This document shows positions 1 to 64,000 of a DNA stretch of 64,000 nt, one piece after another. Source of the DNA: an uncultured Porphyromonadaceae bacterium (lineage in GTDB: Bacteria; Bacteroidota; Bacteroidia; Bacteroidales; Muribaculaceae); contig UQUV01000009.1 in NCBI GenBank assembly GCA_900544305.1, forward strand, positions 4,612 through 68,611, written 5' to 3'. The notes under the pieces were generated by a model. That model was not told where the DNA came from and did not search any database. It was given only the letters and a program-made list of their open reading frames with translations. The translations under genes were made by a program, and so were the position numbers. How positions within the stretch are numbered: position 1 is the first letter of the stretch; the number at the start of each line of letters is the position of its first letter.

Positions 1-2965
1 AATTCGTATTGTCGAGTTTTCGGGTAATACCACCCCAACGTTTTTCCGGGTTCAGCAGGTTAAAGTTTTCATCAATATTGGTGGCATCAAGGTTATACGG
101 ACCACGCTCATTCGGATAGAACGAAAGGTTCAATGTCTGAATAGCTGCCGCTTCACCATAATTCAACTCACGGTTTGGCCAGATTTCACGCGTAGTAACC
201 TCGCGCACATAAGGGCTTGACAACTGGTCCAAGTCGTTTTTGATATAGGCAGGACAGAGAGATGAATTCTTCTGCGTAAACATTCTGTCCACATAATACC
301 AGGCCAGCAATGCCCTGTTTTTCCCATATTCCACATTATTCGACAATGCCGCTTCAGGGAACAAAGCTGAAGCCGACGGGTCGTACGGCGTCGAAGCCAG
401 GAACCAAGAATACGGAGAACGGATATCAATTGAATTTTGTGAAGATTCAAAATCGTCGATATACGAGCTACCCTTGTTTGTTCCCGTCTCCTTTTTGTGA
501 GGAACCAATTGGGCAAATTCACCCTGCGCACTGAACGTTGAAGGAGCTGTAGCATTCACGGTCGGAATCTTGTTTACCAAATTCGTCAGCCACATGAATT
601 GTTTGTTGTATGAAAAATTCATGCCCCAAATCGTATTGTTGATAAGTTCGTCACCAATATTCACCTTTTCCGTCAACGGCTTTTCGGAGAAGTGCATGAC
701 AGTTGCTCCGACATTGAAGTCCTTATTGAAGGCATAGTTCAAATCCAAGCCGAGCAGTGTTTTTCGCTGCGTGCTGAACATGGACTGGTTTTCCAACGAA
801 ACGCTGACATTCGTTCCAGAGTCAATGATGCTTTGATTGATAATCGTGACAATACCCATGTTATAGTCTACGGTATAGTCACTGTTCTCAATCAAGGTTA
901 CACCACCGGCTGTCACGACTACCGAACCTCGAGGAATATTCATGGCATTCAAACGGATAGACGAACCCGAAGACGCCTGATATTCACCTTCCAATATGAA
1001 CTTGTTCTTGTCCTGGAACTGCATGGCCACAGTCTGCGTAGAATCATACAGTTCATGGTACACATATTTCTTAGCTTCGTTTTTGTCGGTAATTTGACTT
1101 TCCAAATATGAGCCGAACGGTTCTACAACTGGGAAAATAATCTTACCTTGCGATGCTATGACAGTATAGCCTTCAATGAAGTCATAGAATCCGTCGGGAT
1201 TGCTTTCGTTGTTGGAATCCAAACGGTCGAGATTCATCACCCGCAACAACGGCTTGTTACGAATAGGGTCAACCGGCAAATACTGTACGGATGTACCTGT
1301 CGAATCGCTGAGGTATTTGATGTTCAATTTGAAATTCTCTTTCTGTACCTGATAAGCACCCAGCGAATAAACGTTTTTCATCATCAAGTCCCAGTTTGCA
1401 AACTTCGGAGAAACCGTCGAACCTTTCAACAGTTTCAAATAAAGCGACTGGTTGGAATCAGCTATATCACTGGAGAATTCGCCGACTTGATAAACCGTAC
1501 CCTGATAGGTATATTCATAAGCCACCGCAAGAATCTCATCTGCATTCAAGGCCGAATTCAAAGAAATGTAACCCAACGTTTCATTCAAACGATATTCGGA
1601 AGAAGAAAGCAGACGTGCACTTTCTATCTTTTCATAGTCGCGTCCACCCTCAATGCCATAAGCTGTCAGCGGGTCCAAGGCCTGTGTCACCTGGCTGATA
1701 TAACGCGCATCCGGATAGTTGGTCTTGATTTCATTCAAAAGATTGTTGGACGCATTCCGGGGATTATTGGCAGTCGGGTCAGCAACCCAGTGAGAATTGG
1801 ACAAAACCTTATTTTCCGCCAAGTCCATGAATCCGACAACGTTTCGCGCCTCATCATACGTTCCCCGGCGGTTCGTAATCCACACCTCAATTCGCGTGAT
1901 GTTTATACCGGAAGATACATACGGCAATTTCGAGGCAAACTTGTCATAGTTGTCCCGAAAGAAGTGAGCCAGGAAAAAGTGACGGTTTTTATCATAATCA
2001 TCCACACCGATGGAGAACGACGTCGTTTGCGCCCCACCCTTAGTATTGACAGTCTGGGATTCTGAATTCTGCTGTGACGCCAATGCCGTCAAGGTCAGTT
2101 TTCCGAACTGAAGTTTTGTCTTGATACCAAACAAAGCTGTGCTACCTTTAATCAACGACGAACCGGTAGTCATGGACACATTACCCGCCTCGATGCTTTT
2201 AATGATTTCATCCTCTTTTCCATCATACTTGAGTTTCAGGTTTTTAGAGTCAAAATCAAAGGTTGCATCCGTATTATAGGTCATGTTGAACTTCAGCTTG
2301 TCGCCGACAGATGCATCAATAGTAGCCTGGATTTTCTGGTCGAAATCAAAATAGGTTTTCCGGCGTGAGCTGGCCGGCAATGCAGGGTTGTCGGTCTTAT
2401 TCGACTTCACCCCCATCTCCACAAGCACAGACCCTTGTGTTTTCAACTGCACACCGCCCGGTCCAAACACTTTTTCCAACGGACCGAGGGCAAACTTCAT
2501 ATCAAAAATATCAAATTTATCCTTGTCTTTCTGCTCATAAAGTTCTGCGTTTTTCTTCCGATAATAATCCATCATGGAATTACGCAATTCCATATCATTG
2601 TATTCATCGGCAGAAAGAATGAAAGGAGTGCTGATTTCGCGGTCACCAATCTTTGTATGAATGATATAGCAACCTGTTTCACTATCATATTCCGCCTGAG
2701 TTGTGATATTTGCGGGGTCTTTCAAGTCGACTGGCGGCTTTTTGTTGTCCAAAAGTTCGTCATAACCGGGTGTAATTGTCGGCTTCACGTCATAATGCAT
2801 ACGCGAAGAATCCCCATTCTCAGCACTTTTTCCGACAAATATCGTAGGAGGCGGAGGTGTCTCTGATTTTTTATATTGCGAATAGCCGATAAATTCATAG
2901 GCAGCAAGGCCTACAAAAAAAATCACCACTACCCACAAGTATTTCAATCGCTCAAAGTTTTTCAT
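1..2965 (-). CDS. sprA: Large cell-surface protein, probable SprA/Sov-like T9SS/gliding protein (N-terminal ~988 codons; the gene continues beyond the window start)
   Basis: Minus-strand translation from ATG (rc of 2963-2965) gives MKNFERLKYLWVVVIFFVGLAAYEF... with no stop to position 1. Hydrophobic N-terminus, very large protein, sits next to ruvA as in Bacteroidetes sprA/sov loci. The plus-strand ORFs in the track for this region are antisense artefacts. Confidence 0.5.
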   Translation of the reverse strand, partial: MKNFERLKYLWVVVIFFVGLAAYEFIGYSQYKKSETPPPPTIFVGKSAENGDSSRMHYDVKPTITPGYDELLDNKKPPVDLKDPANITTQAEYDSETGCYIIHTKIGDREISTPFILSADEYNDMELRNSMMDYYRKKNAELYEQKDKDKFDIFDMKFALGPLEKVFGPGGVQLKTQGSVLVEMGVKSNKTDNPALPASSRRKTYFDFDQKIQATIDASVGDKLKFNMTYNTDATFDFDSKNLKLKYDGKEDEIIKSIEAGNVSMTTGSSLIKGSTALFGIKTKLQFGKLTLTALASQQNSESQTVNTKGGAQTTSFSIGVDDYDKNRHFFLAHFFRDNYDKFASKLPYVSSGINITRIEVWITNRRGTYDEARNVVGFMDLAENKVLSNSHWVADPTANNPRNASNNLLNEIKTNYPDARYISQVTQALDPLTAYGIEGGRDYEKIESARLLSSSEYRLNETLGYISLNSALNADEILAVAYEYTYQGTVYQVGEFSSDIADSNQSLYLKLLKGSTVSPKFANWDLMMKNVYSLGAYQVQKENFKLNIKYLSDSTGTSVQYLPVDPIRNKPLLRVMNLDRLDSNNESNPDGFYDFIEGYTVIASQGKIIFPVVEPFGSYLESQITDKNEAKKYVYHELYDSTQTVAMQFQDKNKFILEGEYQASSGSSIRLNAMNIPRGSVVVTAGGVTLIENSDYTVDYNMGIVTIINQSIIDSGTNVSVSLENQSMFSTQRKTLLGLDLNYAFNKDFNVGATVMHFSEKPLTEKVNIGDELINNTIWGMNFSYNKQFMWLTNLVNKIPTVNATAPSTFSAQGEFAQLVPHKKETGTNKGSSYIDDFESSQNSIDIRSPYSWFLASTPYDPSASALFPEAALSNNVEYGKNRALLAWYYVDRMFTQKNSSLCPAYIKNDLDQLSSPYVREVTTREIWPNRELNYGEAAAIQTLNLSFYPNERGPYNLDATNIDENFNLLNPEKRWGGITRKLDNTN

Positions 2966-3017
2966 TAAGCTAATATAATCCGTTAATATCCGACTTTGAG
3001 CGCTCTACTCCTTACGG

Positions 3018-3599
3018 CTATAGAAGCTTCAAAGCCTTCTTGATAGCGTCTTCCACCTTCAATGTCGGATTTTCCTTCAACAAACTGCCAACCACTTTCT
3101 GGGCAGCAGCCTGCGGAAATCCCAGCATGACAAGGGCCGCAACAGCTTCCTCGTAGGTTTCCGACTTACTTTCCAATTGTATTATTAACGGATTGTCACC
3201 CGTTTTTATTTTATCTTTCAGGTCAACAATTATTCGTTGCGCAGTTTTTGCTCCGATTCCCTTTACGGCCTTCAGCTGATTTACATTGCCAGTGGAAATT
3301 ACTGCCTGCAAATCTTCCGTCGACAACGACGACAGAATCATGCGTGCCGTATTCGGACCGACACCGGAAACAGAGACAAGCAAAGTGAACATTTCACGCT
3401 CACTTTTATCCTTGAAACCATAAAGCACATACGCATCCTCACGAATGGATTCATATAAATAAACCTTGGCAGATTTCTGGTTCTGCAAAGCCGTATAGGT
3501 ATTTAGCGAGATATTGACAAAATAGCCGACACCGTTGCAGTCAACCACCACATAGGCAGGAGTGATTTCATCAATATCACCTTTGACGTATTCCAACAT
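3018..3599 (-). CDS. ruvA: Holliday junction branch migration protein RuvA
   Basis: 193 aa. [35 protein letters not shown]... matches the RuvA N-terminal OB fold and the C-terminal HhH / RuvB-interaction regions. Confidence 0.9.
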
Positions 3600-3689
3600 T
3601 GTTTTTTCAATTTATAATTGACACAAAATTACAAAAAACAGAGAGAACGACAACACCACTGCTGTCAAATCCCCCTGCTTATATTTGTG

Positions 3690-4424
3690 CTAATTTACAA
3701 CGACATTTGAAAAATATTCTCTGAAAAGTTTTTCAGCACGTTCCAGTTGTTCAGACGTATTTTCCTTCACATCAGCCAGCTTGTATTCCCAGCCCATTGC
3801 TTCGTATTTATGTACTCCCAAACGATGATATGGCAGAATCTCTACCCGCTGTATTTGTTGGAATCCACCCAATGCTTCACCCAACCGCCGGATGTCGTCC
3901 TCAAAATCACTGATACCGGGAACCAGCACATAACGCAGCCAGAACGGACGACCGTTCTTCTCCAACCACTCCGCTGTCTTCAATGTCTGCGCATTGCTAC
4001 GTCCGGTCAACTCACGATGGCGGTCATCATTGAACTGTTTGATGTCGAGCAACACCAAATCTATTTCGCGAAGCAAAGCCTCCACATGCTCGTTCCACAC
4101 ACCACCGTTTGAATCAAGGCACACATGAATTCCTGCGTCCTTCAACTGTTTTACCAAAGGCAACAGCGCCTGAGCCTGCACCGTGGGCTCTCCGCCGGAA
4201 AATGTCACTCCACCTTTTTTTCCGAAAAAAGGTTTCTGACTGACGGCCATTTCCAACATTTCGGTTGCCGACGTTTCTTTTCCGCCTTTCATTTCAATTG
4301 TATCGGGATTGGCACAATAAAGGCAACGGAAAGGACAGCCCTGCAAAAACACAACCAACCGCAGCCCCGGACCGTCGAAAGTGCCCATACTTTCATACGA
4401 ATGCACATTAATCTTGTCTGTCAT
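3690..4424 (-). CDS. pflA: Pyruvate formate-lyase activating enzyme (radical SAM)
   Basis: 244 aa. CPFRCLYCANPDT radical-SAM cysteine motif typical of PflA. Sits immediately upstream of pflB. Confidence 0.9.
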   Translation of the reverse strand: MTDKINVHSYESMGTFDGPGLRLVVFLQGCPFRCLYCANPDTIEMKGGKETSATEMLEMAVSQKPFFGKKGGVTFSGGEPTVQAQALLPLVKQLKDAGIHVCLDSNGGVWNEHVEALLREIDLVLLDIKQFNDDRHRELTGRSNAQTLKTAEWLEKNGRPFWLRYVLVPGISDFEDDIRRLGEALGGFQQIQRVEILPYHRLGVHKYEAMGWEYKLADVKENTSEQLERAEKLFREYFSNVVVN

Positions 4425-4515
4425 ACGCTATAAGTTAAAAATTCAAGCCGATGCCATGCCCAACAGACACGGCACCGGCCCGAATCATATAAAACGATTA
4501 TACAGTTTTCAAAAT

Positions 4516-6744
4516 TTAAAAACGTTCATGGAAAGAACGGCTGATAACCTCAAGCTGATGTTCACGGCTAAGTTTTACGAAATTAACGGCATAGCCAGAA
4601 ACACGAATCGTCAGCTGCGGATATTTTTCAGGATGTTCCATCGCATCTTCCAACATTTCACGGTTCAGCACGTTCACATTCAAATGGTGTGCACCTTTCG
4701 TGAAATAACCGTCCATCATTGTCACCAGATTTTCCACACGTTCTTCTGCTGTAGGTCCGAGCGATTTCGGAATGATTGAGAACGTATTGCTGATTCCGTC
4801 CTGTGAATCACGATAGCGCAATTTCGCCACTGAACTCAAAGAAGCAATCGCACCGTTCTTGTCACGCCCATGCATCGGGTTGGCACCCGGAGCAAAAGCA
4901 ACGCCTTTCGCACGTCCGTCGGGAGTAGCACCCGTCTTCTTTCCGTACATCACATTCGACGTGATGGTCAGCAACGACAAGGTCGGACGTGCATTCTTGT
5001 ATACCGGCAACTTTTTCAGTTCTTCACTGAAATAGTAAACGAGGTCAACGCCCATGTGGTCAACACGGTCATCATTGTTACCGAAACATGGGAACTCGCC
5101 TTCGATGTCGAATCCTTCCGTCAAACCGATTTCATTGCGGCGGGCAGTCACCGAAGCATACTTGATAGCCGATAAAGAGTCGATGGCAATCGAAAGACCG
5201 GCAACACCGTAGGCAAGGTTAATTCTCGGGTCAGTGTCGACAAACGCCATCTGAGCCTTCTCATAGTAATATTTGTCGTGCATGTAATGAATGATATTCA
5301 TCGCCTCATTATATACACGGGCAATTTCCGTCAACACTTTCTTATAGTTGGCCATTACTTCCTCAAACTTCAGCTTGTCGCTTGTCAGCACCGGAATACC
5401 TTTTACCATTACGGTACCTGTATTTTCACAACGTCCGCCGTTGATGGCCAACAACAAAGCCTTTGCAAGGTTAGCACGCGCACCGAAGAACTGAATCTGC
5501 TTGCCGATTGCCTGATAAGAAACGCAGCAGGCGATGCCGTAATCGTCGCAACCGCGCACTTCGCGCATCAAATCGTCGTTCTCATATTGAATCGAGCTTG
5601 TGTCTACAGAAACCTGCGCACAGAATGCCTTGAATCCTTCCGGCAGATCCGGACTCCAAAGCACAGTCAAGTTAGGTTCCGGAGACGGACCGAGGTTATA
5701 AAGTGTCTGCAAGAAACGGAATGAAGTCTTTGTCACCTTTGTACGGCCATCATTGAAACGGCCGCCGATAGCTTCCGTCACCCAAGTCGGGTCACCGGCA
5801 AAGATATCGTTGTACGACTGCATGCGCAAATGACGAACCATGCGCAATTTAATGACGAACTGGTCAATCAATTCCTGTGCGAAAGTCTCGTCGATAATAC
5901 CATGAGCCAAATCATATTCAATAAAGATGTCGAGGAAGGAAGAAACGTTACCCAACGACATGGCTGCACCGTCCTGCTCTTTCACGGCAGCAAGATAAGC
6001 CATATAAACCCATTGGACAGCTTCGTGGGCGGATGTAGCCGGACGGCTCAAATCCAATCCGTAGTACTCTCCCATTGTCTTGATATCGTTCAATGCCTTG
6101 ATTTGCTCAGCTACTTCCTCACGCAAACGAATGCGGGCATCAGTCATCGGACCTGTCAAATGCCGCAAGTCATCACGCTTCGCTTCAATCAAGCGATCAA
6201 TACCGTACAAAGCCAGACGACGATAGTCACCGATAATACGGCCACGCGCATAATTGTCAGGCAGTCCCGTCAAAAAGCCCAAAGAACGGAAAGAGCGAAT
6301 TTCTTCTGTATAGGCATCAAACACACCGTCATTATGCGTTTTTCGATAATGAGTAAAAATATCCTTTACCTTTTCGTCCACTTCCAGACCGTTTTCGCGG
6401 CAAGCCTTAGCCACTACATTGATACCGCCAAACGGCTTGATGGCACGTTTCAGCAATTCATCCGTCTGCAAGCCTACAATCAGTTCATTTTCCTTGTCAA
6501 TGTATCCTGCCTTATGTGAGGTAATGGTCGACACCGTGACGTTATCCAACGAACGGACGCCATTGTTGTTGCGTTCCTCTTCAAGTGCTTTCAAACAGAT
6601 TTCCCAAATTCGCTTGGTTCTTTCAGTCGGTCCCTGAAGGAAGGAAGCATCACCGGTATAAGGTGCAATGTTAACACTAACGAAATCACTTACGTTGATT
6701 TCTTTACTCCAAAGCCCATCAATAAAGGTTTTGTTTAATTCCAT
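4516..6744 (-). CDS. pflB: Formate C-acetyltransferase (pyruvate formate-lyase, glycyl radical enzyme)
   Basis: 742 aa. C-terminal RVSGYAVNF glycyl-radical motif. Typical PFL length. Confidence 0.92.
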
Positions 6745-6863
6745 AAATAAACGATTCTTAGTAATGTGTATGCAAAGTTAACGTTTTTTACACTTTCATC
6801 CTAACTGCACTTCAAAAAATATGTTATAAAGCATATTTTGCCATCACAAGTAAAAAAACAAAA

Positions 6864-6893
6864 CCGCCGGTCAGGATATCCGACCGGCGGTTC
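6864..6893 (-). terminator. Rho-independent terminator downstream of the PFOR gene
   Basis: Perfect inverted repeat CCGCCGGTC...GACCGGCGG (6864-6872 / 6882-6890). On the minus strand it is followed by a T-run (rc of AAAAAAACAAAA at 6852-6863). Confidence 0.7.
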
Positions 6894-6921
6894 ATATATT
6901 CACTAATTAATTTATTCAAAA

Positions 6922-9900
6922 TTACTTAGCAAGTTCTTCCGGGTTTTGTCCCCACTGCTGAAGAGCAAGACGACGGTAGTTGTTGTAACGCCATTGAGCA
7001 TTTTCCAAAGAAGCCTGGAACAATTCTTCAGCTTCGTTCGGATATTGCTTCATTACAGAAGCGTAGCGCACTTCACCCTTCAAGAAGTTCTTGAAGTTAT
7101 CCCAGTTCGGCTCTTTACTATCAAGAGTGAACGGATTCTTGCCTTCTTTTTCAAGTTCTGGGTTGTAACGCCACAAGTGCCAGTAACCGCATTCAACTGC
7201 AGCGGCTTCTTCTGCCTGTGATTTACCCATACCTGCTTTCAAACCGTGGTTGATACATGGAGCATAAGCAATGATCAAAGAAGGACCGTCGTAAGCTTCA
7301 GCTTCGCGGATAGCCTTCAATGTCTGAGCCTGGTCAGCACCCATAGCGATTTGAGCAACGTATACATAACCGTAAGTTGATGCAATCAAACCAAGGTCTT
7401 TCTTACGTACACGCTTACCAGAAGCAGCAAATTTAGCGATAGCACCGAGCGGTGTAGCCTTGGAAGCCTGACCACCAGTATTTGAATAAACTTCAGTATC
7501 AAGAACAAGGATATTTACGTTCTTGCCAGAAGCAATTACATGGTCAAGACCACCGAAACCGATATCGTAAGAAGCACCGTCACCACCGATAATCCACTGG
7601 CTGCGTTTTGTCAAGTGATTCTTTACCAAGTCAAGACGTGCGCACAATTCGCATTTGTCTTTGCCGGCTTCAATCATCGGAATCAACTTGTCAGCAGCTG
7701 CACGGCTACCTTCTGCGTTATCCTTAGCAGCTACCCATTCTTCACAAGCAGCCTTGAATTCAGCAGGAGCGTCAGAAGCAGCAACTTCAGCCATGATAGC
7801 TTCGATACGGGCAACCATCTTTTCGTGAGCCAAAGTCATACCCAAGCCGAATTCACAGAAGTCTTCGAACAATGAGTTAGCCCATGCCGGACCGTGACCC
7901 TTTTCATTAGTTGTATAAGGAGTTGAAGGTACTGAACCAGAGTAGATAGAGCTACAACCAGTTGCATTTGCTACCATTTCGCGGTCACCATACAATTGTG
8001 AAATCAACTTCACATACGGAGTTTCACCACAACCAGAGCAAGCACCAGAGAACTCAAACAACGGAGTTGCGAACTGAGAGTTCTTCACGTTTGACTTGAT
8101 GTCAACAAGGTTCTGCTTAGAAGAAACCTTTTCAACACAGTAATCCCAGTTCTTCTGAACGTCAAGCTGAGTTTCAAGCGGCTTCATAACCAAAGCCTTT
8201 TCGCCCTTCTTGCCCGGACAAACATCAGCACAGTTACCGCAACCAAGACAGTCGAGAACGTCTACCTGCTGGATGAAGCGCATGCCAGTGAATGTCTTGC
8301 CGATTGCAGCCAAAGTGTTTTCTTCGCCGAACGGAGCAGCAGCCATTTCTTCGCCAGTCAAAACGAACGGACGGATAGCAGCGTGAGGACAAACATAAGC
8401 ACACTTGTTACATTGGATACAGTTGTCAACCACCCATTCCGGAACGAATGTAGCAACACCACGTTTTTCGTAACGTGCTGTACCCTGTTCCCATGTACCG
8501 TCTGCATTGTTCTTGAATGCAGAAACCGGAAGAAGGTCGCCATCCTGAGCGTTGATAGGACGAACGATTTCGTTGATGAATGCAGGATCGTTGTTTGCTT
8601 CAACTACATCATCTGGAAGTTCTGCCCATGCAGGATCAACAGCAAGTTTCTGATATTCGCCACCGCGGTCAACTGCAGCATAGTTCTTGTTCACAACATC
8701 TTCACCCTTCTTGCCGTAAGACTTCACGATGAATTTCTTCATCTGTTCTACTGCCAAGTCAACCGGAATAACTTCTGTGATACGGAAGAATGCAGATTGA
8801 AGGATTGTGTTTGTACGGTTACCCAAACCAATTTCCTGAGCGATTTGAGTTGCGTTGATATAGTAAACAGTGATGTTGTTCTTTGCGAAGTATCTCTTCA
8901 CCTTGTTTGGCAAGTGCTTAGCCAATTCTTCGCCTGTCCATACAGTATTCAAAAGGAATGTTCCGTTAGGACGCAAACCACGAGTTACATCATACATGTG
9001 GAGGTATGCCTGAACGTGGCAAGCAACGAAGTTCGGAGTTGTTACCAAATAAGTTGAACGAATCGGAGTATCACCGAAACGCAAGTGAGAGCAAGTAAAA
9101 CCACCAGACTTCTTAGAGTCGTAAGAGAAGTATGCCTGGCAATACTTGTTGGTGTTGTCACCGATAATTTTAACAGAGTTCTTGTTTGCACCTACTGTAC
9201 CGTCAGCACCCAAGCCATAGAATTTAGCTTCGAAAATGCCTTCACCGCCAAGAGCGATTTCTTCTTTCGGAGGAAGAGATGTAAATGTAACATCATCAAC
9301 GATACCGATAGTGAACTGATTCTTTGGTTCCGGCAAAGCAAGGTTTTCATAAACAGAAAGGATTTGTGCCGGTGTAGTATCCTTAGAACCCAAACCGTAA
9401 CGGCCACCTACGATAAGCGGAGCATTTTCCTTGCCGTAGAAGCAGTCCTTAACATCGAGGTACAACGGTTCGCCGTTTGCACCCGGCTCTTTTGTACGGT
9501 CGAGAACAGCAATACGTTTAGCTGTAGCCGGAACTGCTGCCAAGAAATGCTTAGCAGAGAACGGACGATACAAGTGAACAGCAACCAAACCAACTTTTTC
9601 GCCCTTCGACATCAAATAGTCGATAGCTTCCTGAGCGGCTTGAGTTATAGAACCCATAGCGATAATTACGCGTTCTGCTTCAGGATCACCATAGTAGTTG
9701 AACAAACCGTATTTGCGGCCGGTGATTTCTGAAATCTTGTTCATATAGTTTTCTACAATAGCAGGAACTGCATCGTAGTAGTTGTTGCAAGCTTCACGGT
9801 GCTGGAAGAAGTGGTCAGGGTTTTCAGCCATACCACGAGCAACCGGTTTTTCCGGATTCAATGCACGAGCACGGAATTCAGCCAAAGCTTCCTGGTCGAT

Positions 9901-10488
9901 AAGCGGAGCCAAATCATCGTTTTCGAGCATTTCAATCTTCTGGATTTCGTGAGAAGTACGGAAACCGTCGAAGAAGTTAACGAACGGAACACGAGCTGTA
10001 AGAGTAGAAAGATGAGCAACACCGGCAAGGTCCATAACTTCCTGAACAGAACCTTCGCAAAGCATAGCGAAACCTGTCTGACGAGTTGACATTACGTCCT
10101 GGTGGTCACCGAAAATACACAATGCATGAGAAGCCAATGTACGTGCAGATACGTGGAAAACGCATGGCAAGTTTTCACCGGCAATCTTATACATGTTAGG
10201 AATCATCAACAACAAACCTTGTGATGCTGTGTATGTAGTAGTCAAAGCACCTGCCTGCAAAGAGCCGTGAACAGCACCGGCAGCACCAGCTTCTGACTGC
10301 ATTTCTTCAACAAGAACAGTTTCTCCAAAAATGTTTTTTCGGCCAGCTGCCGCCCATTCGTCCACGTATTCAGCCATTGTAGACGACGGTGTGATAGGAT
10401 AAATGGCAGCTACTTCAGAGAACATATAGCTGATGTGAGCAGCAGCCTGATTACCATCACAAGTTAAGAATTTTTTTTCCTTACTCAT
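6922..10488 (-). CDS. nifJ: Pyruvate:ferredoxin (flavodoxin) oxidoreductase (PFOR)
   Basis: 1188 aa. Two ferredoxin-type CxxCxxCxxxCP clusters (CIQCNKCAYVCP, CLGCGNCADVCP). GDG TPP-binding region near the C-terminus. Canonical PFOR length. Confidence 0.92.
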   Translation of the reverse strand: MSKEKKFLTCDGNQAAAHISYMFSEVAAIYPITPSSTMAEYVDEWAAAGRKNIFGETVLVEEMQSEAGAAGAVHGSLQAGALTTTYTASQGLLLMIPNMYKIAGENLPCVFHVSARTLASHALCIFGDHQDVMSTRQTGFAMLCEGSVQEVMDLAGVAHLSTLTARVPFVNFFDGFRTSHEIQKIEMLENDDLAPLIDQEALAEFRARALNPEKPVARGMAENPDHFFQHREACNNYYDAVPAIVENYMNKISEITGRKYGLFNYYGDPEAERVIIAMGSITQAAQEAIDYLMSKGEKVGLVAVHLYRPFSAKHFLAAVPATAKRIAVLDRTKEPGANGEPLYLDVKDCFYGKENAPLIVGGRYGLGSKDTTPAQILSVYENLALPEPKNQFTIGIVDDVTFTSLPPKEEIALGGEGIFEAKFYGLGADGTVGANKNSVKIIGDNTNKYCQAYFSYDSKKSGGFTCSHLRFGDTPIRSTYLVTTPNFVACHVQAYLHMYDVTRGLRPNGTFLLNTVWTGEELAKHLPNKVKRYFAKNNITVYYINATQIAQEIGLGNRTNTILQSAFFRITEVIPVDLAVEQMKKFIVKSYGKKGEDVVNKNYAAVDRGGEYQKLAVDPAWAELPDDVVEANNDPAFINEIVRPINAQDGDLLPVSAFKNNADGTWEQGTARYEKRGVATFVPEWVVDNCIQCNKCAYVCPHAAIRPFVLTGEEMAAAPFGEENTLAAIGKTFTGMRFIQQVDVLDCLGCGNCADVCPGKKGEKALVMKPLETQLDVQKNWDYCVEKVSSKQNLVDIKSNVKNSQFATPLFEFSGACSGCGETPYVKLISQLYGDREMVANATGCSSIYSGSVPSTPYTTNEKGHGPAWANSLFEDFCEFGLGMTLAHEKMVARIEAIMAEVAASDAPAEFKAACEEWVAAKDNAEGSRAAADKLIPMIEAGKDKCELCARLDLVKNHLTKRSQWIIGGDGASYDIGFGGLDHVIASGKNVNILVLDTEVYSNTGGQASKATPLGAIAKFAASGKRVRKKDLGLIASTYGYVYVAQIAMGADQAQTLKAIREAEAYDGPSLIIAYAPCINHGLKAGMGKSQAEEAAAVECGYWHLWRYNPELEKEGKNPFTLDSKEPNWDNFKNFLKGEVRYASVMKQYPNEAEELFQASLENAQWRYNNYRRLALQQWGQNPEELAK

Positions 10489-10693
10489 ATTTGTTAATCA
10501 ATTATTTGATAAAAAATTACCTCTAATGGATTTTATCCGGTCTTCAAATCTTTACCTTAAAAAGCCTACCGGTAAAATACTAAATGCTTTAACGGTGCGA
10601 AATTAATCATTATTATTCGTTTGACAAAAAAAATAACAGTTTTTCGAAATCTTCAACACAACTCAAAACTGCACCTTTCATCGTCACCGACCA

Positions 10694-10730
10694 AATAAAA
10701 AACAGCAGCGACTGGAAAATCGCTACTGTT
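10694..10730 (-). terminator. Hairpin plus T-run downstream of the WecA-like gene (possibly bidirectional)
   Basis: CAGCAGCGA...TCGCTACTG stem (10703-10728) flanked by an A-run (10694-10702) on plus and a T-rich stretch on the other side. Confidence 0.5.
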
Positions 10731-10754
10731 TTGTCTTGTTTTCTGTCATCCAGG

Positions 10755-11864
10755 CTACTGAACCCGACGTTTCCGTACCTTTATGGCATGTGTCAGCCAC
10801 ATCTGTGATACGGTCCACAACAATACATCGATAACCAGTATGATATTCGTATTGCAATGCGGAAGCAATGCCCAATTCAACACCACAAACGATGCCCCAA
10901 CCAGCAAAATGGAAACCATTGCTGTTTTATGCGACAACCCCAAGTCCAGCAATTTGTGATGTATATGACAACGGTCAGGCTCAAACGGATTATGTCCTAA
11001 ACGTATTCTATGGATTACGACACGCACGACATCAAAAGCCGGGACAATAAGCATGGAAAATGCAACGATAATCGCACCGTCCACATTATGAGCCATCAAC
11101 GGTTCACGCATAGCCAGTCGGACAGCCAAAAACGACAATATCAAACCGATACACTGCGAACCAGTATCTCCCATAAAAATCTTCCTACACTTGTCCGCCA
11201 TACCAAATACATTATAATAGAAGAACGGGCACAGCGTTCCAAACGTGGCAAAAGCCAATATCGCACATCCCCAAAGCTGAACATAAACAAACATCAGTCC
11301 GAAAAAGAACGAAGCTACGATACTCAATCCCGATGCCAGTCCGTCAATACCGTCGATAAGATTAATGGCATTGATAAGAAATACAATTATCAATACCGTA
11401 AACGGCATTCCAAAATACGGCGACACGGAATGAACACCAAACAGCCCGTAGAAATCATTCAGCCATATACCTGACGCTACAACGAGCAACGCGGAAAAAA
11501 TTTGAAAAACAAACTTCGTGCGATAACGCAACCCGACCAAATCGTCCATAATACCTTCAAAATAAAGCAACAGCATGGCACAAATACCAAAAGCCAACTG
11601 CTTGTCGTTGAAGAAACAATGCATGCTTTCGGGCAAAAGCAATGCATTTACGCCAATCACAAAAGCAACAGTTACAATGATTGACGGCACAAAAGCAACA
11701 CCGCCTAAACGCGGCACAATACCAGTATGCACCTTTCGTTCATCCGCATAGTCGAAAAGTTTCTTACGAAAAGAAACAATTAGCACCTGCGGAATGAAAA
11801 AAGCTGTAAAGAGTACACTCAAAAATATACTCAAAACGACATTAAAAACATCTACAGTCATCAT
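10755..11864 (-). CDS. Undecaprenyl-phosphate sugar-1-phosphate transferase (WecA/MraY-like glycosyltransferase family 4)
   Basis: 369 aa, about 10 TM segments. ADERKVHTG..PRLGG and NAINLIDGIDGL motifs are characteristic of the polyprenyl-phosphate N-acetylhexosamine-1-P transferase family. Confidence 0.8.
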   Translation of the reverse strand: MMTVDVFNVVLSIFLSVLFTAFFIPQVLIVSFRKKLFDYADERKVHTGIVPRLGGVAFVPSIIVTVAFVIGVNALLLPESMHCFFNDKQLAFGICAMLLLYFEGIMDDLVGLRYRTKFVFQIFSALLVVASGIWLNDFYGLFGVHSVSPYFGMPFTVLIIVFLINAINLIDGIDGLASGLSIVASFFFGLMFVYVQLWGCAILAFATFGTLCPFFYYNVFGMADKCRKIFMGDTGSQCIGLILSFLAVRLAMREPLMAHNVDGAIIVAFSMLIVPAFDVVRVVIHRIRLGHNPFEPDRCHIHHKLLDLGLSHKTAMVSILLVGASFVVLNWALLPHCNTNIILVIDVLLWTVSQMWLTHAIKVRKRRVQ

Positions 11865-12055
11865 AAAAACATTTATTTATACTGACGGCTACTCTGTTTT
11901 TCAACATTTCATCGTCGCTATCATCCTATTTCATAAAACTCATAACAATGAAAGAGTCCGATTACAATCGCAAAAATACAGATTAGTTTGTAACAACAAA
12001 ATAACATTTCAAAAAATTGGTCTCTATTTTTTGACGTTTTGTCGTTATATAGAAA

Positions 12056-12300
12056 TAAGAGGTTCGGGATAGTCAAATTTGAAACCTCCGTTTTCGTTTG
12101 TCCTTGCCCTCGACTTTCGCTATCTTTTGATAAGATAAGACACGGTTCGGGATAAAAAATAACTGAAACAAGTTTCATTATTTTATTCTCCTCTCACCTT
12201 TCACTATCTTTGCATAAGATAGGATGCGTCTCAGCATAAAACTCAAACAAGTTTGGTTTTCTGCCTTCGACTTTCACTATATTTGTTGTAATCAGGTAGG
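12056..12300 (+). repeat. Three tandem ~83-bp direct repeats containing Bacteroides -7-like promoter motifs
   Basis: Units start at about 12056, 12141 and 12223. Each carries GGTTCGGGATA / (A)AC(T/A)AAACAAGTTT / CGACTTTC(G/A)CTAT(C/A)TTTG followed by ATAAGATA(A/G)G. TATCTTTG (12205-12212) and TATATTTG (12277-12284) fit TAnnTTTG. A TTTG at 12251-12254 lies about 22 nt upstream of the latter. Confidence 0.6.
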
Positions 12301-12512
12301 TTTTATTTGACTATCAACAGATTGGATAAAACTCGCACGAGAACGGGCAATGGATAAGAAAAAGCCGGACTGTTCCGAACCGCCATATTTCTCATGCTTT
12401 CAAATAACTCTTTATCTCACTTGCAAAGATAACATTTCTTTCTGAAAAGGCCATATAAACGGCTGCAATCTTACGGAATAAAAACATATCGGGAAAAACA
12501 AGCATACCGTAG

Positions 12513-12689
12513 CCGAGTCCCCATAACCACAGGCAAAGGTAATTCGTGTTCTTCCCGTACAAGCAAGGCCAAGCCCTTCGGGTTCGTGGAAAAAATCATC
12601 CTCGCCCCGGAGGGCTTGCGGTATTTTTTCCCGAAGCCTTGCATGTACGGAACACGACCTTTTTAAGCCTGTAGTTATGGGAACTCCGG
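12513..12689 (+). repeat. Long imperfect-palindrome element, copy 1 (core GGAAAAAATCATCCTCGC...GCGGTATTTTTTCCCGAAGCCTTGC)
   Basis: Outer arms CCGAGTCCCCATAACCACAGGCAAAGGT / ACCTTTTTAAGCCTGTAGTTATGGGAACTCCGG. Inner arms CCCGTACAAGCAAGG / CCTTGCATGTACGG. Small hairpins GCCCTTCGGGT and GCCCCGGAGGGC. Ends about 35 nt upstream of the ATG at 12724. Confidence 0.7.
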
Positions 12690-12723
12690 CCCCAGAAGCC
12701 GGACTAACAAAAAATCAAATGTT

Positions 12724-13554
12724 ATGTTACAGGCAACAAAGAACAAGTACACGGTGGAAACACTCAAACCACTGAACATTCTGTACGATCATGAACACTG
12801 GCTGACACAGCAGGACGTGGATATGGCCAACGGCTATGTGGAACTGATAGAAAGGACACGCTCGGAAAAGACTCCACAGATAGGTGACAGACTCATCTAT
12901 GTGGACAGATACGGGAAATATTACGGCAATGCCCTTATTGAAAACAATGATGAAGAGAGCGGTCGGATTTCCATCTGTGAAGAACCTTATATTCCCTTTG
13001 TATGGGAGCAGGACGCCAATATCCGGCTGAGCGTCAGCGGAGGGGCCTTCCACCATATTGACCCCAAGCAATTGAAATTCGTCAGATGGACGGAAGGTGC
13101 ATTCAAGGACTGGGGAAACTGCGGAGCGTGTGCCAACGGTGCCGTCACATTCACGGCAAGAGTGCCGTTATGGTCCTATTCCGAACCTGACCCTCTCTAC
13201 GGCGATTTCACCACGGAAACATGGAGACAGTATTATCTGACAAAGGACACGGGTCCGGACGCACGCAACCTGTACCAGGGCTTCGAAAAGGCTTTCAGGA
13301 CCGAAGATGACTTCCAGCAGTTCCTGAAGGACTATGAAGGGACCATGTTCAAGGGCAACAGGGAAAACCAGATCGTACTCTGGTGTTTCCGACATGAAAA
13401 CCGGTTCCTGCCGCAGCACGAATGGGACAAGATAGATGCCCCGGCCATGGAACGGCGTCTCAACTTCCATCCCGAACAGGTCAAGCTGGTCAAGGACATG
13501 GACAGCCACATTACCTACTGTTACCGTATCAAACCCGAAATTGACAATCTCTAA
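12724..13554 (+). CDS. Hypothetical protein (ICE cargo)
   Basis: 276-aa ORF, first gene after repeat copy 1. No recognisable catalytic motif. Confidence 0.55.
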   Translation: MLQATKNKYTVETLKPLNILYDHEHWLTQQDVDMANGYVELIERTRSEKTPQIGDRLIYVDRYGKYYGNALIENNDEESGRISICEEPYIPFVWEQDANIRLSVSGGAFHHIDPKQLKFVRWTEGAFKDWGNCGACANGAVTFTARVPLWSYSEPDPLYGDFTTETWRQYYLTKDTGPDARNLYQGFEKAFRTEDDFQQFLKDYEGTMFKGNRENQIVLWCFRHENRFLPQHEWDKIDAPAMERRLNFHPEQVKLVKDMDSHITYCYRIKPEIDNL

Positions 13555-13566
13555 AACAATACAGTT

Positions 13567-14508
13567 ATGCAGACAACAGCAACAAGAACAGCAGGCAGCC
13601 ACACTGACCTGCTCACAGGAATCCTGAACGTACAAGTGAGAAACGAGGACAAGATTACAGAACAGGACAGGCAGTATTGCCAGCTACAGCAGGACCAGCT
13701 CTACAAAACGCTTGACCGTATCGACCGATGGTATGACATCTTCAAGGAAGAAGCGGAACGGTATCGGGAAATCAAGAGCTTCAAGTATGAGGATAACGGT
13801 AAGGTCTCCATACGGAATTTCTATTTCAACAACAGCGGGGAGGATGACTATACCCACAACGAATTCAAACCGTTTGACCTCATCAACGAGCTTGCGGACA
13901 ACAACTGCAATGCCAACGCGAATTTCGCGAGTCGCATCATTTCCTATTTCAACAGGACCTACAATGTAGATGTACCCATTCCTGTAATCGACGAGAAGGC
14001 CATGCGCATGGGATTCCGTCCGGTCTACCAGACTTACGTGGACATGGTCATTGAACACCTCGGCGGAAAAAGTTTCCGTGAGACCGCAGAGGAAGAACTG
14101 CTGGTCCGTTTCCTGAAAACGGTACAGCCTTCCCGCTGGAGCAAGGTGAAGCCCGAACTGAAAAAGGACAAGATAACTTTCCCTGACATCGTATCCTGGG
14201 ACAGCATCCATCTGGAATACCACCGGGAATATGAGTTCTCGTATGACTGCGGAAGGAAAGTGGACATTTTCTGCGAAGGTATCGCATACGGAGCAGATGA
14301 CGTGATAAACGGTTCAAGCGGTATGGTCATCGGCCTTGACAGACGCGATGTGGATATAACCGAATGGTACAACCTCACCCTGAGCAACGCAGAACAGATC
14401 AAGTTCTACAAGAACGGACGCATCGACGTACGCTTCAAGGACAGCCAGGCCGCAGAGAACTGCTACAGAAGGCTGCGGCTGGATGAAATCACACTCAGGG
14501 AAGAGTGA
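13567..14508 (+). CDS. Hypothetical protein (ICE cargo)
   Basis: 313-aa ORF, 12 nt after the previous gene. Followed by a terminator hairpin. Confidence 0.55.
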   Translation: MQTTATRTAGSHTDLLTGILNVQVRNEDKITEQDRQYCQLQQDQLYKTLDRIDRWYDIFKEEAERYREIKSFKYEDNGKVSIRNFYFNNSGEDDYTHNEFKPFDLINELADNNCNANANFASRIISYFNRTYNVDVPIPVIDEKAMRMGFRPVYQTYVDMVIEHLGGKSFRETAEEELLVRFLKTVQPSRWSKVKPELKKDKITFPDIVSWDSIHLEYHREYEFSYDCGRKVDIFCEGIAYGADDVINGSSGMVIGLDRRDVDITEWYNLTLSNAEQIKFYKNGRIDVRFKDSQAAENCYRRLRLDEITLREE

Positions 14509-14527
14509 TTCATGAAATACTTATTCA

Positions 14528-14566
14528 GACACCCCGTAAGACATCCTTGCGGGGTGTCTTCGTTTC
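14528..14566 (+). terminator. Rho-independent terminator
   Basis: GACACCCCG (14528-14536) ... CGGGGTGTC (14550-14558) followed by TTCGTTTCC. Confidence 0.6.
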
Positions 14567-14588
14567 CAACCATTAAAAAAGAAAAGAC

Positions 14589-16313
14589 ATGTATGCCATC
14601 ATACCCCAACAGATTCCTCAGGACAGGCGTGCCGAGATCAACGAGAAAATCCTTTTCGCCATAGACTCCGGCAAGGACCTCGTTCCGAAGGAAAGCATCT
14701 ACAACTGCTACACGGGAATCGGAGGACTGCACAACCTCAGGCAGGCGGATTTCACCAGCTACCATGAATACGCCGAGGCCAAGAAGGAATTCGAGATGGG
14801 ACAGTTCTTCACCCCGCACGACATATGCCGGAACATGATGGAAGCCCTCTCCCCGACATCCACGGAAATGGTTCTTGACATGTGCTGCGGCATGGGCAAC
14901 TTCTTCAACCATCTGCCCAACCTGCACAACGCATACGGCTTCGACATCGACGGCAAGGCGGTGGCCGTTGCCAGATACCTCTACCCGGAAGCTCATATCG
15001 AGAAATGCGACATACAGCTGTACAATCCCGAACAGCGTTTCGACATCATTGTCGGAAATCCGCCCTTCAACCTGAAATTTGATTACAGGCTGTCGCAGGA
15101 ATTCTACATGGACAAGGCCTATGACGTGCTCAACCCTGCCGGAATCCTGATGGTCATCGTCCCTCTCTCCTTCATGCAGAACGAGTTCTGGGAAAAGACA
15201 CGCGTGGCGAAAATCAACTCGAATTTCTCCTTTATCGGCCAGACCAGGCTGGAACATTCAGCCTTCTCTACGGTGGGCGTGCAGAATTTCGCAACAAAAA
15301 TCATGGTATTCCTCCGCCGTTCCCTCCATATTGAAATGCAGCTCTACAACGCGGAAGAGTTTGTCAGCATGGATGAGCTGAAGAAACGCATAGCCGAAGT
15401 GCGGAAAATGAAACACCGGCTGCGCCTCCAGCTGATGCGGGAGTGCAACCATATAGACAAAGAAGAGCTGGAACAGTTCGAGTACAGGCTCGCCAAATAC
15501 ATGTACGAGCTGAAAGCCCATGCCGTGCTGAACAGGCATGTCGAAAAGGCGGAGGCGCTGGTGTCCAAATTCCGCAACCAGAAACCGCCGGAAAATGCCA
15601 CCCGGGAACAGATAAAGGAATGGGAACGCAAGAAGCTGACCACCGGCAAGGTTCTCGGCATCATCCGCAGGTACATCACCTCGCAGAACGTGGTGCAGCG
15701 CAAGGAAGTGGCATTGGTGAAGACATCCTACGGCTTCAAGCTGAAGCAATATGCCCCGCGTCTGCTTGACAAGGTCACGCACAAGGCCGCAGGCATCAAT
15801 GACCTCATACTCGGAAGGGCCGAACTCCCGATGCCGGAAAACGTCACGGAAAAGAACATGCGGCAGATCCGTGCCGCCAGTAAACTGATACGGCGCAAAC
15901 AGAGGCAATACGAGACCCAGAATCTCCAGTTTGCGGAAATGCGGGAAGATGCCGGCCTGAAGGAATACCTGGACCGCACCACATTCATCAACAAGGACGG
16001 TGAAGTCTGCGAATTCACGGACTTGCAGAAACACGACCTGAACCTCGTGTTGCAGAAACGCTACGCCCTGCTGAACTGGCAGCAGGGTTCAGGCAAGACC
16101 GCCGCCGTCTATCACAGGGCGAAATACCTGCTCAAGTTCAGAAAGGCAAAGAACGTCATCATACTTGCCCCGGCCATCGCCACCAACATGACCTGGATAC
16201 CGTTCCTTACCATAAACAAGGAACGCTTCCGTACAATACAGACCGCCGGCGACTCAACAACATACCGGAAGGGACATTCCTTGTCGTCTCCACCTCCATG
16301 CTCCGGAAACTGA
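14589..16313 (+). CDS. N6-adenine DNA methyltransferase domain fused to the SNF2-family helicase N-lobe (upstream part of a frameshifted methylase-helicase gene)
   Basis: Motif I VLDMCCGMGNFF and motif IV IIVGNPPFN (amino-MTase). C-terminal NWQQGSGKT (helicase motif I) and VIILAPAIATNM (Ia). The ORF ends in a short out-of-frame tail. Confidence 0.75.
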   Translation: MYAIIPQQIPQDRRAEINEKILFAIDSGKDLVPKESIYNCYTGIGGLHNLRQADFTSYHEYAEAKKEFEMGQFFTPHDICRNMMEALSPTSTEMVLDMCCGMGNFFNHLPNLHNAYGFDIDGKAVAVARYLYPEAHIEKCDIQLYNPEQRFDIIVGNPPFNLKFDYRLSQEFYMDKAYDVLNPAGILMVIVPLSFMQNEFWEKTRVAKINSNFSFIGQTRLEHSAFSTVGVQNFATKIMVFLRRSLHIEMQLYNAEEFVSMDELKKRIAEVRKMKHRLRLQLMRECNHIDKEELEQFEYRLAKYMYELKAHAVLNRHVEKAEALVSKFRNQKPPENATREQIKEWERKKLTTGKVLGIIRRYITSQNVVQRKEVALVKTSYGFKLKQYAPRLLDKVTHKAAGINDLILGRAELPMPENVTEKNMRQIRAASKLIRRKQRQYETQNLQFAEMREDAGLKEYLDRTTFINKDGEVCEFTDLQKHDLNLVLQKRYALLNWQQGSGKTAAVYHRAKYLLKFRKAKNVIILAPAIATNMTWIPFLTINKERFRTIQTAGDSTTYRKGHSLSSPPPCSGN

Positions 16314-17590
16314 AAAGAGGACTGATGCGTTTCGTGAAACGCACTTCCGGCAAGCTGTGCCTTGTCTTCGACGAGTCGGACGAAATCACCAATCCCACAT
16401 CGCAGCGTACAAGAAACATCCTGTGCATATTCAGGAGGCTCAGGTACAAGATCCTCGACACGGGAACAACCACCCGCAACAACATCGCGGAACTGTACAG
16501 CCAGTTCGAACTACTCTACAACAACTCCGTAAACATGATATGCTGGAGCCCGCAGGTCTACCACGAAAACAGGGACCACGAGATAGAGGAAGAGAACAAC
16601 CCGGATTACGGGACACCGTTCCCCGCCTTCAGGGGGCATGTCCTTTTCCGTGCCTGCCACTGTCCGGGGAAAGCCACCGTATTCGGCATCGAGAAACAGA
16701 ACCAGGACGTGTACAACAAGGATGAACTCTCCGAACTTATCGGCAAGACGGTCATCACCCGTAAATTCAGGGACTTCGCGGGAGAGAAATACCGGATACG
16801 GACACATACCGTCCGTCCCTCGGAAGGAGAACACGAGGTGTACCGTGTCATCATCGAGGAATTCTGCCGCATCTGTGAGCTGTACTACAACAGCACGGGA
16901 GACACGAAAAAGGATGCAGGACTGAGACTCATGAGGCAGATCAAGCTGCTTATCAAAGCCTGTTCGGTACCTCACCTGATAGAGGGATACTACGGTGACA
17001 GTTATCCTTCCAAGACCCGCTATATTGAAAGGCTCATAAGGACAATACTGGGTAAGGTTGCCATCGGATGTACCACATTGGCGGCCTTCGACCTCTACGA
17101 GAGCTATATCCGGGAACATTTTCCCGACAGACCTGTATTTGTGGTCAAGGGAGATGTAGCCTTCAAGAAACGGCAGAGCATCGTGACCGAATTCGACTCC
17201 ACCATCAACGGCATCCTGATATGCACACAGCAGAGCCTGAGCAGCTCCGTGAACATACCTACCTGCAACGACGTGATACTGGAATCCCTGCAGTGGAACA
17301 TCCCCCGTATGGAACAGTTCTACTTCCGTTTCATCCGTCTCGATTCCAAAGAAATGAAGGATGTCCACTACGTCACCTACGAAGATTCGGTCGAACAGAA
17401 CCTGATGGCACTGGTACTGACCAAGGAGCGTCTGAACGAATTCATCAAGACCGGTGAGGTCAAGGAACAGTCAGAAATCTTCGAGGAGTTCGACATCACA
17501 ATGTCTGTCATCGACAGCCTGCTCATCCGCACGCAGGACAGTGAAGGCAAAATACACATCAGCTGGGGAAGCCAGCGCATAACAGAATAA
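16298..17590 (+). CDS. SNF2-family helicase motifs II-VI (downstream part of the frameshifted methylase-helicase gene; its frame is open upstream to about 16200)
   Basis: LVFDESDEI (DExx box), ILDTGTTTRNNIAELYSQFELL (motif III), ICTQQSLSSSVNIP (V), QFYFRFIRLDS (VI). Upstream in the same frame reads ...NIPEGTFLVVSTSMLRKL, which continues the helicase. Confidence 0.7.
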   Translation: MLRKLKRGLMRFVKRTSGKLCLVFDESDEITNPTSQRTRNILCIFRRLRYKILDTGTTTRNNIAELYSQFELLYNNSVNMICWSPQVYHENRDHEIEEENNPDYGTPFPAFRGHVLFRACHCPGKATVFGIEKQNQDVYNKDELSELIGKTVITRKFRDFAGEKYRIRTHTVRPSEGEHEVYRVIIEEFCRICELYYNSTGDTKKDAGLRLMRQIKLLIKACSVPHLIEGYYGDSYPSKTRYIERLIRTILGKVAIGCTTLAAFDLYESYIREHFPDRPVFVVKGDVAFKKRQSIVTEFDSTINGILICTQQSLSSSVNIPTCNDVILESLQWNIPRMEQFYFRFIRLDSKEMKDVHYVTYEDSVEQNLMALVLTKERLNEFIKTGEVKEQSEIFEEFDITMSVIDSLLIRTQDSEGKIHISWGSQRITE

Positions 17591-17613
17591 ATATGAACCG
17601 TATGAAGAAGACC

Positions 17614-17784
17614 GGGAGTTCCATTCCCACCGACAAAGGTAAGCCGCGTCCCCATCGGCTGAGCAAGGTCAGGCCGCAGGCGGTTTTCAGGAAAATCATC
17701 CTCGCGGAGCTGCGGTATTTTCCCGAAAAACCCTGCACAGCCGGGACACGGCACCTTGTCGAGGTCGGTGGAATGGAATCCCCG
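17614..17784 (+). repeat. Long imperfect-palindrome element, copy 2
   Basis: Outer arms GGGAGTTCCATTCCCACCGACAAAGGT / ACCTTGTCGAGGTCGGTGGAATGGAATCCCC. Core GGAAAATCATCCTCGC...GCGGTATTTTCCCGAAAAACCCTGC. Ends 28 nt upstream of the ATG at 17813. Confidence 0.7.
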
Positions 17785-17812
17785 ACATCCACATACATAA
17801 AAGACAAGTAAT

Positions 17813-18304
17813 ATGGATCTGAACAATGCAGAGATTGCCGTGACCACACAGCATCTCATTGACATAAAGGATTACAGGGACTACTGGCTGCACCTGTCCG
17901 ACTACAGCGACATGGGTGAGTTCCTGTGCGCCTGTTCCGACCTGTTTCCCGGGGAAAAGGAACCGGAATACCGGTATCCGAAATGGGAAAACATTCCGGA
18001 CACACTGGTCAGCCGTGAATGGCTCTGTCCCAACTTCTTCGAGATCAGGGATGCCCTTGAAAGGCTCGAAGAGGAAGAAACGGAGTTTTTCATAAGCTGG
18101 AGCAGAAGTTACGGATATGACATCACCACGGATGACCCGCACATGATGGTATCACACTACCATGACCTGTACGGGGATACCGTCACGGAAACGGAAGAAG
18201 ACGCGGACACGGGAGAAGATGCCCTGATATACACGGGCGTATCAAGCTACTACTGCGACATGCTTCCATTCCGTTACGAAATATTTGATGACAATTATGA
18301 CTAA
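17813..18304 (+). CDS. Highly acidic small protein, possibly ArdA-like antirestriction (DNA mimic)
   Basis: 163 aa with D/E-rich runs (EEEETEFF, TETEEDADTGED). Size and composition resemble ArdA. The family assignment was not verified. Confidence 0.4.
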   Translation: MDLNNAEIAVTTQHLIDIKDYRDYWLHLSDYSDMGEFLCACSDLFPGEKEPEYRYPKWENIPDTLVSREWLCPNFFEIRDALERLEEEETEFFISWSRSYGYDITTDDPHMMVSHYHDLYGDTVTETEEDADTGEDALIYTGVSSYYCDMLPFRYEIFDDNYD

Positions 18305-18316
18305 AAGACAAAAGAT

Positions 18317-18631
18317 ATGGAAATCAACTTCAAAGGACCTGTAATGCCTATCGACCCATACTCGCAGCTGGCATTCGTGGAAATACTGAACATACTACTG
18401 ACGGCGGGACACATCGTGGACGTGAACCGCTTCCTCATAAGCAGGAATGTCAATCCGCAGTTCGGCTCACTGTCAGGCTATTTCAGATGGTCGTTCGCCG
18501 GAGACCATTTTACCCTCTGGCAACGCACGGACTACAATTCAACGCTATGTTTTAACCACAGGATACTCGATCTGCCTTTCGGTGTCCTGGCAGCAAAAGA
18601 CAGCGGGAAAGACAAGGAAACGGCAAACTGA
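18317..18631 (+). CDS. Hypothetical small protein
   Basis: 104-aa ORF, 12 nt after the previous gene, same operon. Confidence 0.4.
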   Translation: MEINFKGPVMPIDPYSQLAFVEILNILLTAGHIVDVNRFLISRNVNPQFGSLSGYFRWSFAGDHFTLWQRTDYNSTLCFNHRILDLPFGVLAAKDSGKDKETAN

Positions 18632-18643
18632 AAATGAAACGAT

Positions 18644-18931
18644 ATGGAAACTACGATAAAAATACCCAACCGGGAAATCGCGCTCGCGGCATTTGACAGG
18701 CTCCGCCGGGAAAAAAGGAAGGATGCCGCACTGAGGCTGGCCGGGTGTATGCTCAGAGGGACATACATATCCCTCGGCATCGGTGATACCGACTGGGAAA
18801 TAGACACCGCACTGCACAAATGCGGCGGTGAGCCTAAAACCGGATACGGTCATATGGCACATTTCCACTTCGACGGCGAGACGGAAATGGAAACAGAGAA
18901 ATATGAAAGGCTCAAGGAAGAGAACAAATGA
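18644..18931 (+). CDS. Hypothetical small protein
   Basis: 95-aa ORF, tightly packed in the operon. Confidence 0.4.
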   Translation: METTIKIPNREIALAAFDRLRREKRKDAALRLAGCMLRGTYISLGIGDTDWEIDTALHKCGGEPKTGYGHMAHFHFDGETEMETEKYERLKEENK

Positions 18932-19015
18932 CAAGGGAGCGGCCGAAAGGTCGCTCTTCTCATTTATAAACGACATGTACGGGAAACAGAATCCTGCCGT
19001 ACACAGGTAACAGAA

Positions 19016-19948
19016 ATGGAAGAACAGGAAAGACTGACAATGGAATTCGTGAAATCGCTCATGGACAAGTCCTACACGCTGGTATGGGTGGACTACAACG
19101 ACAATCTCGACAACTGCCGTGACACCATCCAGAAGTGTCTGGAAGAAAAGAGCTGTGAAAGTCTGTGGGAGAAAGTGGACGAATGGTACGGTGACGCCGA
19201 ATGGGAAGCTGTCCGTGAAATCGTCTCAAAGCTGAAGGATGAATGTATCCGTTTCCATGATTTCGGGGAAGAGGAAGTGGACAAGTTCTTTCAAGAACAC
19301 GAAGACGAAATCAGGGAAGAAATCTATGACAGAAACGACTCTGACACGCTGAGAGAACTTCTCAAAAACACGGATGACATCCCCGTGCGTGTCGAGATGC
19401 TGTCAAACTACGACTGCATCAATTCCAACTGGCTGGAATCGCAGGAAGGATACCGGTACAAGGAATCCTATTTCGGGGATATGATAGACGCGCTGAACCT
19501 CAATCCAGCCAAAGTGAAGAAAATGCTGGTGGAGAAAGGCTACACGGTATATGGCCGGTTCCCCGACAAAAAATACAGGGACGGCAAGGAACAGGTATCC
19601 TATGAACAGTTCTATCAGGAACTCATCAACTCCTGCTGCGGTGCCAACCTGCTGACCTATATCGGCAAGGTAAGCCTGCAGGAACTTTATGATGCCGGAT
19701 TCTCGCTTGGGGAAGTCATTATTCCCAAAGGCAACTGCTGCGGCATCTTCAGCTCCATGTACGGCGGTGGAAGTCTCCTGGAAATGGAACTCCTGAAAGA
19801 TGTCAGACTGAAACTGGAAGTCAGGGACTATCACGGATTCCGCTTCCGTCTTGACAGCGAGAACTCAAAATATGAATGCTCCATCAAGCATGTGTACGGG
19901 GTATGCGATTCCTTCTTCGGAGAAAAGATAGGTCTTGTCGCTTCATAA
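19016..19948 (+). CDS. Hypothetical acidic protein
   Basis: 310-aa ORF in the co-directional operon. Confidence 0.5.
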   Translation: MEEQERLTMEFVKSLMDKSYTLVWVDYNDNLDNCRDTIQKCLEEKSCESLWEKVDEWYGDAEWEAVREIVSKLKDECIRFHDFGEEEVDKFFQEHEDEIREEIYDRNDSDTLRELLKNTDDIPVRVEMLSNYDCINSNWLESQEGYRYKESYFGDMIDALNLNPAKVKKMLVEKGYTVYGRFPDKKYRDGKEQVSYEQFYQELINSCCGANLLTYIGKVSLQELYDAGFSLGEVIIPKGNCCGIFSSMYGGGSLLEMELLKDVRLKLEVRDYHGFRFRLDSENSKYECSIKHVYGVCDSFFGEKIGLVAS

Positions 19949-19979
19949 ATCAAGAATGGTCACTTAAAGATATCAAATC

Positions 19980-20468
19980 ATGGAAAAGAAATATGCAATC
20001 ATCCTATTCAAGGGAAAAGAATACCTGTGCGGACACGAAGACGGCTGCCATTACGATGTGTCCTGCCCGGTGAGGACATTCACTGAAGGAGAAGACGACT
20101 TCAAAATTCAGGAATCCGGGAAAAACCGGTCTGAAAGGACATTCCGGTACCATGAAAAGGAATTCAGACTTGTCACCGGCTTCTACCCGAACGGATGGCC
20201 GGTTCTGAGTCTGGAATCACCGGACAACGGGGAACTATACACGGTACTTACCGTCAATCTGGAAGACTCCCCGGCATTCGGGATTCCCGACCAGGCATTC
20301 ATTGACATAAACAACAATCCGGAAGCGATGGAATTCCTCATAAGGAACAGCCTTGCCGAAGATACGGGATACAGACGCAAAAGCGGATGGGTGGAATACC
20401 CGATGGCCAAACTGAACCTGGCTGAACTGTACCGGTTGTCACCGGAATCGTTCGAGAACCAAGAATAA
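19980..20468 (+). CDS. Hypothetical protein
   Basis: 162-aa ORF. Confidence 0.5.
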   Translation: MEKKYAIILFKGKEYLCGHEDGCHYDVSCPVRTFTEGEDDFKIQESGKNRSERTFRYHEKEFRLVTGFYPNGWPVLSLESPDNGELYTVLTVNLEDSPAFGIPDQAFIDINNNPEAMEFLIRNSLAEDTGYRRKSGWVEYPMAKLNLAELYRLSPESFENQE

Positions 20469-20507
20469 GAATCAACAATAGAAATCATTAACCAAATCAT
20501 AGGAATT

Positions 20508-21089
20508 ATGGCAAAGTACGATGTAAGAGTAAGGTACACTTTCGAGGGTACCTACAAGGTCGTGGCGGAAGACCGCGACGAGGCGGAAAGAATTGTAACG
20601 GAAGACTGCGGTCTGGTATTGGGCGGAAACATCCACACTACCTGCGATGATGACGAGGTGACAGACTGGAGATTCGGCAGTCACCCTGACATGCAGATCC
20701 TTTCTTTCAGGGAACGGGTTGGCAAAGGCAAGGTCAGATACACGTCCATGTATTTCAGCGACAGGATTGAAGAACTGAGAAAGGACATAATCGAAGCCAT
20801 CAGGCAACTGCTCGATGCGCACGGCCTGAAAAAAATCACGTTTACCGACAACGAAGAAGACCCTGTATGGATCATCTGGTTTGACGATAATGCAGAACCA
20901 TACGAGTGTTATGTTACAGGAATTGAGGTTACTGACAAGCACATTACCGTGTTGGCAACAATAAAGGACAGTATGGAAGAGGTTTTCTGTCAGAGTCCTT
21001 TCGAACTCGGAGCCAGCAACATTGATTGGCTTAATCAAATGTACGAAGCAGTAAGGCTTCAACTTGAAAATACAAAAGGAAACTCTTGA
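20508..21089 (+). CDS. Hypothetical protein
   Basis: 193-aa ORF. Confidence 0.5.
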   Translation: MAKYDVRVRYTFEGTYKVVAEDRDEAERIVTEDCGLVLGGNIHTTCDDDEVTDWRFGSHPDMQILSFRERVGKGKVRYTSMYFSDRIEELRKDIIEAIRQLLDAHGLKKITFTDNEEDPVWIIWFDDNAEPYECYVTGIEVTDKHITVLATIKDSMEEVFCQSPFELGASNIDWLNQMYEAVRLQLENTKGNS

Positions 21090-21333
21090 AACGAAAGACA
21101 ATATGGCAACAAAAATCAATATGGACAGATACGTCTGGGAAGGATGGACTGTCGGAGCGTTCATCAGGGAACTGGCCCCGCAGGTGGAAATGATCATGAG
21201 CGGGCAAAGCTGGAGGGAACCTTTCAGGAACAAACAGGAACTGGCGGACTGGTGCAGGGACAACCAGCCCTATTACAAGAAAAGGATCCCTGAAGTGAAC
21301 AGCTATTTTGCAAGGATGTATAACCTTAAATAA
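21064..21333 (+). CDS. Hypothetical small protein (the true start may be the MATKINMD Met at about 21103)
   Basis: 89-aa ORF with short overlaps on both neighbours. Confidence 0.4.
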   Translation: MKIQKETLETKDNMATKINMDRYVWEGWTVGAFIRELAPQVEMIMSGQSWREPFRNKQELADWCRDNQPYYKKRIPEVNSYFARMYNLK

Positions 21334-21940
21334 AAACAACATTATGAAATATCAAGCGGAAAATGCAGTCTCCAGCTTCTTCTACTATATGTGGAATGCC
21401 TGGTGCGAGGAAGAGTGCAGGACAGTATTCAAGGAAATGCACCCACACTTTTGGGAAAAATGGTCTCTGATGACGGACAAGGGAATATTCGGAGCCGCTG
21501 AACGGTTCTATGCGGAACTGACGGACCGTTACAGGGAAAAGCTGGTGGAACGGGCCGTCAGCCTGTATGACGGCAAAGCCAGACGCAAACACCCGGACGA
21601 TTCCGAAATCAAGGTGTGCAGTGATTGCGGTTCAACAGAGATTGAAATCCAGGCATGGGTGGATGTAAACACGAATGAATACCATAGTGACGTGGACGAT
21701 GACATCTGGTGTTCCCGGTGCGAGGACAATGTGGAGACCTGCTCCAAACAATCCTTTCTGGAAAAGATGCAGGAATGGTGGAAATCCAACAGCACCGATA
21801 ACCTTGAATACCTGACCGGATTCAAGACATCCGATTTCCCTTCAGCCAATTCCGGACAGACATTCGCCGAGGCCGCCAACGAATGGTGGAACGACAAGAA
21901 CTATGACGAGAAGAGGAACATATACCTGACAAACAATTAA
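21308..21940 (+). CDS. Hypothetical protein with a CxxC...CxxC zinc-ribbon-like motif (true start probably MKYQAEN at about 21344)
   Basis: CSDCGSTEIE...CSRCEDN cysteine pairs. Confidence 0.5.
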   Translation: MQGCITLNKNNIMKYQAENAVSSFFYYMWNAWCEEECRTVFKEMHPHFWEKWSLMTDKGIFGAAERFYAELTDRYREKLVERAVSLYDGKARRKHPDDSEIKVCSDCGSTEIEIQAWVDVNTNEYHSDVDDDIWCSRCEDNVETCSKQSFLEKMQEWWKSNSTDNLEYLTGFKTSDFPSANSGQTFAEAANEWWNDKNYDEKRNIYLTNN

Positions 21941-21951
21941 AGACAACGGCT

Positions 21952-22161
21952 ATGGCACGGAACATCATTGACCTGATCTGCAACTCATGCAGTTGCGGCA
22001 AGGAAGAGGCACAGGAATATTTGGACGACGAGATAAGGAACCTGCAGGAACTTCAGGCAGACAACGACCTGAGAGGCGAAGACTTCGAAATCGCGTGCAG
22101 CAACCTCGGACTCGACCAGGACTGGCAGATATATTTCATCAACCGTCTTGCAGGACTTTAA
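21952..22161 (+). CDS. Hypothetical small acidic protein
   Basis: 69-aa ORF, MARNIIDLICNSCSCGKEEAQEY.... Ends 11 nt before the J-domain gene start. Confidence 0.35.
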   Translation: MARNIIDLICNSCSCGKEEAQEYLDDEIRNLQELQADNDLRGEDFEIACSNLGLDQDWQIYFINRLAGL

Positions 22162-22172
22162 TATCTACAACT

Positions 22173-23243
22173 ATGACTTATTTTCAGAACATACAATCAC
22201 TGGCGGACCTGAAAAAGGAATACCGCCGTCTGGCAATGCTTCACCACCCGGACAAGGGTGGTGATACTGCCCTCATGCAGCAGGTGAACACCGAATTCGG
22301 AAAGCTGTTCGAGGTCTGGAAAGACAAGCCCTGCGTTTCCACAACCCCGACAGGCTACGAACACGACTTTCAGGGTGCCACCGCAAAGGAATACACCGAA
22401 TACGTGTACAATGAATACCGCTGGAAAGGGCGCAACTACAACGGGCAGTCCGCGCCGGAAATCACGGAACTGGTCAGGGCATGGCTCAAGGAGACCTATC
22501 CGAGATACACCTTCTCGGTCCGCAGGGACGGATACAACTCAATCCTTATCCGGCTGATGAAAGCAGACTTCGAGGCTTTCACCAGAGAATCCGGAAAGGT
22601 ACAGGGAGACATCAACCACTACAACATCCAGGCATCGGACAGTCTGACCGACCGGGCCAAGGAGGTGATGACAAATATCAGGGACTTTGTCATGTCGTAC
22701 AACTTTGATGAAAGCGACCCCATGACCGACTATTTCCACACCAACTTCTACCTCACGCTCGGAATTGGCAGCTACAGACAGCCGTACCGGATGGAACTGC
22801 CGAAGATTACGGGAAAAGACAGTCCTGAAGTGTTCAGGTTTCCCGAAGGACCTGCACACAAGGCTATGCGCCAGGCACTGGGCAAGGCGCGTTTCGGCTT
22901 CATCGAGAGCCGGAAGCATATCGGGGAAATGATACTCGGAGAAGACTTTTACGGCTCACAGGGAGAACATTATTTCTGGCCCAAGGAGTATTCAAGCGCG
23001 AAGACGGCACAGAAACGCATCGGAAAACTGGAGGCAGCCGGAATGCACTGCGAACTGACAGGCTGCAACGGCGGATACATACGCCTGCTCGGATATACTC
23101 CGGAGACGGAAAGCAGTCTGGAACGGGAAAGGCAGGAATATGCCACGGCATACCGGAAGTGGGTGTCAGAACACGGCATATCCCCAAATACGGGAACAGT
23201 ACACCAGAACATTTCAAATCCAATCAGACAGATACAATTATGA
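22173..23243 (+). CDS. J-domain (DnaJ-like) protein with a C-terminal domain of unknown function
   Basis: Starts MTYFQNIQSLADLKKEYRRLAMLHHPDKGGD, a canonical J-domain HPD motif. The 21987 start in the ORF track gives an Arg-rich, alternative-frame-looking N-extension that I reject. Confidence 0.7.
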   Translation: MTYFQNIQSLADLKKEYRRLAMLHHPDKGGDTALMQQVNTEFGKLFEVWKDKPCVSTTPTGYEHDFQGATAKEYTEYVYNEYRWKGRNYNGQSAPEITELVRAWLKETYPRYTFSVRRDGYNSILIRLMKADFEAFTRESGKVQGDINHYNIQASDSLTDRAKEVMTNIRDFVMSYNFDESDPMTDYFHTNFYLTLGIGSYRQPYRMELPKITGKDSPEVFRFPEGPAHKAMRQALGKARFGFIESRKHIGEMILGEDFYGSQGEHYFWPKEYSSAKTAQKRIGKLEAAGMHCELTGCNGGYIRLLGYTPETESSLERERQEYATAYRKWVSEHGISPNTGTVHQNISNPIRQIQL

Positions 23244-23572
23244 CAAACAGGGAAATCATCAGAGAACTGAAACGCCGCGGCTACAGCCGGGTGGACATTG
23301 ATACGGACAGTAGAGCCGCAAAGACTTTCTACACCTACCGTGGCGGGCTTCATATCAACGGTACGGAAGATCTGTCATTCCATATCGTACCGCCACAGGA
23401 GAGTCTCGGACTGGGACGGTTTGCAATATGCGCCACCCGTAACGGGGAAAGCTCACAGCTGGGGACAGACCAAGCCCCGTTCTTTTTCCGGTGGCTGTTC
23501 GCCTTCCTCAAAGGTGAGAGAAAAGAGAATGAGATAATAGATGGAATATGTACCGACAGAAAAACAGAATAG
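23240..23572 (+). CDS. Hypothetical protein
   Basis: MTNREIIRELKRRGYSRVDID.... The ATG overlaps the upstream stop (ATGA-type coupling). Trimmed from track ORF 23159. Confidence 0.45.
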   Translation: MTNREIIRELKRRGYSRVDIDTDSRAAKTFYTYRGGLHINGTEDLSFHIVPPQESLGLGRFAICATRNGESSQLGTDQAPFFFRWLFAFLKGERKENEIIDGICTDRKTE

Positions 23573-24290
23573 AAATATGAAAGCAAAAGTATTGAAATAC
23601 AAGTTTGATGGCAACACCATCGTTGCCCCATACATGGAACTTGAGCCGTATGCGGAGAATGTATTCATCTCGCTGGCAAGAAAAAACGAATACGGAAACG
23701 AAAGTGAAGACAGTTTCCATGTAATCTGCAAGATAGGTGATGTCCATTTTTCCTGCGGACAGTATTCACGCAGAATTCTTGACAAGGAGGGGCACCGGGA
23801 AGAAGCGGCAGCCTATTGCAGGAACTGGATTGAAAACACCCTGAAGGATGCGGAAGATGGAAAAATCATCCCCCTCTTGTCTGTCCATGTATTCAATGCT
23901 CTCGGTCTTGACTCCACACCTTTGGTACAGGCCCGTGAGGAATATGCAAAAAGTCAGGAAGAAAAGCGGCTGGAACGGAAAAGAAAAGAAGAGCTGGAAA
24001 GAAAGGAGAAAGAAGACAGATGGCAACAACAGCTTGACGAGAACAAGCGGAAATTCCTGAACGGTGAGAAAATAACGGCAGAAATGTTTCTTGAAATCAC
24101 AGGAAGGGACGGCTTTGACATCCATATCAGAACCAAAGGGACATTCAACCGACATGTAACAGCAATCGACCGGAACGGAACCGTCAGTTTCAGAAAATAC
24201 AAAGGCCGCCGTACTCCCGACTTTACCGGATGTCATAAGGCTGTAACAGACTATCTTGCATTCCTTGCCGAAGATGAAATCAGCCAATAA
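23541..24290 (+). CDS. Hypothetical protein with a coiled-coil / Lys-Glu-rich centre
   Basis: 249-aa ORF. Last gene of the operon. Followed by a palindromic terminator. Confidence 0.5.
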   Translation: MEYVPTEKQNRNMKAKVLKYKFDGNTIVAPYMELEPYAENVFISLARKNEYGNESEDSFHVICKIGDVHFSCGQYSRRILDKEGHREEAAAYCRNWIENTLKDAEDGKIIPLLSVHVFNALGLDSTPLVQAREEYAKSQEEKRLERKRKEELERKEKEDRWQQQLDENKRKFLNGEKITAEMFLEITGRDGFDIHIRTKGTFNRHVTAIDRNGTVSFRKYKGRRTPDFTGCHKAVTDYLAFLAEDEISQ

Positions 24291-24298
24291 AATCCAAA

Positions 24299-24332
24299 GC
24301 GGTAACAGCCATCCTATGCAACTGTTACCGCT
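24299..24332. terminator. Bidirectional hairpin between convergent genes
   Basis: GCGGTAACAG (24299-24309) ... CTGTTACCGC (24323-24332). Confidence 0.5.
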
Positions 24333-24353
24333 ATTATCAGGACATATCAGGAT

Positions 24354-24698
24354 TTACAGCTTCCTGTTCAGTATCATCGCCAAGGGATAGATAAACTGGT
24401 TATAGGCCTTGAGTTTCCTCAGATCCAGCACATACCCTGCATAGGGATTGGTACAGTCCGAATAGAAAAACACATCGGTAAAACCCGCATGTTCCTTTAT
24501 GATTTCACCTTCCAGGGGAATCTCGTCCACATCAAAATCCTCCAGAGGCAGTTCCTCCAGACGGGCATGTTCCCCATTGCCCAACACATTGAGATTACGG
24601 TTGAACAGCACGTATCCTCGCTTACTGTAATCCACGCGCATACCATACGGACGCTCCACAAGGAAAGCATCCGCAGCTTTCTTTATATAATCTTCCAT
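24354..24698 (-). CDS. Hypothetical protein
   Basis: 114-aa ORF, the lone minus-strand gene in this block. Confidence 0.45.
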   Translation of the reverse strand: MEDYIKKAADAFLVERPYGMRVDYSKRGYVLFNRNLNVLGNGEHARLEELPLEDFDVDEIPLEGEIIKEHAGFTDVFFYSDCTNPYAGYVLDLRKLKAYNQFIYPLAMILNRKL

Positions 24699-24821
24699 GA
24701 TTTTTCAAATTAGGATTTGCAAAAGTACACCATTCCTTTGTCAAAGACGAACAAATCAATGGGTTTCTCACCGACATACCTGCAAGAAAATACAACGACA
24801 CACAACCTGTATATTTTATTT

Positions 24822-25010
24822 TCCTCCCTGCAAAGGTAGTCCCGTGTCCAACGTACCCGGACAAGGTCAGGCCCCTATGGGGTTGGCTGAAAGAAAATCA
24901 TCCTCGCCGATGGCTGCGGTATTTTCTTTCGCCAAACCTTGCGGGTACGGTCACGGGACAGTCAGGCAGGTGAAAAATAAAAAATACCGGCTCCCGGAGC
25001 CGGACGTGTT
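24822..25010 (+). repeat. Long imperfect-palindrome element, copy 3
   Basis: 5' CCTGCAAAGGTAGTCCCGTG ... 3' CACGGGACAGTCAGGCAGG. Hairpins GGCCCCTATGGGGTT and GCCGATGGC. Core GAAAGAAAATCATCCTCGC...GCGGTATTTTCTTTCGCCAAACCTTGC. 3' tail AAATAAAAAATACCGGC plus hairpin CCGGCTCCCGGAGCCGG. Ends about 24 nt upstream of the ATG at 25034. Confidence 0.7.
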
Positions 25011-25033
25011 TAACAAATAAAATACAATGAGTC

Positions 25034-25324
25034 ATGAAAATCCTGAATGAAGAACATTTCCAGAATGTAAAGCGTTACGCCGAATCCATCGGTGACACAT
25101 CACTCCAGAATTGTCTGGACAGACTGAAAAAATGGGAGGAGAATCCAGACCATCCAAGCGAAATCTCGCTCTATTATGATCATGCCCCGTACTCGTTCGG
25201 CTTCACGCAACGCTATCCAGACGGAAGCATCGGCATTGTAGGCGGTCTGCTCTATCACGGAATACCCGACCAATCCTTTGCCGTGACACTTGAACCGTTC
25301 CACGGATGGCAAATACATACCTAA
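25034..25324 (+). CDS. Hypothetical protein
   Basis: 96-aa ORF directly after repeat copy 3. Confidence 0.45.
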   Translation: MKILNEEHFQNVKRYAESIGDTSLQNCLDRLKKWEENPDHPSEISLYYDHAPYSFGFTQRYPDGSIGIVGGLLYHGIPDQSFAVTLEPFHGWQIHT

Positions 25325-25367
25325 AAAAATAGACAATCATAGTATTAACTTTATAAAATTCAAGATT

Positions 25368-26291
25368 ATGGAAGCAATGGCAGTATTGGAAAAACAACAG
25401 CAGTTTGATTTTCAGAACAACGGAATCGAAGTAATGAACTTCGAGACTCTCCAGCGTACCTACAAGGAGAATGATATCTACGGCAAGCCAGTCCAGGGCA
25501 TTTATCACTACCAGGTCCTGCAGCGTATGATGGACATTTGCGAGAAGTACAACCTCGATTACGAGGTGGAAGAAATCTTCGCGGCACAGAACAGGAACAA
25601 GACACAGCCGGGAGTAAGCATTCTCCCGCAGGTGGAACAGACACTTGGTGAAAAAGCAGTGGAAGCCCACATCCTCCGACGCATCTTCGCTACCATCCGG
25701 ATCAAGGACTGGGAAACGGACGAGCTGACAACTACGCTGGTTGTTGCCTATCATCAGGACGGCATACAGGCTGCCATAGGCCCGTGCGTGAAAGTATGCC
25801 ATAACCAGTGTATCCTCTCGCCGGAAAGGAGCATCTGCAATTACGGAAAGAACAAGGTGACAACGGAAGGGGTATTCGAGACGGTGGACGGATGGCTGGC
25901 AAACTTCGAGGTGAACATGAACGAAGACATCGCAAGGATTCAGCGACTGAAACGCAGAATCGTCTCACTGGAGGAAGTATATATGTATATCGGACTGCTG
26001 ACAGCATTGCGTGTCTCCCATGACAGTTCGGACAGGAACCTGTCATCCTCCGTGGAAACCTACCCGCTTAACCAGAGCCAGATTTCCATCTTCACGGAAG
26101 AGGTGCTGAAACTGGTCCGCGAAAAGGGACAGGTTACCGCTTGGGACTTGTATAATGTAGCGACTGAGATATATAAGCCGGGCAGAACGGATTTCCCGGC
26201 ACTGATTCCGCAGAACGGAGCAATGGCGGAACTCCTGCTTTCCCGTCTGCCCTCAGAGGTGGAAATACAGGATGCCGTTCTGGTAGGCTGA
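25368..26291 (+). CDS. Hypothetical protein (conserved ICE cargo-like)
   Basis: Start chosen at MEAMAVLEKQQ (ATG 25368). The track ORF 25290 has an unlikely N-extension. Confidence 0.5.
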   Translation: MEAMAVLEKQQQFDFQNNGIEVMNFETLQRTYKENDIYGKPVQGIYHYQVLQRMMDICEKYNLDYEVEEIFAAQNRNKTQPGVSILPQVEQTLGEKAVEAHILRRIFATIRIKDWETDELTTTLVVAYHQDGIQAAIGPCVKVCHNQCILSPERSICNYGKNKVTTEGVFETVDGWLANFEVNMNEDIARIQRLKRRIVSLEEVYMYIGLLTALRVSHDSSDRNLSSSVETYPLNQSQISIFTEEVLKLVREKGQVTAWDLYNVATEIYKPGRTDFPALIPQNGAMAELLLSRLPSEVEIQDAVLVG

Positions 26292-26408
26292 ACAGCTACA
26301 GAATGAAATATTCATATTATTTTTGCATAGAAACAAACCAATGACATATCAACAACCCGGACAGGCGTTCATAACCGACGCCTGTCTTTACTATATAATC
26401 TTAACAAT

Positions 26409-27473
26409 ATGACTTGGAAAAAAGCAAATATCATCATAGACGGCCGAAAGATGGAAATCCCGGCCCCCGACATCATATCGGCAAGCCGCAGCACGGACAT
26501 CCCGGCATTCTATGCGGACTGGTTCTTCCATCGGCTCGAAACCGGCTATTCCGTGTGGAACAACCCGTTCAACGGAAAAAAGAGCTATATCTCTTACCAG
26601 AATACAAGATTCATAGTGTTCTGGTCGAAAAATCCCAAACCTCTTCTTCCTTATCTGCCGATCCTGAAAGAAAGAGATATCGGCTGCTATATCCAGTTCA
26701 CTTTGAATGATTATGAGGAAGACGGACTGGAAACCGGTGTCCCTCCGCTGACAGAACGTATTGAAACATTCAGGACTCTTTCTGAGATATTGGGTAAAGA
26801 AGCCGTAATATGGCGGTTCGATCCGCTGATACTCACAGACAACATATCCGTGGATACTCTGATTGAAAAGATCGAACGTGTAGGAACGGAGATACACAAT
26901 TGTACGGAAAAGCTGGTTTTCAGTTTTGCAGACATAGACTCGTACAGAAAGGTCAAGGCCAACATGACAGACAGCGGAATCCCGTATCATGAATGGAATA
27001 AAGAAAAAATGGAGGAACTTGCCGGAAAACTGACGGTACTGAACCGTAACAGAGGATGGAATCTGGAGCTGGCTACCTGCGGCGAAAATCTGGATTTTGG
27101 CAAATACAGGATATCCCGTAACCGCTGCATCGACGGTGACCTGATAGCACGTCTGGCATGGAAAGACAAGGAACTGATGTCTGCATTGGGAGTCACCATA
27201 CAGGAAATGCCGTCTCCAGCCTTTTTCGACATGAATGACCTTCCTTACGGTGCTGTGCTTCTACCTGGCAACAAATACTTCGTCAGCAATCATAAAAAGG
27301 ATCCGGGACAACGTGCCTCATGCGGATGTATGGCAGCCAAGGATATTGGGGAATACAATACCTGCCCTCATCTCTGCGAATACTGCTATGCAAATTCAAG
27401 CAAAAAAACGGCAATCATGAACTGGGAAATGCACCGGCAGAACCCTATGGCGGAAACGATAACCGGAAAGTAG
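26409..27473 (+). CDS. DUF1848-like protein with a C-terminal Cys cluster (probable Fe-S binding)
   Basis: 354 aa. C-terminal CGCMAAKDIGEYNTCPHLCEYCYAN cysteine arrangement resembles DUF1848. Confidence 0.45.
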   Translation: MTWKKANIIIDGRKMEIPAPDIISASRSTDIPAFYADWFFHRLETGYSVWNNPFNGKKSYISYQNTRFIVFWSKNPKPLLPYLPILKERDIGCYIQFTLNDYEEDGLETGVPPLTERIETFRTLSEILGKEAVIWRFDPLILTDNISVDTLIEKIERVGTEIHNCTEKLVFSFADIDSYRKVKANMTDSGIPYHEWNKEKMEELAGKLTVLNRNRGWNLELATCGENLDFGKYRISRNRCIDGDLIARLAWKDKELMSALGVTIQEMPSPAFFDMNDLPYGAVLLPGNKYFVSNHKKDPGQRASCGCMAAKDIGEYNTCPHLCEYCYANSSKKTAIMNWEMHRQNPMAETITGK

Positions 27474-27480
27474 AACAACA

Positions 27481-27533
27481 GACGAGGAAGAAACTGACAG
27501 TCAAAAGACTGAAAGATTCTTCCTCGTTTTTTT
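27481..27533 (+). terminator. Hairpin plus T7 run downstream of the DUF1848-like gene
   Basis: GACGAGGAAGAA (27481-27492) ... TTCTTCCTCGT (27517-27527) then TTTTTTT. Long loop. Confidence 0.45.
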
Positions 27534-28044
27534 ACTCTTCGAAGAGCAGCATATATTCCACCTTCCTTCTCCGTTCAATGCTCGGCACTACCTTGCCTTT
27601 GTAACACCGGAAAGAAACATACTCCTTATAGATATTCCGGTCTCCGGCCTCCAGCTTCTTCAACAATTTGCTTTTGGGCATTTTGCCGTAACCTTTCAGA
27701 CGGTATGCCCCCACATTGTAGCTCAAAACAGCGGCGAGCAACGAATCACGTCCCAGATAACTGAACATACGGCACAGCTTGCGTAAATCCGCTCTCAGGA
27801 TTGAATCACCCTGTTCTTTTGTAATGTCATTGGTCAGCCTTTCCCCGGGAAGGACCTTATGCCCGTACCCGACATAAGGCCAGTGTCTTTTTTCTCCATG
27901 CCAGCCCTCGAACCGCTTAATGCACTCAACCGCAAGGCTGAACCTATCCTGTTTCTCCTTTACCGGATTCTCCGCCCGCAACGGTATGCTCCCGAAGCAG
28001 GCTATGGCGAAAAACGCCGCAAACAATTTTGCTCTTATTCCCAT
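27532..28044 (-). CDS. Phage-type lysozyme (GH24-like) with a signal peptide
   Basis: RFEGW...YVGYGH matches the T4-lysozyme catalytic region (E...TIGIGH). Start trimmed to MGIRAKLFAAFFAIACFGS (signal peptide). Confidence 0.65.
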   Translation of the reverse strand: MGIRAKLFAAFFAIACFGSIPLRAENPVKEKQDRFSLAVECIKRFEGWHGEKRHWPYVGYGHKVLPGERLTNDITKEQGDSILRADLRKLCRMFSYLGRDSLLAAVLSYNVGAYRLKGYGKMPKSKLLKKLEAGDRNIYKEYVSFRCYKGKVVPSIERRRKVEYMLLFEE

Positions 28045-28057
28045 AGGCAGGTCAGGT

Positions 28058-28567
28058 TCATTGTGATACGATAACGACAGGCAGTTCCTTGCCGCCGGAA
28101 GTAACCACGGTATCCTTGTCCTCCGTCTCATTGTTGAAATCGAAGGTCAGCTGGAAAAGCTGTGCCGGCTCGCTGTTGTCCTCAAAATAGATGTCAATGC
28201 TCTGCTGGTCCTCACACTCTGAGGTGTAATAAAGGCGGAACACCTCCCTGTCCAGAGGATAACGGTCGTTGGGCAGCAGCACCATCCCGTCGTCCATGCG
28301 CAGCTTGCCTTTGCCGTCCGGCTGGAAATAACGGATGGTATATCGGGCATCAGAGAACCGTCCTTCCCGTTTCAGTTCACAGCGGATTTCCACGGTTTCA
28401 CCCTTCACAATACGTGTGGGAACCGGCATCGTCTCCACCGTAAAGGGATAGGACTGCTGCACGTCAAGGTCATCGCTGCACGAGGTCAGTATACCGAAGG
28501 TCAGGCCCATCAGGGCGCATACAAGGGCATACAGCCCTTTTCTGTTCATATTAGGTTTCATATTCAT
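28058..28567 (-). CDS. traQ: Conjugative transposon lipoprotein TraQ-like
   Basis: 169 aa, lipoprotein signal (LTSCSDD). Last gene of the tra operon by position and size. Confidence 0.55.
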   Translation of the reverse strand: MNMKPNMNRKGLYALVCALMGLTFGILTSCSDDLDVQQSYPFTVETMPVPTRIVKGETVEIRCELKREGRFSDARYTIRYFQPDGKGKLRMDDGMVLLPNDRYPLDREVFRLYYTSECEDQQSIDIYFEDNSEPAQLFQLTFDFNNETEDKDTVVTSGGKELPVVIVSQ

Positions 28568-28594
28568 TTCTTGTTTTAACGGTTTATAAAAAAA

Positions 28595-29473
28595 TTACTG
28601 TTCAGGCGGAAAATTACTTTCCAGGTATTCGTTCAGGTCCTTGCATCCGGCATACAGGTCGGAACAGTCGTCAATCCTGTCACCGTAGCGTTTCCGGAGG
28701 AAGGCCAGCGTCCTTCTTCCGGCATCGTCATTGTCCATGTAGCACCGGATCTTCCCGTAATTGTCCAGATAAGGGAACGAGCGTTCAAGCAGGGACACCG
28801 AATTGAGGACCAAATAATCCTCACCGCGGCTGATGCCGAGTACCTTCCATGAAAGAAAGTCGATAAAACCCTCAAAAAGGTTACAGGTAAGCGAGCCGTT
28901 ACGGATGAGGGAAATGTCCTTGGGCGGCAGACACCATTTCATGAATCTGGTCCGCAGCTCATAGCCTCCGCCCATATTCCTGAAACCGACAGCGAAATAC
29001 CGCTTGCCGTACAGACGGAACCGTACTTCCTCGCACTCCGCACGGGCGATTTCCTCTGGAATACCGCGTCCCTTCAGATAGCCGAGCAGTGCATTACACC
29101 GCAAGGGACCGCAAACCACCTCCTCGAAGCGGGAAGGCTCCTTGCGCTTTTCTGTCCTGACACTTCCCTTTTCTCTTTTCTGTCCGGCATATTCAGGTAT
29201 TGTGCCTCCATAAACTCCGGCGATGAACCTCGCCTGTGCCATGAAGCCGTCACTTCCTGAAAGCTCCCCCGCAAGGGTGAAGATGTCGCCTCCATGCCCG
29301 GTACCGAAGTCATGCCATACATCCTTACGGGTATTCACATGGAACGAAGGTGTCCTTTCCTCACGGTACGGGGAGAGATACCAGCATTCGTCGCCGTGCC
29401 TTCTGACGGGCTTATGTCCCAGACGGGACAAGAATTCCTCAATGGGAATACCTCTTATCATCTCTATATCCAT
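28595..29473 (-). CDS. traP: TraP-like DNA primase (CHC2 zinc-finger/toprim-like)
   Basis: 292 aa. CWYLSPYREERTPSFHVN....WHDFGTGHGGD resembles the primase zinc-binding region. Confidence 0.65.
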   Translation of the reverse strand: MDIEMIRGIPIEEFLSRLGHKPVRRHGDECWYLSPYREERTPSFHVNTRKDVWHDFGTGHGGDIFTLAGELSGSDGFMAQARFIAGVYGGTIPEYAGQKREKGSVRTEKRKEPSRFEEVVCGPLRCNALLGYLKGRGIPEEIARAECEEVRFRLYGKRYFAVGFRNMGGGYELRTRFMKWCLPPKDISLIRNGSLTCNLFEGFIDFLSWKVLGISRGEDYLVLNSVSLLERSFPYLDNYGKIRCYMDNDDAGRRTLAFLRKRYGDRIDDCSDLYAGCKDLNEYLESNFPPEQ

Positions 29474-29479
29474 AGGCGT

Positions 29480-30058
29480 CTAATTGAAGATGAAACGGAC
29501 TCCAAGCCCGAACTGTGTCGTGAACTTTCCCAGAGAACTGCCCCATAGCACACGTTCGCGCACATGGGCAAGCAGCACGATACGGTCCGTCACATAGCTT
29601 TCCATCTCCAGCGTTAGGGCTCCGCCATAGATGAAGGCATCACTGTCATGAAGTCTCGCCCCGTCATACAGTAGCCTTTCTCCCCAGTTCAGTGTCTCAT
29701 ATCCCACCAGGGCAGAACCGCCGACAGAAAGGAAGAATATCTTCGCCGGGTCGGACAGGAACTTCAGGTAATAACCGCCCTCGGCAGTAAACTGGGCCCG
29801 TGGAACGAAGGTCCCGCGATAGCCGTAGTTCTTCAGCAGATATTCCACGCCAGCCACCCAATGGTTGGCCCTTTTCGTATATCCCGACACGGCAAAGCCC
29901 GTGTACCAGTCAACAGGTGATTTCAGGTTTCCGGCAAAGCCTCCCCTGAGTTCCACACCCTTCATTCCGGGAAGGTAACGCTGGGCATATGCCTGCCCCG
30001 ATGACAGGGCAAGCGATACGCATACGGCAAAAAGAAACAGATACTTCTTCATGGTCAT
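29480..30058 (-). CDS. traO: TraO-like conjugative transposon protein (secreted)
   Basis: 192 aa, signal peptide. Position and size in the conserved gene order. Confidence 0.6.
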   Translation of the reverse strand: MTMKKYLFLFAVCVSLALSSGQAYAQRYLPGMKGVELRGGFAGNLKSPVDWYTGFAVSGYTKRANHWVAGVEYLLKNYGYRGTFVPRAQFTAEGGYYLKFLSDPAKIFFLSVGGSALVGYETLNWGERLLYDGARLHDSDAFIYGGALTLEMESYVTDRIVLLAHVRERVLWGSSLGKFTTQFGLGVRFIFN

Positions 30059-31026
30059 TTCACTTTAAGTTCATTGATCACCCTCGCTCTCACGATGTCC
30101 TCACTCTCCACGGTGAAGGTCTGGTGACGGCCTCCGCTCTTCTCGTGCATCTCCACCACCAGCATCTTGTCGGCGGGAATGGTGAACTTGTCAAAGACAA
30201 AGACCGTACGCTCGTCCTTCTTTCCGGCAACAGCCGTGGCATAGTTGTAGGCACGCAGTGGAAATATCACCTGCTCCTGTATAGCCGTGCGCTTGAGTAC
30301 CTTCTTGTCCACAATCTTGAACGTCACGAAATCCACCTCATAAGGCACATTCGACGTGTTCTTCACCTGGGTGTGGAAATAGAGCAGCCCGTTATGGGTA
30401 TAGAGCCCGCGCAGCAGGTACTGGATGCCGAACGCCTTGCTTCCGATATGCTTGATGTGGCGTCTGTTATCCTTGTGGATGGCCTTGGAAATAAGGTGTA
30501 CCAGCTTGGGCGACTCGCTGCCGAGTTCCTTCAGGTAGATGTCAAGGGCATTGTTCGGGCGGTTCACCTCGCTGCCATCATTAATAAAATCGGCCATCTC
30601 GATATTGAGCAGCAGAGGCTCGTCGGCATACTTCACATTGAAGGTGTAGAAACTTCCGCTTTCGGTAATCACCGACATGTTGGTCTCCTCACGGAAGTTC
30701 TTTCTGGTAGCCTTTACCCTGATTACATTCTCTGAACCGTCCGCCTTGCCCGCAATCAGATTCGGAGAACCGAGATCCACGTAACGGACAGCCGAGGGAA
30801 AGATGATATGGGTCGTCTTGTCATACGTCACTTCCAGACCGTAAGGCGGAATCATCCGGTCAAAGGTGAGCTTTCTGGACAGCCCGTGATAGAGGTCGCC
30901 GTCCTCCTGCTGCGGATAGATATCCGCCTTCAGGGTCAAATCGTTTACGGCCGTGGTATCAGCCGACTGTGCATGTGCACTTGCAACGCCGCCTGCGAGG
31001 GCAAGCATCAAAAGAATCTTTTTCAT
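30055..31026 (-). CDS. traN: TraN-like conjugative transposon protein
   Basis: 323 aa, signal peptide. Conserved order. Confidence 0.65.
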   Translation of the reverse strand: MKKILLMLALAGGVASAHAQSADTTAVNDLTLKADIYPQQEDGDLYHGLSRKLTFDRMIPPYGLEVTYDKTTHIIFPSAVRYVDLGSPNLIAGKADGSENVIRVKATRKNFREETNMSVITESGSFYTFNVKYADEPLLLNIEMADFINDGSEVNRPNNALDIYLKELGSESPKLVHLISKAIHKDNRRHIKHIGSKAFGIQYLLRGLYTHNGLLYFHTQVKNTSNVPYEVDFVTFKIVDKKVLKRTAIQEQVIFPLRAYNYATAVAGKKDERTVFVFDKFTIPADKMLVVEMHEKSGGRHQTFTVESEDIVRARVINELKVK

Positions 31027-31046
31027 GTCTTTACTGTTTTAATGGG

Positions 31047-32339
31047 TTATTGATTGTTGTTCTGATAAAGCATCAGTCCGTAGCCTGATTTGAGGTGTAC
31101 CTTCTCCTCGCGCATCTTTTTGGAGATGTACTGCGACACGCCCTGTATGGCCCCTCGTCCAAGCTCGGAGAGAAGCTGGTCGCCTGCCGACTGGTTGGTG
31201 ATGGAGATGGTCGTGCCGAGATTCTGTCCCATGTTGGCGGCCACTTCCCTTACCGCATTCGCCTCCGTCGAACCGGGAATGAATATCCCGTCCTGTCCGT
31301 CACTGTCCAGCACGGTCAGTTCCACGGGAATGACATTGCCGTCATATTCGACCTGCAGGATTTCAATGCCAAGCCGCTCGCCCTGGATACGTCCCTCACC
31401 GGTCAGCAGGGTATTGCGGGGAAGCACATATCTTCCCACACGCATGGCCTCCAGCAGCCTGAGACGCACGCTTTGTCCGCTGATAACGGTCTGGTCGCCA
31501 TGCACACAGGCCCGTATGGTATTCCTTGCCACCTGTGTCCCGGCACTGCCCACAGCCGTATGGAAGCCGATATCCGTACCGGAAAGCAGCCTCGCGAACT
31601 GTACCGAATCGGTAAGAGGCTGAGGAAGGGACGACACGACCGGAGAGGACACCAGCCCGACGGGAACGGCTTTCGCCTTCCTCTCCCTTGAGGGACTTTC
31701 CGTCTCCTGACTGTCCGCTGTTCCCGTGCTGCCGCCCGAAGGCATATATTTGGCGGCAAGTTCATAGGACTTCTCCAGCAGAGCCACCTGTTCCTCGTAG
31801 CTCGGTCCGGCCGTCTGCGCTGCGGCAGCCTGTCTGAGCTGTTCCACCTCTGCTTTCAGGGCTTCCTTTTCCGGGTCTTCCTCAGGACTCTCGTAAAAAC
31901 TGCCGAGAGTGGCGTTGATGTCGTTGTAAGCCGAGGCTGAAGAGGCGAAGGCTCCCGTCCTGCCGTTTCCTCCTGAATTGTACGCACGGCTTTCATTTTC
32001 ACTTGCAATGTCCTGCGCCGGTTCTGTCTTCGGGACATTATCCTGTCTGTGTCCATCGGTCAGGGCGGAGAAGTCGGCCAGCGTACGCTTCTTCTCCTCC
32101 TGCCGGCGAATCATGTCTGCCTGCTCATAGGCAGCCATCTTGTCCGCCTCTATACCCGTACCTTTCGGATCGGGAAGTTCGGCATTGAAGCCCGTCTTCC
32201 TTTCCGCCTCCTGCCTGTCTTTTTCGGACGGGGCGAAAATTAGCCACATGCACCCGAGGAACAGCAGGAACATGCCTGTGAAAACCAGATATTTCCTGAT
32301 TTTCTGCTTCTGTTTCAATTTTTCTGCATCTGTACTCAT
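31047..32339 (-). CDS. traM: TraM-like conjugative transposon protein
   Basis: About 430 aa with an N-terminal TM. Start trimmed to MSTDAEK to avoid overlap with traL. Confidence 0.6.
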   Translation of the reverse strand: MSTDAEKLKQKQKIRKYLVFTGMFLLFLGCMWLIFAPSEKDRQEAERKTGFNAELPDPKGTGIEADKMAAYEQADMIRRQEEKKRTLADFSALTDGHRQDNVPKTEPAQDIASENESRAYNSGGNGRTGAFASSASAYNDINATLGSFYESPEEDPEKEALKAEVEQLRQAAAAQTAGPSYEEQVALLEKSYELAAKYMPSGGSTGTADSQETESPSRERKAKAVPVGLVSSPVVSSLPQPLTDSVQFARLLSGTDIGFHTAVGSAGTQVARNTIRACVHGDQTVISGQSVRLRLLEAMRVGRYVLPRNTLLTGEGRIQGERLGIEILQVEYDGNVIPVELTVLDSDGQDGIFIPGSTEANAVREVAANMGQNLGTTISITNQSAGDQLLSELGRGAIQGVSQYISKKMREEKVHLKSGYGLMLYQNNNQ

Positions 32340-32343
32340 AATC

Positions 32344-32637
32344 TTACTTGTTGAACTGGTTAAAAAACTCTTCCATCTCACGGACTTTCATATCGGAGAG
32401 GGTATCCGCAGGCACAAAGTCGGGAACCTCAAGTGGGGTTATCCTGATGATGTCCTGCCGGGCATCCTCCCGTCCGATGTCATAAATCGCACGGAAAATC
32501 ATGTAGAAATTCACCAGCGCGAAAAGGGAAACCATCACGATGACGGCGATTGCCCTCTGACGGGGTGTGAGTCTGTCACAAAGGCCGCGCAGCCTGCCCC
32601 CGATACATTCCTTGAACTTTACATACATTTTTCTCAT
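32344..32637 (-). CDS. traL: TraL-like small membrane protein
   Basis: 97 aa, one TM. Conserved order. Confidence 0.5.
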   Translation of the reverse strand: MRKMYVKFKECIGGRLRGLCDRLTPRQRAIAVIVMVSLFALVNFYMIFRAIYDIGREDARQDIIRITPLEVPDFVPADTLSDMKVREMEEFFNQFNK

Positions 32638-32649
32638 ACATACATTGTT

Positions 32650-33273
32650 TTATCTGTCATACATTCTGATATCCCTGTTCTCCAGCACGTGGAACCCTTC
32701 CAGGATGAACCCGTGCGGATTGTTGTCACTGCGGGTGGAATTCCGCAACCTGCCATGCGTGACAAGGCTGCGTTCCGTCACGCTCTTCTCACGGATGATG
32801 AAAAGGCGTGCGTATGTCATGACATCATACGGATAGGTGTTGAAGTCGCATTTCACGCTGTCTATCTCGATACGCTGGCTGACATTGCCCGAAATTATTC
32901 TATTGTAATAACCCTGTTCGGCCAGATCCCCGTAATGAGAATAGGCGGAACGGTCACTCAGGAACATGGCACGCTGCACGTTCCCCTCGATGGCACTCTT
33001 GTCAGGGGCCAGCGTGAAGAACAGCTCATGGAAACGTCTGACATGTTCCCTTGCCTCTACGGGACGGTTCTGCTCCAGGTCCTGCGAGAGGGCGAGCATG
33101 AGCGACTTCCCCTCATCCAGCACATAGATCTTCTGGCGCTGGGCTTCGGCAAAACTGTATGCCTTCCACACGGAATAACCCACAAGCAGGGTGCAGACAC
33201 CCAGATAGACGATTCCGAACAGGCGCAGATGCCGGAAGCTGGTCTCGATATTTTTCAATGATTTGAATTCCAT
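32650..33273 (-). CDS. traK: TraK-like conjugative transposon protein
   Basis: 207 aa, N-terminal TM. Conserved order. Confidence 0.6.
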   Translation of the reverse strand: MEFKSLKNIETSFRHLRLFGIVYLGVCTLLVGYSVWKAYSFAEAQRQKIYVLDEGKSLMLALSQDLEQNRPVEAREHVRRFHELFFTLAPDKSAIEGNVQRAMFLSDRSAYSHYGDLAEQGYYNRIISGNVSQRIEIDSVKCDFNTYPYDVMTYARLFIIREKSVTERSLVTHGRLRNSTRSDNNPHGFILEGFHVLENRDIRMYDR

Positions 33274-33293
33274 TCTTATTCGTTTTATGATTG

Positions 33294-34304
33294 TTACTTG
33301 ATTAGTCTTCCGGCCACATTTCCTACAGTAGCACCTGCGGCACCGCCCACAATGGAGCCTGTCTTGGAAGCAGCCTGATTCACGTTCTTGCCGTAATTTC
33401 CTGCTCCTCCACCGGCCTGCACGATCCAGTTGGCCACGGTCGGAATCGTGAAATACCCGATGATGCCGATAATCAGGAACGTGATGTACACGGCATTGGA
33501 ACTGTCCGGAATGAAGTTGGGGTCGGACAGCTGCTCGATGTCCCTCTGAAGCATCAGGGTCTGTATGCGTGCCAGCACGCTGCTGAAAAGATCAGAGACG
33601 GGCAGCCACAGATAGATGCTGATATAGCGGACAAACCATTGGCTCAGCGAGGCCTGAAAGCCGTCCCAGCACGAAATGGCAAAGGAAATCGGTCCGAGAA
33701 TGGAAAGGACAATCAGAAAGAATGTCCTTAGCGTGTCCACCACAAGCGCGGCCGCATTGAACATCAGTTCCAGCAGCTCACGGAAAAAATTCTGCACGGA
33801 CTTCTTCATGTTGTACATGGCACGGTCCACATACATACCGCAAGCCTCGATAGCGTCCAGAGCTCCCAGTTCATCCAGTTTGTTGTCAAAAGCCTCCTTG
33901 TCCACCAGGTAGGCCGTCTCGGGATTCCTCCGCATCGCCTCAATCTCCAGCTTGTCCTTCTGCTGCCGATACTCATTCATGTCAAAGGTCTGCGTCTCCA
34001 GAATCCTGTGCGTTCCGGTCACGACGGGTGACAAAATGCTGTTGAGCGTACCCAGCACGATGGTCGGAAAAAACATGATGCAGATACCCAGAGCAAACGG
34101 ACGCAGCAAAGGGAACACGTCAATAGGTTCGGCCCTGGCCAGCGACTGCCAGACACGATACGCCACATAAAAGAGGGCTCCCAATCCGGCAAGGCCCTTG
34201 GCCACGCCGGTCATCTGCGAACAGAGCGGCATCATGTCCGTGTACAGACTTTGCAGGATCTGGTGCAGATTGTCAAAATTCACAGCCAACAATACCATAA
34301 GCAA
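33294..34304 (-). CDS. traJ: TraJ-like polytopic membrane protein (VirB6-like)
   Basis: 336 aa, multiple TM helices, Gly-rich C-terminus. Confidence 0.65.
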   Translation of the reverse strand: MLMVLLAVNFDNLHQILQSLYTDMMPLCSQMTGVAKGLAGLGALFYVAYRVWQSLARAEPIDVFPLLRPFALGICIMFFPTIVLGTLNSILSPVVTGTHRILETQTFDMNEYRQQKDKLEIEAMRRNPETAYLVDKEAFDNKLDELGALDAIEACGMYVDRAMYNMKKSVQNFFRELLELMFNAAALVVDTLRTFFLIVLSILGPISFAISCWDGFQASLSQWFVRYISIYLWLPVSDLFSSVLARIQTLMLQRDIEQLSDPNFIPDSSNAVYITFLIIGIIGYFTIPTVANWIVQAGGGAGNYGKNVNQAASKTGSIVGGAAGATVGNVAGRLIK

Positions 34305-34316
34305 TCCTCCTTGAAA

Positions 34317-34949
34317 TTACCAGTAGCGTTCGTTGGGTGAACCGTACAGAGCCATCACACGGTCAAGATCATTCTGTTTCTTGGCACGCAGGTACGACAC
34401 GCCGATGTTCTTGTTGGTATAGTACTGCACCAGACTGCGGTATTGCAGCATGTCGGTATAACAACGGTCGATGATGTCCATACGTTCCTTGTCGTTCATC
34501 GAAAGGCCGTTCTCGTTGACCACCGTCTTCAGGTCCGTCAGCAGATTGGCACTCTCCTCCAGCAGCTTCGTGTAGCCGAGGGCGATGGCACTCAGTTCCT
34601 CAGGGGTGAAATAAGGGTCACTGAGCATACGCTCATAACTGGTCACATAGATTTCCGTGATGTCGCCGACCATCAGGATGGTCTGCTGCACCTTGCGGGC
34701 ATCGCGTACCAGATTCTTCACTTTCCTAAGGCCGTCATAATACTCCTTGCCCTGCTTGTAAATCTTGACCGTCTCCTGAAAATTGTTGAGCATGTTGCCA
34801 GCCGTCGATGACGTGTGGACGATGTTCTTGGCGGCATTGATGATGCCCTGGGCAAGATTCCCGGGATCGGTCACTACCCATTGGGCGTGTGCCCTGCCTG
34901 CCGAAAGGAGGCAGATACAGCATAAGGCTGTCAGAATTCTTTTCTTCAT
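34317..34949 (-). CDS. traI: TraI-like secreted protein
   Basis: Start trimmed to MKKRILTALCCICLLSAGRAHAQ (signal peptide). About 211 aa. Confidence 0.55.
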   Translation of the reverse strand: MKKRILTALCCICLLSAGRAHAQWVVTDPGNLAQGIINAAKNIVHTSSTAGNMLNNFQETVKIYKQGKEYYDGLRKVKNLVRDARKVQQTILMVGDITEIYVTSYERMLSDPYFTPEELSAIALGYTKLLEESANLLTDLKTVVNENGLSMNDKERMDIIDRCYTDMLQYRSLVQYYTNKNIGVSYLRAKKQNDLDRVMALYGSPNERYW

Positions 34950-34989
34950 GTCGTTAATCTTTAATGGTTGATAAATCTTTTCCGTTAGT

Positions 34990-35604
34990 TCAGAGTCCCA
35001 TCTTGCGGCCTTTCGGCTTAGGACGGACGTTGATGTGCGGTTTTCTCCGCAGTGTTGTTTCCGAAGAGACCGTGCGGGCAGGCCTGATATTCCTGAAGAA
35101 CTCGTCCGCATAGGGACGTCTGCCGGTCATCCTGACAAATCGGGCATCCAGTTCCCGGTAAGCCTTCTCCGCCTGTTTCCGTATCACATCCTCCGGACTG
35201 CTCCTGTCAATGCCGTATTTCACGAGAAAATCCGGGCGGATATGTATCGGGTCATGTACGGAACCCGGCGAGGCGGCAATACTGCCCAGCCTCTCCAGTT
35301 CCCCGTTCAGCTTGTCAAGGTATTCAGCCGGAGGACGGGGACATACACTTTCAAAAATCTTCTCCACCGCGTGTGTCAGTCTTGCATCCACCTCCAGAAT
35401 GTCGGGTACTTCCCCCGTCTGCCTCTTCCGCAGGTATTCGTCAGGAGCCATCCCTTCAAGCTGATGGAACAGACGGTAATCCTCCGTGAGCCCGTAATAG
35501 TCCTGTATGGAAAGAGGAATATTCCAGCCCTGCATCAGGGACCAGTAGAGGGATGACACGACCTCACGGCGTTTGCTTTCATTAGATTCCAGATCGCTAT
35601 ACAT
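34990..35604 (-). CDS. traH: TraH-like conjugative transposon protein
   Basis: 204 aa. Assigned by its position between the VirB4-like traG and traI. Confidence 0.45.
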   Translation of the reverse strand: MYSDLESNESKRREVVSSLYWSLMQGWNIPLSIQDYYGLTEDYRLFHQLEGMAPDEYLRKRQTGEVPDILEVDARLTHAVEKIFESVCPRPPAEYLDKLNGELERLGSIAASPGSVHDPIHIRPDFLVKYGIDRSSPEDVIRKQAEKAYRELDARFVRMTGRRPYADEFFRNIRPARTVSSETTLRRKPHINVRPKPKGRKMGL

Positions 35605-35637
35605 AAATTCAGAAGTTTAATGGGTTGATAAATGATT

Positions 35638-38136
35638 TCACTTTTTCCTCTTGCTCTCGGCCAGCTGCTTGATTGCCAGCTCGATATTGCCACCCAGCTT
35701 CCGGGTAAGCCGCATTACTTCAAGCTTTTCCGTCTCCTCGGTCGTGTAGGTGCAGTACTCTTCCGGCGAGACCTCGGTGGCATAGACCGCCGACTGTGTT
35801 CCGCCGAGACCTATCCACACTTCCTTGTACTTGCGGGACGGGCTGTTGGCCATGTTGATGGAGAGAATCTGAGCACGTTCCTTGTCGGTCAGGCCCAGCA
35901 GGGACTGGATTTCATCGAACTTGTTGACATACTTCCTCTGGTCCAACAAAATCTTGCAGTCGCTGTTGTTGATGATGGTTCCCTTGACGATGGGTGACGA
36001 AATGATGTCTTCCACCTCCTGGGTAACGACAACAGCCTCTCCGAAAAACTTTCGGACGGTCTTGAAAAGGTAGCGGATATAGTTGCTCATATTGGCGGAT
36101 GCCAATGCCTTCCAACATTCCTCAATAAGTATCATCTTTCGGATACCTTTCAACTTTCGCATCTTGCTGATGAAAGTTTCCATGATGATGATGGTGACAA
36201 TCGGAAGTAGCACCTTGTTGTCACGGATATTGTCCAGCTCGAAGACAATAAACCGTTTGCCAAGCAAATCAAGCTGTCTGTCGGAATTCAACAGGAAGTC
36301 ATACTCGCCACCCTTGTAATAAGGTTCCAGCACATTCAAGAACCCCCACACGTCAAAATCCTTCTCCCGTGTACGCTTGGTCTTCAGGATTTCCTGAAAT
36401 TCGTCTCGGATGAACTCATAGAAGGTATTGAAGGACGGAACTACGGTACTGTCCGTGCGTATCTTCTCCAGAAAGAGATTGACCGCATTGGAGAGTGCCA
36501 CCTCCTCGGCACGTGTCGGCGGCTCATCGTCACGTTTCCACAGGGTAAGGATAAGCGTCTTGATGGACTCCTTCTTTTCGATGTCAAACACACCGTCCTC
36601 CACGTAGAAAGGATTGAAGGCTATCGGATCACTCTCCTCATAGGTGAAATAGATGCCGTCCTCGCCATGCGTTCGGGCATGGATAAGGCTGCACAGTCCC
36701 TGATAGGAATTTCCCGTGTCCACCAGCAGCACATGCGCTCCCTGTTCGTAATACTGGCGCACCATGTGGTTGGTGAAAAATGACTTTCCGCTGCCCGAAG
36801 GTCCGAGGATGAACTTGTTGCGGTTGGTAATCGTACCATTCTTCATCGGCAGGTCGGAAATGTCCAGATGGACAGGCTTTCCGGTCAGACGGTCCACCAT
36901 GCGGATGCCGAACGGCGAGAGCGAATCCTTGTAGGACGTTTCCCCGATGAACAGGCACAGGGCCTGCTCGATGAAGGTGTAGAAGCTTTCCTCTGACGGG
37001 AAATCGCCGGCATTGCCGGGGATGGCCGCCCAGAAGAGTGTCGGCGCATCAACCGTGTTATGGCGGGGCTTGGCCTCCATCAGGGCAATCTGGCTACCCA
37101 CATCATTCTTGATACGCTTCAGCTTCTCCCGGTCGTCGCTCCATGCAAAGACATTGCAGTGCGCACGGATGGAAGTGAGTCCCTTGCTGTGCGCCTCGTT
37201 CAGATACTCCTCAATCCATTCACGGTTGATCTGGTTGGAGCGGCTGTAACGGGACAGCGAGTGCATGTTGCAGGCGGTCTGCTCGAATTTCCTCAGGTTC
37301 TCCGCCGAATCGTCTATGAAGAGATACTGGTTCACGATATGGTTGCACGTGAGCAGTATCCCTATCGGTGCGGCAAAGGACAGGCGGCAGTCGCTGCGGT
37401 CCGTGGACAGCCGTTCATAACGGCTGTCCGTACCCACGGATGACGGCAGGTCTTCCGTTTCGGAGAGGGTATGCAGGCAGAGCAGGTTGTCGCCGACCTT
37501 CATTTCCCCGGCTCCGAGAGTGATGTCCTGCAGGCTGGTCGTATTTTCCTGCGAAAGCGAAAAATACTTTTCGATAATGCCCGCGGAGGTTTCCGTACCG
37601 GTAATCTCTTCGTCCGTCAGCCTTACCATGCGGAGCAGACCGCTGTCGTTCACGATACGCTCGAACTGCCCGCAGCATTCCAGAAAGCGTGCGACGGTAT
37701 CCTTGTCCTGCATCTCCTTGGGGATGATGAACCCGCGCGTGAGGGCATTGAAGCTGCTTGTCGTGCGGCTGTGTTCCTTCGTGGTCTTTGTCAGGAACAG
37801 ATAGCAGGTATGGTTCAGGTACGGCCGCTCGTTGAAATGTCTTTCAAAGCTGCGGCTGAGGAAACTCAGGTCATCCCGGCAGATATCAGGTCTGTAGCTC
37901 TCCTCAATGAAGATGTCCTGCTTGTGGACGATGCTGTAGTTCGGCAGAACCCGGACAGCCTTCGCCCATGTGGAATGGAGGGCCTCGTACTCGGCGCGTG
38001 TCAACGTGAACACTTCCGGCAGCTCCACCCTGTAGGCCACGGTGATGTCGGCATCCTTGCTGATGATACACCCGTGCTCGACGGACATCAGCGGAAACCG
38101 GTTTTCCAGTGTGGCGGCTTTCATTACATTTCTCAT
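35638..38136 (-). CDS. traG: TraG-like conjugal transfer ATPase (VirB4 family)
   Basis: Walker A GPSGSGKSFFTNH. About 830 aa. Start trimmed to MRNVMKAATLEN, giving ATGA coupling with the traF stop. Confidence 0.85.
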   Translation of the reverse strand: MRNVMKAATLENRFPLMSVEHGCIISKDADITVAYRVELPEVFTLTRAEYEALHSTWAKAVRVLPNYSIVHKQDIFIEESYRPDICRDDLSFLSRSFERHFNERPYLNHTCYLFLTKTTKEHSRTTSSFNALTRGFIIPKEMQDKDTVARFLECCGQFERIVNDSGLLRMVRLTDEEITGTETSAGIIEKYFSLSQENTTSLQDITLGAGEMKVGDNLLCLHTLSETEDLPSSVGTDSRYERLSTDRSDCRLSFAAPIGILLTCNHIVNQYLFIDDSAENLRKFEQTACNMHSLSRYSRSNQINREWIEEYLNEAHSKGLTSIRAHCNVFAWSDDREKLKRIKNDVGSQIALMEAKPRHNTVDAPTLFWAAIPGNAGDFPSEESFYTFIEQALCLFIGETSYKDSLSPFGIRMVDRLTGKPVHLDISDLPMKNGTITNRNKFILGPSGSGKSFFTNHMVRQYYEQGAHVLLVDTGNSYQGLCSLIHARTHGEDGIYFTYEESDPIAFNPFYVEDGVFDIEKKESIKTLILTLWKRDDEPPTRAEEVALSNAVNLFLEKIRTDSTVVPSFNTFYEFIRDEFQEILKTKRTREKDFDVWGFLNVLEPYYKGGEYDFLLNSDRQLDLLGKRFIVFELDNIRDNKVLLPIVTIIIMETFISKMRKLKGIRKMILIEECWKALASANMSNYIRYLFKTVRKFFGEAVVVTQEVEDIISSPIVKGTIINNSDCKILLDQRKYVNKFDEIQSLLGLTDKERAQILSINMANSPSRKYKEVWIGLGGTQSAVYATEVSPEEYCTYTTEETEKLEVMRLTRKLGGNIELAIKQLAESKRKK

Positions 38137-38465
38137 ACATTTCGTTTTTTCGGGGTTGGACAAATCAACCGGAGGAAACCCTTCCGGCTGATGATGTAGC
38201 GGGGATGGCGGCGCAGCGCCTGCAATTTCATCAGTCCCCATTCACCGTATTTCGCGTTCAGGCGGAAAGTCACCCAGACAAGCACCGAGGCGCAGATGAC
38301 ACCGAAACCGATACATACCCACTGGTCTATGCCTGCCATGTACATGATGACAAACAGGACGAACAGGGCGAGCAGTCCGCCGGCGAAGATGAACAGGTAC
38401 TGGCTTTTCAGCCCCTTGAACTCAGGGCTGCGGCCGATTCCCTTGTTGATAGGATACTCCGCCAT
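38133..38465 (-). CDS. traF: TraF-like small membrane protein
   Basis: 110 aa, 2 TM. Conserved order. Confidence 0.6.
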   Translation of the reverse strand: MAEYPINKGIGRSPEFKGLKSQYLFIFAGGLLALFVLFVIMYMAGIDQWVCIGFGVICASVLVWVTFRLNAKYGEWGLMKLQALRRHPRYIISRKGFLRLICPTPKKRNV

Positions 38466-38467
38466 AA

Positions 38468-38764
38468 TCAGAGGAAGAATGAGCGTAAGATTGTGGCGGC
38501 TACGATTAAAAAGATACAGGCGCCGAACCAGCTGGCTGCCGTCTTGGAGGTGTCGGGATCTCCCGAGGAAAACTTGGAATAGACCTTCACGCCTCCGATA
38601 AGGCCGACCACGGCTCCGATGGCATAAATCAGTTTGGTTCCCGGATCGAAATAGGAAGTGACCATGTTGGTGGCTTCAGTGATACCGCCGATACCGTTAC
38701 CCTGGGCGAAAGCCCCTGTCGTTGCAAGCAGCATCATGGCTGCAAAAAAGAATCTTTTTTTCAT
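38468..38764 (-). CDS. traE: TraE-like small exported/membrane protein
   Basis: 98 aa. Signal peptide plus TM segments (MKKRFFFAAMMLLATTGAFAQ). Confidence 0.6.
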   Translation of the reverse strand: MKKRFFFAAMMLLATTGAFAQGNGIGGITEATNMVTSYFDPGTKLIYAIGAVVGLIGGVKVYSKFSSGDPDTSKTAASWFGACIFLIVAATILRSFFL

Positions 38765-38994
38765 GTGTCGAAACTTTTAATTGGTGAGACAAAAAATGAT
38801 TTCGACCACGAATATATAACGCTTAATTCATTGATTTACAACACTGACGATGCGTGACATCGGGTGTCATTACGTTACATCGGAAAGGGATTTCCAAGCG
38901 ATATGAAAAAGAATTTTTGGCAGCCGATTGAAAAAAGGAGAATATAAAAACGGGCACTCTCCATGAAAAAATGAGAACGCTGCAACTTGTCAGA

Positions 38995-39040
38995 ATCAAA
39001 AAAGCGAAGTCTGAAAACCGGGCGGCTTTCAGACTTCGCT
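38995..39040 (-). terminator. Strong rho-independent terminator inside the transfer region
   Basis: Perfect 14-bp inverted repeat AGCGAAGTCTGAAA (39003-39016) / TTTCAGACTTCGCT (39027-39040). On the minus strand it is followed by TTTTTT (rc of 38995-39002). Confidence 0.75.
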
Positions 39041-39060
39041 TCATGTCATGTGAACGCAGT

Positions 39061-39399
39061 TTACTCTGCTGCTGAATCGGAAGAGAAGACACGCTGTTTC
39101 CTCTGTTCCTCCTTTTTCTCTTTTTGCAGCTTCTTTTTGAATTCCATTTCCTTCAGAATCTGTTTCAGCGGCCTGACAGTTTCAGGCTGATCGCGCTTGA
39201 ACCTCTTGAAGTAGATATTCTCTATGAACTGTGGAAGCGGAGCTTTCCACGGCTCCTGTCTGTGGTTGTCAATCTTCCCGAGTTTGTCAGGATTCAGACC
39301 AAGTTCACGTGCCATCTGCACATGCCTGTCCGACAGACGGTGACGCTTCTGGGCAGCCATCCATTTTTCCAATATTGCTTTTGTTACTGCCATAATCAT
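39061..39399 (-). CDS. Small basic protein in the tra leader operon (TraD-like, tentative)
   Basis: 112 aa, Lys/Arg-rich C-terminus. Last gene before the terminator. Confidence 0.4.
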   Translation of the reverse strand: MIMAVTKAILEKWMAAQKRHRLSDRHVQMARELGLNPDKLGKIDNHRQEPWKAPLPQFIENIYFKRFKRDQPETVRPLKQILKEMEFKKKLQKEKKEEQRKQRVFSSDSAAE

Positions 39400-39543
39400 T
39401 CATTTTTTGCAAAGGTACGAATCTTGCCATTATGATAAGGATATGACTATTTGTATTTTATCCGACGTTGTTTTCTGAAAATGAAGAAGGCACGCCGATA
39501 TCACATCGACATGCCCCCAAAAATATGGCAACAAAAGAAACAA

Positions 39544-40320
39544 TTAAACGAATTTACCTATATCGAAAACTTCTTTTTTCTTCGGAGTACCCCTTCGTCT
39601 TAAAAGCGGTTTTCCGGCTTCATCCAGATATTCGTTGAGCAGATGCCCGATTTTATGCTGGCATCCGATTTCGTTTTCAAGAAGATTCAATATTTCCGTA
39701 CCGGATAACTTGTGATAAATTGTCATGCTCGCACGAAAAGCCTTCTGTTCATCACGGGTAGCGGAAGTCAACACTTCCACAACATTATTCATTTCCTCGA
39801 ATGTCATTGCCGTGTTGAAATCAGGATCAGGTTCCGCACCCACCGGAGCCATAAGTTCTTCCTTTTCCTCCTTGGTCAACCCTTTGTTTTCCTGTACCAC
39901 ATCCTCGGGATTGATTTCTTCATCTTCTTCTATAGGTTCCCTAACCAATGGTTCGGAATGTGTTGGCTTTTTTCTTGCCACATCAGGGTCTTCCAGATAG
40001 ACGATTCTGGTCTTGCCAATCACGTCATTATCGTCAACCTGAGAAGGCCGTTCTACAGTTACAGGCTTCTCCTGTACCACTTTTGTTTCCGGCACATTTT
40101 TCTTACGCCTTGCCTTTTTCCTGGCTTTTTCGGCTTTCTTTTCCCTGTATATCCGATATTCTTTACGATATTTCCATAACTTGATACGGGCTATACGCAT
40201 CATATGGTACACTTTCTCCCATGCGTCATACACTTGCTGGCTGAAAATGAATATCCACAATCTGTATAATATGAAGATAGCGCACAGGACTTTGACTGCG
40301 AAATAAATTTTAATTTCCAT
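39544..40320 (-). CDS. Hypothetical membrane-anchored, highly charged protein in the tra leader operon
   Basis: 258 aa. N-terminal TM then KKAEKARKKARRKK and an acidic stretch. Not part of the canonical traA-traQ set as I recall it. Confidence 0.45.
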   Translation of the reverse strand: MEIKIYFAVKVLCAIFILYRLWIFIFSQQVYDAWEKVYHMMRIARIKLWKYRKEYRIYREKKAEKARKKARRKKNVPETKVVQEKPVTVERPSQVDDNDVIGKTRIVYLEDPDVARKKPTHSEPLVREPIEEDEEINPEDVVQENKGLTKEEKEELMAPVGAEPDPDFNTAMTFEEMNNVVEVLTSATRDEQKAFRASMTIYHKLSGTEILNLLENEIGCQHKIGHLLNEYLDEAGKPLLRRRGTPKKKEVFDIGKFV

Positions 40321-40762
40321 AATCAGCTTTCTTTTCTTCGTACAATTTTATAATCTCAGGTGAATATTTTTTCAGATGCTCGTCCACAATATTATTGATG
40401 TAGCCGGACATGGTAGCTTTGGGGTCTATGACCAAAAGCATGTATTTGATTATACAGGCATTCTCCTGCTCGATACAGACTTGTGCCCGCTTTGCCAACG
40501 GTTTACAAGTAAGGTATTTTTCTTTGTAAATGGCACATCGCTCATCAATGCCGGGCGATTCTTTCTTTTGTTCAGGAAGGTTTACCGGTTCTGCATTTTT
40601 CACAGCCTCATTTGATTTGGCTGTATCCTTTTGTTTCAAACCGGACTTTCTGCCGAAAGTCATTTGTATAAGCCTTGCAGAAGCATGAATGGCTATCACT
40701 AATACAATAAATACCATGATAATAACGACTACAATAGTCATAGTGTCAAAAAAGTCTCCCAT
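40310..40762 (-). CDS. TraC-like (tentative) small protein with an N-terminal TM
   Basis: 150 aa. Conserved order after traB. Confidence 0.45.
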   Translation of the reverse strand: MGDFFDTMTIVVVIIMVFIVLVIAIHASARLIQMTFGRKSGLKQKDTAKSNEAVKNAEPVNLPEQKKESPGIDERCAIYKEKYLTCKPLAKRAQVCIEQENACIIKYMLLVIDPKATMSGYINNIVDEHLKKYSPEIIKLYEEKKADYGN

Positions 40763-40764
40763 AA

Positions 40765-41202
40765 TTATTTTTTATATAAAGGTTCATTATTGATTTGATT
40801 ATAATAGAGGCCGTCTATTTCCTCCTTATATTGCTCGAAATGAGCGGTCAGTACATTGTCAATGAATTTCGACATACTGATTTTGGGGGCTACAACCGAT
40901 AAGAATTTCTGTATAAGCCGATAATTGTCGATACCGATATAAGCCTGCTGCCTTTGCAGAACATTTCCTCCCGAAAGGAACTCTTTGCGGTACGAATCCG
41001 TGACGTCCTTTCGTTTTTTTGGTTTGCCTGTACTTTTCTCAACAGTTACAGGTCCCGGATTGTCCGCTTCGCACTCATTCCCATCGGATTCATCAGTGGT
41101 TATTACATCATCCACGGATATGTCTTTCCCATAATTGGGTATATCCCCGGCCATAATGCCTCTGATCATCTCTTCGTTCACGGTTACTTGTTTTTTTGCC
41201 AT
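40765..41202 (-). CDS. traB: TraB-like protein
   Basis: 145 aa, immediately downstream of the ParA-like traA. Confidence 0.5.
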   Translation of the reverse strand: MAKKQVTVNEEMIRGIMAGDIPNYGKDISVDDVITTDESDGNECEADNPGPVTVEKSTGKPKKRKDVTDSYRKEFLSGGNVLQRQQAYIGIDNYRLIQKFLSVVAPKISMSKFIDNVLTAHFEQYKEEIDGLYYNQINNEPLYKK

Positions 41203-41207
41203 AGTAT

Positions 41208-41990
41208 TTATTTTTTGAATTTGACCAATAGTTCTTCCGCCAATTCTGTCAGCCCGCTACCCTTCAACGATTTGGCTGGAGGAGGAAACAAGGTACTACG
41301 AAAGAAGTTTCGGGTTGTCAAGGATAGTTCCTTGTTGTAGCGGTTGGTTTCCGGGATGATGGTATCCAATACCGTAAATTCCAATTTTTGCATGATGATA
41401 TTGTAAGCGTCGAAAACTTCCGTGGAAGCGCGGGCATCTTTACGGGTCCAGAAAAAGAGGAATTCTCGCAAGGGAGCTTCCTTGCTTGTCTTGGCATAGT
41501 CCCATACGATAGTTGAGAACGAAAGACTGCTTTGCATTACAATACGGTCAGGAATAATCGGGGTTATCACATAGTCCATGTTCACGATGGTGTTGATTAC
41601 GCCGGAAGAATTCACTGTTCCGGGCAAGTCCACGATAATCAAATCGTAATTCCCATTATTCATAAGTTTCTCCGCGGCATCACGGGCATTTTCCGCTTTT
41701 GAGCCGACAATCGTATAGGCTTTCTTCCGGATACGTTCGTACTGGGATTTCAACAGTTGTTTGAAATAATCACTGTTTTCAACAGTACGCATATCCCTCT
41801 CTTTCATACGGACCAGACTGAACTGCGGATAATCGCAGTCGATGACAGCTACATTCAGTCCTTTCAGGTAATGATAATACCCGGCAAGCATAATCGTCAT
41901 GGTCGATTTACCCACTCCGCCTTTCTGGTTGCAAACGGCAACTAAAACTGTGTCTTTTTTCATTTTTCTTTCTTTTTTATAGTTAAACAT
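41208..41990 (-). CDS. traA: TraA-like ParA/MinD-family ATPase
   Basis: Deviant Walker A KGGVGKST. 260 aa. First gene next to oriT. Confidence 0.85.
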   Translation of the reverse strand: MFNYKKERKMKKDTVLVAVCNQKGGVGKSTMTIMLAGYYHYLKGLNVAVIDCDYPQFSLVRMKERDMRTVENSDYFKQLLKSQYERIRKKAYTIVGSKAENARDAAEKLMNNGNYDLIIVDLPGTVNSSGVINTIVNMDYVITPIIPDRIVMQSSLSFSTIVWDYAKTSKEAPLREFLFFWTRKDARASTEVFDAYNIIMQKLEFTVLDTIIPETNRYNKELSLTTRNFFRSTLFPPPAKSLKGSGLTELAEELLVKFKK

Positions 41991-42594
41991 TAATCGGATT
42001 CAGTATTCCAGTAAGTAAGGAATGACTGGATATATGCCGTAATACGGTATCTAATCCATTCAGTCTGACGGTCATTACTGCACATCACAAGTCTGTCAGA
42101 CATTCCTTACTGCCTGTGTGCAGTACTCCATTCGTGCATCATTCCAGTCATACATTCTCTCATCCAGACAGTCAGTCAGCAGGTCCTTCAGACACTCTTT
42201 ACCGCACATATTCTGTCGTTCATGCCGCAAATAAAAAGGAAAATTTTCATACCGGCACTATGTTTCGGGCGAGGTGACGACCCGTGTCATCAAATGACAT
42301 CTTGTTACATATAATATACTGTTTTACAGATAGATATACCGCCGTAACTTTGCCACCGACAACGGAACGGATGCCGGATGGAGCTATCCCCGAAGCCGAA
42401 GAATGAGGTTGAAGGTCAAAACTCAATTTGACTTCAGGCAAATTCATGTTCAAGCGAACATAGCAAGTTGTGTTTTGGGCAGCCCGAAATGATTCGGGCA
42501 TCCCAAAACAAACTTGCCACTCGCCTGAAGGCTCGGGAGGGATTTCCTCCAAAGTCGGAAATCCATGACGTAAAATCAGAAACAGAAAATCTCA
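41991..42594. promoter_or_regulatory. oriT-containing intergenic region between divergent tra and mob operons
   Basis: AT-rich and non-coding. Multiple short inverted repeats (TCCAGT...ACTGGA, AGTCTGACGG...CTGTCAGAC, ACTGCACA...TGTGCAGT). Sits between traA and mobA as in CTnDOT-type elements. Confidence 0.6.
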
Positions 42595-43065
42595 ATGCGT
42601 ATGGAAGAAAACAGTAAAAGAAGAACAAGAAGAAGCACGGGCAGAAAACCGAAGACCGACCCGGCAGTATTCCGCTACGGTATCAAACTGACTTCGGAAG
42701 AGAACGGAAATTTCGAGCTGCTGTTTGAAAAATCCGGGATGAAACAACGGGCAAGATTCATCAAGGCGATGATTTTCGGGCGCGAAATGAAGGTGGTCAG
42801 AATCGACAAGGCGGCGATGGACTACTACATCAGGCTGACAAATTTCTACCACCAGTTCCAGGCCATCGGCAACAACTACAACCAGACGGTGAAGGCAGTC
42901 AAGTCCAATTTCGGCGAGAAGCGGGCGTTCGTCCTGCTCCGCAATCTGGAGAAGGCCACCATCGACCTGGTGGTGCTGAGCAAGCGGATCATCATGCTTA
43001 CCCGGGAGTTCGAGGAGGAATACCTTATAAAAAGAAAGAAGGAGGAACAGCAGAATGGTGGCTAA
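42595..43065 (+). CDS. mobA: MobA-like mobilization accessory protein
   Basis: 156 aa, basic N-terminus, immediately upstream of the relaxase. Confidence 0.55.
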   Translation: MRMEENSKRRTRRSTGRKPKTDPAVFRYGIKLTSEENGNFELLFEKSGMKQRARFIKAMIFGREMKVVRIDKAAMDYYIRLTNFYHQFQAIGNNYNQTVKAVKSNFGEKRAFVLLRNLEKATIDLVVLSKRIIMLTREFEEEYLIKRKKEEQQNGG

Positions 43066-44308
43066 GATCAACAGGGGTGTATCGCTCTACGGGGCGGTCA
43101 TCTACAACCAGCGTAAAGTGGACGAGGCAACCGCCCGTATCATCGCGGGTAACCGCATGATTACCGACCTCAGCGGAAATCCCCACAATGTCATGCAGCA
43201 GACCCTGTGGGCTTTCGAGAGCTACCTCGCCGCCAACAGAAACACGGAGAAGCCGGTACTGCATATCTCCCTGAACCCATCGGTGGACGACCGCCTCACG
43301 GACGGGCAGTTCGCGGAACTGGCACGCGAGTACATGCAGAAGATGGGCTACGGCGACCAGCCCTACATCGTCTATCTGCACGAAGACATTGACCGCAGGC
43401 ATGTCCATATCGTCTCCACCTGCGTGAAGGAGAACGGCGAGAAAATCAGTGACGCATACGAATGGAACCGCTCGATGAAAGCCTGCCGGGAACTGGAAAA
43501 CAAATTCGGGCTCAAACCTGTGGCAGACAAGCGGAACGAACTGCTGGCACCGTATCTAAAGAAAGCGGACTACCGGGACGGGGACGTGAAACGTCAGGTC
43601 GGTAATATCCTCAAAAGTGTGTTCACCGCCTACCGCTTCCAGACATTCGGGGAGTTCAGTGCCATGCTCTCATGCTTCAACATCGAGGCCAAACAGGTTC
43701 GGGGAGAATTTGAAGGCTCACCCTACAACGGTATCGTATATACCCTGACGGACGATGCGGGTAGGCCGGTATGCACGCCCATCAAGTCTTCGCTCATCGG
43801 CAAGCGCTTCGGCTACGAAGGGATAGAAAAAAGGATTGCCGTCAATGTCCGAGATTTCAGAAACCGGAAGTGGCAGCCGAAAATCCATGATGCCGTCACG
43901 CTGGCCATGCACGGCTGCCGAGGAAACCGGGAAGATTTCATCCGGCTGCTCGGGGAAAAGGGCATTGACGTGGTGTTCAGGGAAAACGAGGAAGGCCGTA
44001 TCTACGGCGTGACCTTCATAGACCACAGAAACCGTGAGGTATATAACGGTTCCCGTCTGGGCAAGAAGTTTTCCGCCAACGCCTTCGAACAGCTTTTTAA
44101 CAGGCCGCAGGATTTTCCGGAGCCGGAATCCACCGGACAATATGCCTCCACACGGGAGAGCCTTTCCGACAACATGGAAAGCACCATCGAGCAGGCTTTC
44201 GGAATATTCAGTACCGACATCAACGGACCGGACCCGCAGGAGGAGGCACTCGCCCGCAGACTGCAACGCAAGAAAAAGAAGAAACGCCGTTCACGCGGCA
44301 TATCCTGA
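43055..44308 (+). CDS. mobB: MobB-like relaxase (MobA/VirD2 superfamily)
   Basis: HISLNP and HEDIDRRHVHIV (His-triad) relaxase motifs. Confidence 0.85.
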   Translation: MVAKINRGVSLYGAVIYNQRKVDEATARIIAGNRMITDLSGNPHNVMQQTLWAFESYLAANRNTEKPVLHISLNPSVDDRLTDGQFAELAREYMQKMGYGDQPYIVYLHEDIDRRHVHIVSTCVKENGEKISDAYEWNRSMKACRELENKFGLKPVADKRNELLAPYLKKADYRDGDVKRQVGNILKSVFTAYRFQTFGEFSAMLSCFNIEAKQVRGEFEGSPYNGIVYTLTDDAGRPVCTPIKSSLIGKRFGYEGIEKRIAVNVRDFRNRKWQPKIHDAVTLAMHGCRGNREDFIRLLGEKGIDVVFRENEEGRIYGVTFIDHRNREVYNGSRLGKKFSANAFEQLFNRPQDFPEPESTGQYASTRESLSDNMESTIEQAFGIFSTDINGPDPQEEALARRLQRKKKKKRRSRGIS

Positions 44309-44342
44309 TTGTCAATTACCAACCATCAAAATTTTTACAGTT

Positions 44343-46370
44343 ATGCAACAAGAAGATGATTTAAGAGGACTGGCCAAGGTCATGGAGTTCATGCGTGCCA
44401 TTTCCATCGTGTTTATTGTGATCCATGTCTACTGGTTCTGCTACAGCGCATTCGTGGATATGGGCATCAACATCGGAGTCGTGGACAGGATTCTGCTGAA
44501 CTTCCAGAGGACGGCAGGACTGTTCAGCAACCTACTCGTGACGAAAGTGTTCGCCTTCATATTCCTGGGACTTTCGTGTCTGGGTACGAAAGGTGTCAAG
44601 AACCAGAAGATGACGTGGCGGAAAATATACGCCGCCTTCCTCGGCGGCATCGTCCTGTTCTTCATGAACTGGTGGATGCTCGACCTGCCGTTCAGTACGA
44701 CAGTGAATGCTACCGTATATACGCTGACGCTCACCGCAGGCTACATTCTCCTGCTTATGTCGGGAATATGGATCAGCCGTATGCTGAAACACAACCTCAT
44801 GGAAGACGTATTCAACACCGCCAACGAAAGTTTCATGCAGGAAACAAAGCTTATGGAAAACGAGTATTCCGTCAACCTGCCCACGAAATTTGTCTATCAG
44901 GGCAAGGAATGGGACGGCTGGATCAACATCGTAAACCCGTTCAGAGCCTCTATCGTACTGGGAACACCCGGCTCCGGAAAGAGCTATGCCGTGGTAAACA
45001 ACTACATCAAACAGCAGATTGAGAAATCCTTTGCCATGTATATCTATGACTACAAGTTTCCGGACCTTTCGGAGATAGCCTACAACCATCTGCTCAAGCA
45101 CAGACAACATTACAAAGTCAAGCCGGAATTCTATGTCATCAATTTCGACGACCCCAGACGCAGCCACCGATGCAATCCAATCAATCCAAGATTCATGGCG
45201 GACATATCGGATGCCTATGAGTCAGCTTACACGATAATGCTCAACCTGAACAAGACCTGGATACAGAAACAGGGTGATTTTTTCGTGGAGTCACCGATTA
45301 TCCTGCTTGCCGCAATCATCTGGTATTTGCGGATTTACAAGGACGGAAAGTATTGCACGTTCCCTCATGCAATCGAATTTCTTAACAAGCCGTATGCCGA
45401 TATCTTCACGATTCTTACCTCTTATCCGTCCCTCGAAAACTATCTTTCTCCCTTTATGGACGCATGGCAAGGTGGAGCTCAAGACCAGCTCCAGGGCCAG
45501 ATAGCAAGTGCGAAAATCCCTCTTTCGCGAATGATCTCGCCACAGCTTTACTGGGTGATGACGGGAGACGATTTCACCCTTGACCTGAACAATCCCGAAC
45601 ACCCCAAAATCCTCTGCGTGGGCAATAATCCGGACAGGCAGAATATATATTCGGCGGCTCTCGGCCTGTACAATTCGCGCATCGTCAAATTGGTGAACAA
45701 GAAAGGACAACTGAAAAGTTCCATCATCATCGACGAGCTTCCGACCATCTATTTCCGTGGTATCGACAACCTGATTGCGACCGCCCGAAGCAACAAGGTG
45801 GCCGTCTGTCTCGGCTTCCAGGACTTCTCGCAGCTTGCACGTGACTACGGCGACAAGGAGGCGAAGGTTATCCAGAACACGGTGGGCAATATCTTCAGCG
45901 GACAGGTGGTCGGAGAAACGGCAAAATCACTGTCGGAACGGTTCGGCAAGATTCTCCAGCAGCGGCAGTCCATATCCATCAACCGTCAGGACACTTCGAC
46001 TTCCATCAACACGCAGCTTGATTCCCTGATACCCGCTTCCAAGATAGCCAATCTTTCGCAGGGTACATTCGTTGGCAGCGTGGCAGACAATTTCGGGGAA
46101 GAGATAGACCAGAAGATTTTCCATGCCCGCATCATCGTGGACAGCGCAAAGGTATCGGAAGAGATGAAAGCCTACAAGAAAATTCCTGTCATCAACGAGT
46201 TCAGGGACGCGGACGGAAACGATATCATGCAGCAGCAGATTGACCGCAACTACTCGCAGATAAAGGCGGATGTCTTGCAGATAATAGAAGAAGAAATGGA
46301 AAGAATAAAAAATGATCCGGAGCTGAGACACCTCATCCCGCAGCAGGAGGGAGAAGAAAACAATGACTGA
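44343..46370 (+). CDS. mobC: MobC-like type IV coupling protein (VirD4/TraG-family ATPase)
   Basis: N-terminal TM segments, Walker A LGTPGSGKS, Walker B IIIDELP. Start trimmed to MQQEDDLRGLAKV (ATG 44343). Confidence 0.85.
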   Translation: MQQEDDLRGLAKVMEFMRAISIVFIVIHVYWFCYSAFVDMGINIGVVDRILLNFQRTAGLFSNLLVTKVFAFIFLGLSCLGTKGVKNQKMTWRKIYAAFLGGIVLFFMNWWMLDLPFSTTVNATVYTLTLTAGYILLLMSGIWISRMLKHNLMEDVFNTANESFMQETKLMENEYSVNLPTKFVYQGKEWDGWINIVNPFRASIVLGTPGSGKSYAVVNNYIKQQIEKSFAMYIYDYKFPDLSEIAYNHLLKHRQHYKVKPEFYVINFDDPRRSHRCNPINPRFMADISDAYESAYTIMLNLNKTWIQKQGDFFVESPIILLAAIIWYLRIYKDGKYCTFPHAIEFLNKPYADIFTILTSYPSLENYLSPFMDAWQGGAQDQLQGQIASAKIPLSRMISPQLYWVMTGDDFTLDLNNPEHPKILCVGNNPDRQNIYSAALGLYNSRIVKLVNKKGQLKSSIIIDELPTIYFRGIDNLIATARSNKVAVCLGFQDFSQLARDYGDKEAKVIQNTVGNIFSGQVVGETAKSLSERFGKILQQRQSISINRQDTSTSINTQLDSLIPASKIANLSQGTFVGSVADNFGEEIDQKIFHARIIVDSAKVSEEMKAYKKIPVINEFRDADGNDIMQQQIDRNYSQIKADVLQIIEEEMERIKNDPELRHLIPQQEGEENND

Positions 46371-46400
46371 AAATAGAGAAAAAGGGAGACCGCTGTTTTA

Positions 46401-46577
46401 TTTCCGCCTGCAAAGGTCGTCCCGTGCCCGCTGGATTGTGCAAGGCCGGGCCCCTCCGTGGTTTGCTGAAAAAATCATCCTCGCACGAGTGCTCCGGTAT
46501 TTTTTCGCAAAGCCTTGCGCAATCCGGCACGGGACAGAAAGGCAGGCAAGAAATAAAATACCGGCTTGACAAGCCGC
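46401..46577 (+). repeat. Long imperfect-palindrome element, copy 4
   Basis: 5' GCCTGCAAAGGTCGTCCCGTGCCCGCTGGATTGTGCAAGGCC / 3' GCCTTGCGCAATCCGGCACGGGACAGAAAGGCAGGC. Hairpins GGGCCCCTCCGTGG and GCACGAGTGC. Core GAAAAAATCATCCTCGC...CTCCGGTATTTTTTCGCAAAGCCTTGC. Tail AAATAAAATACCGGC plus a hairpin. Starts 31 nt after the mobC stop and ends about 19 nt before the ATG at 46596. Confidence 0.7.
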
Positions 46578-46862
46578 AGATGTCTAACTCAAAAAATGAA
46601 AGATATGAGCAGAAGCAACTTCACCCCGATGGAAAGATTCCATGAGATTCTAAACGGACACGGACTACAGGCCATGAACGTAGGTATAAATCATATCCGC
46701 ATCTTTAGGGACGGCCGGAAAATATTCGACTACTATCCGCTGAGGATGAAACTCTTCGATTACCACAACTGGTACCAGCTTACCTATCCATCCTTCGGCA
46801 ATGGCGACGGGAAATGGGAACAGGAACTTCAGGAGATAATCGGCAGACTTTCTGCCGCATAA
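46566..46862 (+). CDS. Hypothetical small protein (the start may be MKDMSRSNF at 46596)
   Basis: 98-aa ORF after repeat copy 4. Confidence 0.4.
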   Translation: MTSRRCLTQKMKDMSRSNFTPMERFHEILNGHGLQAMNVGINHIRIFRDGRKIFDYYPLRMKLFDYHNWYQLTYPSFGNGDGKWEQELQEIIGRLSAA

Positions 46863-46872
46863 ACGGTATGCT

Positions 46873-47124
46873 ATGGCAGCGCACATGAAACAGACGGAAT
46901 GGGACAACATTCCCGAATGGGCCATATATGCCCTGGAATACGGAACGGAAGAGGACGGCAGCCTGAACGAAGAGGAACGGGCCATGATTGAAAAATTTAT
47001 CGGCACACATTTCCCGAAAGGATACACGATGAGCGTGGACTGGGACGCCTGCAACGAGTTTGACCGCTATCCCGCATTTGGAGAGCCTTGCAAGACCTGC
47101 AAGGTTCTTTTTGTTTCACCATAA
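46873..47124 (+). CDS. Hypothetical small protein
   Basis: 83-aa ORF. Confidence 0.4.
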   Translation: MAAHMKQTEWDNIPEWAIYALEYGTEEDGSLNEEERAMIEKFIGTHFPKGYTMSVDWDACNEFDRYPAFGEPCKTCKVLFVSP

Positions 47125-47136
47125 ATACACAGAAAG

Positions 47137-47655
47137 ATGAAAAGAATGACACTGAGCGAATATCTCGCTGTCCCCGAAAATTATCGGGGAGTATGGACTA
47201 CCGAACGATGGGACATTCCCGATTGGGAAAACTTGAGAAAAAACCACATGGGAAAACGTACCCTGATGGTATATGACAGAGGCACTTGTCTGCTTGTCGA
47301 GGGTCTGAGTCTTGAAATCGTGGATGACAGTTCCTGGAAGAAGCCGGAGGAAATCAAGAAGGAAATCCGTGAAAAATATCAGGAGTACCGTACTGAAAAG
47401 GGGCATGAACCGCATTTCCTCGAATGCGCCATACGCTGGAATGATACCTTGGAGACACTGGAAACAAGAATAGCCCTGGACATGGATTCCGATACGGAAA
47501 TGGACGATAAGATCTTCTTCTACTGCGATACACTGGACAGTCTGCTGTCGCTGGCTGACAAAAACGGGGAGGATTTTGTCATAGCAGGATGTTTCAGCTT
47601 CGGTGAATATGAGACTGTCGATTTGGCTTACAAATGGTTGAATAAAAGGATATAG
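47137..47655 (+). CDS. Hypothetical protein
   Basis: 172-aa ORF. Last GC-normal gene before the AT-rich island. Confidence 0.5.
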   Translation: MKRMTLSEYLAVPENYRGVWTTERWDIPDWENLRKNHMGKRTLMVYDRGTCLLVEGLSLEIVDDSSWKKPEEIKKEIREKYQEYRTEKGHEPHFLECAIRWNDTLETLETRIALDMDSDTEMDDKIFFYCDTLDSLLSLADKNGEDFVIAGCFSFGEYETVDLAYKWLNKRI

Positions 47656-47673
47656 ATACTCAATACAATATTT

Positions 47674-48018
47674 TTAAGTATAGATATAATACAACAGTTT
47701 GCCTATATCATATATTGAGAATATTATATTGAATACACCGATTATCAATAAGTAAGCAAGTCCAACTTGGGTGGGGCTTGCAACTGCTATGACCATAAAA
47801 ATAGTTATAGATGCGATTACCATATATATTATCAGACCTATATGAACCAATATCGTTATAACTTTCTTTTTGCAGTTCCTCAAAATTGCAAAAAGAATGA
47901 CTAACAGCTCAACATATATCAATTCTGTAAAAGATGCTATACACATCAGAAAAATGCCTTGTAATACCCACCATGCAGTAGAAAGATATTGAAATAAATT
48001 TAATCGTTTTGTATCCAT
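47674..48018 (-). CDS. Small polytopic membrane protein (immunity-protein-like)
   Basis: 114 aa, 3-4 hydrophobic helices. Confidence 0.45.
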   Translation of the reverse strand: MDTKRLNLFQYLSTAWWVLQGIFLMCIASFTELIYVELLVILFAILRNCKKKVITILVHIGLIIYMVIASITIFMVIAVASPTQVGLAYLLIIGVFNIIFSIYDIGKLLYYIYT

Positions 48019-48041
48019 ATCAAATTCTCATATTAGAAAAT

Positions 48042-48620
48042 TTATGGCATATATTTACTTTTCTCATACAGACTTTCTGCTTTTTCAAATAAATGATTAT
48101 ACAAATCTAAAAATGATTGCGAATATGTTATTTCATGATGATCTTGTCGGGTTCCCACAATATAATCTTTAACAATTTTCTCTCCCTTTATATAAATTTC
48201 AAATGTAAACCAAGGATAGTCTGCTACTACTACTTCTGGAAAATATTTTTTAGAAACGATAATATCACTTTTAGACTCTATAAATACATTACTGATTCTT
48301 TTTATAATTAACTTCGATTCTGCTTCTGATAGCTTTTCTTTCAGGCATGGAGACGATTCCTGTTCAATAACGCCTTCTCTGTCTTTATATACTGAAATGT
48401 TTATTGCATTCGCACCCAGTACAGCTGCAAAAATAGTCACTTTAGCAGAATCAATAAGTAAAGTTCCTTTGCAATTAGCTGGAGATTCTATCCTTGTGGA
48501 ATCAAGAAATACGGTATCACAATTTGCCAAATTGTGCTGTCTGTCGTGTTGACGACAGGCAGATAATGTTAATGAACACAATAATAAATAGATAGCAAAA
48601 TTTCTCATATAATTTTTCAT
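48042..48620 (-). CDS. Lipoprotein (immunity-protein-like)
   Basis: 192 aa. Lipobox LTLSAC. Confidence 0.5.
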   Translation of the reverse strand: MKNYMRNFAIYLLLCSLTLSACRQHDRQHNLANCDTVFLDSTRIESPANCKGTLLIDSAKVTIFAAVLGANAINISVYKDREGVIEQESSPCLKEKLSEAESKLIIKRISNVFIESKSDIIVSKKYFPEVVVADYPWFTFEIYIKGEKIVKDYIVGTRQDHHEITYSQSFLDLYNHLFEKAESLYEKSKYMP

Positions 48621-48660
48621 GAAAACTAAATGATATTTTATACAGTTTATGGCACAAAAA

Positions 48661-48891
48661 TCAATTTCTTTTAAGAGTATCTGATTTCTTCTTATTCGTA
48701 GTCCAGATGTATCTAATAAGAAATATCAACGCAACTACAGCAGAAGCATGAGGAATAATCTCTTCTATAAGAAACCCAGTAAAACTTATATTTACCGACA
48801 TTGAGAGCAAATCAAAAATTGATATAAACACTATCATAAATGCAGAATATATTAGAACTAAGGTACCTATAACTAATATTTTTCGTGACAT
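48661..48891 (-). CDS. Small 2-TM membrane protein
   Basis: 76-aa ORF. Confidence 0.4.
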   Translation of the reverse strand: MSRKILVIGTLVLIYSAFMIVFISIFDLLSMSVNISFTGFLIEEIIPHASAVVALIFLIRYIWTTNKKKSDTLKRN

Positions 48892-49110
48892 ACGCTTTCT
48901 AATTTTAATGGAAGTTTATGATATTCTTTCCGTTACGCTCTATTCCAAAGGTAACATGATTTTCTCTGACGGCCCTCCTGTTGTGCTGAATATTTTCTGA
49001 TATAGCTCATTGATAGACTTGCTTTCCGCATATTGTATGGGGCTCAGGGCTGAACCGTAAGATACGAGATCACCAATCTTGATAAAGTTTTTCAAAACAG
49101 GAAAACAATC

Positions 49111-49566
49111 TCACTTCATGATTGATACCTGAAATAGCAAAGTATCCACGTTAACAGTAGACGAACGTGGCTCACCGTCAGTGGTTATACCATTCCCGGA
49201 TATTGGGTAATATATAGAATCTCCTTTTATAATGAAAACGCGTTCTAATATATTTAAATCCAATTTTATTCGTTTGCCATTACTACTGATTGTAAAAGAG
49301 TTACTAAACATCATCTTAGACGATTTGATGGAAACTGTATCTCCATTCATATTATAAGCCTCAATGAGCGGGGGCATATATTCTATTGTGTCACTTCCTT
49401 TGATAACAGGAGGAGGGCAGTAATTGTAAACTTGCTTAAATTTGAGTCTGACATCAATAGGCAAATCTTCAAAACATAGTGTTTGATCTGGAGATTTAGA
49501 CTTGTTTGAGCATCCTGTCAATAGGAAACTCAAACACATTATGATGATTATTGAGTGTACTTTCAT
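49111..49566 (-). CDS. Lipoprotein; the reading frame stays open for 57 codons past its TGA stop
   Basis: 151 aa. Lipobox LLTGCSN. In-frame extension 48943-49110 verified codon by codon. Confidence 0.5.
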   Translation of the reverse strand: MKVHSIIIIMCLSFLLTGCSNKSKSPDQTLCFEDLPIDVRLKFKQVYNYCPPPVIKGSDTIEYMPPLIEAYNMNGDTVSIKSSKMMFSNSFTISSNGKRIKLDLNILERVFIIKGDSIYYPISGNGITTDGEPRSSTVNVDTLLFQVSIMK

Positions 49567-49919
49567 TTAATCTTATCTTTACAAATTAAATCACTGAATA
49601 CCAGTATATAAGGAGGCTTTTTAAGGGACAACTATTTACTAAATGTCCCTACTAAAAAACAAAAGACTAATCAACGGTCTAAGAGTTTTATTTCATCTGA
49701 TAAACGCCTGATTAAATATGCTAGAAGGTAAGCACTTATAGGAGATGGAAATGTTATTACCGGTAAACGATACTCTATATATTTTACATTATTTAAGTCT
49801 TTTAATACAAAATACGAATATCTCTCTCCAATATATTTTGCATTTGGTATTCTAGTTATATAATCATTTGATAATTTTTTATCAAACGTAAATATAGGCT
49901 CAGCTTTTGATAATAATTC

Positions 49920-50252
49920 CTAATACTGTCTATTTTGTTTTCTTTTTCTTCTTGTATTATCTTCATATAATATTAAGCGTATTTCATCAATATCTCCATT
50001 ATCTGATAAACTTATAAAAAACTCCTTATAATAAAGAGTGGATACCTGAATTATCACATAATAGTATTTGTCTTCTATAGAATATAGGAGTTTGGCAGCT
50101 TTTATACTATCAAAAGCAGATAATACTTTATCAGCTTTTATTTGACTGACTATTTCTATAGAATCTGATATACTTTCTTTATCTTTCGCTTCGCAAACAA
50201 AAGAAAAGAACATTAATAATATAATGAGATAAAGCATTTTCATATCAAACAT
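49920..50252 (-). CDS. Secreted small protein; the reading frame stays open for 82 codons past its TAG stop
   Basis: 110 aa. Signal peptide MLYLIILLMFFSFVCEA. In-frame extension 49674-49919 verified. Confidence 0.45.
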   Translation of the reverse strand: MFDMKMLYLIILLMFFSFVCEAKDKESISDSIEIVSQIKADKVLSAFDSIKAAKLLYSIEDKYYYVIIQVSTLYYKEFFISLSDNGDIDEIRLILYEDNTRRKRKQNRQY

Positions 50253-50581
50253 TTTAATCTAATATTAAATGGATAACGTGATTCAAAATCAGCCCTGTTG
50301 TATGACGTCCTACAGCCATGCAACGCCAATGTGCAATTCATTACGTTCAAACCATTGGATACATTCATCAGAAAATCCTTGTAAACTTTAGGAATAGCGC
50401 ATCCCAGTTTCTTCTCCAAATCACATACTTCTGCTTCTGTAATACAGGGGTACATAATATTAAGCCAGGCATATTCGGCAATATGAGGGGCTTTTCCAAT
50501 CAACAATGCACCATTCTTTGAATGAGAAACTCCCAAATGAGAGAATCGCATTAACAGTTTTTCCAAATCTTTTTTGTCCAT
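50240..50581 (-). CDS. SUKH/SMI1-KNR4-like protein (immunity-protein fold, tentative)
   Basis: 113 aa. IPKVYKDFLMNVSNGLNV resembles the SMI1/KNR4 (SUKH) core motif (lP.dYkeFL...nGG). Confidence 0.4.
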   Translation of the reverse strand: MDKKDLEKLLMRFSHLGVSHSKNGALLIGKAPHIAEYAWLNIMYPCITEAEVCDLEKKLGCAIPKVYKDFLMNVSNGLNVMNCTLALHGCRTSYNRADFESRYPFNIRLKCLI

Positions 50582-50862
50582 GATTGTTCTTTTGTCTGAC
50601 GGTTAGTACTATTATTTCCGGATTATCGCCAAAGATATTGTAAATCAACGGCTATCTACAAAGATATGAAACATTCCATATAATCTCTCATAAAAGACAG
50701 ACTATCTTTATAATGATTGGAAATTATTCAGAATCACATATTTAGTTATAATCATTTTATTATTGATATCATATGAATAAAGCAGTCAGCACCGAATGTA
50801 AATCGCTGCATAACAAGATGATTGTCGGTGAAAAACATTATATTTGCATAGGAAAGAGATAA

Positions 50863-52551
50863 ATGAATACAATAAACAGACTTTCCACATCTGTAATCAT
50901 AAAGACTAATTATGATATGAAACTCAAAATATACTTGCTCCTTTTACCAATAAGTATCCTACTTTCATGCAACCGGGGACATTTATCAACATATAATTTC
51001 GATGAAAAAATACTTTTCATCGAAAATGATCCACACTTGTATCTATCGAGAATAGATACAACAGGATTTCCTCAAATAAAGAACGGAAAAGAGGCGACCG
51101 ATTTTATATTGTCGCCCTTGACACTCAATTACATGAATAACGACTGTTACCCATCAAAAGAACAATTGCAAACAAGCATTCGGATTTTTAAGGCTGAAAA
51201 GTTAGCACAACAGCAATTAGAGGCTCAATATCTCCTTGCAGGAGTGTACAGAAAGGAAAAAGACCTGTCCCTTGAAGTAGATGTCATAGAAGAAGCCATC
51301 GAACTGGCCAATCAGGAAGGCGATAAAGAATGGCTGTTTTATCTCTACAGCTATTTGGGTGACATGTACATCAATCAATTCAACATGTTCCAATTTGTCA
51401 AATATCTCACATTGGCAAACCAATGTATAAAGGATATTGCACCAGCCGATATGAGTATTTCTACCAAAATCCAACTTGCAAAAAACCTGTTATATACGGA
51501 ACACTACCACGACTCATACGAAATCCTGAAAGATTTAGAAAATGATGTCAGCAGGAATAACACTTATTACAATGACATCAAGCGCCTGCTGGGTGTTGCT
51601 TTGTATAAAATGAATCAGTTGGATTCATGTATAGAAAAGATGAATGACGCTTTAGTAACAGAGAAATCACTGAAGCATCTGTTTACCTGTCATTCAATCT
51701 TGACCTATTGTTATTATAAAAAGAATGATCTGGCAAAAGCAGAACAGCACAAAAAATTGGCAAAGAAATATGATACGGATGAAGATATAAGATTGTCAGA
51801 AATTGAATTCTATACATTATGTGCCGAGTTTGCCAAAGCAAATCATAACCTGGAAGAACAGATCGACTGTTTGAACAAGGTAAAGGAGAGTTATACTTCT
51901 GTTATTGATTACATTAGTGGACAGTCGTTGGATGAAGCGATACAGAGCTATACCCGTATCCAAGAAAAAAGAATATTCAATAAACAAATCGCAACATACA
52001 GATATGTTCTAATCAGCTTTCTTATAATCGTATGTATATCGCTAATTGTGTATATAAGGATTCGCAAAAAACAGGTATATAGGATTCTTGTCCTGCAACG
52101 ACAAATTGATTCGTTAGAAAATTTGCGAAACATGAAGGATGAAGTGAAAGGTTTTATTATGCGAGACTTCGAAATAGCTAAGAAGATAGCCATACTAAGA
52201 AATACTCAACAGGTACAGAGCGCAAAATTTCTTAAGGATTTGGAGAAGCATCATATCATCGAAAGCAATGATTTACTGACGATGAATTGGGATCAGTTTT
52301 ATAAATACATAGACCTTTCTTTTGATGGGTTCTATTCCAAATTGGCAAAGGAATATCCCACACTCAATGAAAAGGAACTTCAACTCTGCTGCATGCTTAT
52401 GGCCGGTTTTAAGACGGATGAAATTGCTGCTATCTGGATGAATAGCGTATTCTCCGTACACAAGTATAAGACCAATGTCAGAAAGAAGATAAATGCTCAG
52501 GAAGGTGCTGATATTATAGCTTTCCTTTCAGAGAATTTGTCCTTACAATAG
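50863..52551 (+). CDS. Transmembrane one-component regulator: N-terminal lipoprotein/TPR-like sensor domain, single TM, C-terminal LuxR-type HTH
   Basis: Possible start MKLKIYLLLLPISILLSC (lipobox) at about 50917. TM YRYVLISFLIIVCISLIVYI. C-terminal LNEKELQLCCMLMAGFKTDEIAAIWMNSVFSVHKYKTNVRKKI is a GerE/LuxR-like HTH. Confidence 0.5.
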   Translation: MNTINRLSTSVIIKTNYDMKLKIYLLLLPISILLSCNRGHLSTYNFDEKILFIENDPHLYLSRIDTTGFPQIKNGKEATDFILSPLTLNYMNNDCYPSKEQLQTSIRIFKAEKLAQQQLEAQYLLAGVYRKEKDLSLEVDVIEEAIELANQEGDKEWLFYLYSYLGDMYINQFNMFQFVKYLTLANQCIKDIAPADMSISTKIQLAKNLLYTEHYHDSYEILKDLENDVSRNNTYYNDIKRLLGVALYKMNQLDSCIEKMNDALVTEKSLKHLFTCHSILTYCYYKKNDLAKAEQHKKLAKKYDTDEDIRLSEIEFYTLCAEFAKANHNLEEQIDCLNKVKESYTSVIDYISGQSLDEAIQSYTRIQEKRIFNKQIATYRYVLISFLIIVCISLIVYIRIRKKQVYRILVLQRQIDSLENLRNMKDEVKGFIMRDFEIAKKIAILRNTQQVQSAKFLKDLEKHHIIESNDLLTMNWDQFYKYIDLSFDGFYSKLAKEYPTLNEKELQLCCMLMAGFKTDEIAAIWMNSVFSVHKYKTNVRKKINAQEGADIIAFLSENLSLQ

Positions 52552-52849
52552 ACTTTCTTTGAATTACAAATTATAGCTCTTAAATATCGCTGATTATCAG
52601 TATTTTGACTTTCTATATTACAAGAATAAAACAAAGTATTACCAATGGTTCCTGAGAGGGAATTGCTTATCTTTGCACCATATAATTCAGCCGTAAAGTA
52701 ACTGCTTTTTCTTATAATTATATCTAAACTGATTTAGTATGGAGTGTAAAATAATTCAATTTTCTTAATGCTATTACTAAGAGTTGTAGCACATTATCAT
52801 ACATTAGAGAACTAAATTAAATTATTAATAATACTTAAAATATTGTTCA

Positions 52850-53212
52850 ATGAAAACAAATCGAATTGTATGTAGAAATCTGCCTGTATTGATAATCGTT
52901 TTTTTGGGTCTTTTTATATGCCAGGCGTGTTCGAAAGATACCCCTAATTTAAACACCATCCGTGTACAAGTAGAGACAAATTCAGATGAACCAGTCAGAA
53001 TCTATGGAACAAAGGATGGTGGAGAAACCGGAATTGTTATAAAAAAGAATTATGAAAAAACATATGAATTAGAAGGTGATGGTTTCTCTATAGAAGCCAG
53101 ATGTCAAGATGAGAACACCCTAATTAAGATTAATATATGGGTAAATGGTAAACTTAAAAAGAACGTATCAGGTAATAAATATGTTACAAGTGGATATATA
53201 TCATTGTTATAA
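52850..53212 (+). CDS. Small lipoprotein
   Basis: 120 aa. Lipobox ICQACSKD. Confidence 0.45.
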   Translation: MKTNRIVCRNLPVLIIVFLGLFICQACSKDTPNLNTIRVQVETNSDEPVRIYGTKDGGETGIVIKKNYEKTYELEGDGFSIEARCQDENTLIKINIWVNGKLKKNVSGNKYVTSGYISLL

Positions 53213-53235
53213 TGATTAAATAGAATAAATTAAAC

Positions 53236-53290
53236 AATATATTGACCCATTTCGGGGCTGTTTTGGAATATCTTCAATTCCAGAACAGCC
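53236..53290 (+). terminator. Hairpin terminator at the right edge of the AT-rich island
   Basis: CGGGGCTGTTTTGG...CCAGAACAGCCCCG inverted repeat followed by a T-rich stretch. Confidence 0.5.
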
Positions 53291-53976
53291 CCGAATAGTT
53301 TTATCAAAAATAACTCAATGAAAAATCTATACCTAAATTTTATAACGAATACAAAACAACTTCTGCAATCCTTATTCAAAAATATACGGTCATAAGCCAC
53401 GCTTCACTTGACAAGTCCCTTCAGAGAAGTTAACTCGGAGGGCGAATACCTCCACGTTCAAGCCTCCGGTTTTCGGGACACAAAATTCCCTGCGGTAATT
53501 TTCCGCCCGAAAAAACGCTCCGGTATTGCCGTCCGAGTTGGGGAAAGGACCGGGACTTAGCAAGCGAAGCGACCTACGACGCATAGATACAGGTCAACAT
53601 AAAAAAGAATCTGACGGGAGAACCATGCTCCCGTATGCCGTCCCAATGGATTACGCCATCCGGTTATTCCCGTAAAAAAATCCGCTTCCTGTCACAAAAG
53701 GACACATCAAGGGGGGGACAAAAGCAGCTCGCTCCCAACTCTGCATAATTACAGTTTTTCCTTTTCTTCCGTGCGACTGCGTGTACCGCCATGCCCTTGT
53801 CTGTATGGTTTGTTCCCGTCATTTCCCTTTCCTTTGCCGCCTCTCGCTTTTTCTCCTTTTCCTGCCGTTTTACTCCGTTTTTTCACTCCGTTTTCTCCGG
53901 CCTGCGGTGTAATGTGATGACACAAGATGTAATGTATATCCTAACACATTGTAAATCAATTATATATCAATTTTTC

Positions 53977-53984
53977 TCCTATAT
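53977..53984 (+). promoter_or_regulatory. Bacteroides sigma-A -7 element (TAnnTTTG) for the DUF3945-type gene
   Basis: TATATTTG lies about 46 nt upstream of the ATG at 54030. Confidence 0.3.
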
Positions 53985-54029
53985 ATTTGCGTTGACAACA
54001 TGAGTTATCAACACTAAAAATCAAAAATT

Positions 54030-55802
54030 ATGGCAAAGAAAAATGCACGGGAAGAACCCCCGAAACCGCAGGTCACCGAAAACGAGCAGATGAGTGACAT
54101 CGTGTTCATCCTCGACAAGATGGAACTGATTCTGGAAGCGGTGTCGCAAATCGGACAGGACGGAAAATTCAACACGGTAGCCGCCGACAGGCAGAACCGG
54201 AACTCCTTCCTGAAGATTGACCGCTATGCAGATGCCTTCGAGAACTTCATCAAGAACTTCTGGAGTCAGCTGAAAGACCCGACACGCTTCGGAATCCTCT
54301 CCGTCAAGGAAGACAGGCTGGACGACCCTGCCGTACAGCAGGCCATCGAGGACATCGCCGCAGGAAAAAAGACAAAAGCCGTGGAGGAATTTCTCAAGCA
54401 GTACGAGATTGTTCCGCGCAACAAGGAAAACCAAAGTATCAACCAAAAAAATCAAGAAGAAATGGCAAAGAAAAATGAAACCCGGCAGCAAGCTGCCGCA
54501 GCTGACAGCCAGTCGCAGACCCAGTCCCCCCAGTACCGTTACAACGAGTCCATGATCAACTGGGAACAGCTAAAGAATTTCGGAATCTCCCGTGAATACC
54601 TCCAGGAACGCGGACTGCTCGAACAGATGCTCCGTGGCTACAAGACCAACCAGGTAGTACCCATCAGCATGAACTTCGGCTCGGCCGTACTGAGGACTGA
54701 CGCACGTCTGTCATTCCAGCAGTCCATGGCGGGCGAAGTGGTGCTCGGCATCCATGGTATCCGACAGAAACCCGACCTCGACCGACCGTATTTCGGACAC
54801 ATCTTCTCCGACGAGGACAAGAAGAACCTGCTCGAAACGGGCAACATGGGACGTGTCGTGGAACTGAAAGGACGCAACGGGGAATATATCCCTTCCTTCA
54901 TCAGTATTGACAAGCTGACCAACGAGGTTGTCGCCATGAAAGCGGAGAATGCCTTCATCCCGAGGGAAATCAAGGGCGTGGAACTGACAGAGCAGGAGCA
55001 GAATGACCTGCGTGAAGGCAAGAAGGTCTATGTCGAGGGCATGATCGCCAAGTCCGGCAACGAGTTCAACGCCTTCATTCAGGTAAATGCCGAACGCAGG
55101 GGTGTCGAGTTCATTTTCGAGAACGACAAGCTCTTCAACCGCCAGACGCTCGGGGGTGTGGAACTGACACAGAAACAGATTGAGGACCTGAACGCCGGAA
55201 AAGCCATTTTCGTGGAAGGAATGCAGCGCAAGGACGGCGAGGTGTTCTCCTCCTACGTGAAGCTGGACGAGGCGACAGGCCGTCCGTCATACACCCGCTA
55301 CAACCCGGACTCCCCGGAGGGCGCACGTGAAATCTATATCCCCAACGAAATCAACGGGGTGAAGATTACGGCGGAGGAACAGCAGCAGCTCCGTGACGGC
55401 AAGGTGATTTTCCTCAACGACATGGTGAACCGCAAGGGAGAGGAATTCTCCTCCTTCATCAAGGCCGATTTGGAAACGGGACGCCTGAGCTACTCCCGCA
55501 CGCCGGACGGTTTCGAACAGCGGGCGGACTTCAAGATTCCCGACAAGGTCTGGGACGTGCCTCTGACCAGAAAGCAGCGTGCTGACCTGCAGAGCGGAAA
55601 GGCCGTGCTGGTGGAAGGCATCAAGGGCTATGACGGGAAGACTATCTCGCAGTACGTCAAGGCCAATTTCAACCAGGGACGCCTGGACTTCTACAACGAG
55701 AATCCCGACCGCAAGCGTGACGCCTCGCAGCGCAACGTGGTGGCCAACAATCAGCGACAGGAACAGGGCAACCGCAAGTCAAAGGGAGCCAGCATTTCCT
55801 GA
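54030..55802 (+). CDS. Protein with four internal ~60-aa repeats (DUF3945-type), located upstream of exc
   Basis: Repeats of the form GVELTxxQxxDLxxGKxVxVEGMxxKxGxEFxxFIxxxxExGR occur four times. Confidence 0.55.
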   Translation: MAKKNAREEPPKPQVTENEQMSDIVFILDKMELILEAVSQIGQDGKFNTVAADRQNRNSFLKIDRYADAFENFIKNFWSQLKDPTRFGILSVKEDRLDDPAVQQAIEDIAAGKKTKAVEEFLKQYEIVPRNKENQSINQKNQEEMAKKNETRQQAAAADSQSQTQSPQYRYNESMINWEQLKNFGISREYLQERGLLEQMLRGYKTNQVVPISMNFGSAVLRTDARLSFQQSMAGEVVLGIHGIRQKPDLDRPYFGHIFSDEDKKNLLETGNMGRVVELKGRNGEYIPSFISIDKLTNEVVAMKAENAFIPREIKGVELTEQEQNDLREGKKVYVEGMIAKSGNEFNAFIQVNAERRGVEFIFENDKLFNRQTLGGVELTQKQIEDLNAGKAIFVEGMQRKDGEVFSSYVKLDEATGRPSYTRYNPDSPEGAREIYIPNEINGVKITAEEQQQLRDGKVIFLNDMVNRKGEEFSSFIKADLETGRLSYSRTPDGFEQRADFKIPDKVWDVPLTRKQRADLQSGKAVLVEGIKGYDGKTISQYVKANFNQGRLDFYNENPDRKRDASQRNVVANNQRQEQGNRKSKGASIS

Positions 55803-55848
55803 TGACGGGCAACTGAAAAATGAATGTTGAATCAAAAAAGAAAGAAAT

Positions 55849-56112
55849 ATGAAAAAGGAAAACGGAAACGACATGCCTTTCAAGGCAGAAGACGTGAACT
55901 GGGACGAACTGCACGACATCGGCATCATGAAGGACGAGCTGGAACTCTCCGGCGAGATGGACACCCTCCTCAGGGGAGAGAAAACGAAAGTGATGTCCCT
56001 GAGTCTCGTGCTCCTCGGCGTGGACGTGGTGATGGACGCCACGCTCCAGCTGGTCCGTAAGGGCGAGGCCCCGCTGCTGGAAATCCAGGGAGTGACACCG
56101 TTGGGCAAATAA
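55849..56112 (+). CDS. Hypothetical small protein
   Basis: 87-aa ORF between the repeat protein and the topoisomerase. Confidence 0.4.
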   Translation: MKKENGNDMPFKAEDVNWDELHDIGIMKDELELSGEMDTLLRGEKTKVMSLSLVLLGVDVVMDATLQLVRKGEAPLLEIQGVTPLGK

Positions 56113-56167
56113 TCTGAGAGCAATTATCAAGTAAACCGAAGTCTTACCGCCGTTTCCTGTCTTCCGC

Positions 56168-58309
56168 ATGGAAAACGGGAAACGGCTTAATTTTTATCCT
56201 GACATTATGATAGCAATCATCGCAGAAAAGCCGAGTGTAGGCATGGACATAGCCCGTGTAGTCGGGGCTGATACAAGAAATGACGGCTACTGTTCCGGTA
56301 ACGGATATATGGTGACCTGGGCACTGGGACACCTCGTGTCACTGGCCATGCCGGACACTTACGGTTACACGAAAACGGCGGCGGAGGAGGAGCTGCCGAT
56401 GCTGCCGGACCCGTTCCGTCTGGTCTCCCGACAGGTACGCACGGACAGGGGAATGGTCACGGACATCGCCGCCTCGAAACAGCTGAAAGTCATAGAAAGC
56501 GTGTTCAACCGCTGTGACAGCATCATCGTGGCAACGGACTGTGCGCGCGAAGGGGAACTTATCTTCCGCTGGATATACGACTTTCTGGGCTGCACGAAAC
56601 CGTTCAGACGCCTGTGGATCTCCTCGCTGACCGACGAGGCCATACGGAAAGGTCTGGAGGAACTGAAGGACGGCTCGGAATACGACAGCCTGTATGCCGC
56701 TGCAGACAGCCGCGCGAAGGCGGACTGGCTGGTGGGCATGAACGCCAGCCGTGCCCTGGCCATCGTCTCCGGCTCGTCCAACAACTCGATCGGACGGGTA
56801 CAGACGCCTACGCTCGCCATGATATGCAGCCGCTACAGGGAGAACCGCAGTTTCGTATCCACACCATACTGGCAGCTGCATGTCACCCTCAATGGCGGCA
56901 CGTCACACCGCCGCTTCTTCCATCCCGCGACCTTTGACGACAGGCAGAAGGCGGAAGCCGCCTACCGCAGTCTCTCTCCCGATTCTTCGGCGACGGTTAC
57001 GAAGGTGGAGCGCAGGAAAACCCTGCAACAGCCGCCGCTGCTCTACGACCTGACGGCACTCCAGAAGGACTGCAACGTGCACCTCGACCTGCCCGCGGCA
57101 AAGACGCTGGACATCGCCCAGTCGCTCTACGAGAAGAAGCTCATTTCCTACCCGAGAACGGGAAGCCGGTATATCCCGCACGACGTGATGGCCTGTGTGC
57201 CCGGTCTGCTGGAAAGGATAATGGCCATGCCCGGATTCGCTACAAGTGCCGGAATCCTTGACTTTGCGCGTCTCAACACCCGTAGCGTGGACGACAGTAA
57301 AGTGACGGACCACCATGCCCTCATCACGACCGGCATAGCTCCCGAAGGGCTTTCCGAAGCGGAAGAGGCCGTCTATACGCTGATAGCCGGACGTATGCTG
57401 GAGGCGTTCTCGCCATGCTGCGAGAAGGAGCTGATTCTTATGGAATGCCGTCTGGACAACATGGATTTCCGCTCAAAAAGCTCCATTGTCGTCAGTCCGG
57501 GATGGCGCGGCATCTTCCGCAGGAAAGAGGACAGGCAGGACGACGAACCGGAAACCGACGAGGGTACGGCCGTATTTGCCGAAGGGGACACGGTCCCTGT
57601 TTCAGGATTCGGACTGGCCCAGAAGAAGACCGTGCCCAGACCGCTCTATACCGAAGCCACGCTGCTGGCAGCAATGGAGACCTGCGGCAGGGAGATAGCC
57701 GACGAACAGGCACGCGAGGCCGTGAAGGAGCTGGGCATCGGCACGCCCGCCACAAGAGCCGCCATCATCACCACACTGTTCAAACGTGACTATATCGCCC
57801 GCTCCGGCAAGAGCATCGTCCCCACGGAAAAGGGACTCCATATCTACGATGCGGTGAAGGACATGCTCGTGGCGGATGTTTCCCTGACAGGAAGCTGGGA
57901 GAAGACCCTGCTCCAGATAGAGCGGCACACACTCGGACCGGACACGTTCATGGCATCCATCACGGACTACACCCGCAAGGCTACCCGTGAAATCCTGAAC
58001 CTCAGCCTTCCGGCGGTAGCAGCCCGCACGTTCATCTGTCCCAAATGCAAGACCGGACACATCATCGTCAGGGAGAAGGGTGCCCGCTGCGACAATAAAG
58101 GGTGCGGACTGACCGTGTACCGCAGATTCCTGAACAAGGAACTGACGGACCAGCATCTGGAACAGCTTTTCTCCTCCGGCTCCACACGGCTCATCAAGGG
58201 ATTCAAGGGAAAGAAGGGCGTGGCTTTCGACGCTTCGGTCACTTTCGACGCCGGGTTCACCCTGACACTCTCGTTCCCCAAAAACGGGAACGGCAGGAAA
58301 AGGAAATGA
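56168..58309 (+). CDS. topB: DNA topoisomerase III (Exc-like type IA topoisomerase of CTnDOT-family elements)
   Basis: Toprim start IAEKPS, GYMVTWALGHL. 713 aa. C-terminal zinc-ribbon CPKCKTGH. Confidence 0.85.
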   Translation: MENGKRLNFYPDIMIAIIAEKPSVGMDIARVVGADTRNDGYCSGNGYMVTWALGHLVSLAMPDTYGYTKTAAEEELPMLPDPFRLVSRQVRTDRGMVTDIAASKQLKVIESVFNRCDSIIVATDCAREGELIFRWIYDFLGCTKPFRRLWISSLTDEAIRKGLEELKDGSEYDSLYAAADSRAKADWLVGMNASRALAIVSGSSNNSIGRVQTPTLAMICSRYRENRSFVSTPYWQLHVTLNGGTSHRRFFHPATFDDRQKAEAAYRSLSPDSSATVTKVERRKTLQQPPLLYDLTALQKDCNVHLDLPAAKTLDIAQSLYEKKLISYPRTGSRYIPHDVMACVPGLLERIMAMPGFATSAGILDFARLNTRSVDDSKVTDHHALITTGIAPEGLSEAEEAVYTLIAGRMLEAFSPCCEKELILMECRLDNMDFRSKSSIVVSPGWRGIFRRKEDRQDDEPETDEGTAVFAEGDTVPVSGFGLAQKKTVPRPLYTEATLLAAMETCGREIADEQAREAVKELGIGTPATRAAIITTLFKRDYIARSGKSIVPTEKGLHIYDAVKDMLVADVSLTGSWEKTLLQIERHTLGPDTFMASITDYTRKATREILNLSLPAVAARTFICPKCKTGHIIVREKGARCDNKGCGLTVYRRFLNKELTDQHLEQLFSSGSTRLIKGFKGKKGVAFDASVTFDAGFTLTLSFPKNGNGRKRK

Positions 58310-58326
58310 TGAAGCCATCCCGATTC

Positions 58327-58465
58327 GAGGGGCAAAGGTCGCAGCCCGCCCGTTTCCACCGGCAAGGTCTGGCCTTACGGTTTCTGGGAAAAATCATCCT
58401 CGCCCGAGGCTCCGGTATTTTTCCCGAAAACCTTGCCTGTGGAGGCGGACTGCAAGAAAGCCCCT
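58327..58465 (+). repeat. Long imperfect-palindrome element, copy 5
   Basis: Arms GGGCAAAGGTCGCAGCCCGCCCGTTTCCACCGGCAAGG / CCTTGCCTGTGGAGGCGGACTGCAAGAAAGCCCC. Core GGGAAAAATCATCCTCGCCCGAGGCTCCGGTATTTTTCCCGAAAACCTTGC. Starts 18 nt after the exc stop and ends about 30 nt upstream of the ATG at 58496. Confidence 0.7.
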
Positions 58466-58495
58466 GAAACCGGGAATGGCATTCCCGCCAAACAC

Positions 58496-58741
58496 ATGAA
58501 GATTATGAAAGCAAAAGAACGTATCAGAAAGATAGCGGACAGCAGATGGGCAAGGACACTCGCGCTGGCCGTAACAGCAGCCATCATATTCAGCTGGCTC
58601 TATTCCCACGGTATATCGCCTGTATGGACCGCCGTGGCCATCATCTGTTTCAGGGGACTCTTCAGGTTCCTCTACCGTATAGCCTGTTTTCTCGTGGCAC
58701 TGGCCATCATTCTGTGCATACTGAGTTTTCTGGTCTTCTGA
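58496..58741 (+). CDS. Small 2-TM membrane protein flanked by repeat copies 5 and 6
   Basis: MKIMKAKERIRKIADSRWARTLALAVTAAIIFSWLY.... 81 aa. Confidence 0.4.
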   Translation: MKIMKAKERIRKIADSRWARTLALAVTAAIIFSWLYSHGISPVWTAVAIICFRGLFRFLYRIACFLVALAIILCILSFLVF

Positions 58742-58893
58742 AATCTGACGATATGGAACATGCACGGAATTTATCATTGCAGCATAAGGGAGCTGTCCGG
58801 GAGCGGGCGGCTCTTTTTGTATCCGTCACAACCGGAAATGACACGGGAAGAAAAGGGAAAGGACTAAAAACACAGACATTGGCAAACCGAGAA

Positions 58894-59060
58894 CTACAGG
58901 GCAAAGTTGGCAAACGCTTCTTGTCGGACGGCAAGGTCAGGCCGCAAGCGGTTTCGGAAAAAATCATCCTCGCTGCGCTCCGGTATTTTTCCCGAAAACC
59001 CTGCCTTTCCGGAAGCATTTGCCGTTGGGCCCTTGTAGTTCAACGGGCTGCCAAAGCCCG
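58894..59060 (+). repeat. Long imperfect-palindrome element, copy 6
   Basis: Arms CTACAGGGCAAAGTTGGCAAACGCTTCTTGTCGGACGGCAAGG / CCCTGCCTTTCCGGAAGCATTTGCCGTTGGGCCCTTGTAG. Core GGAAAAAATCATCCTCGCTGCGCTCCGGTATTTTTCCCGAAAACCCTGC. 3' hairpin CGGGCTGCCAAAGCCCG. Ends about 27 nt upstream of the ATG at 59088. Confidence 0.7.
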
Positions 59061-59087
59061 GGTATTCACAGTTAAAAATTAAAGAAT

Positions 59088-59303
59088 ATGCAACAAGCGA
59101 TCATCACAAGACAGTCACCAGCCCCGATAGGGATGCCCGTGACAAGAAGACCGAAAGTACACGTCCCGCAACCCTCCATCAAACTGCCGCCAAGAGGAAC
59201 CACTGGCCCCGTTCACATCTCAAAGCTGCTGAACCCCGTTCTGGAAATATGCAGACATCCGGACAGGGACAGGTTGCTGGCAGAATTCTTCAGCGAATAT
59301 TGA
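59088..59303 (+). CDS. Hypothetical small protein
   Basis: 71-aa ORF, first after repeat copy 6. Confidence 0.3.
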   Translation: MQQAIITRQSPAPIGMPVTRRPKVHVPQPSIKLPPRGTTGPVHISKLLNPVLEICRHPDRDRLLAEFFSEY

Positions 59304-59337
59304 AATACATCGTCTAATCATTTAATTTTTATCAATT

Positions 59338-60372
59338 ATGTTTTTCACAGCAATCCACAAGATGATGACGGAAAGCGTGGACCTCACGATCGTCATCCGC
59401 AAGACAAACGGCCAACTGACCGTTTCCACATTACCCAAGTCGAACGGACTCAAGGACGAGGCCCAGAACCACATCGTGCCGCTGACTGTCACGGGAACGC
59501 CGCAGGAACTTGACTCGGGATTCCTGCAGGCAGTCACAAGACCGATACAGAAAGCCTGCGGGCTGATCTCAAACATGGCACAGTTCGAGGCTCAGGCGGA
59601 CAAGGCCGCCGCCAGCAGCAAGGCCGCCAAGGAAGCGAAATCCAAGGAAACGAAGGAGGAGCGCGAGAAACGGGAAAAGTACGAGAAACTGATGAAGAAG
59701 GCGGAAGAACTGACAGCCGCCAAGAATCACAGGGAGGTCATCAATGTGCTCGGACAGGCGAAAGCGTATGCGACAGCCGCCCAGCTGAAGGAAATCGAGG
59801 AGAAGATAAAGGCGGCCGACACGGAAATGAACCGGGGAAGCCTCTTCGACCTGATGGAACAGGAAGCACAACCGGAATCTTCGGTACAGCAGCAACAGCC
59901 ACACTCCCAGCAGCCGACATACACGCAGGCACCGGAACAGAGAAATCCGCAACCGCAACGTCCGCAACAGTCGGCACCGCAGCAGACATACACGCGGAGA
60001 CCGTCACAGCCGATGCCGGGACAGGCTCAGCCCGCACCGCAGAGACCACAACAGGCATACACGCAGCATCCGCAACAACCGGGAATATGGCCGTCGCAAC
60101 AACAGCCGCCACAACCGCAGGCAAGACCGCAGATACAGCCGCACGCGCAATACGTACAGCGGACAGGCGGACAGCAGCCTTCCCAAACTCAATATCCGCC
60201 GCAGCCTGAAATACAGGACTGGCAGGAAGAACGGTTCATGCAGGAGGACGAACAGCAACCGTACCTCTCCGATCAGGAACATCCCGCATACAGTGAGAAG
60301 GACTACGAGGAATACATCGATTTCCCGCAGTCCATGCTGGAACCCAAGTATTCACCTTATCAGACAGTTTAA
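59338..60372 (+). CDS. PRTRC system protein E-like (Gln/Pro-rich low-complexity centre)
   Basis: 344 aa. Central QQQQPHSQQPTYTQAPEQRNPQPQRPQQ... low-complexity region as I recall for PRTRC protein E. Gene context with a ThiF-family gene. Confidence 0.55.
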   Translation: MFFTAIHKMMTESVDLTIVIRKTNGQLTVSTLPKSNGLKDEAQNHIVPLTVTGTPQELDSGFLQAVTRPIQKACGLISNMAQFEAQADKAAASSKAAKEAKSKETKEEREKREKYEKLMKKAEELTAAKNHREVINVLGQAKAYATAAQLKEIEEKIKAADTEMNRGSLFDLMEQEAQPESSVQQQQPHSQQPTYTQAPEQRNPQPQRPQQSAPQQTYTRRPSQPMPGQAQPAPQRPQQAYTQHPQQPGIWPSQQQPPQPQARPQIQPHAQYVQRTGGQQPSQTQYPPQPEIQDWQEERFMQEDEQQPYLSDQEHPAYSEKDYEEYIDFPQSMLEPKYSPYQTV

Positions 60373-60375
60373 GAC

Positions 60376-60597
60376 ATGGCACTCGAAATCAAAGGAATGA
60401 CACGCTCATTCAAATTCAAGAAAGGAACGGAGTATATAACCCTTCATGACCCGGATCCGAACATCTCGCCGGACATGGTCATGAGCTACTATTCGAACAT
60501 GTACCCGGAACTGACGACGGCTACCGTTCACGGACCGGTCATCAGGGAGGATATGACAGAATATGAGTTCAAGACAACTATCGGAACAAAAGGATAA
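60376..60597 (+). CDS. PRTRC system protein C-like (small ubiquitin-like partner of the ThiF protein)
   Basis: 73 aa ending in Gly (..IGTKG), ubiquitin-like size, next to the ThiF-family gene. Assignment by context. Confidence 0.45.
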   Translation: MALEIKGMTRSFKFKKGTEYITLHDPDPNISPDMVMSYYSNMYPELTTATVHGPVIREDMTEYEFKTTIGTKG

Positions 60598-61717
60598 AGG
60601 ATATGGCAAAGGACAACAGAAAAAAGAAGAAATCATGTGTACCATTGGACGGATATCAGGCGGAACAGCTCGCGAGACTTATCATTGCGGAAACCGAAAG
60701 GAAGGTGCATTACGGCACGGAAAGGAAGAAACGGATTGCGGCACCCAGCGGTGCCGTAATTCTTTTCTGAACGCTACATTCTTGCCGATATCCCCATCGG
60801 AACTGTTCACGGACGGTACTGACGGGAAGCCGCACAATCTTATCACGCAGGAAAACTATGGGTACCTGCGTGATTCCTTTTTCAGATATGCACTCCTCAT
60901 GAAGAAGGAGGCGGTACATACACCGGGACGAACGCCCGGCGAAAGTATTGCCAGACTGCACGAAGAGATGTGTAACCTTGTAGGCAATGACATGAATGTC
61001 AACATTGAGCAGGACGAAGAAAGACTCCTGTTCCGTCTCTGGAAATGTCATGAATGGGGAGAACTCACGTTGTATTACTTCCCGACGAAGTTCATGGAAA
61101 GGCTCGGACCGGAACTGAGACGCATATCCGTCACCTTCATCCACAACCTGATGCAGGCGAACGGGATAAACACTGTACTGGACGAGGATGACATGGACTA
61201 TGCCCTGACACTGATGTCTGAGGATGATTCGGGTGAAACGGCATCTGACCGGAAAAAGAGGCGGCGGCTCCTGCACTCCTATGAGGAAGGCAGGATACAT
61301 GCCCTGTTACGCCGGGTGGAACGCAAATCCTATTACAAGAATCTGCCGAAGGCAATCGACCGATATAAGCCGAAGGACGGGTACGAACAGTCACTGCTCT
61401 CTGTCATGAAGGAGGGACTGGAGTTCCTTACACCTGAACACGGCATCATGGAATACGGCTACGATCCCTTCTACGAGGAAGAACCGGACTTTTTGCCCAT
61501 GTACCTCAGCAAGCAGATCCGGGTCATCTATGACTGCACCGACATGATAACGGAATATCTCACCGACTATTACAACTCCTACAGTCAGGAGACATACGAC
61601 ATCATTCCGGTCACCACCTGTGACCTGTCTCCGGAAATGGAGGAACTGTTCCGCATGGACGACTATCCGGAACGCTTCTTCAAATGGGCGGAAAAATTCA
61701 TCAACATCACAGTATAA
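60563..61717 (+). CDS. PRTRC-associated protein (F-like), probably frameshifted near 60760-60770
   Basis: A plausible N-terminus, MAKDNRKKKKSCVPLDGYQAEQLARLIIAETERKVHYG... (60603-60770, different frame), runs into a stop at a CTTTTC tract. The long frame's first 70 codons are low-complexity, but from NATFLPISPSELF onward it looks genuinely coding. Confidence 0.45.
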   Translation: MSSRQLSEQKDKGYGKGQQKKEEIMCTIGRISGGTARETYHCGNRKEGALRHGKEETDCGTQRCRNSFLNATFLPISPSELFTDGTDGKPHNLITQENYGYLRDSFFRYALLMKKEAVHTPGRTPGESIARLHEEMCNLVGNDMNVNIEQDEERLLFRLWKCHEWGELTLYYFPTKFMERLGPELRRISVTFIHNLMQANGINTVLDEDDMDYALTLMSEDDSGETASDRKKRRRLLHSYEEGRIHALLRRVERKSYYKNLPKAIDRYKPKDGYEQSLLSVMKEGLEFLTPEHGIMEYGYDPFYEEEPDFLPMYLSKQIRVIYDCTDMITEYLTDYYNSYSQETYDIIPVTTCDLSPEMEELFRMDDYPERFFKWAEKFINITV

Positions 61718-61733
61718 ACCAATCTGAAAGCAT

Positions 61734-62435
61734 ATGATAGACAGCAACGAACTGACCAGAAAAATCAAGACGCCGCTCAACCCCAAGGCGGCACTGATAG
61801 CCTATGCCTCGGAGAATGACAGGAACTTTTTCCTTGAAATCCGTGAAATTGACGACCGGGGAAGCATGACGGAAGGAAGACCGGTAACCCTGGAATTCAT
61901 GAACACGCTTGTGAAGGGATACTCGGAAAGACACAGCACCACTCCATACGGGAAGATACCCGACAACCTGTTGTATTGCGACCCGCGCAAGGGAAGCGAG
62001 AGATACGTGTGGTACAACCCTCCGCACAAGAGGATGATGTTCTTCAGCCCCGCGCTCAAAATAGAAAACGCGGAATATTACCTGCCGGGAGTGATCTATG
62101 AGGCCGGAGAACACGGAATGAGAATCTATGCCTACAAGGAAAATGTTCCCGGACCGGATACCGTGCTGTATGCCGCGCCATTCTTCAACGTGACAGGTTC
62201 CAGCGTATGTCTGGGAAACGCCAGGATAGAGCTGCCGAAGGACCTGACCTATGAGAAGCTGCTGCAGTACTGGGAAAGGAAATTCTGGCTGACGGAATTC
62301 TCCCACCTGGGAGGGAACGGGAACCCGACAAAATCAAACCTCGTGCTGGTGACAAAGGCGGCACGGGACAGGGACTTCAACCTCGACGAACTGAAACCGC
62401 TGAACAACATGAAACTTAAAGACATACTGAAATGA
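61734..62435 (+). CDS. PRTRC system protein B-like
   Basis: 233 aa, immediately upstream of and overlapping (ATGA) the ThiF-family gene. Confidence 0.5.
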   Translation: MIDSNELTRKIKTPLNPKAALIAYASENDRNFFLEIREIDDRGSMTEGRPVTLEFMNTLVKGYSERHSTTPYGKIPDNLLYCDPRKGSERYVWYNPPHKRMMFFSPALKIENAEYYLPGVIYEAGEHGMRIYAYKENVPGPDTVLYAAPFFNVTGSSVCLGNARIELPKDLTYEKLLQYWERKFWLTEFSHLGGNGNPTKSNLVLVTKAARDRDFNLDELKPLNNMKLKDILK

Positions 62436-63220
62436 AAAGAGTACACTACATCGACAACTATCTCATAAACCCGCAGCATCCGGTAACGGTAAACCTTATC
62501 GGAGCAGGAGGAACAGGCTCGCAGGTGCTTACCTGCCTGGCCAGGCTTGACACGGCACTGAGGGGACTGGGACATCCCGGACTGTTCATAACTGTGTATG
62601 ATTCCGACATCGTAACGGAGGCCAATATCGGGCGGCAGCTCTTCAGCCCCTCGGACATCGGCCTGAACAAGGCACAGTGTCTTGTCACACGCATGAACAA
62701 CTTCTTCGGCAACGACTGGAAGGCGGTACCGGACATCTATCCGGCAGCTCTGAAGGACGCCAGACGGGACAATCTGGCCAACATAACGATTACCTGCACG
62801 GACAACATAAAGTCCCGTCTCGATCTGTGGAACATACTGAAAGCCGTGCCGGTTTCAGAATACAGAAGCTACGAGACCCCCCTGTACTGGATGGACTTCG
62901 GCAACACGCAGGATACGGGACAGGTCATCCTCGGAACCGTACCGAAGAAAATCAGACAACCGGCATCCAAGCTGTACGAAACGGTAGAATCGCTGAAGGT
63001 GATCACACGATATGTCAAATACGCGAGAGTGAAGGAAAAGGATTCCGGACCGAGCTGCTCACTGGCGGAGGCCCTGGAAAAGCAGGACCTGTTCATCAAC
63101 TCCACATTGGCACAGCTCGGCTGCAACATCCTGTGGAAAATGTTCCGCAACGGTATGATCGAGTATCACGGGCTGTACCTGAACCTCTCAACCTTGAAAA
63201 TGAATCCGATACCTGTCTGA
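62432..63220 (+). CDS. PRTRC system ThiF-family (E1-like) protein
   Basis: Rossmann nucleotide-binding loop VNLIGAGGTGSQV near the N-terminus. 262 aa. Confidence 0.75.
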   Translation: MKRVHYIDNYLINPQHPVTVNLIGAGGTGSQVLTCLARLDTALRGLGHPGLFITVYDSDIVTEANIGRQLFSPSDIGLNKAQCLVTRMNNFFGNDWKAVPDIYPAALKDARRDNLANITITCTDNIKSRLDLWNILKAVPVSEYRSYETPLYWMDFGNTQDTGQVILGTVPKKIRQPASKLYETVESLKVITRYVKYARVKEKDSGPSCSLAEALEKQDLFINSTLAQLGCNILWKMFRNGMIEYHGLYLNLSTLKMNPIPV

Positions 63221-63710
63221 ACGCGGCTTTATGGCCTATAACATGTTAAAACTTGTTTGAAATCAAGACAAACATATATTAACTTCATTGCAGTTAGAGA
63301 CAAATGTATATATTTGTATTTTGGAATATTATACAATAGGACAGCGTATTGTCTTGCCGGAACTTCCGTAATTCAGGCAAACGAAAACAGGGTCATCCGC
63401 GTTTCCACACGGGACTATAACAGGGGGCCTTATTTTTTCCTGCATCGGGAAATACGGAGAAACAGAAATATGGACTGACTGTAAAAGATAGAATATGGAC
63501 AAGATATTGGATACCCGAACCAGAGAATCTTCTGCCGAAAGCTGCCGGCAGAAAGGAGAATCATGCGGGCAAACCGTCGCCCGCCAAGGTTATAACAGGC
63601 CGGAGTGCATTCTGTGTACGACGGGATAGCACGTCGGGGTGACATCCAAATTACTCACGTCCCGGAAGACTGCGCCCCACAACCTTCCGGGATTTTTTAT
63701 CATAAGGCGT

Positions 63711-64000
63711 ATGAGGAAGCTAAGTGGAATTTCATTGCAGACAAAAATCATAGCTGGTTATCTGATATTGCTGGCAGTCATCGGAAGCATGATTGCCATA
63801 CTGCTCCATGAGCGCAAAAAAATGCATGACATAGCAAACGGAACCGCAGAAATACGTGAGATCCGGAATGAAGTCAACGCCATACGCCGACACATCGTTG
63901 GAATCGCATTGCTGGGGGAATCCGCCATCGGATGGGACAGTGAGGACTTCTCGGCATACCGGAACAGGCGCCTGCACATAGACAGCCTGCTGGAACGGAT
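63711..64000 (+). CDS. Membrane-anchored sensor histidine kinase, N-terminal fragment (RteA-like); continues beyond the window end
   Basis: MRKLSGISLQTKIIAGYLILLAVIGSMIAILLHERKKMHDIANGTAEIREIRNEVNAIRRHIVG... is a TM helix plus coiled-coil region typical of Bacteroides hybrid sensor kinases. The frame is open to position 64000. Confidence 0.45.
   Translation, partial: MRKLSGISLQTKIIAGYLILLAVIGSMIAILLHERKKMHDIANGTAEIREIRNEVNAIRRHIVGIALLGESAIGWDSEDFSAYRNRRLHIDSLLER

Follow-up and report, generated by a model that had tools for sequence, protein, structure and literature searches.

Repeated imperfect hairpins ahead of gene blocks in a Bacteroidales ICE: a candidate family of Frpo-like single-stranded-DNA promoters

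The locus and its six hairpin copies

The window, i.e. the whole stretch of 64,000 nucleotides analysed here (contig UQUV01000009.1 of an uncultured Porphyromonadaceae bacterium), contains an integrated ICE, with chromosomal genes left of ~12.2 kb flanking the ICE end near the first of six imperfect palindromes (Table 1). Copy 1 lies at the left end of the ICE, upstream of a DUF4121 / MTase / helicase block; its minus-strand DNA fold, closed by the outermost pair 12517-12684, has a free energy of -64 kcal/mol. A helicase ORF ending at 17590 lies upstream of copy 2, which precedes an ArdA-like gene and an operon with DUF4313 and LPD29/DnaJ. Copy 3 possesses an extended basal stem (24806-24827 / 24969-24990) and is located upstream of DUF4120, DUF932-like and DUF1848 genes. 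Copy 4 (basal stem 46390-46404 / 46550-46564) is found immediately 3' of the coupling-protein gene, with small genes including DUF6926 downstream. Copy 5 starts 14 nt past the stop of a topoisomerase (exc-like) gene, with topoisomerase domains found in 56168-58309, and is followed by an 81-aa membrane-like ORF. A 71-aa ORF and the PRTRC cassette follow copy 6, with PRTRC_E, Prok-E2_D and ThiF domains downstream.

The sequence-only reading, made without database searches, had placed all six copies correctly, and its claim of a single shared orientation is borne out: the whole window contains the core AAAATCATCCTCGC six times and no more, always on the plus strand (12592, 17692, 24894, 46471, 58390 and 58960; chance expectation 0.77, a count of six attained by 0 of 100 shuffles). 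The 19-35 nt given there between element end and first ATG likewise agree with the element ends it used. An unfiltered covariance model (CM) scan of the whole window returned these six copies and no others, with 113-145 bits on the minus strand vs 9-17 bits on the plus strand. Mean column identity among the copies is 63%.

Table 1. Positions of the hairpin copies, their boxes, predicted start sites and the transfer genes in the window
Feature	Position	Strand	Remarks
Copy 1 hairpin	12517-12684; model core 12524-12675	-	CM 142.5 bits
Copy 2 hairpin	17614-17784; model core 17624-17772	-	CM 131.7 bits and fold
Copy 3 hairpin	24806-24990; model core 24821-24974	-	CM 113 bits
Copy 4 hairpin	46390-46579; model core 46401-46550	-	CM 135.8 bits and fold
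Copy 5 hairpin	58323-58468	-	CM 144.7 bits
Copy 6 hairpin	58873-59060; model core 58892-59037	-	CM 119.7 bits and fold
-7 box, copy 1	12534-12541	-	TACCTTTG
-7 box, copy 2	17634-17641	-	TACCTTTG
-7 box, copy 3	24831-24838	-	TACCTTTG
-7 box, copy 4	46411-46418	-	GACCTTTG
-7 box, copy 5	58333-58340	-	GACCTTTG
-7 box, copy 6	58902-58909	-	CAACTTTG
-33-like CCTTG, copy 1	12564-12568	-	conserved, paired
-33-like CCTTG, copies 2-6	17664-17668, 24862-24866, 46441-46445, 58363-58367, 58932-58936	-	
Apical domain, copy 1	12590-12632	-	invariant columns; same domain in all six copies
Predicted sense-transcript start, copy 1	12672-12673	+	from DNA-fold pair map and 4-5 nt box-to-start distance
Predicted starts, copies 2-6	17769, ~24968-24970, 46547-46549, 58465, 59035-59036	+	prediction only
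Small GC-rich hairpin between large hairpin and ATG, copy 1	12686-12702	+	CCGGCCCCAGAAGCCGG, A-rich tract next
Similar small hairpins	24987-25003, 46564-46579, 58467-58483, 59044-59060	+	
oriT core	42452-42510	-	inverted repeat 42471-42510, conserved block ATAGCAAGTTGTG on its left
Accessory gene flanking relaxase	42595-43065		
Relaxase gene (MobA/VirD2-type)	43055-44308	+	Pfam PF03432, PF19514, PF02534 across relaxase and flanking genes
Coupling-protein gene flanking relaxase	44034-46370		

The relaxase gene serves as the reference for element orientation. The oriT core was recognised from its inverted repeat and by aligning it with related ICEs, among them the divergent L199. By analogy with the architecture of RP4, R388 and R1162, a minus-strand nick 3' of the inverted repeat is inferred; the side of the repeat on which the conserved block is found likewise places the nick on the minus strand, so that the relaxase gene would enter last, the general rule for relaxases (PMC11541004). 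The minus strand is inferred to be the transferred strand from the co-orientation of the relaxase gene, the geometry of repeat and block, and this enters-last rule. Counting against minus-strand transfer, Peed et al. 2010 reportedly placed the putative nick of CTn341 no more than 100 bp from mobA; such a site would be compatible with the opposite flank of the repeat and perhaps with the opposite strand. Transfer of the minus strand would bring in ~15 kb of tra genes ahead of any hairpin, and three of the copies only late, unlike the clustering of Frpo in leading regions.

Family, fold and folding strand

The six copies are part of a family in Bacteroidales ICEs that numbers more than 70 distinct elements, whose base pairs show strong compensatory change. 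Rfam contains no match at the gathering score and none relevant up to E=5. No match was obtained by blastn in PLSDB (72,556 plasmids), which should include Frpo-carrying F-like plasmids, and the family is absent from the searchable literature.

Relative to gene starts, the elements keep a constant position. A co-directional ATG ORF begins 27-59 nt after the model core in ~66 of 68 elements, genes of at least 15 unrelated families are found in this place, and co-directional ORFs upstream often end 13-40 nt before the element. Orientation is the same as in the window in 66/66 hits at relaxase-anchored metagenome loci, and at genome loci 93/93 relations to backbone genes (36-99% protein identity) are as in the window. 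One hairpin-plus-gene module is inserted backwards in the tra operon of relatives, and its hairpin orientation still matches the window. No copy precedes any minus-strand operon in the window and the related ICE loci examined. Owing to shared ancestry among the family members, fewer independent observations underlie counts such as 66/66 than the figures suggest.

Folding of each copy far exceeds that of shuffled sequence (z-scores -2 to -8). Compensatory changes are present in 25 of 46 pairs among the six window copies alone. Among 73 distinct family members, 92% of the cells are paired vs 33-49% with slid partners, and double changes occur in 36 of 45 pairs, values attained by 0 of 500 shuffles. 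The earlier proposal that structure is conserved, and not only sequence, is thus supported by compensatory change in the six copies as well as in the wider family. In the family alignment, three sequence-fixed blocks alternate with covarying stems.

Wobble pairs (177 G-T vs 59 A-C) favour the minus strand, i.e. the template of the downstream genes, as the folding strand. DNA parameters likewise make the minus strand the more stable one in 55 of 74 elements (p=6e-7), and RNA parameters do so in 57 of 74. The plus strand likewise folds well, with z-scores from -2 to -8.

The apical domain reads GGAAAAAATCATCCTCGC, small variable hairpin, GCGGTATTTTTTCC on the plus strand. It is composed of an A/T helix, a fixed internal loop and a side hairpin, which form a three-way junction. 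Its pairs exhibit no covariation. The domain may be an UP-like element or a factor-binding site.

Promoter-like boxes on the minus-strand hairpin

Read on the opposite strand, the invariant CAAAGGT at the left end of the element, overlooked as a promoter box in the sequence-only reading, corresponds to the Bacteroidota sigma-ABfr -7 box (TAHHTTTG), and the invariant GCAAGG likewise gives a -33-like CCTTG. In the minus-strand hairpin, the two boxes occupy the 3' arm and thus the strand opposite to the downstream genes. Owing to their place on the 3' arm, transcription would leave the hairpin base toward the genes; as they lie opposite these genes, only the folded single strand would rebuild a gene-directed promoter.

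The -7 box is present as nAnnTTTG in 66 of 74 elements and as TAnnTTTG in 49 of 74, with TTT(A/C) in place of TTTG in the remaining 8/74. Within the block (T)A-HH-TTTG, A is conserved in 100%, TTT in 96-100% and G in 94%; the middle two bases are variable and never G. At the level of sequence, the block matches exactly the published consensus TAHHTTTG (T-12, A-11, T-8, T-7, T-6, G-5; PMC6847099), and the hairpin boxes are compatible with the -33/-7 promoter architecture of Bacteroidota (PMC7366714). The -33-like site is 96-100% conserved and paired in 99-100% of folds, its match to the -33 box being limited to TTG within CCTTG. The -7 box is paired in just 31-46% of folds and lies mostly in an internal loop; the duplex past it has a median length of 24.5 nt.

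On the 3' arm, the spacer between -33 and -7 measures 20-24 nt in the family (mode 22-23) and 22-23 nt in the six copies. The template arm is 3-4 nt shorter than this non-template spacer, so that a 3-4-nt bulge is conserved. In the modelled fold, the bulge would cut the 22-23-nt spacer to ~19 bp, in the hairpin form only. Chen et al. 2007 are said to have found a 19-bp spacer optimal.

No plus-strand TAnnTTTG had been noted between element and ATG, which holds in the six copies and family-wide: plus-strand -7 boxes number 4 in 71 elements over the span -120 to +60, a background level. A -7 box does exist inside the element, on the other strand.

The distance from sigma-ABfr box to start site is 4-5 nt (PMC6847099). 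Start sites predicted with this distance (Table 1) would give leaders of 31-65 nt.

Interpretation and rival explanations

We interpret the elements as Frpo-like single-stranded-DNA promoters of a new family without homology to Frpo, at a probability of roughly 0.6. Among the options listed in the sequence-only reading, a single-stranded-DNA promoter is favoured by strand bias, boxes and constant orientation, transcription start remaining unproven. Frpo hairpins restore -35/-10 boxes and direct the expression of early genes in the leading region, e.g. for anti-restriction and establishment (PMC9849209, PMC11541004). Two features of the Frpo/ssi class are present, the long imperfect, structure-conserved hairpin and the primary-sigma boxes rebuilt in it and aimed at genes. 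As in F Frpo1, F Frpo2 and ColIb-P9 ssi, a long imperfect hairpin on one strand carries the two boxes of the host sigma in its stem, transcription would proceed outward into co-oriented and presumably early genes, and several copies are present per element, presumed inactive as duplex (PMC9849209, PMC11541004). Sequence similarity is lacking, however, and a sequence homologue of Frpo was rejected, with no blastn match in PLSDB and boxes of the Bacteroidota sigma-ABfr -33/-7 type instead of sigma-70 -35/-10. Further differences from Frpo/ssi are the three-way junction with its invariant apical domain, the -7 box in an internal loop, the conserved bulge that sets spacer length, the spread of copies around an integrative element and not in a leading region only, and the Bacteroidota host. 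A plain promoter leaves the apical domain, the most conserved part, unexplained, which counts against our preferred explanation, as do the partial -33 match and the elements with TTT(A/C) for TTTG.

According to this explanation, the ICE probably uses its hairpins to turn genes on directly upon entering a new cell. During transfer, the entering strand would be the minus strand of the window, template of all hairpin-preceded genes, and would fold locally into hairpins of ~150-200 nt. The 3' arm would act as non-template strand, presenting from apex to base the A/T-rich apical helix, duplex CCTTG, the spacer and the -7 box. The bulge-shortened spacer would form a helix of ~19 bp, followed by a mostly looped and hence pre-melted TAHHTTTG and then ~24 nt of duplex. 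Host RNA polymerase holoenzyme could bind this rebuilt promoter, initiate 4-5 nt past the box and copy the 5' arm, then the unpaired strand beyond the base, into sense mRNA with the predicted leader. Blocks served in this way would include genes for the ArdA-like protein, methylase-helicase, SLOG and DUF4326, the PRTRC genes and many genes of unknown function. Synthesis of the complementary strand would abolish the hairpin, misdirect the boxes and leave the spacer over-long, so that the promoter would be off; the transcripts could also prime this synthesis. What the sequences show directly is the fold with its covariation, the boxes in their arrangement, the preference for one strand, and the constancy of place and direction. 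Polymerase binding, start site and inactivity as duplex are inferred, as is the transferred strand, in the absence of expression data.

The fold could instead act as plus-strand RNA, i.e. as a structured 5' leader or intercistronic element for stability, processing or translation, transcribed by read-through from upstream. The plus strand folds well enough for this, many copies follow a co-directional gene without a promoter gap, as for polycistronic transcription in the donor, and the distance to the ATG is constant. We consider such a leader unlikely because of the strand asymmetry: wobbles and folding energies favour the opposite strand, and the fixed blocks spell promoter boxes on the minus strand only. 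Orientation, moreover, tracks the ICE backbone and not merely the local gene, as in the backward module of the tra operon, no copy stands ahead of minus-strand operons, and Rfam offers no match. A terminator is unlikely because a U tract is lacking. An sso- or ssi-like role, in which RNA polymerase lays primers at several points of the ICE and gene expression is incidental, shares the promoter-in-hairpin architecture with our preferred explanation, and the copies are dispersed around the element, not clustered. Frpo itself is said, in the title of Masai and Arai 1997, to serve both transcription and primer synthesis. Priming alone is nevertheless quite unlikely, as it gives no rationale for the fixed 27-59-nt start-codon distance, the A-rich translation-initiation tract or the variety of associated gene families. 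The ssoA signals of rolling-circle plasmids are likewise folded single strands with promoter-like stem boxes used by RNA polymerase. They yield a short primer ending at the conserved loop motif CS-6 and are not placed before genes, whereas transcription from the present elements would be directed from the loop outward into open reading frames; the loops of the six copies show no CS-6-like TAGCGT.

A very unlikely reading takes the minus-strand boxes as ordinary duplex promoters of leftward small or antisense RNAs, with the palindrome as an upstream regulatory site. The boxes do match the sigma-ABfr consensus well, and RteR of CTnDOT, maybe one such RNA, is a 90-nt RNA with its own constitutive promoter mapped within 500 bp downstream of exc (PMC3809561), where copy 5 sits; the agreement is one of map position alone. 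RteR acts in trans to repress tra genes in the donor, in contrast to the present structured family, which has six copies here and a conserved strand that runs antisense to the genes. The elements share with duplex sigma-ABfr promoters (TTTG -33, TAnnTTTG/TAHHTTTG -7) the -7 invariants including the exclusion of G mid-box, a TTG-containing upstream box about two helical turns off, and predicted leaders in the usual range. They differ in boxes that lie opposite the served genes and face them only through the hairpin, in an upstream CTTG in place of TTTG, and in a linear spacer of 22-23 bp, above the reported optimum. Duplex promoters also leave the compensatory complementarity of the second arm and the spacer bulge unexplained, and in ~70 contexts their leftward RNAs would run antisense to the ends of unrelated genes. 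Extremely unlikely is a mobile or recombination repeat (MITE, integron attC-like folded site or HUH transposase target), a reading suggested by multiple copies of an imperfect palindrome with bulged bases, by the cassette-like variety of genes after the same element, and by the module that relatives carry within their tra operon. The six copies show no terminal inverted repeats with target-site duplications, named in the sequence-only reading as grounds for refutation, and the copies are not near-identical recent duplicates, differing by compensatory changes; a MITE or IS-derived repeat was rejected for these reasons. Like attC, the elements conserve structure over sequence, are uniformly oriented between unrelated genes, carry bulged bases and would be active as a single strand. 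In integrons, however, the attC site is cut by the integrase and marks the cassette's 3' end, whereas here the hairpin travels with downstream genes at the 5' end of its module, without a second, closing hairpin. The annotated neighbours of the copies include neither an integron-type integrase nor an HUH transposase, and attC was rejected. Promoter boxes and their geometry are not accounted for by a mobile repeat.

The interval between large hairpin and ATG, where the small hairpins lie (Table 1), has a dG of at most -4 kcal/mol in ~80% of family members, with a median z-score of -2.4.

Six hairpins in a conjugative element and their relatives

The window carries a CTnDOT/CTn341-type integrative conjugative element (ICE) of Bacteroidales, with its left end near 12.2-12.5 kb and chromosomal glycosyltransferase, pyruvate:ferredoxin oxidoreductase and pyruvate formate-lyase genes leftward of it. 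The six co-oriented hairpin elements (copies 1-6) lie exactly where the sequence-only reading had placed them, and the total hairpin length of about 170-200 nt agrees with the spans it gave. The 14-mer AAAATCATCCTCGC occurs six times in the window, always on the plus strand, against 0.77 occurrences expected by chance, and an unfiltered covariance-model scan of the window detects no further copies. All copies fold far better than shuffled sequence on both strands, and RNAalifold, applied to the six alone, finds 46 pairs with compensatory changes in 25.

A degenerate core pattern retrieved at least 120 stretches from contigs of one genome per species. The covariance model built from the six copies, a search proposed with their first description, yields at least 82 further matches in these pattern-matched loci. 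Among the matches listed, the source taxa are Bacteroides, Phocaeicola, Parabacteroides, Alistipes, Prevotella, Alloprevotella, Muribaculaceae, Odoribacter, Butyricimonas, Dysgonomonas and others; other phyla provide pattern matches, but almost no covariance-model matches. The exceptions are a few contigs of MAGs with the labels Clostridium, Acetatifactor and Agathobacter; mis-binning could account for them. The earlier claim that structure is conserved, and not just sequence, holds for the 73 distinct sequences among the matches listed: 92% of cells are paired (33-49% with slid partners), 36 of the 45 pairs have changes on both sides, and none of 500 shuffles reaches the observed pairing and covariation values. 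Rfam, searched at gathering score and at E<=5, contains nothing relevant, only a spurious miRNA match at 53252-53294 and a weak P15 match; copy 5 has no blastn match in PLSDB (72,556 plasmids). The core sequence occurs in the full text of the searchable literature only within unrelated primers, and is absent from the supplements of the B. thetaiotaomicron dRNA-seq paper.

The proposed placement in front of genes extends to the relatives: where enough flanking DNA is available, a co-directional ORF with an ATG begins 27-59 nt past the model core (the part of the hairpin covered by the covariance model) in about 66 of 68 elements among the matches listed. Co-directional upstream genes often end just 13-40 nt before the element, which leaves no room for another promoter. 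The genes that come first after the hairpin belong to at least 15 unrelated families in the matches listed, including DUF4121, DUF4120, small membrane proteins, the PRTRC leader ORF, DUF6926, YpsA-SLOG and DUF4326, and several have no Pfam match. Relative to the relaxase, all 66 model matches in 80 relaxase-anchored metagenome loci (81-99% identity) have the window's orientation, as do all 93 relations between hairpins and backbone genes (36-99% protein identity) in the species-level genome loci among the matches listed; with related sequences among them, these counts are only partly independent. The strand of the hairpin-preceded genes is also that of the mob, topoisomerase, methylase-helicase, LPD29 and PRTRC genes, with the tra genes opposite, and no minus-strand transcription unit possesses a hairpin.

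Several of the relaxase-anchored loci, from close relatives of this ICE, contain a module between traD and traE in which a hairpin is joined by a YpsA-SLOG gene (205 aa) and a 101-aa ORF. The module lies backwards to the tra operon and in the standard family orientation relative to the relaxase; the ICE of the window lacks it. Public calls of the ArdA-like gene (protein records P0001, P0003-P0005, P0013 and others) are often 235-240 aa long instead of 163 (window 17585-18304). Here the ORF is extended upstream through the hairpin, which is thus mis-annotated as coding in many assemblies.

Positions of predicted starts, ICE genes and the traD-traE module (in the window unless a locus is named)
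Feature	Position	Strand	Remarks
Copy 1, predicted start	12672-12673	plus scale	predicted leader 51-52 nt
Copy 2, predicted start	17769	plus scale	predicted leader 44 nt
Copy 3, predicted start	about 24968-24970	plus scale	predicted leader about 65 nt
Copy 4, predicted start	46547-46549	plus scale	predicted leader 47-49 nt
Copy 5, predicted start	58465	plus scale	predicted leader 31 nt
Copy 6, predicted start	59035-59036	plus scale	predicted leader 52-53 nt
Methylase-helicase ORF 1	14589-16313		N6 methylase and start of ResIII
Methylase-helicase ORF 2	16298-17590		SNF2 / helicase C
tra genes	27.5-42.0 kb	minus	last is ParA-like traA, 41208-41990
oriT	within 41990-42595
mobA (MobC_2), MobA/VirD2-type relaxase, coupling protein	42595-46370	plus
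Topoisomerase (exc-like) gene	56168-58309	plus
PRTRC cassette	from 59338	plus
traD-traE module	L142 5184-6290		also in loci L121, L129, L177, L193, L144, L152, L159, L175

Folding strand, promoter boxes and geometry

The covariance model describes the minus strand of the window. Non-Watson-Crick pairs on this strand are G-T in 177 cases and A-C in 59; with DNA parameters and no alignment, its folding energy is the lower one in 55 of 74 elements (Wilcoxon p=6e-7), and with RNA parameters in 57 of 74, both among the matches listed. Since wobble bias and folding energies favour the minus strand, the functional fold is inferred to be that of the strand complementary to the downstream genes.

Among 33 representatives that share less than 80% identity with one another, the sequence is fixed in three blocks, and the stems between them vary freely. 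These blocks are an apical domain (AAAATACCGnAGC, a small hairpin and GCGAGGATGATTTT), the motif CCTTG and, near the 3' end, (T)A-nn-TTTG, in which A is present in 100%, TTT in 96-100% and G in 94%. Among the matches listed, 66 of 74 elements have nAnnTTTG and 49 of 74 TAnnTTTG, the remainder being TAnnTTT[A/C]; the two middle bases take seven different values, with G in none. Judged from its sequence, the third block is a putative sigma-ABfr -7 element, TAHHTTTG, as refined genome-wide in Flavobacterium johnsoniae (T-12, A-11, T-8, T-7, T-6, G-5), where 4-5 nt separate it from the start site (PMC6847099). It is likewise the putative -7 half of the -33/-7 promoter architecture confirmed in B. 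thetaiotaomicron (PMC7366714). The absence of a -7 box on the gene strand, noted previously for the intervals between element and ATG, is upheld by a scan from -120 to +60 of 71 elements among the matches listed, which detects four boxes, the background level; on the minus strand the same scan detects 47 boxes at one fixed position. Minus-strand boxes left of copy-1-type elements served as positive control. The apical domain contains no TTTG-type box of a second promoter on either strand.

A regular minus-strand TATCTTTG box lies about 100 nt left of copy 1 (12400-12470), at the extreme left end of the integrated ICE, facing away from its gene blocks, and a corresponding box accompanies 15 related elements. 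Two candidates were discarded: the apical ATCCTCGC as an IncP-type nick-site lookalike found no support, and a leftward RNA of about 90 nt from the copy 6 minus-strand box to the hairpin 58790-58822 was rejected because this hairpin has a T-run on the plus strand only.

When the minus strand is folded as DNA to minimum energy, CCTTG (the -33-like box) is paired in 99-100% of the elements among the matches listed. TAnnTTT is paired in only 31-46%, which puts the box in an internal loop, and its last G is paired in 90%. Beyond the box follows a helix of median 24.5 nt (interquartile range 20-33 nt, 23 pairs; again among the matches listed), so that the duplex is rebuilt to roughly +20. The spacer between CCTTG and the box is 22-23 nt long on the box-bearing arm, and in 47 of 71 elements it exceeds its counterpart on the opposite arm by 3-4 nt (both in the matches listed). 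A 4-nt bulge, situated about 8 nt below the -33 box, makes up this difference in all six window copies, which gives a helical spacer of about 18-19 bp in the hairpin against 22-23 bp in an ordinary duplex. Chen et al. reportedly found in 2007 that a 19-bp spacer is optimal for this promoter type. The boxes are located on the 3' arm, which would thus serve as non-template strand, with the 5' arm as a template continuous with that of the downstream genes. Transcription begun 4-5 nt beyond the box would run out of the hairpin at its base and yield sense RNA. Between hairpin base and ATG, a small GC-rich hairpin precedes an A-rich tract in about 80% of the elements among the matches listed.

Mechanism, rival explanations and the transferred strand

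The best-supported mechanism, with a probability of roughly 0.6, is that each hairpin acts as a single-strand-specific sigma-ABfr promoter. The single-stranded-DNA promoter had already been suggested for the six copies, and the boxes on the folding strand are further, independent sequence evidence in its favour; experimental proof is lacking and the transferred strand is unresolved. Single-strand specificity would follow from two built-in features, the bulge-corrected spacer and the looped-out -7 box, and we speculate that, with the side hairpin extruded, the invariant A/T helix just above the -33 box could be UP-element-like. A plain promoter does not account for the fixed internal loop of the apical domain. 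A wider reading, which we consider rather unlikely, regards the hairpins as more than bare promoters, namely as modular 'early-gene cassette heads' specific to Bacteroidales ICEs, whose apical domain and three-way junction recruit a dedicated host- or ICE-encoded, possibly co-transferred factor, whose spacer bulge is a single-strand-only switch, and whose six copies time expression, and perhaps second-strand priming, around the entering strand. If so, a position behind a hairpin would mark any gene as one that serves establishment or anti-defence in gut Bacteroidales.

Among the rival explanations, a plus-strand leader RNA is disfavoured by the functional fold, inferred to sit on the strand complementary to the genes. 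A signal for priming only is compatible with the single-strand promoter, and a mobile or recombination repeat is a further rival. The boxes might also act as a regular duplex promoter directed leftward, with a possible relation to RteR. This 90-nt repressor RNA of CTnDOT is encoded in the 500 bp after exc, has its own constitutive promoter and represses the tra genes in trans (PMC3809561). Copy 5 (58323-58468) begins 14 nt after the exc-like gene, within the corresponding stretch 58310-58810, and copy-5-type hairpins, their minus-strand boxes or the small ORF 58496-58741 may overlap or explain the RteR locus, as far as map position goes, without comparison to the RteR sequence.

The weakest link of the single-strand promoter model is the identity of the folding (minus) strand with the transferred one, which is inferred along three lines. 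Relaxase genes are typically the last to enter (PMC11541004), so the transferred strand would be the template of the mob genes, i.e. the minus strand. The oriT alignment shows covariation in the inverted repeat 42471-42510, and the block directly left of it, ATAGCAAG[G/T]TGTG, is still conserved in the divergent locus L199, unlike the block to the right of the repeat. RP4, R388 and R1162 are nicked 3' of the repeat on the nicked strand, an architecture that, together with the conserved left block, places the nick on the minus strand. Finally, only the transferred strand stays single-stranded for long, which points to minus-strand transfer because the promoter is rebuilt by the minus strand only. 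A putative CTn341 nick is said to have been placed by Peed et al. in 2010 within 100 bp of mobA; it would fit the right-hand side of the repeat, against minus-strand transfer. With the minus strand transferred, the tra region would enter before the blocks of copies 3, 2 and 1, followed by the far ICE end, copies 6, 5 and 4, and mob.

The oriT region also contains nested repeats (42009-42156, 42433-42529), with the motif AAGGAATGACTG / CAGACATTCCTT near 42017, 42097 and 42136, and the main inverted repeat is enclosed by a larger symmetry, CTTCAGGC ... GCCTGAAG; all of these are possibly accessory-protein binding sites.

Comparison with known promoters and additional features

Frpo of F and the ssi promoters of ColIb-P9, in which -35/-10 boxes are rebuilt in a hairpin and drive early leading-region genes (PMC9849209, PMC11541004), appear to be functional analogues. 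The hairpins described here are not members of the Frpo sequence family, to which they have no similarity (blastn of copy 5 against PLSDB), and differ in a more elaborate architecture and in boxes of a different sigma factor. To our knowledge, most ssDNA promoters described to date come from enterobacterial plasmids and have sigma-70 boxes. The searchable literature contains nothing that links them to Bacteroides or CTnDOT-type elements, and no paper in it addresses gene expression by Bacteroidales ICEs on entry. Gene flow in the human gut takes place mainly by way of these ICEs. If the promoter reading is true, the ssDNA-promoter mechanism extends to another phylum and a different sigma factor, and single-strand specificity gains a concrete structural rule open to testing, namely bulge-corrected spacing combined with a pre-melted -7 box. 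The covariance model would then flag early-expressed genes in thousands of gut ICEs, candidates for anti-restriction or anti-defence functions that are mostly domains of unknown function at present, and the hairpin would provide a part for engineered gene delivery into Bacteroides, active only in transconjugants.

A very weak model match (25 bits) in locus L019 (1350-1496) has an entirely different apical sequence and lacks CCTTG, but is a long hairpin that has TTACCTTTG as its end at the same place; hairpin promoters with a different apex, forming a sister family, may be represented by this match. The methylase-helicase (bmhA-like) region of the window, 14589-17590, consists of two overlapping ORFs in different frames; the split may be genuine (two genes), due to a sequencing error or the mark of a frameshifted pseudogene. 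The PRTRC_E-family gene 59338-60372 contains three tandem imperfect repeats of 69 nt (23 codons) each at 59910-60078. The source of the spurious, weak Rfam match to a plant miRNA is a 19-bp near-perfect hairpin at 53251-53295, 3' of a 120-aa gene (52850-53212), which is probably a terminator.

Follow-up and report, generated by a model that had tools for sequence, protein, structure and literature searches.

The window (the whole stretch of 64,000 nucleotides that was analysed) harbours an integrative conjugative element (ICE), and an AT-rich island occupies positions 47613-53359 of it. The GC content of this slot was 32.0%, compared with 49.8% and 53.0% in the ICE flanks and 44.5% in the chromosome; window by window, values were 24-38% within 47.5-53.5 kb and 45-60% on either side. 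A sharp drop relative to the ICE backbone (about 50%), reported in a preliminary description of this DNA, was confirmed by these values. The open reading frames (ORFs) listed there were all found where it had placed them, and the minus-strand genes do sit on a mobile element. To the left of the slot lies a MobC-relaxase-TraG-DUF6926-172aa block, and to the right a DUF3945/topoisomerase/PRTRC block. The features are as follows.

47613-53359, no strand: the AT-rich island, a variable cargo slot in the ICE; sister ICEs align up to 47612 and again from 53360
47674-48018, minus strand: TM114, the array's last gene, for a membrane protein of 114 aa with three hydrophobic segments (ORF and hydropathy)
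48042-48620, minus strand: LP192, lipoprotein of 192 aa, predicted to act in the periplasm as immunity protein against an uncatalogued Rhs C-terminal toxin domain
48661-48891, minus strand: TM76, candidate immunity protein of the membrane, 76 aa with two transmembrane helices (ORF and hydropathy)
48923-49095, minus strand: relic of an orphan Rhs toxin cassette (its conserved 5' part), frameshifted and containing a 51-codon ORF (48940-49095)
49111-49566, minus strand: LP151, lipoprotein of 151 aa, candidate periplasmic immunity protein (ORF and lipobox)
49671-50252, minus strand: gene for a signal-peptide protein of 193 aa, with a premature TAG at 49920-49922
50240-50581, minus strand: remnant of a SUKH (SMI1/KNR4) immunity gene, 3'-truncated (junction 50260/50261)
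50582-50747, minus strand: conserved array leader with a probable Bacteroides-type promoter and a 5'UTR of ~50 nt (TTTG-N21-TAtcTTTG at 50630-50666)
50917-52551, plus strand: one-component regulator with a lipoprotein signal, an extracytoplasmic TPR-like region, one transmembrane helix and a C-terminal LuxR/GerE helix-turn-helix
52850-53212, plus strand: LP120, lipoprotein of 120 aa, always after the regulator (ORF)
53251-53295, plus strand: intrinsic-terminator-like hairpin closing the regulator-lipoprotein module (stem of 19 bp with 9 GC pairs, T-rich tail)
53360-54029, no strand: GC-normal, conserved spacer of the ICE backbone upstream of the DUF3945 gene (94-97% alignment to sister ICEs)

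The terminator hairpin and the GC-normal spacer that had been proposed as the right-hand boundary are both present, with 19 pairs and a T-rich tail in the former and the latter extending to 54029. The spacer is conserved in sister ICEs with and without the regulator module, contains a TATATTTG motif at 53982, and matched no family in an Rfam search.

The island had been described as carrying six tandem minus-strand genes. The ORFs exist, but two of the six (50240-50581 and 49920-50252) are remnants. The first had been singled out for a SUKH-like motif. This motif is real, although the SMI1_KNR4 profile scored only 23.8 bits (cut-off 25.4), with coverage limited to positions 2-36 of 125. Homologs of this protein are 195 aa long and 92-97% identical to the island copy over the first ~108 residues, and in the full-length homolog P0007 the domain lies at residues 47-167 with 44.2 bits. 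In the island, homology is lost at codon 107, and 50261 is where the DNA stops resembling sister ICEs. What had served as key evidence for immunity is here a 3'-truncated remnant. The second gene, previously read as a gene of 110 aa, corresponds to an intact 193-aa ORF in the comparison locus L026 that is identical over the first 110 aa. The island frame continues past the stop down to 49671, and an apparent 350-bp gap (49567-49919) is mostly the dead tail of this gene. The same premature TAG is present in two independent assemblies (L001 and L002). In the island both genes, for SUKH and for the 193-aa secreted protein, are dead, which shows that selection is relaxed for part of the array at least.

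Upstream of the SUKH remnant, the minus strand carries TAnnTTTG motifs at 50630 and 50659. The leader that contains them is 80-96% conserved whether it occurs in ICEs, in chromosomes or in L026, and duplicate copies of it precede other genes; we consider it a probable active promoter. The same leader heads intact SUKH195-ankyrin arrays in the same slot of sister ICEs. Array content differs between near-identical ICEs, and the exact island variant is rare (4 contigs).

We then examined the four intact array genes. Lipoboxes were identified in LP192 (LSAC) and LP151 (LTGC), as well as in LP120 (CQAC) and in the regulator when read from its M19 start (LLSC). None of the intact island proteins matched a catalogued immunity family in Pfam, NCBIfam or the PDB, by sequence or fold, or an anti-phage defence family in PADLOC; of the HMM searches for immunity families that the preliminary description had suggested as a check, those against Pfam and NCBIfam were thus negative for the intact proteins. 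The LP192 family is small, with 28 clusters among 1.84 billion representatives, and its lipobox cysteine (C22) is invariant throughout. The AlphaFold2 model of LP192 had a pLDDT of 81.4. Relatives of LP192 were found directly downstream of an Rhs C-terminal toxin domain in five loci (L023, L024, L034, L035 and L043). In L023 and L024 the relative is 80% identical and follows right after an Rhs C-terminal fragment, and in L034 a relative, also 80% identical, lies 86 bp after an intact toxin domain. The toxin domain of L035 is 76% identical to that of L034, and its downstream lipoprotein is just 32% identical to LP192. Behind toxin domains of 32-41% identity comes a 207-aa secreted protein whose profile faintly resembles that of LP192 (hhalign E 7e-4, probability 27%). 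The toxin and its downstream gene therefore diverge together, a pattern typical of toxin-immunity pairs. The toxin domain itself matched no known activity or family, and the Rhs partners found also lie in decayed loci, as fragments, and are not demonstrably active as toxins. LP192 relatives of 65-66% identity also occur in arrays with Imm50 and ankyrin genes. From this neighbourhood, LP192 is predicted to be a periplasmic immunity protein for one specific uncatalogued Rhs C-terminal toxin.

LP151 and TM76 are connected to Rhs loci through array co-membership only. L022 and L028 (Xylanibacter rarus) have long single-strand arrays in which homologs of LP192, TM76 and LP151 are found together; these arrays sit behind Rhs fragments and also hold Imm50 and ankyrin genes. 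In these arrays the LP151 homologs (81-82% identical) adjoin the TM76 homologs (71%); the corresponding identities in L026 are 98% and 90%, and a TM76 homolog of 94% is present in the ICE array of L013 and L014. A TAnnTTTG motif lies 55 bp upstream of TM76 (48946-48953). TM114 has a 92-96% identical counterpart in sister ICEs (L005, L009-L011 and L013-L017); a family search gave no match and no toxin-linked context was found for it. In a related array, L018, a CdiI-like match was weak and sub-threshold (E 0.012, 15.9 bits against a cut-off of 25). The earlier claim that the minus-strand genes belong to polymorphic-toxin immunity cassettes is borne out by the LP192 relatives after Rhs toxin domains, the LP151 and TM76 relatives in Rhs-linked arrays and the intact SUKH-ankyrin arrays that fill the slot of sister ICEs.

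The array also contains an Rhs relic. The segment at 48923-49095, with a local GC of 40.5%, is colinear with the same segment of three Rhs fragments over 34 and 18 residues in two frames (33-44% identity, best E 1.4e-4), and two more Rhs fragments match more weakly. Relics of this same segment are interspersed in the arrays of L018, L022 and L028. The relic had been missed in the preliminary description. Judged from these comparisons, the link found for the array is to Rhs cassettes and not to type VI GA1-GA3 effectors, and gene neighbourhood is what suggests an immunity role for its genes.

The plus-strand genes were examined separately. In the regulator, the GerE/LuxR helix-turn-helix scored just under its cut-off (E 6.5e-5, 22.9 bits against 23.5), TPR hits were weak, and the transmembrane helix was assigned by hydropathy to residues 382-400. 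Many contigs have the 544-aa form annotated, one source naming it a 'CsgD family regulator', and an alternative upstream start at 50863 is less likely. LP120 gave a weak hint of an Ig-like domain (Big_7, E 0.16) and no match to the PDB; a promoter motif of its own may lie at 52668-52675. Over its full length, though weakly, the regulator aligns with the profile of the BT3442 family (NCBIfam NF053779), residues 19-545 covering profile positions 1-547 of 563; BT3442 stands with BT3441 at the head of a Bacteroides thetaiotaomicron MACPF cluster (PMC2954219). As in BT3442, a gene for a small secreted protein follows. As the score was 30 bits against a cut-off of 940, the regulator is at most a distant relative; unlike in the BT3442/BT3441 pair, no MACPF or pore-forming genes are found nearby, and the Ig-like nature of LP120 is just hinted at.

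Taking into account that the regulator and the array stand head to head with a 280-bp intergenic region in common, we considered the possibility that the whole island is one sensor-regulated defence unit, in which the TPR region responds to a signal from the envelope or from competitors, with the LuxR domain then turning on the immunity genes. The juxtaposition recurs in L006-L008 and L012, and the TetR-controlled AID arrays of Bacteroides fragilis offer a parallel, the regulators adjacent to published AID arrays responding to a released signal (PMC13080023). However, the regulator and LP120, which are paired in L006-L008, L012 and L029-L033, occur without the array in L030-L033, where just the leader and one gene remain, and are also found in the non-ICE locus L029. 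Conversely, full arrays without the pair are found in L005 and L009-L011, and full arrays without the regulator also in the chromosomal loci L045-L048 and in L026. The module junction (50736-50747) is a recurrent breakpoint. Control of the array by this regulator is therefore improbable. The regulator and lipoprotein that had been counted among the contents of an immunity island are both present, but form a module independent of the array. As a whole, the island is the variable cargo slot in a conjugative element of gut Bacteroidales and holds two independent modules.

ICE-borne and recombinase-associated orphan immunity arrays have been published for Bacteroidales (Ross et al., bioRxiv 10.1101/471110), as have polyimmunity loci (Zhang et al. 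2012, PMC3482391). Like the island, AID-1 and AID cluster 2 of Bacteroides (bioRxiv 10.1101/471110; PMC13080023) are toxin-less immunity-type arrays on an integrative conjugative element, with strain-variable content and a transcriptional regulator gene beside the array. AID-1 genes are close homologs of GA3 type VI effector immunity genes with demonstrated protection (bioRxiv 10.1101/471110; PMC13080023), whereas the demonstrable link of the island is to Rhs cassettes, its adjacent regulator is of the TPR-TM-LuxR rather than TetR type and not consistently linked to the array, and the array is partly decayed. With rAID-1 of Bacteroidales the island shares low GC (41% or less), co-directional small-gene arrays, SUKH and ankyrin classes (for the island, in sister ICEs), predicted immunity to toxins of other organisms, and a structure that suggests cassette gain and loss. 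Unlike rAID-1, the array has neither a XerD-like recombinase at its head nor a repeated intergenic motif; it is headed by the conserved promoter leader, and lies in the cargo slot of the ICE or else, in relatives, flanked by housekeeping genes. Without the recombinase, the cluster falls outside the rAID-1 definition. Polyimmunity loci and orphan Rhs C-terminal/immunity cassette arrays (PMC3482391) are likewise tandem single-strand arrays of unrelated small immunity-type genes that lack an intact toxin, differ strongly among close relatives, have relics of Rhs homology between the cassettes, and include some immunity proteins with a signal peptide and lipobox. The island differs in that most members fall outside catalogued Imm families and in that its array has been transferred to a conjugative element and trimmed. 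A heterogeneous polyimmunity or orphan Rhs cassette array is the best-fitting description.

The decay raises the question of whether the array is non-functional debris, a hitch-hiking Rhs cassette remnant with no current role. Three relics within 3 kb (the SUKH truncation, the nonsense mutation and the Rhs fragment with its frameshift) and the rarity of the exact variant point in this direction. On the other hand, four ORFs are intact, their proteins are 90-99% conserved between the ICE, L026 and L013-L017 lineages, the LP192-TM114 pair is kept beside the backbone in many ICE variants, and the promoter leader is intact; we regard debris as unlikely. It is still more doubtful that the small proteins, instead of being toxin immunity factors, serve the ICE itself (entry or surface exclusion, mating-pair functions) or are surface proteins for host adaptation: although they directly follow the coupling-protein/mobilisation block, exclusion factors from other conjugative elements likewise belong to the small lipoproteins, and NCBIfam gave weak hits to EexN and TraV, these hits cover the signal peptide only (residues 1-26, far under cut-offs), the genes are missing from most sister ICEs, where unrelated arrays fill the slot, homologs occur in chromosomal, non-conjugative, Rhs-linked arrays, and an Rhs relic lies inside the array.

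We therefore favour, with a probability of roughly 0.6, the reading of the island as a partly decayed orphan-immunity (polyimmunity) array from Rhs toxin loci together with an unrelated regulator-lipoprotein pair. Of the orphan-immunity cluster first proposed, the membership of the minus-strand genes in the immunity-cassette pool, the location on an ICE and the absence of an intact toxin gene from the island are supported, partly on other grounds than those first given, but two of its six genes are dead. Module A (47656-50747, minus strand) is the partly decayed array; it would derive from orphan toxin/immunity cassette arrays accumulating downstream of Rhs toxin genes, and retains an Rhs homology relic and no toxin. 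Its transcription would start from the conserved, presumably strong promoter leader originally attached to a SUKH immunity gene. The products of the four intact genes (LP151, TM76, LP192 and TM114) would each be periplasmic or inner-membrane proteins of the ICE host and may bind or block incoming Rhs-type toxins delivered by competitors, with LP192 neutralising a single specific Rhs C-terminal toxin that is uncatalogued. The plus-strand module B (50748-53359) supplies the membrane-anchored TPR-LuxR one-component regulator and its partner lipoprotein, and is carried on many ICEs of the family irrespective of the array. We place the cluster with the ICE-borne orphan-immunity (polyimmunity) loci already known, as one more such mobile defence cluster.

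Concerning the composition of the variable slot, the GC profile fell to 24-38% in windows at ~47.5-53.5 kb against 45-60% on either side, bearing out the sharp drop noted in the preliminary description. The exact slot (window 47613-53359) has a GC content of 32.0%, with 49.8% and 53.0% in the ICE flanks. All of the previously listed ORFs were present at their coordinates, and the terminator hairpin was confirmed at 53251-53295, with 19 pairs and a T-rich tail. Lipoboxes could be read in the 192-aa (LP192; LSAC), 151-aa (LP151; LTGC) and 120-aa (CQAC) lipoproteins and in the regulator (M19 start; LLSC). Simple hydropathy gave three hydrophobic segments in the 114-aa membrane protein (TM114), two in the 76-aa membrane protein (TM76) and one in the regulator (residues 382-400). 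When all island proteins were scanned with Pfam, NCBIfam and PADLOC, nothing exceeded threshold and two matches (SMI1_KNR4 and GerE/LuxR) came close to it. A megablast search of the island against plasmids gave no match, and in an Rfam search over 46300-54200 the terminator hairpin alone was matched, spuriously, to miRNA models.

The ICE context of the island was also confirmed. Before it are genes for DUF4121, a methylase and helicase, TraG ATPase, ParA, relaxase and coupling protein, and 3′ of it are DUF3945, topoisomerase and PRTRC genes; MobC and Tra genes are also among the flanking ICE genes. The genes neighbouring the array encode the regulator, the 172-aa and DUF6926 proteins, TraG, and DUF3945/topoisomerase. 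The first ~12 kb (window 1-12700, 44.5% GC) is chromosomal DNA with genes for pyruvate formate-lyase, PFOR and a family 4 glycosyltransferase, and the ICE apparently starts near 12.5 kb, at the DUF4121 gene. No integrase turned up in the examined part of the window. The coupling-protein ORF (44034-46370), at 778 aa from a GTG start, reaches too far 5′ and runs into the relaxase gene; in sister ICEs the protein is called as a 675-677-aa YWFCY/TraG. The left boundary of the slot (window 47572-47655) lies within the backbone gene of 172 aa, at its 3′ end, so that the last ~14 residues of this protein vary among sister ICEs.

Sister ICEs had a backbone 93-98% identical to that of the window, with wholly different content inside 47613-53359. 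Many of their slots carry, on one strand, an intact 195-aa SUKH gene (SUKH195) together with genes for a 209-aa protein, an ankyrin-repeat protein, 217-, 117-, 135- and 181-aa proteins and more. Others contain a SUKH195-217-ankyrin array, an insertion sequence, and then a 193-aa lipoprotein and a 114-aa membrane protein. The exact arrangement of the window is rare (four contigs). A Porphyromonadaceae metagenome-assembled genome (L026) also has the entire window module, 95.7% identical and with SUKH truncated at the same junction; there it adjoins uvrA without a recognisable ICE. In the slot of the sister-ICE loci L013 and L014, AbiEi/AbiEii and PP2C phosphatase genes adjoin the SUKH-ankyrin array, and the insertion sequence (DDE_Tnp_1_2) lies just before the 193-aa/114-aa pair; the slot therefore gathers several kinds of defence cargo. 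On long chromosomal contigs (L045-L048), five genes form an array inserted between trmD and pyrimidine-synthesis genes: first a SUKH195 gene that shares 82% identity with its ICE counterpart, then genes for proteins of 139, 140 and 75 aa, and lastly an ankyrin gene. No recombinase, toxin or ICE genes were found near this array.

The island had been proposed as an orphan-immunity cluster on the basis of its mix of small lipoprotein and membrane-protein genes with a gene bearing a SUKH-like motif. The motif is present, but the gene that bears it (50240-50581, 113 aa) is truncated. Of its 146 relatives in the protein collection, nearly all are 195 aa long with a full SMI1_KNR4 domain, and the nearest are 92-97% identical to its first ~108 residues. 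Membership of PF09346 would call for the entire alpha/beta domain of ~125 residues and a score exceeding the Pfam gathering cut-off. The window ORF scored 23.8 bits against a cut-off of 25.4, over profile positions 2-36 only, and its homology stops at residue 107, whereas a full-length homologue (P0007) scored 44.2 bits over residues 47-167. DNA comparison placed the breakpoint at window 50260/50261, with the right side 96-98% identical to sister ICEs and the left side unrelated. By its sequence, the SUKH-like ORF is a dead remnant. The adjacent ORF (49920-50252, 110 aa) is likewise a broken gene, since the L026 version encodes 193 aa; in the window a TAG replaces a lysine codon of L026 and the frame stays open afterwards. 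This premature stop was also found in independent assemblies. The broken 193-aa frame continues down to 49671, which explains most of the 350-bp 'non-coding' gap at 49567-49919. All six tandem minus-strand ORFs described earlier do exist, but two of them are remnants, leaving four intact-looking genes for LP151, TM76, TM114 and LP192.

A further trace of decay was found between the LP151 and TM76 genes, in a region (48923-49095) with a local GC content of 40.5%. This region is colinear with a single conserved segment that occurs in three independent Rhs fragments, matching 34 and 18 residues in two reading frames at 33-44% identity (best E 1.4e-4), and two more fragments match the same segment more weakly. 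The colinear two-frame match identifies it as a frameshifted relic of an Rhs gene, and this relic of ~160 bp is the only trace of a toxin gene in the array.

Relatives of three of the intact genes were found behind Rhs fragments elsewhere. LP192 relatives of 65-66% identity occur in long single-strand arrays in Xylanibacter rarus and related metagenome contigs, two of which (L022 and the X. rarus contig L028) also carry homologues of TM76 (71%) and LP151 (81-82%). These Rhs-linked arrays carry Imm50 and ankyrin genes and are scattered with relics of the same Rhs segment as that in the window. In one related array (L018) there was a single weak CdiI-like match below threshold (E 0.012, 15.9 bits against a cut-off of 25). 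Taking into account the shared homologues and the Rhs relics, we regard the window array as part of an Rhs orphan-cassette array, trimmed and relocated onto the ICE. The connection of LP151 and TM76 to a toxin consists of array co-membership only, no toxin linkage was found for TM114, and no intact array member matched a Pfam Imm family.

For LP192, linkage to one Rhs C-terminal domain was direct and repeated. The LP192 family is small, with 39 clusters at 90% identity; a search of 1.84 billion representatives returned 28 clusters with E ≤ 0.001. No Pfam domain was detected in LP192 or in the ten most complete representatives of its family. At a chromosomal site between thrC and menaquinone genes, a relative 80% identical to LP192 lies directly 3′ of a 395-412-aa Rhs C-terminal fragment. 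The toxin domain is ~220 aa long, is C-terminal to the Rhs DPxGx motif and bears a VHEWYSHG motif; Pfam and PDB searches with it found no relative. It was recovered in the following loci.

Loci with the Rhs C-terminal toxin domain (coordinates within each locus)
L034, 596-1654, with the toxin domain at about residues 134-352 of this ORF
L023, 8552-9739
L035, 701-1876
L036-L042

In most of the recovered loci (L023/L024 and L034-L041) a signal-peptide or lipoprotein gene lies 3′ of the toxin domain, and this downstream gene is an LP192 relative in L023/L024, L034, L035 and L043. In L034, an intact toxin C-terminal domain is followed 86 bp on by the same 80% identical lipoprotein. In L035, the toxin domain is 76% identical and the lipoprotein that follows is 32% identical to LP192. 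Toxin domains of 32-41% identity are each followed, with a 4-bp overlap, by a gene for a 207-aa secreted protein whose profile is faintly similar to that of LP192 (hhalign E 7e-4, probability 27%). Across this series, the toxin domain and the downstream gene diverge in step, as toxin-immunity pairs usually do. The uncatalogued LP192 lipoprotein family and the uncatalogued Rhs C-terminal toxin domain are probably a pair of this kind.

The structure of LP192 was also considered. A PDB sequence search with its profile gave no match, and an AlphaFold2 run on a shallow alignment gave too poor a model to use (pLDDT 41.6). A second model, built from 29 sequences including the matches from the representative search, was confident, with a pLDDT of 81.4 and core residues 52-190 above 90. 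In it, a signal peptide leads into a 28-residue disordered tether, and the folded part is an alpha/beta domain with two long helices behind an antiparallel sheet. The predicted tethered periplasmic binding domain is compatible with a role in immunity; the fold is no proof of it.

The regulator had been counted as part of the immunity island. Its ORF does lie within the island, but it belongs to a separate module that is found independently of the array. The protein has 544 aa (562 aa from an upstream ATG), with a lipoprotein signal, weak TPR matches, one transmembrane helix and a C-terminal GerE/LuxR helix-turn-helix. The PF00196 match covers profile positions 3-55 of 57 at 22.9 bits against a cut-off of 23.5 (E 6.5e-5), and a 99% identical protein is named a CsgD-family regulator by one source. 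The 120-aa lipoprotein gene, which may have a separate promoter motif, always comes 3′ of the regulator and is followed by the terminator hairpin; a PDB sequence search with this lipoprotein gave no match. The pair (window 50863-53212) resembles that of BT3442, a TPR protein heading the B. thetaiotaomicron MACPF cluster, and the neighbouring small Ig-like protein BT3441 (PMC2954219). Against the NCBIfam BT3442 family (NF053779), the regulator aligned over its whole length but very weakly, at 30.2 bits against a curated cut-off of 940. The regulator-lipoprotein pair is 99-100% conserved in many contigs. It occurs without the array in ICEs L030-L033 and outside an ICE in L029, and it is missing from the array-bearing ICEs L005 and L009-L011. 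We thus treated the pair as a separate cargo module, with control of the neighbouring array by the regulator as a minority possibility. In L029 the regulator is 88% identical and lies beside ankyrin, DUF1266 and phage-like replication genes.

Among known systems, the array is best described as a heterogeneous polyimmunity locus, or Rhs orphan-cassette array (PMC3482391), on an ICE: its genes are tandem and co-directional, there is no intact toxin gene, and content varies between close relatives. The AID-1 systems of Bacteroides (bioRxiv 10.1101/471110) are likewise borne on ICEs. In the strict sense, AID-1 is defined by homology to GA3 type VI immunity genes and by an adjacent TetR regulator orthologous to that of the GA3 locus. 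Here the adjacent regulator is of the GerE/LuxR type with TPRs and a transmembrane helix, without a TetR match, and the link that the sequences support is to Rhs toxins. The rAID-1 systems have at the 5′ end of the array a gene for a XerD-like tyrosine recombinase (>44% identity to BF9343_RS08045), followed by at least two co-directional genes with GC ≤41%, and have repetitive, integron-like intergenic sequences between cassettes. The six or seven minus-strand ORFs of the island, at 31.0% GC, agree with the second feature. However, no recombinase was present among the flanking genes, as judged by annotation, and a repeat search of 46500-54200 gave short two-copy matches only, the sole recurring element being the promoter leader. 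Membership of rAID-1 was rejected on both of these counts. An anti-phage defence island was rejected in view of the lack of PADLOC matches, yet AbiE genes are present in the slot of one sister ICE. Entry-exclusion lipoproteins were dismissed because the matches were confined to the signal peptide.

The promoter leader consists of ~150 bp 5′ of the SUKH start, kept at 80-96% identity wherever the gene occurs (ICEs, the chromosomal trmD-pyrD islet and L026). It contains TTTG-N21-TAtcTTTG (TAtcTTTG at window 50630-50637), followed by a 5′UTR of ~50 nt. This is the canonical -33/-7 arrangement of Bacteroides promoters, and the leader is likely the promoter of the array. TAnnTTTG motifs are not enriched across the window (44 found against ~36 expected), and the weight of the motif lies in its position, not its count; a sigma-70 promoter scan is uninformative for Bacteroides. 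The window holds one copy of the leader. Further copies were found in other loci. In L005-L012, a 244-bp copy comprising the SUKH promoter and the first ~27 codons precedes a lipoprotein gene (for example at 13673-14262 of L007), giving a chimeric 141-aa ORF. A 244-bp copy also lies 5′ of a 136-aa gene at 7889-8135 of L030, L032 and L033, which lack the array and in which, besides the leader, only the 5′ fragment of SUKH and a single gene are left. Such a remnant is what recombination between two leader copies would be expected to produce. In L026 (6145-7716), a second copy, without the coding part, heads genes for a 166-aa protein, a 168-aa protein with a CHAP domain (PF05257, E 3e-8) and a 140-aa protein; the window-type module lies directly downstream. 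This set may encode a small toxin of the peptidoglycan-hydrolase kind and the matching immunity protein.

The duplicated and displaced copies, together with the remnant ICEs, suggest that the leader is a recurrent recombination point. We regard as rather unlikely the broader proposal that the leader is the recombination handle of a recombinase-independent cassette system and that, in parallel, LP192 and its Rhs C-terminal partner are a new pair of immunity protein and toxin, the immunity protein having a Mago-like fold. In such a system the handle would be the ~150-250-bp SUKH leader, with promoter, 5′UTR and first ~27 codons, and its copies would head various genes, make chimeric ORFs and bracket lost or swapped segments. 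If this were true, whole immunity arrays would move among ICE slots and chromosomal sites (trmD-pyrD and uvrA-adjacent) without a dedicated integrase.

Taken as a whole, the idea of an immunity array is right but only partly supported, and through the Rhs linkage; the SUKH gene offered as evidence for it is dead, and similarity of the intact proteins to known immunity families was absent. As a caution for annotation, the one recognisable domain of the island is a dead remnant, and domain spotting alone would have arrived at the right idea on the wrong grounds. Mobile orphan-immunity arrays are already an established concept and the advance is therefore incremental; the island offers a testable new toxin-immunity pair and an interesting pattern of recombination at the promoter leader. 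A widespread family of gut Bacteroidales conjugative elements carries interchangeable arrays of putative toxin-immunity genes in one fixed slot. Rhs toxin loci, of which close relatives were found in the genome of Xylanibacter rarus and in a Prevotella MAG, apparently supplied some of this cargo. In that case, resistance to the contact-dependent toxins of another lineage could be spread by conjugation.
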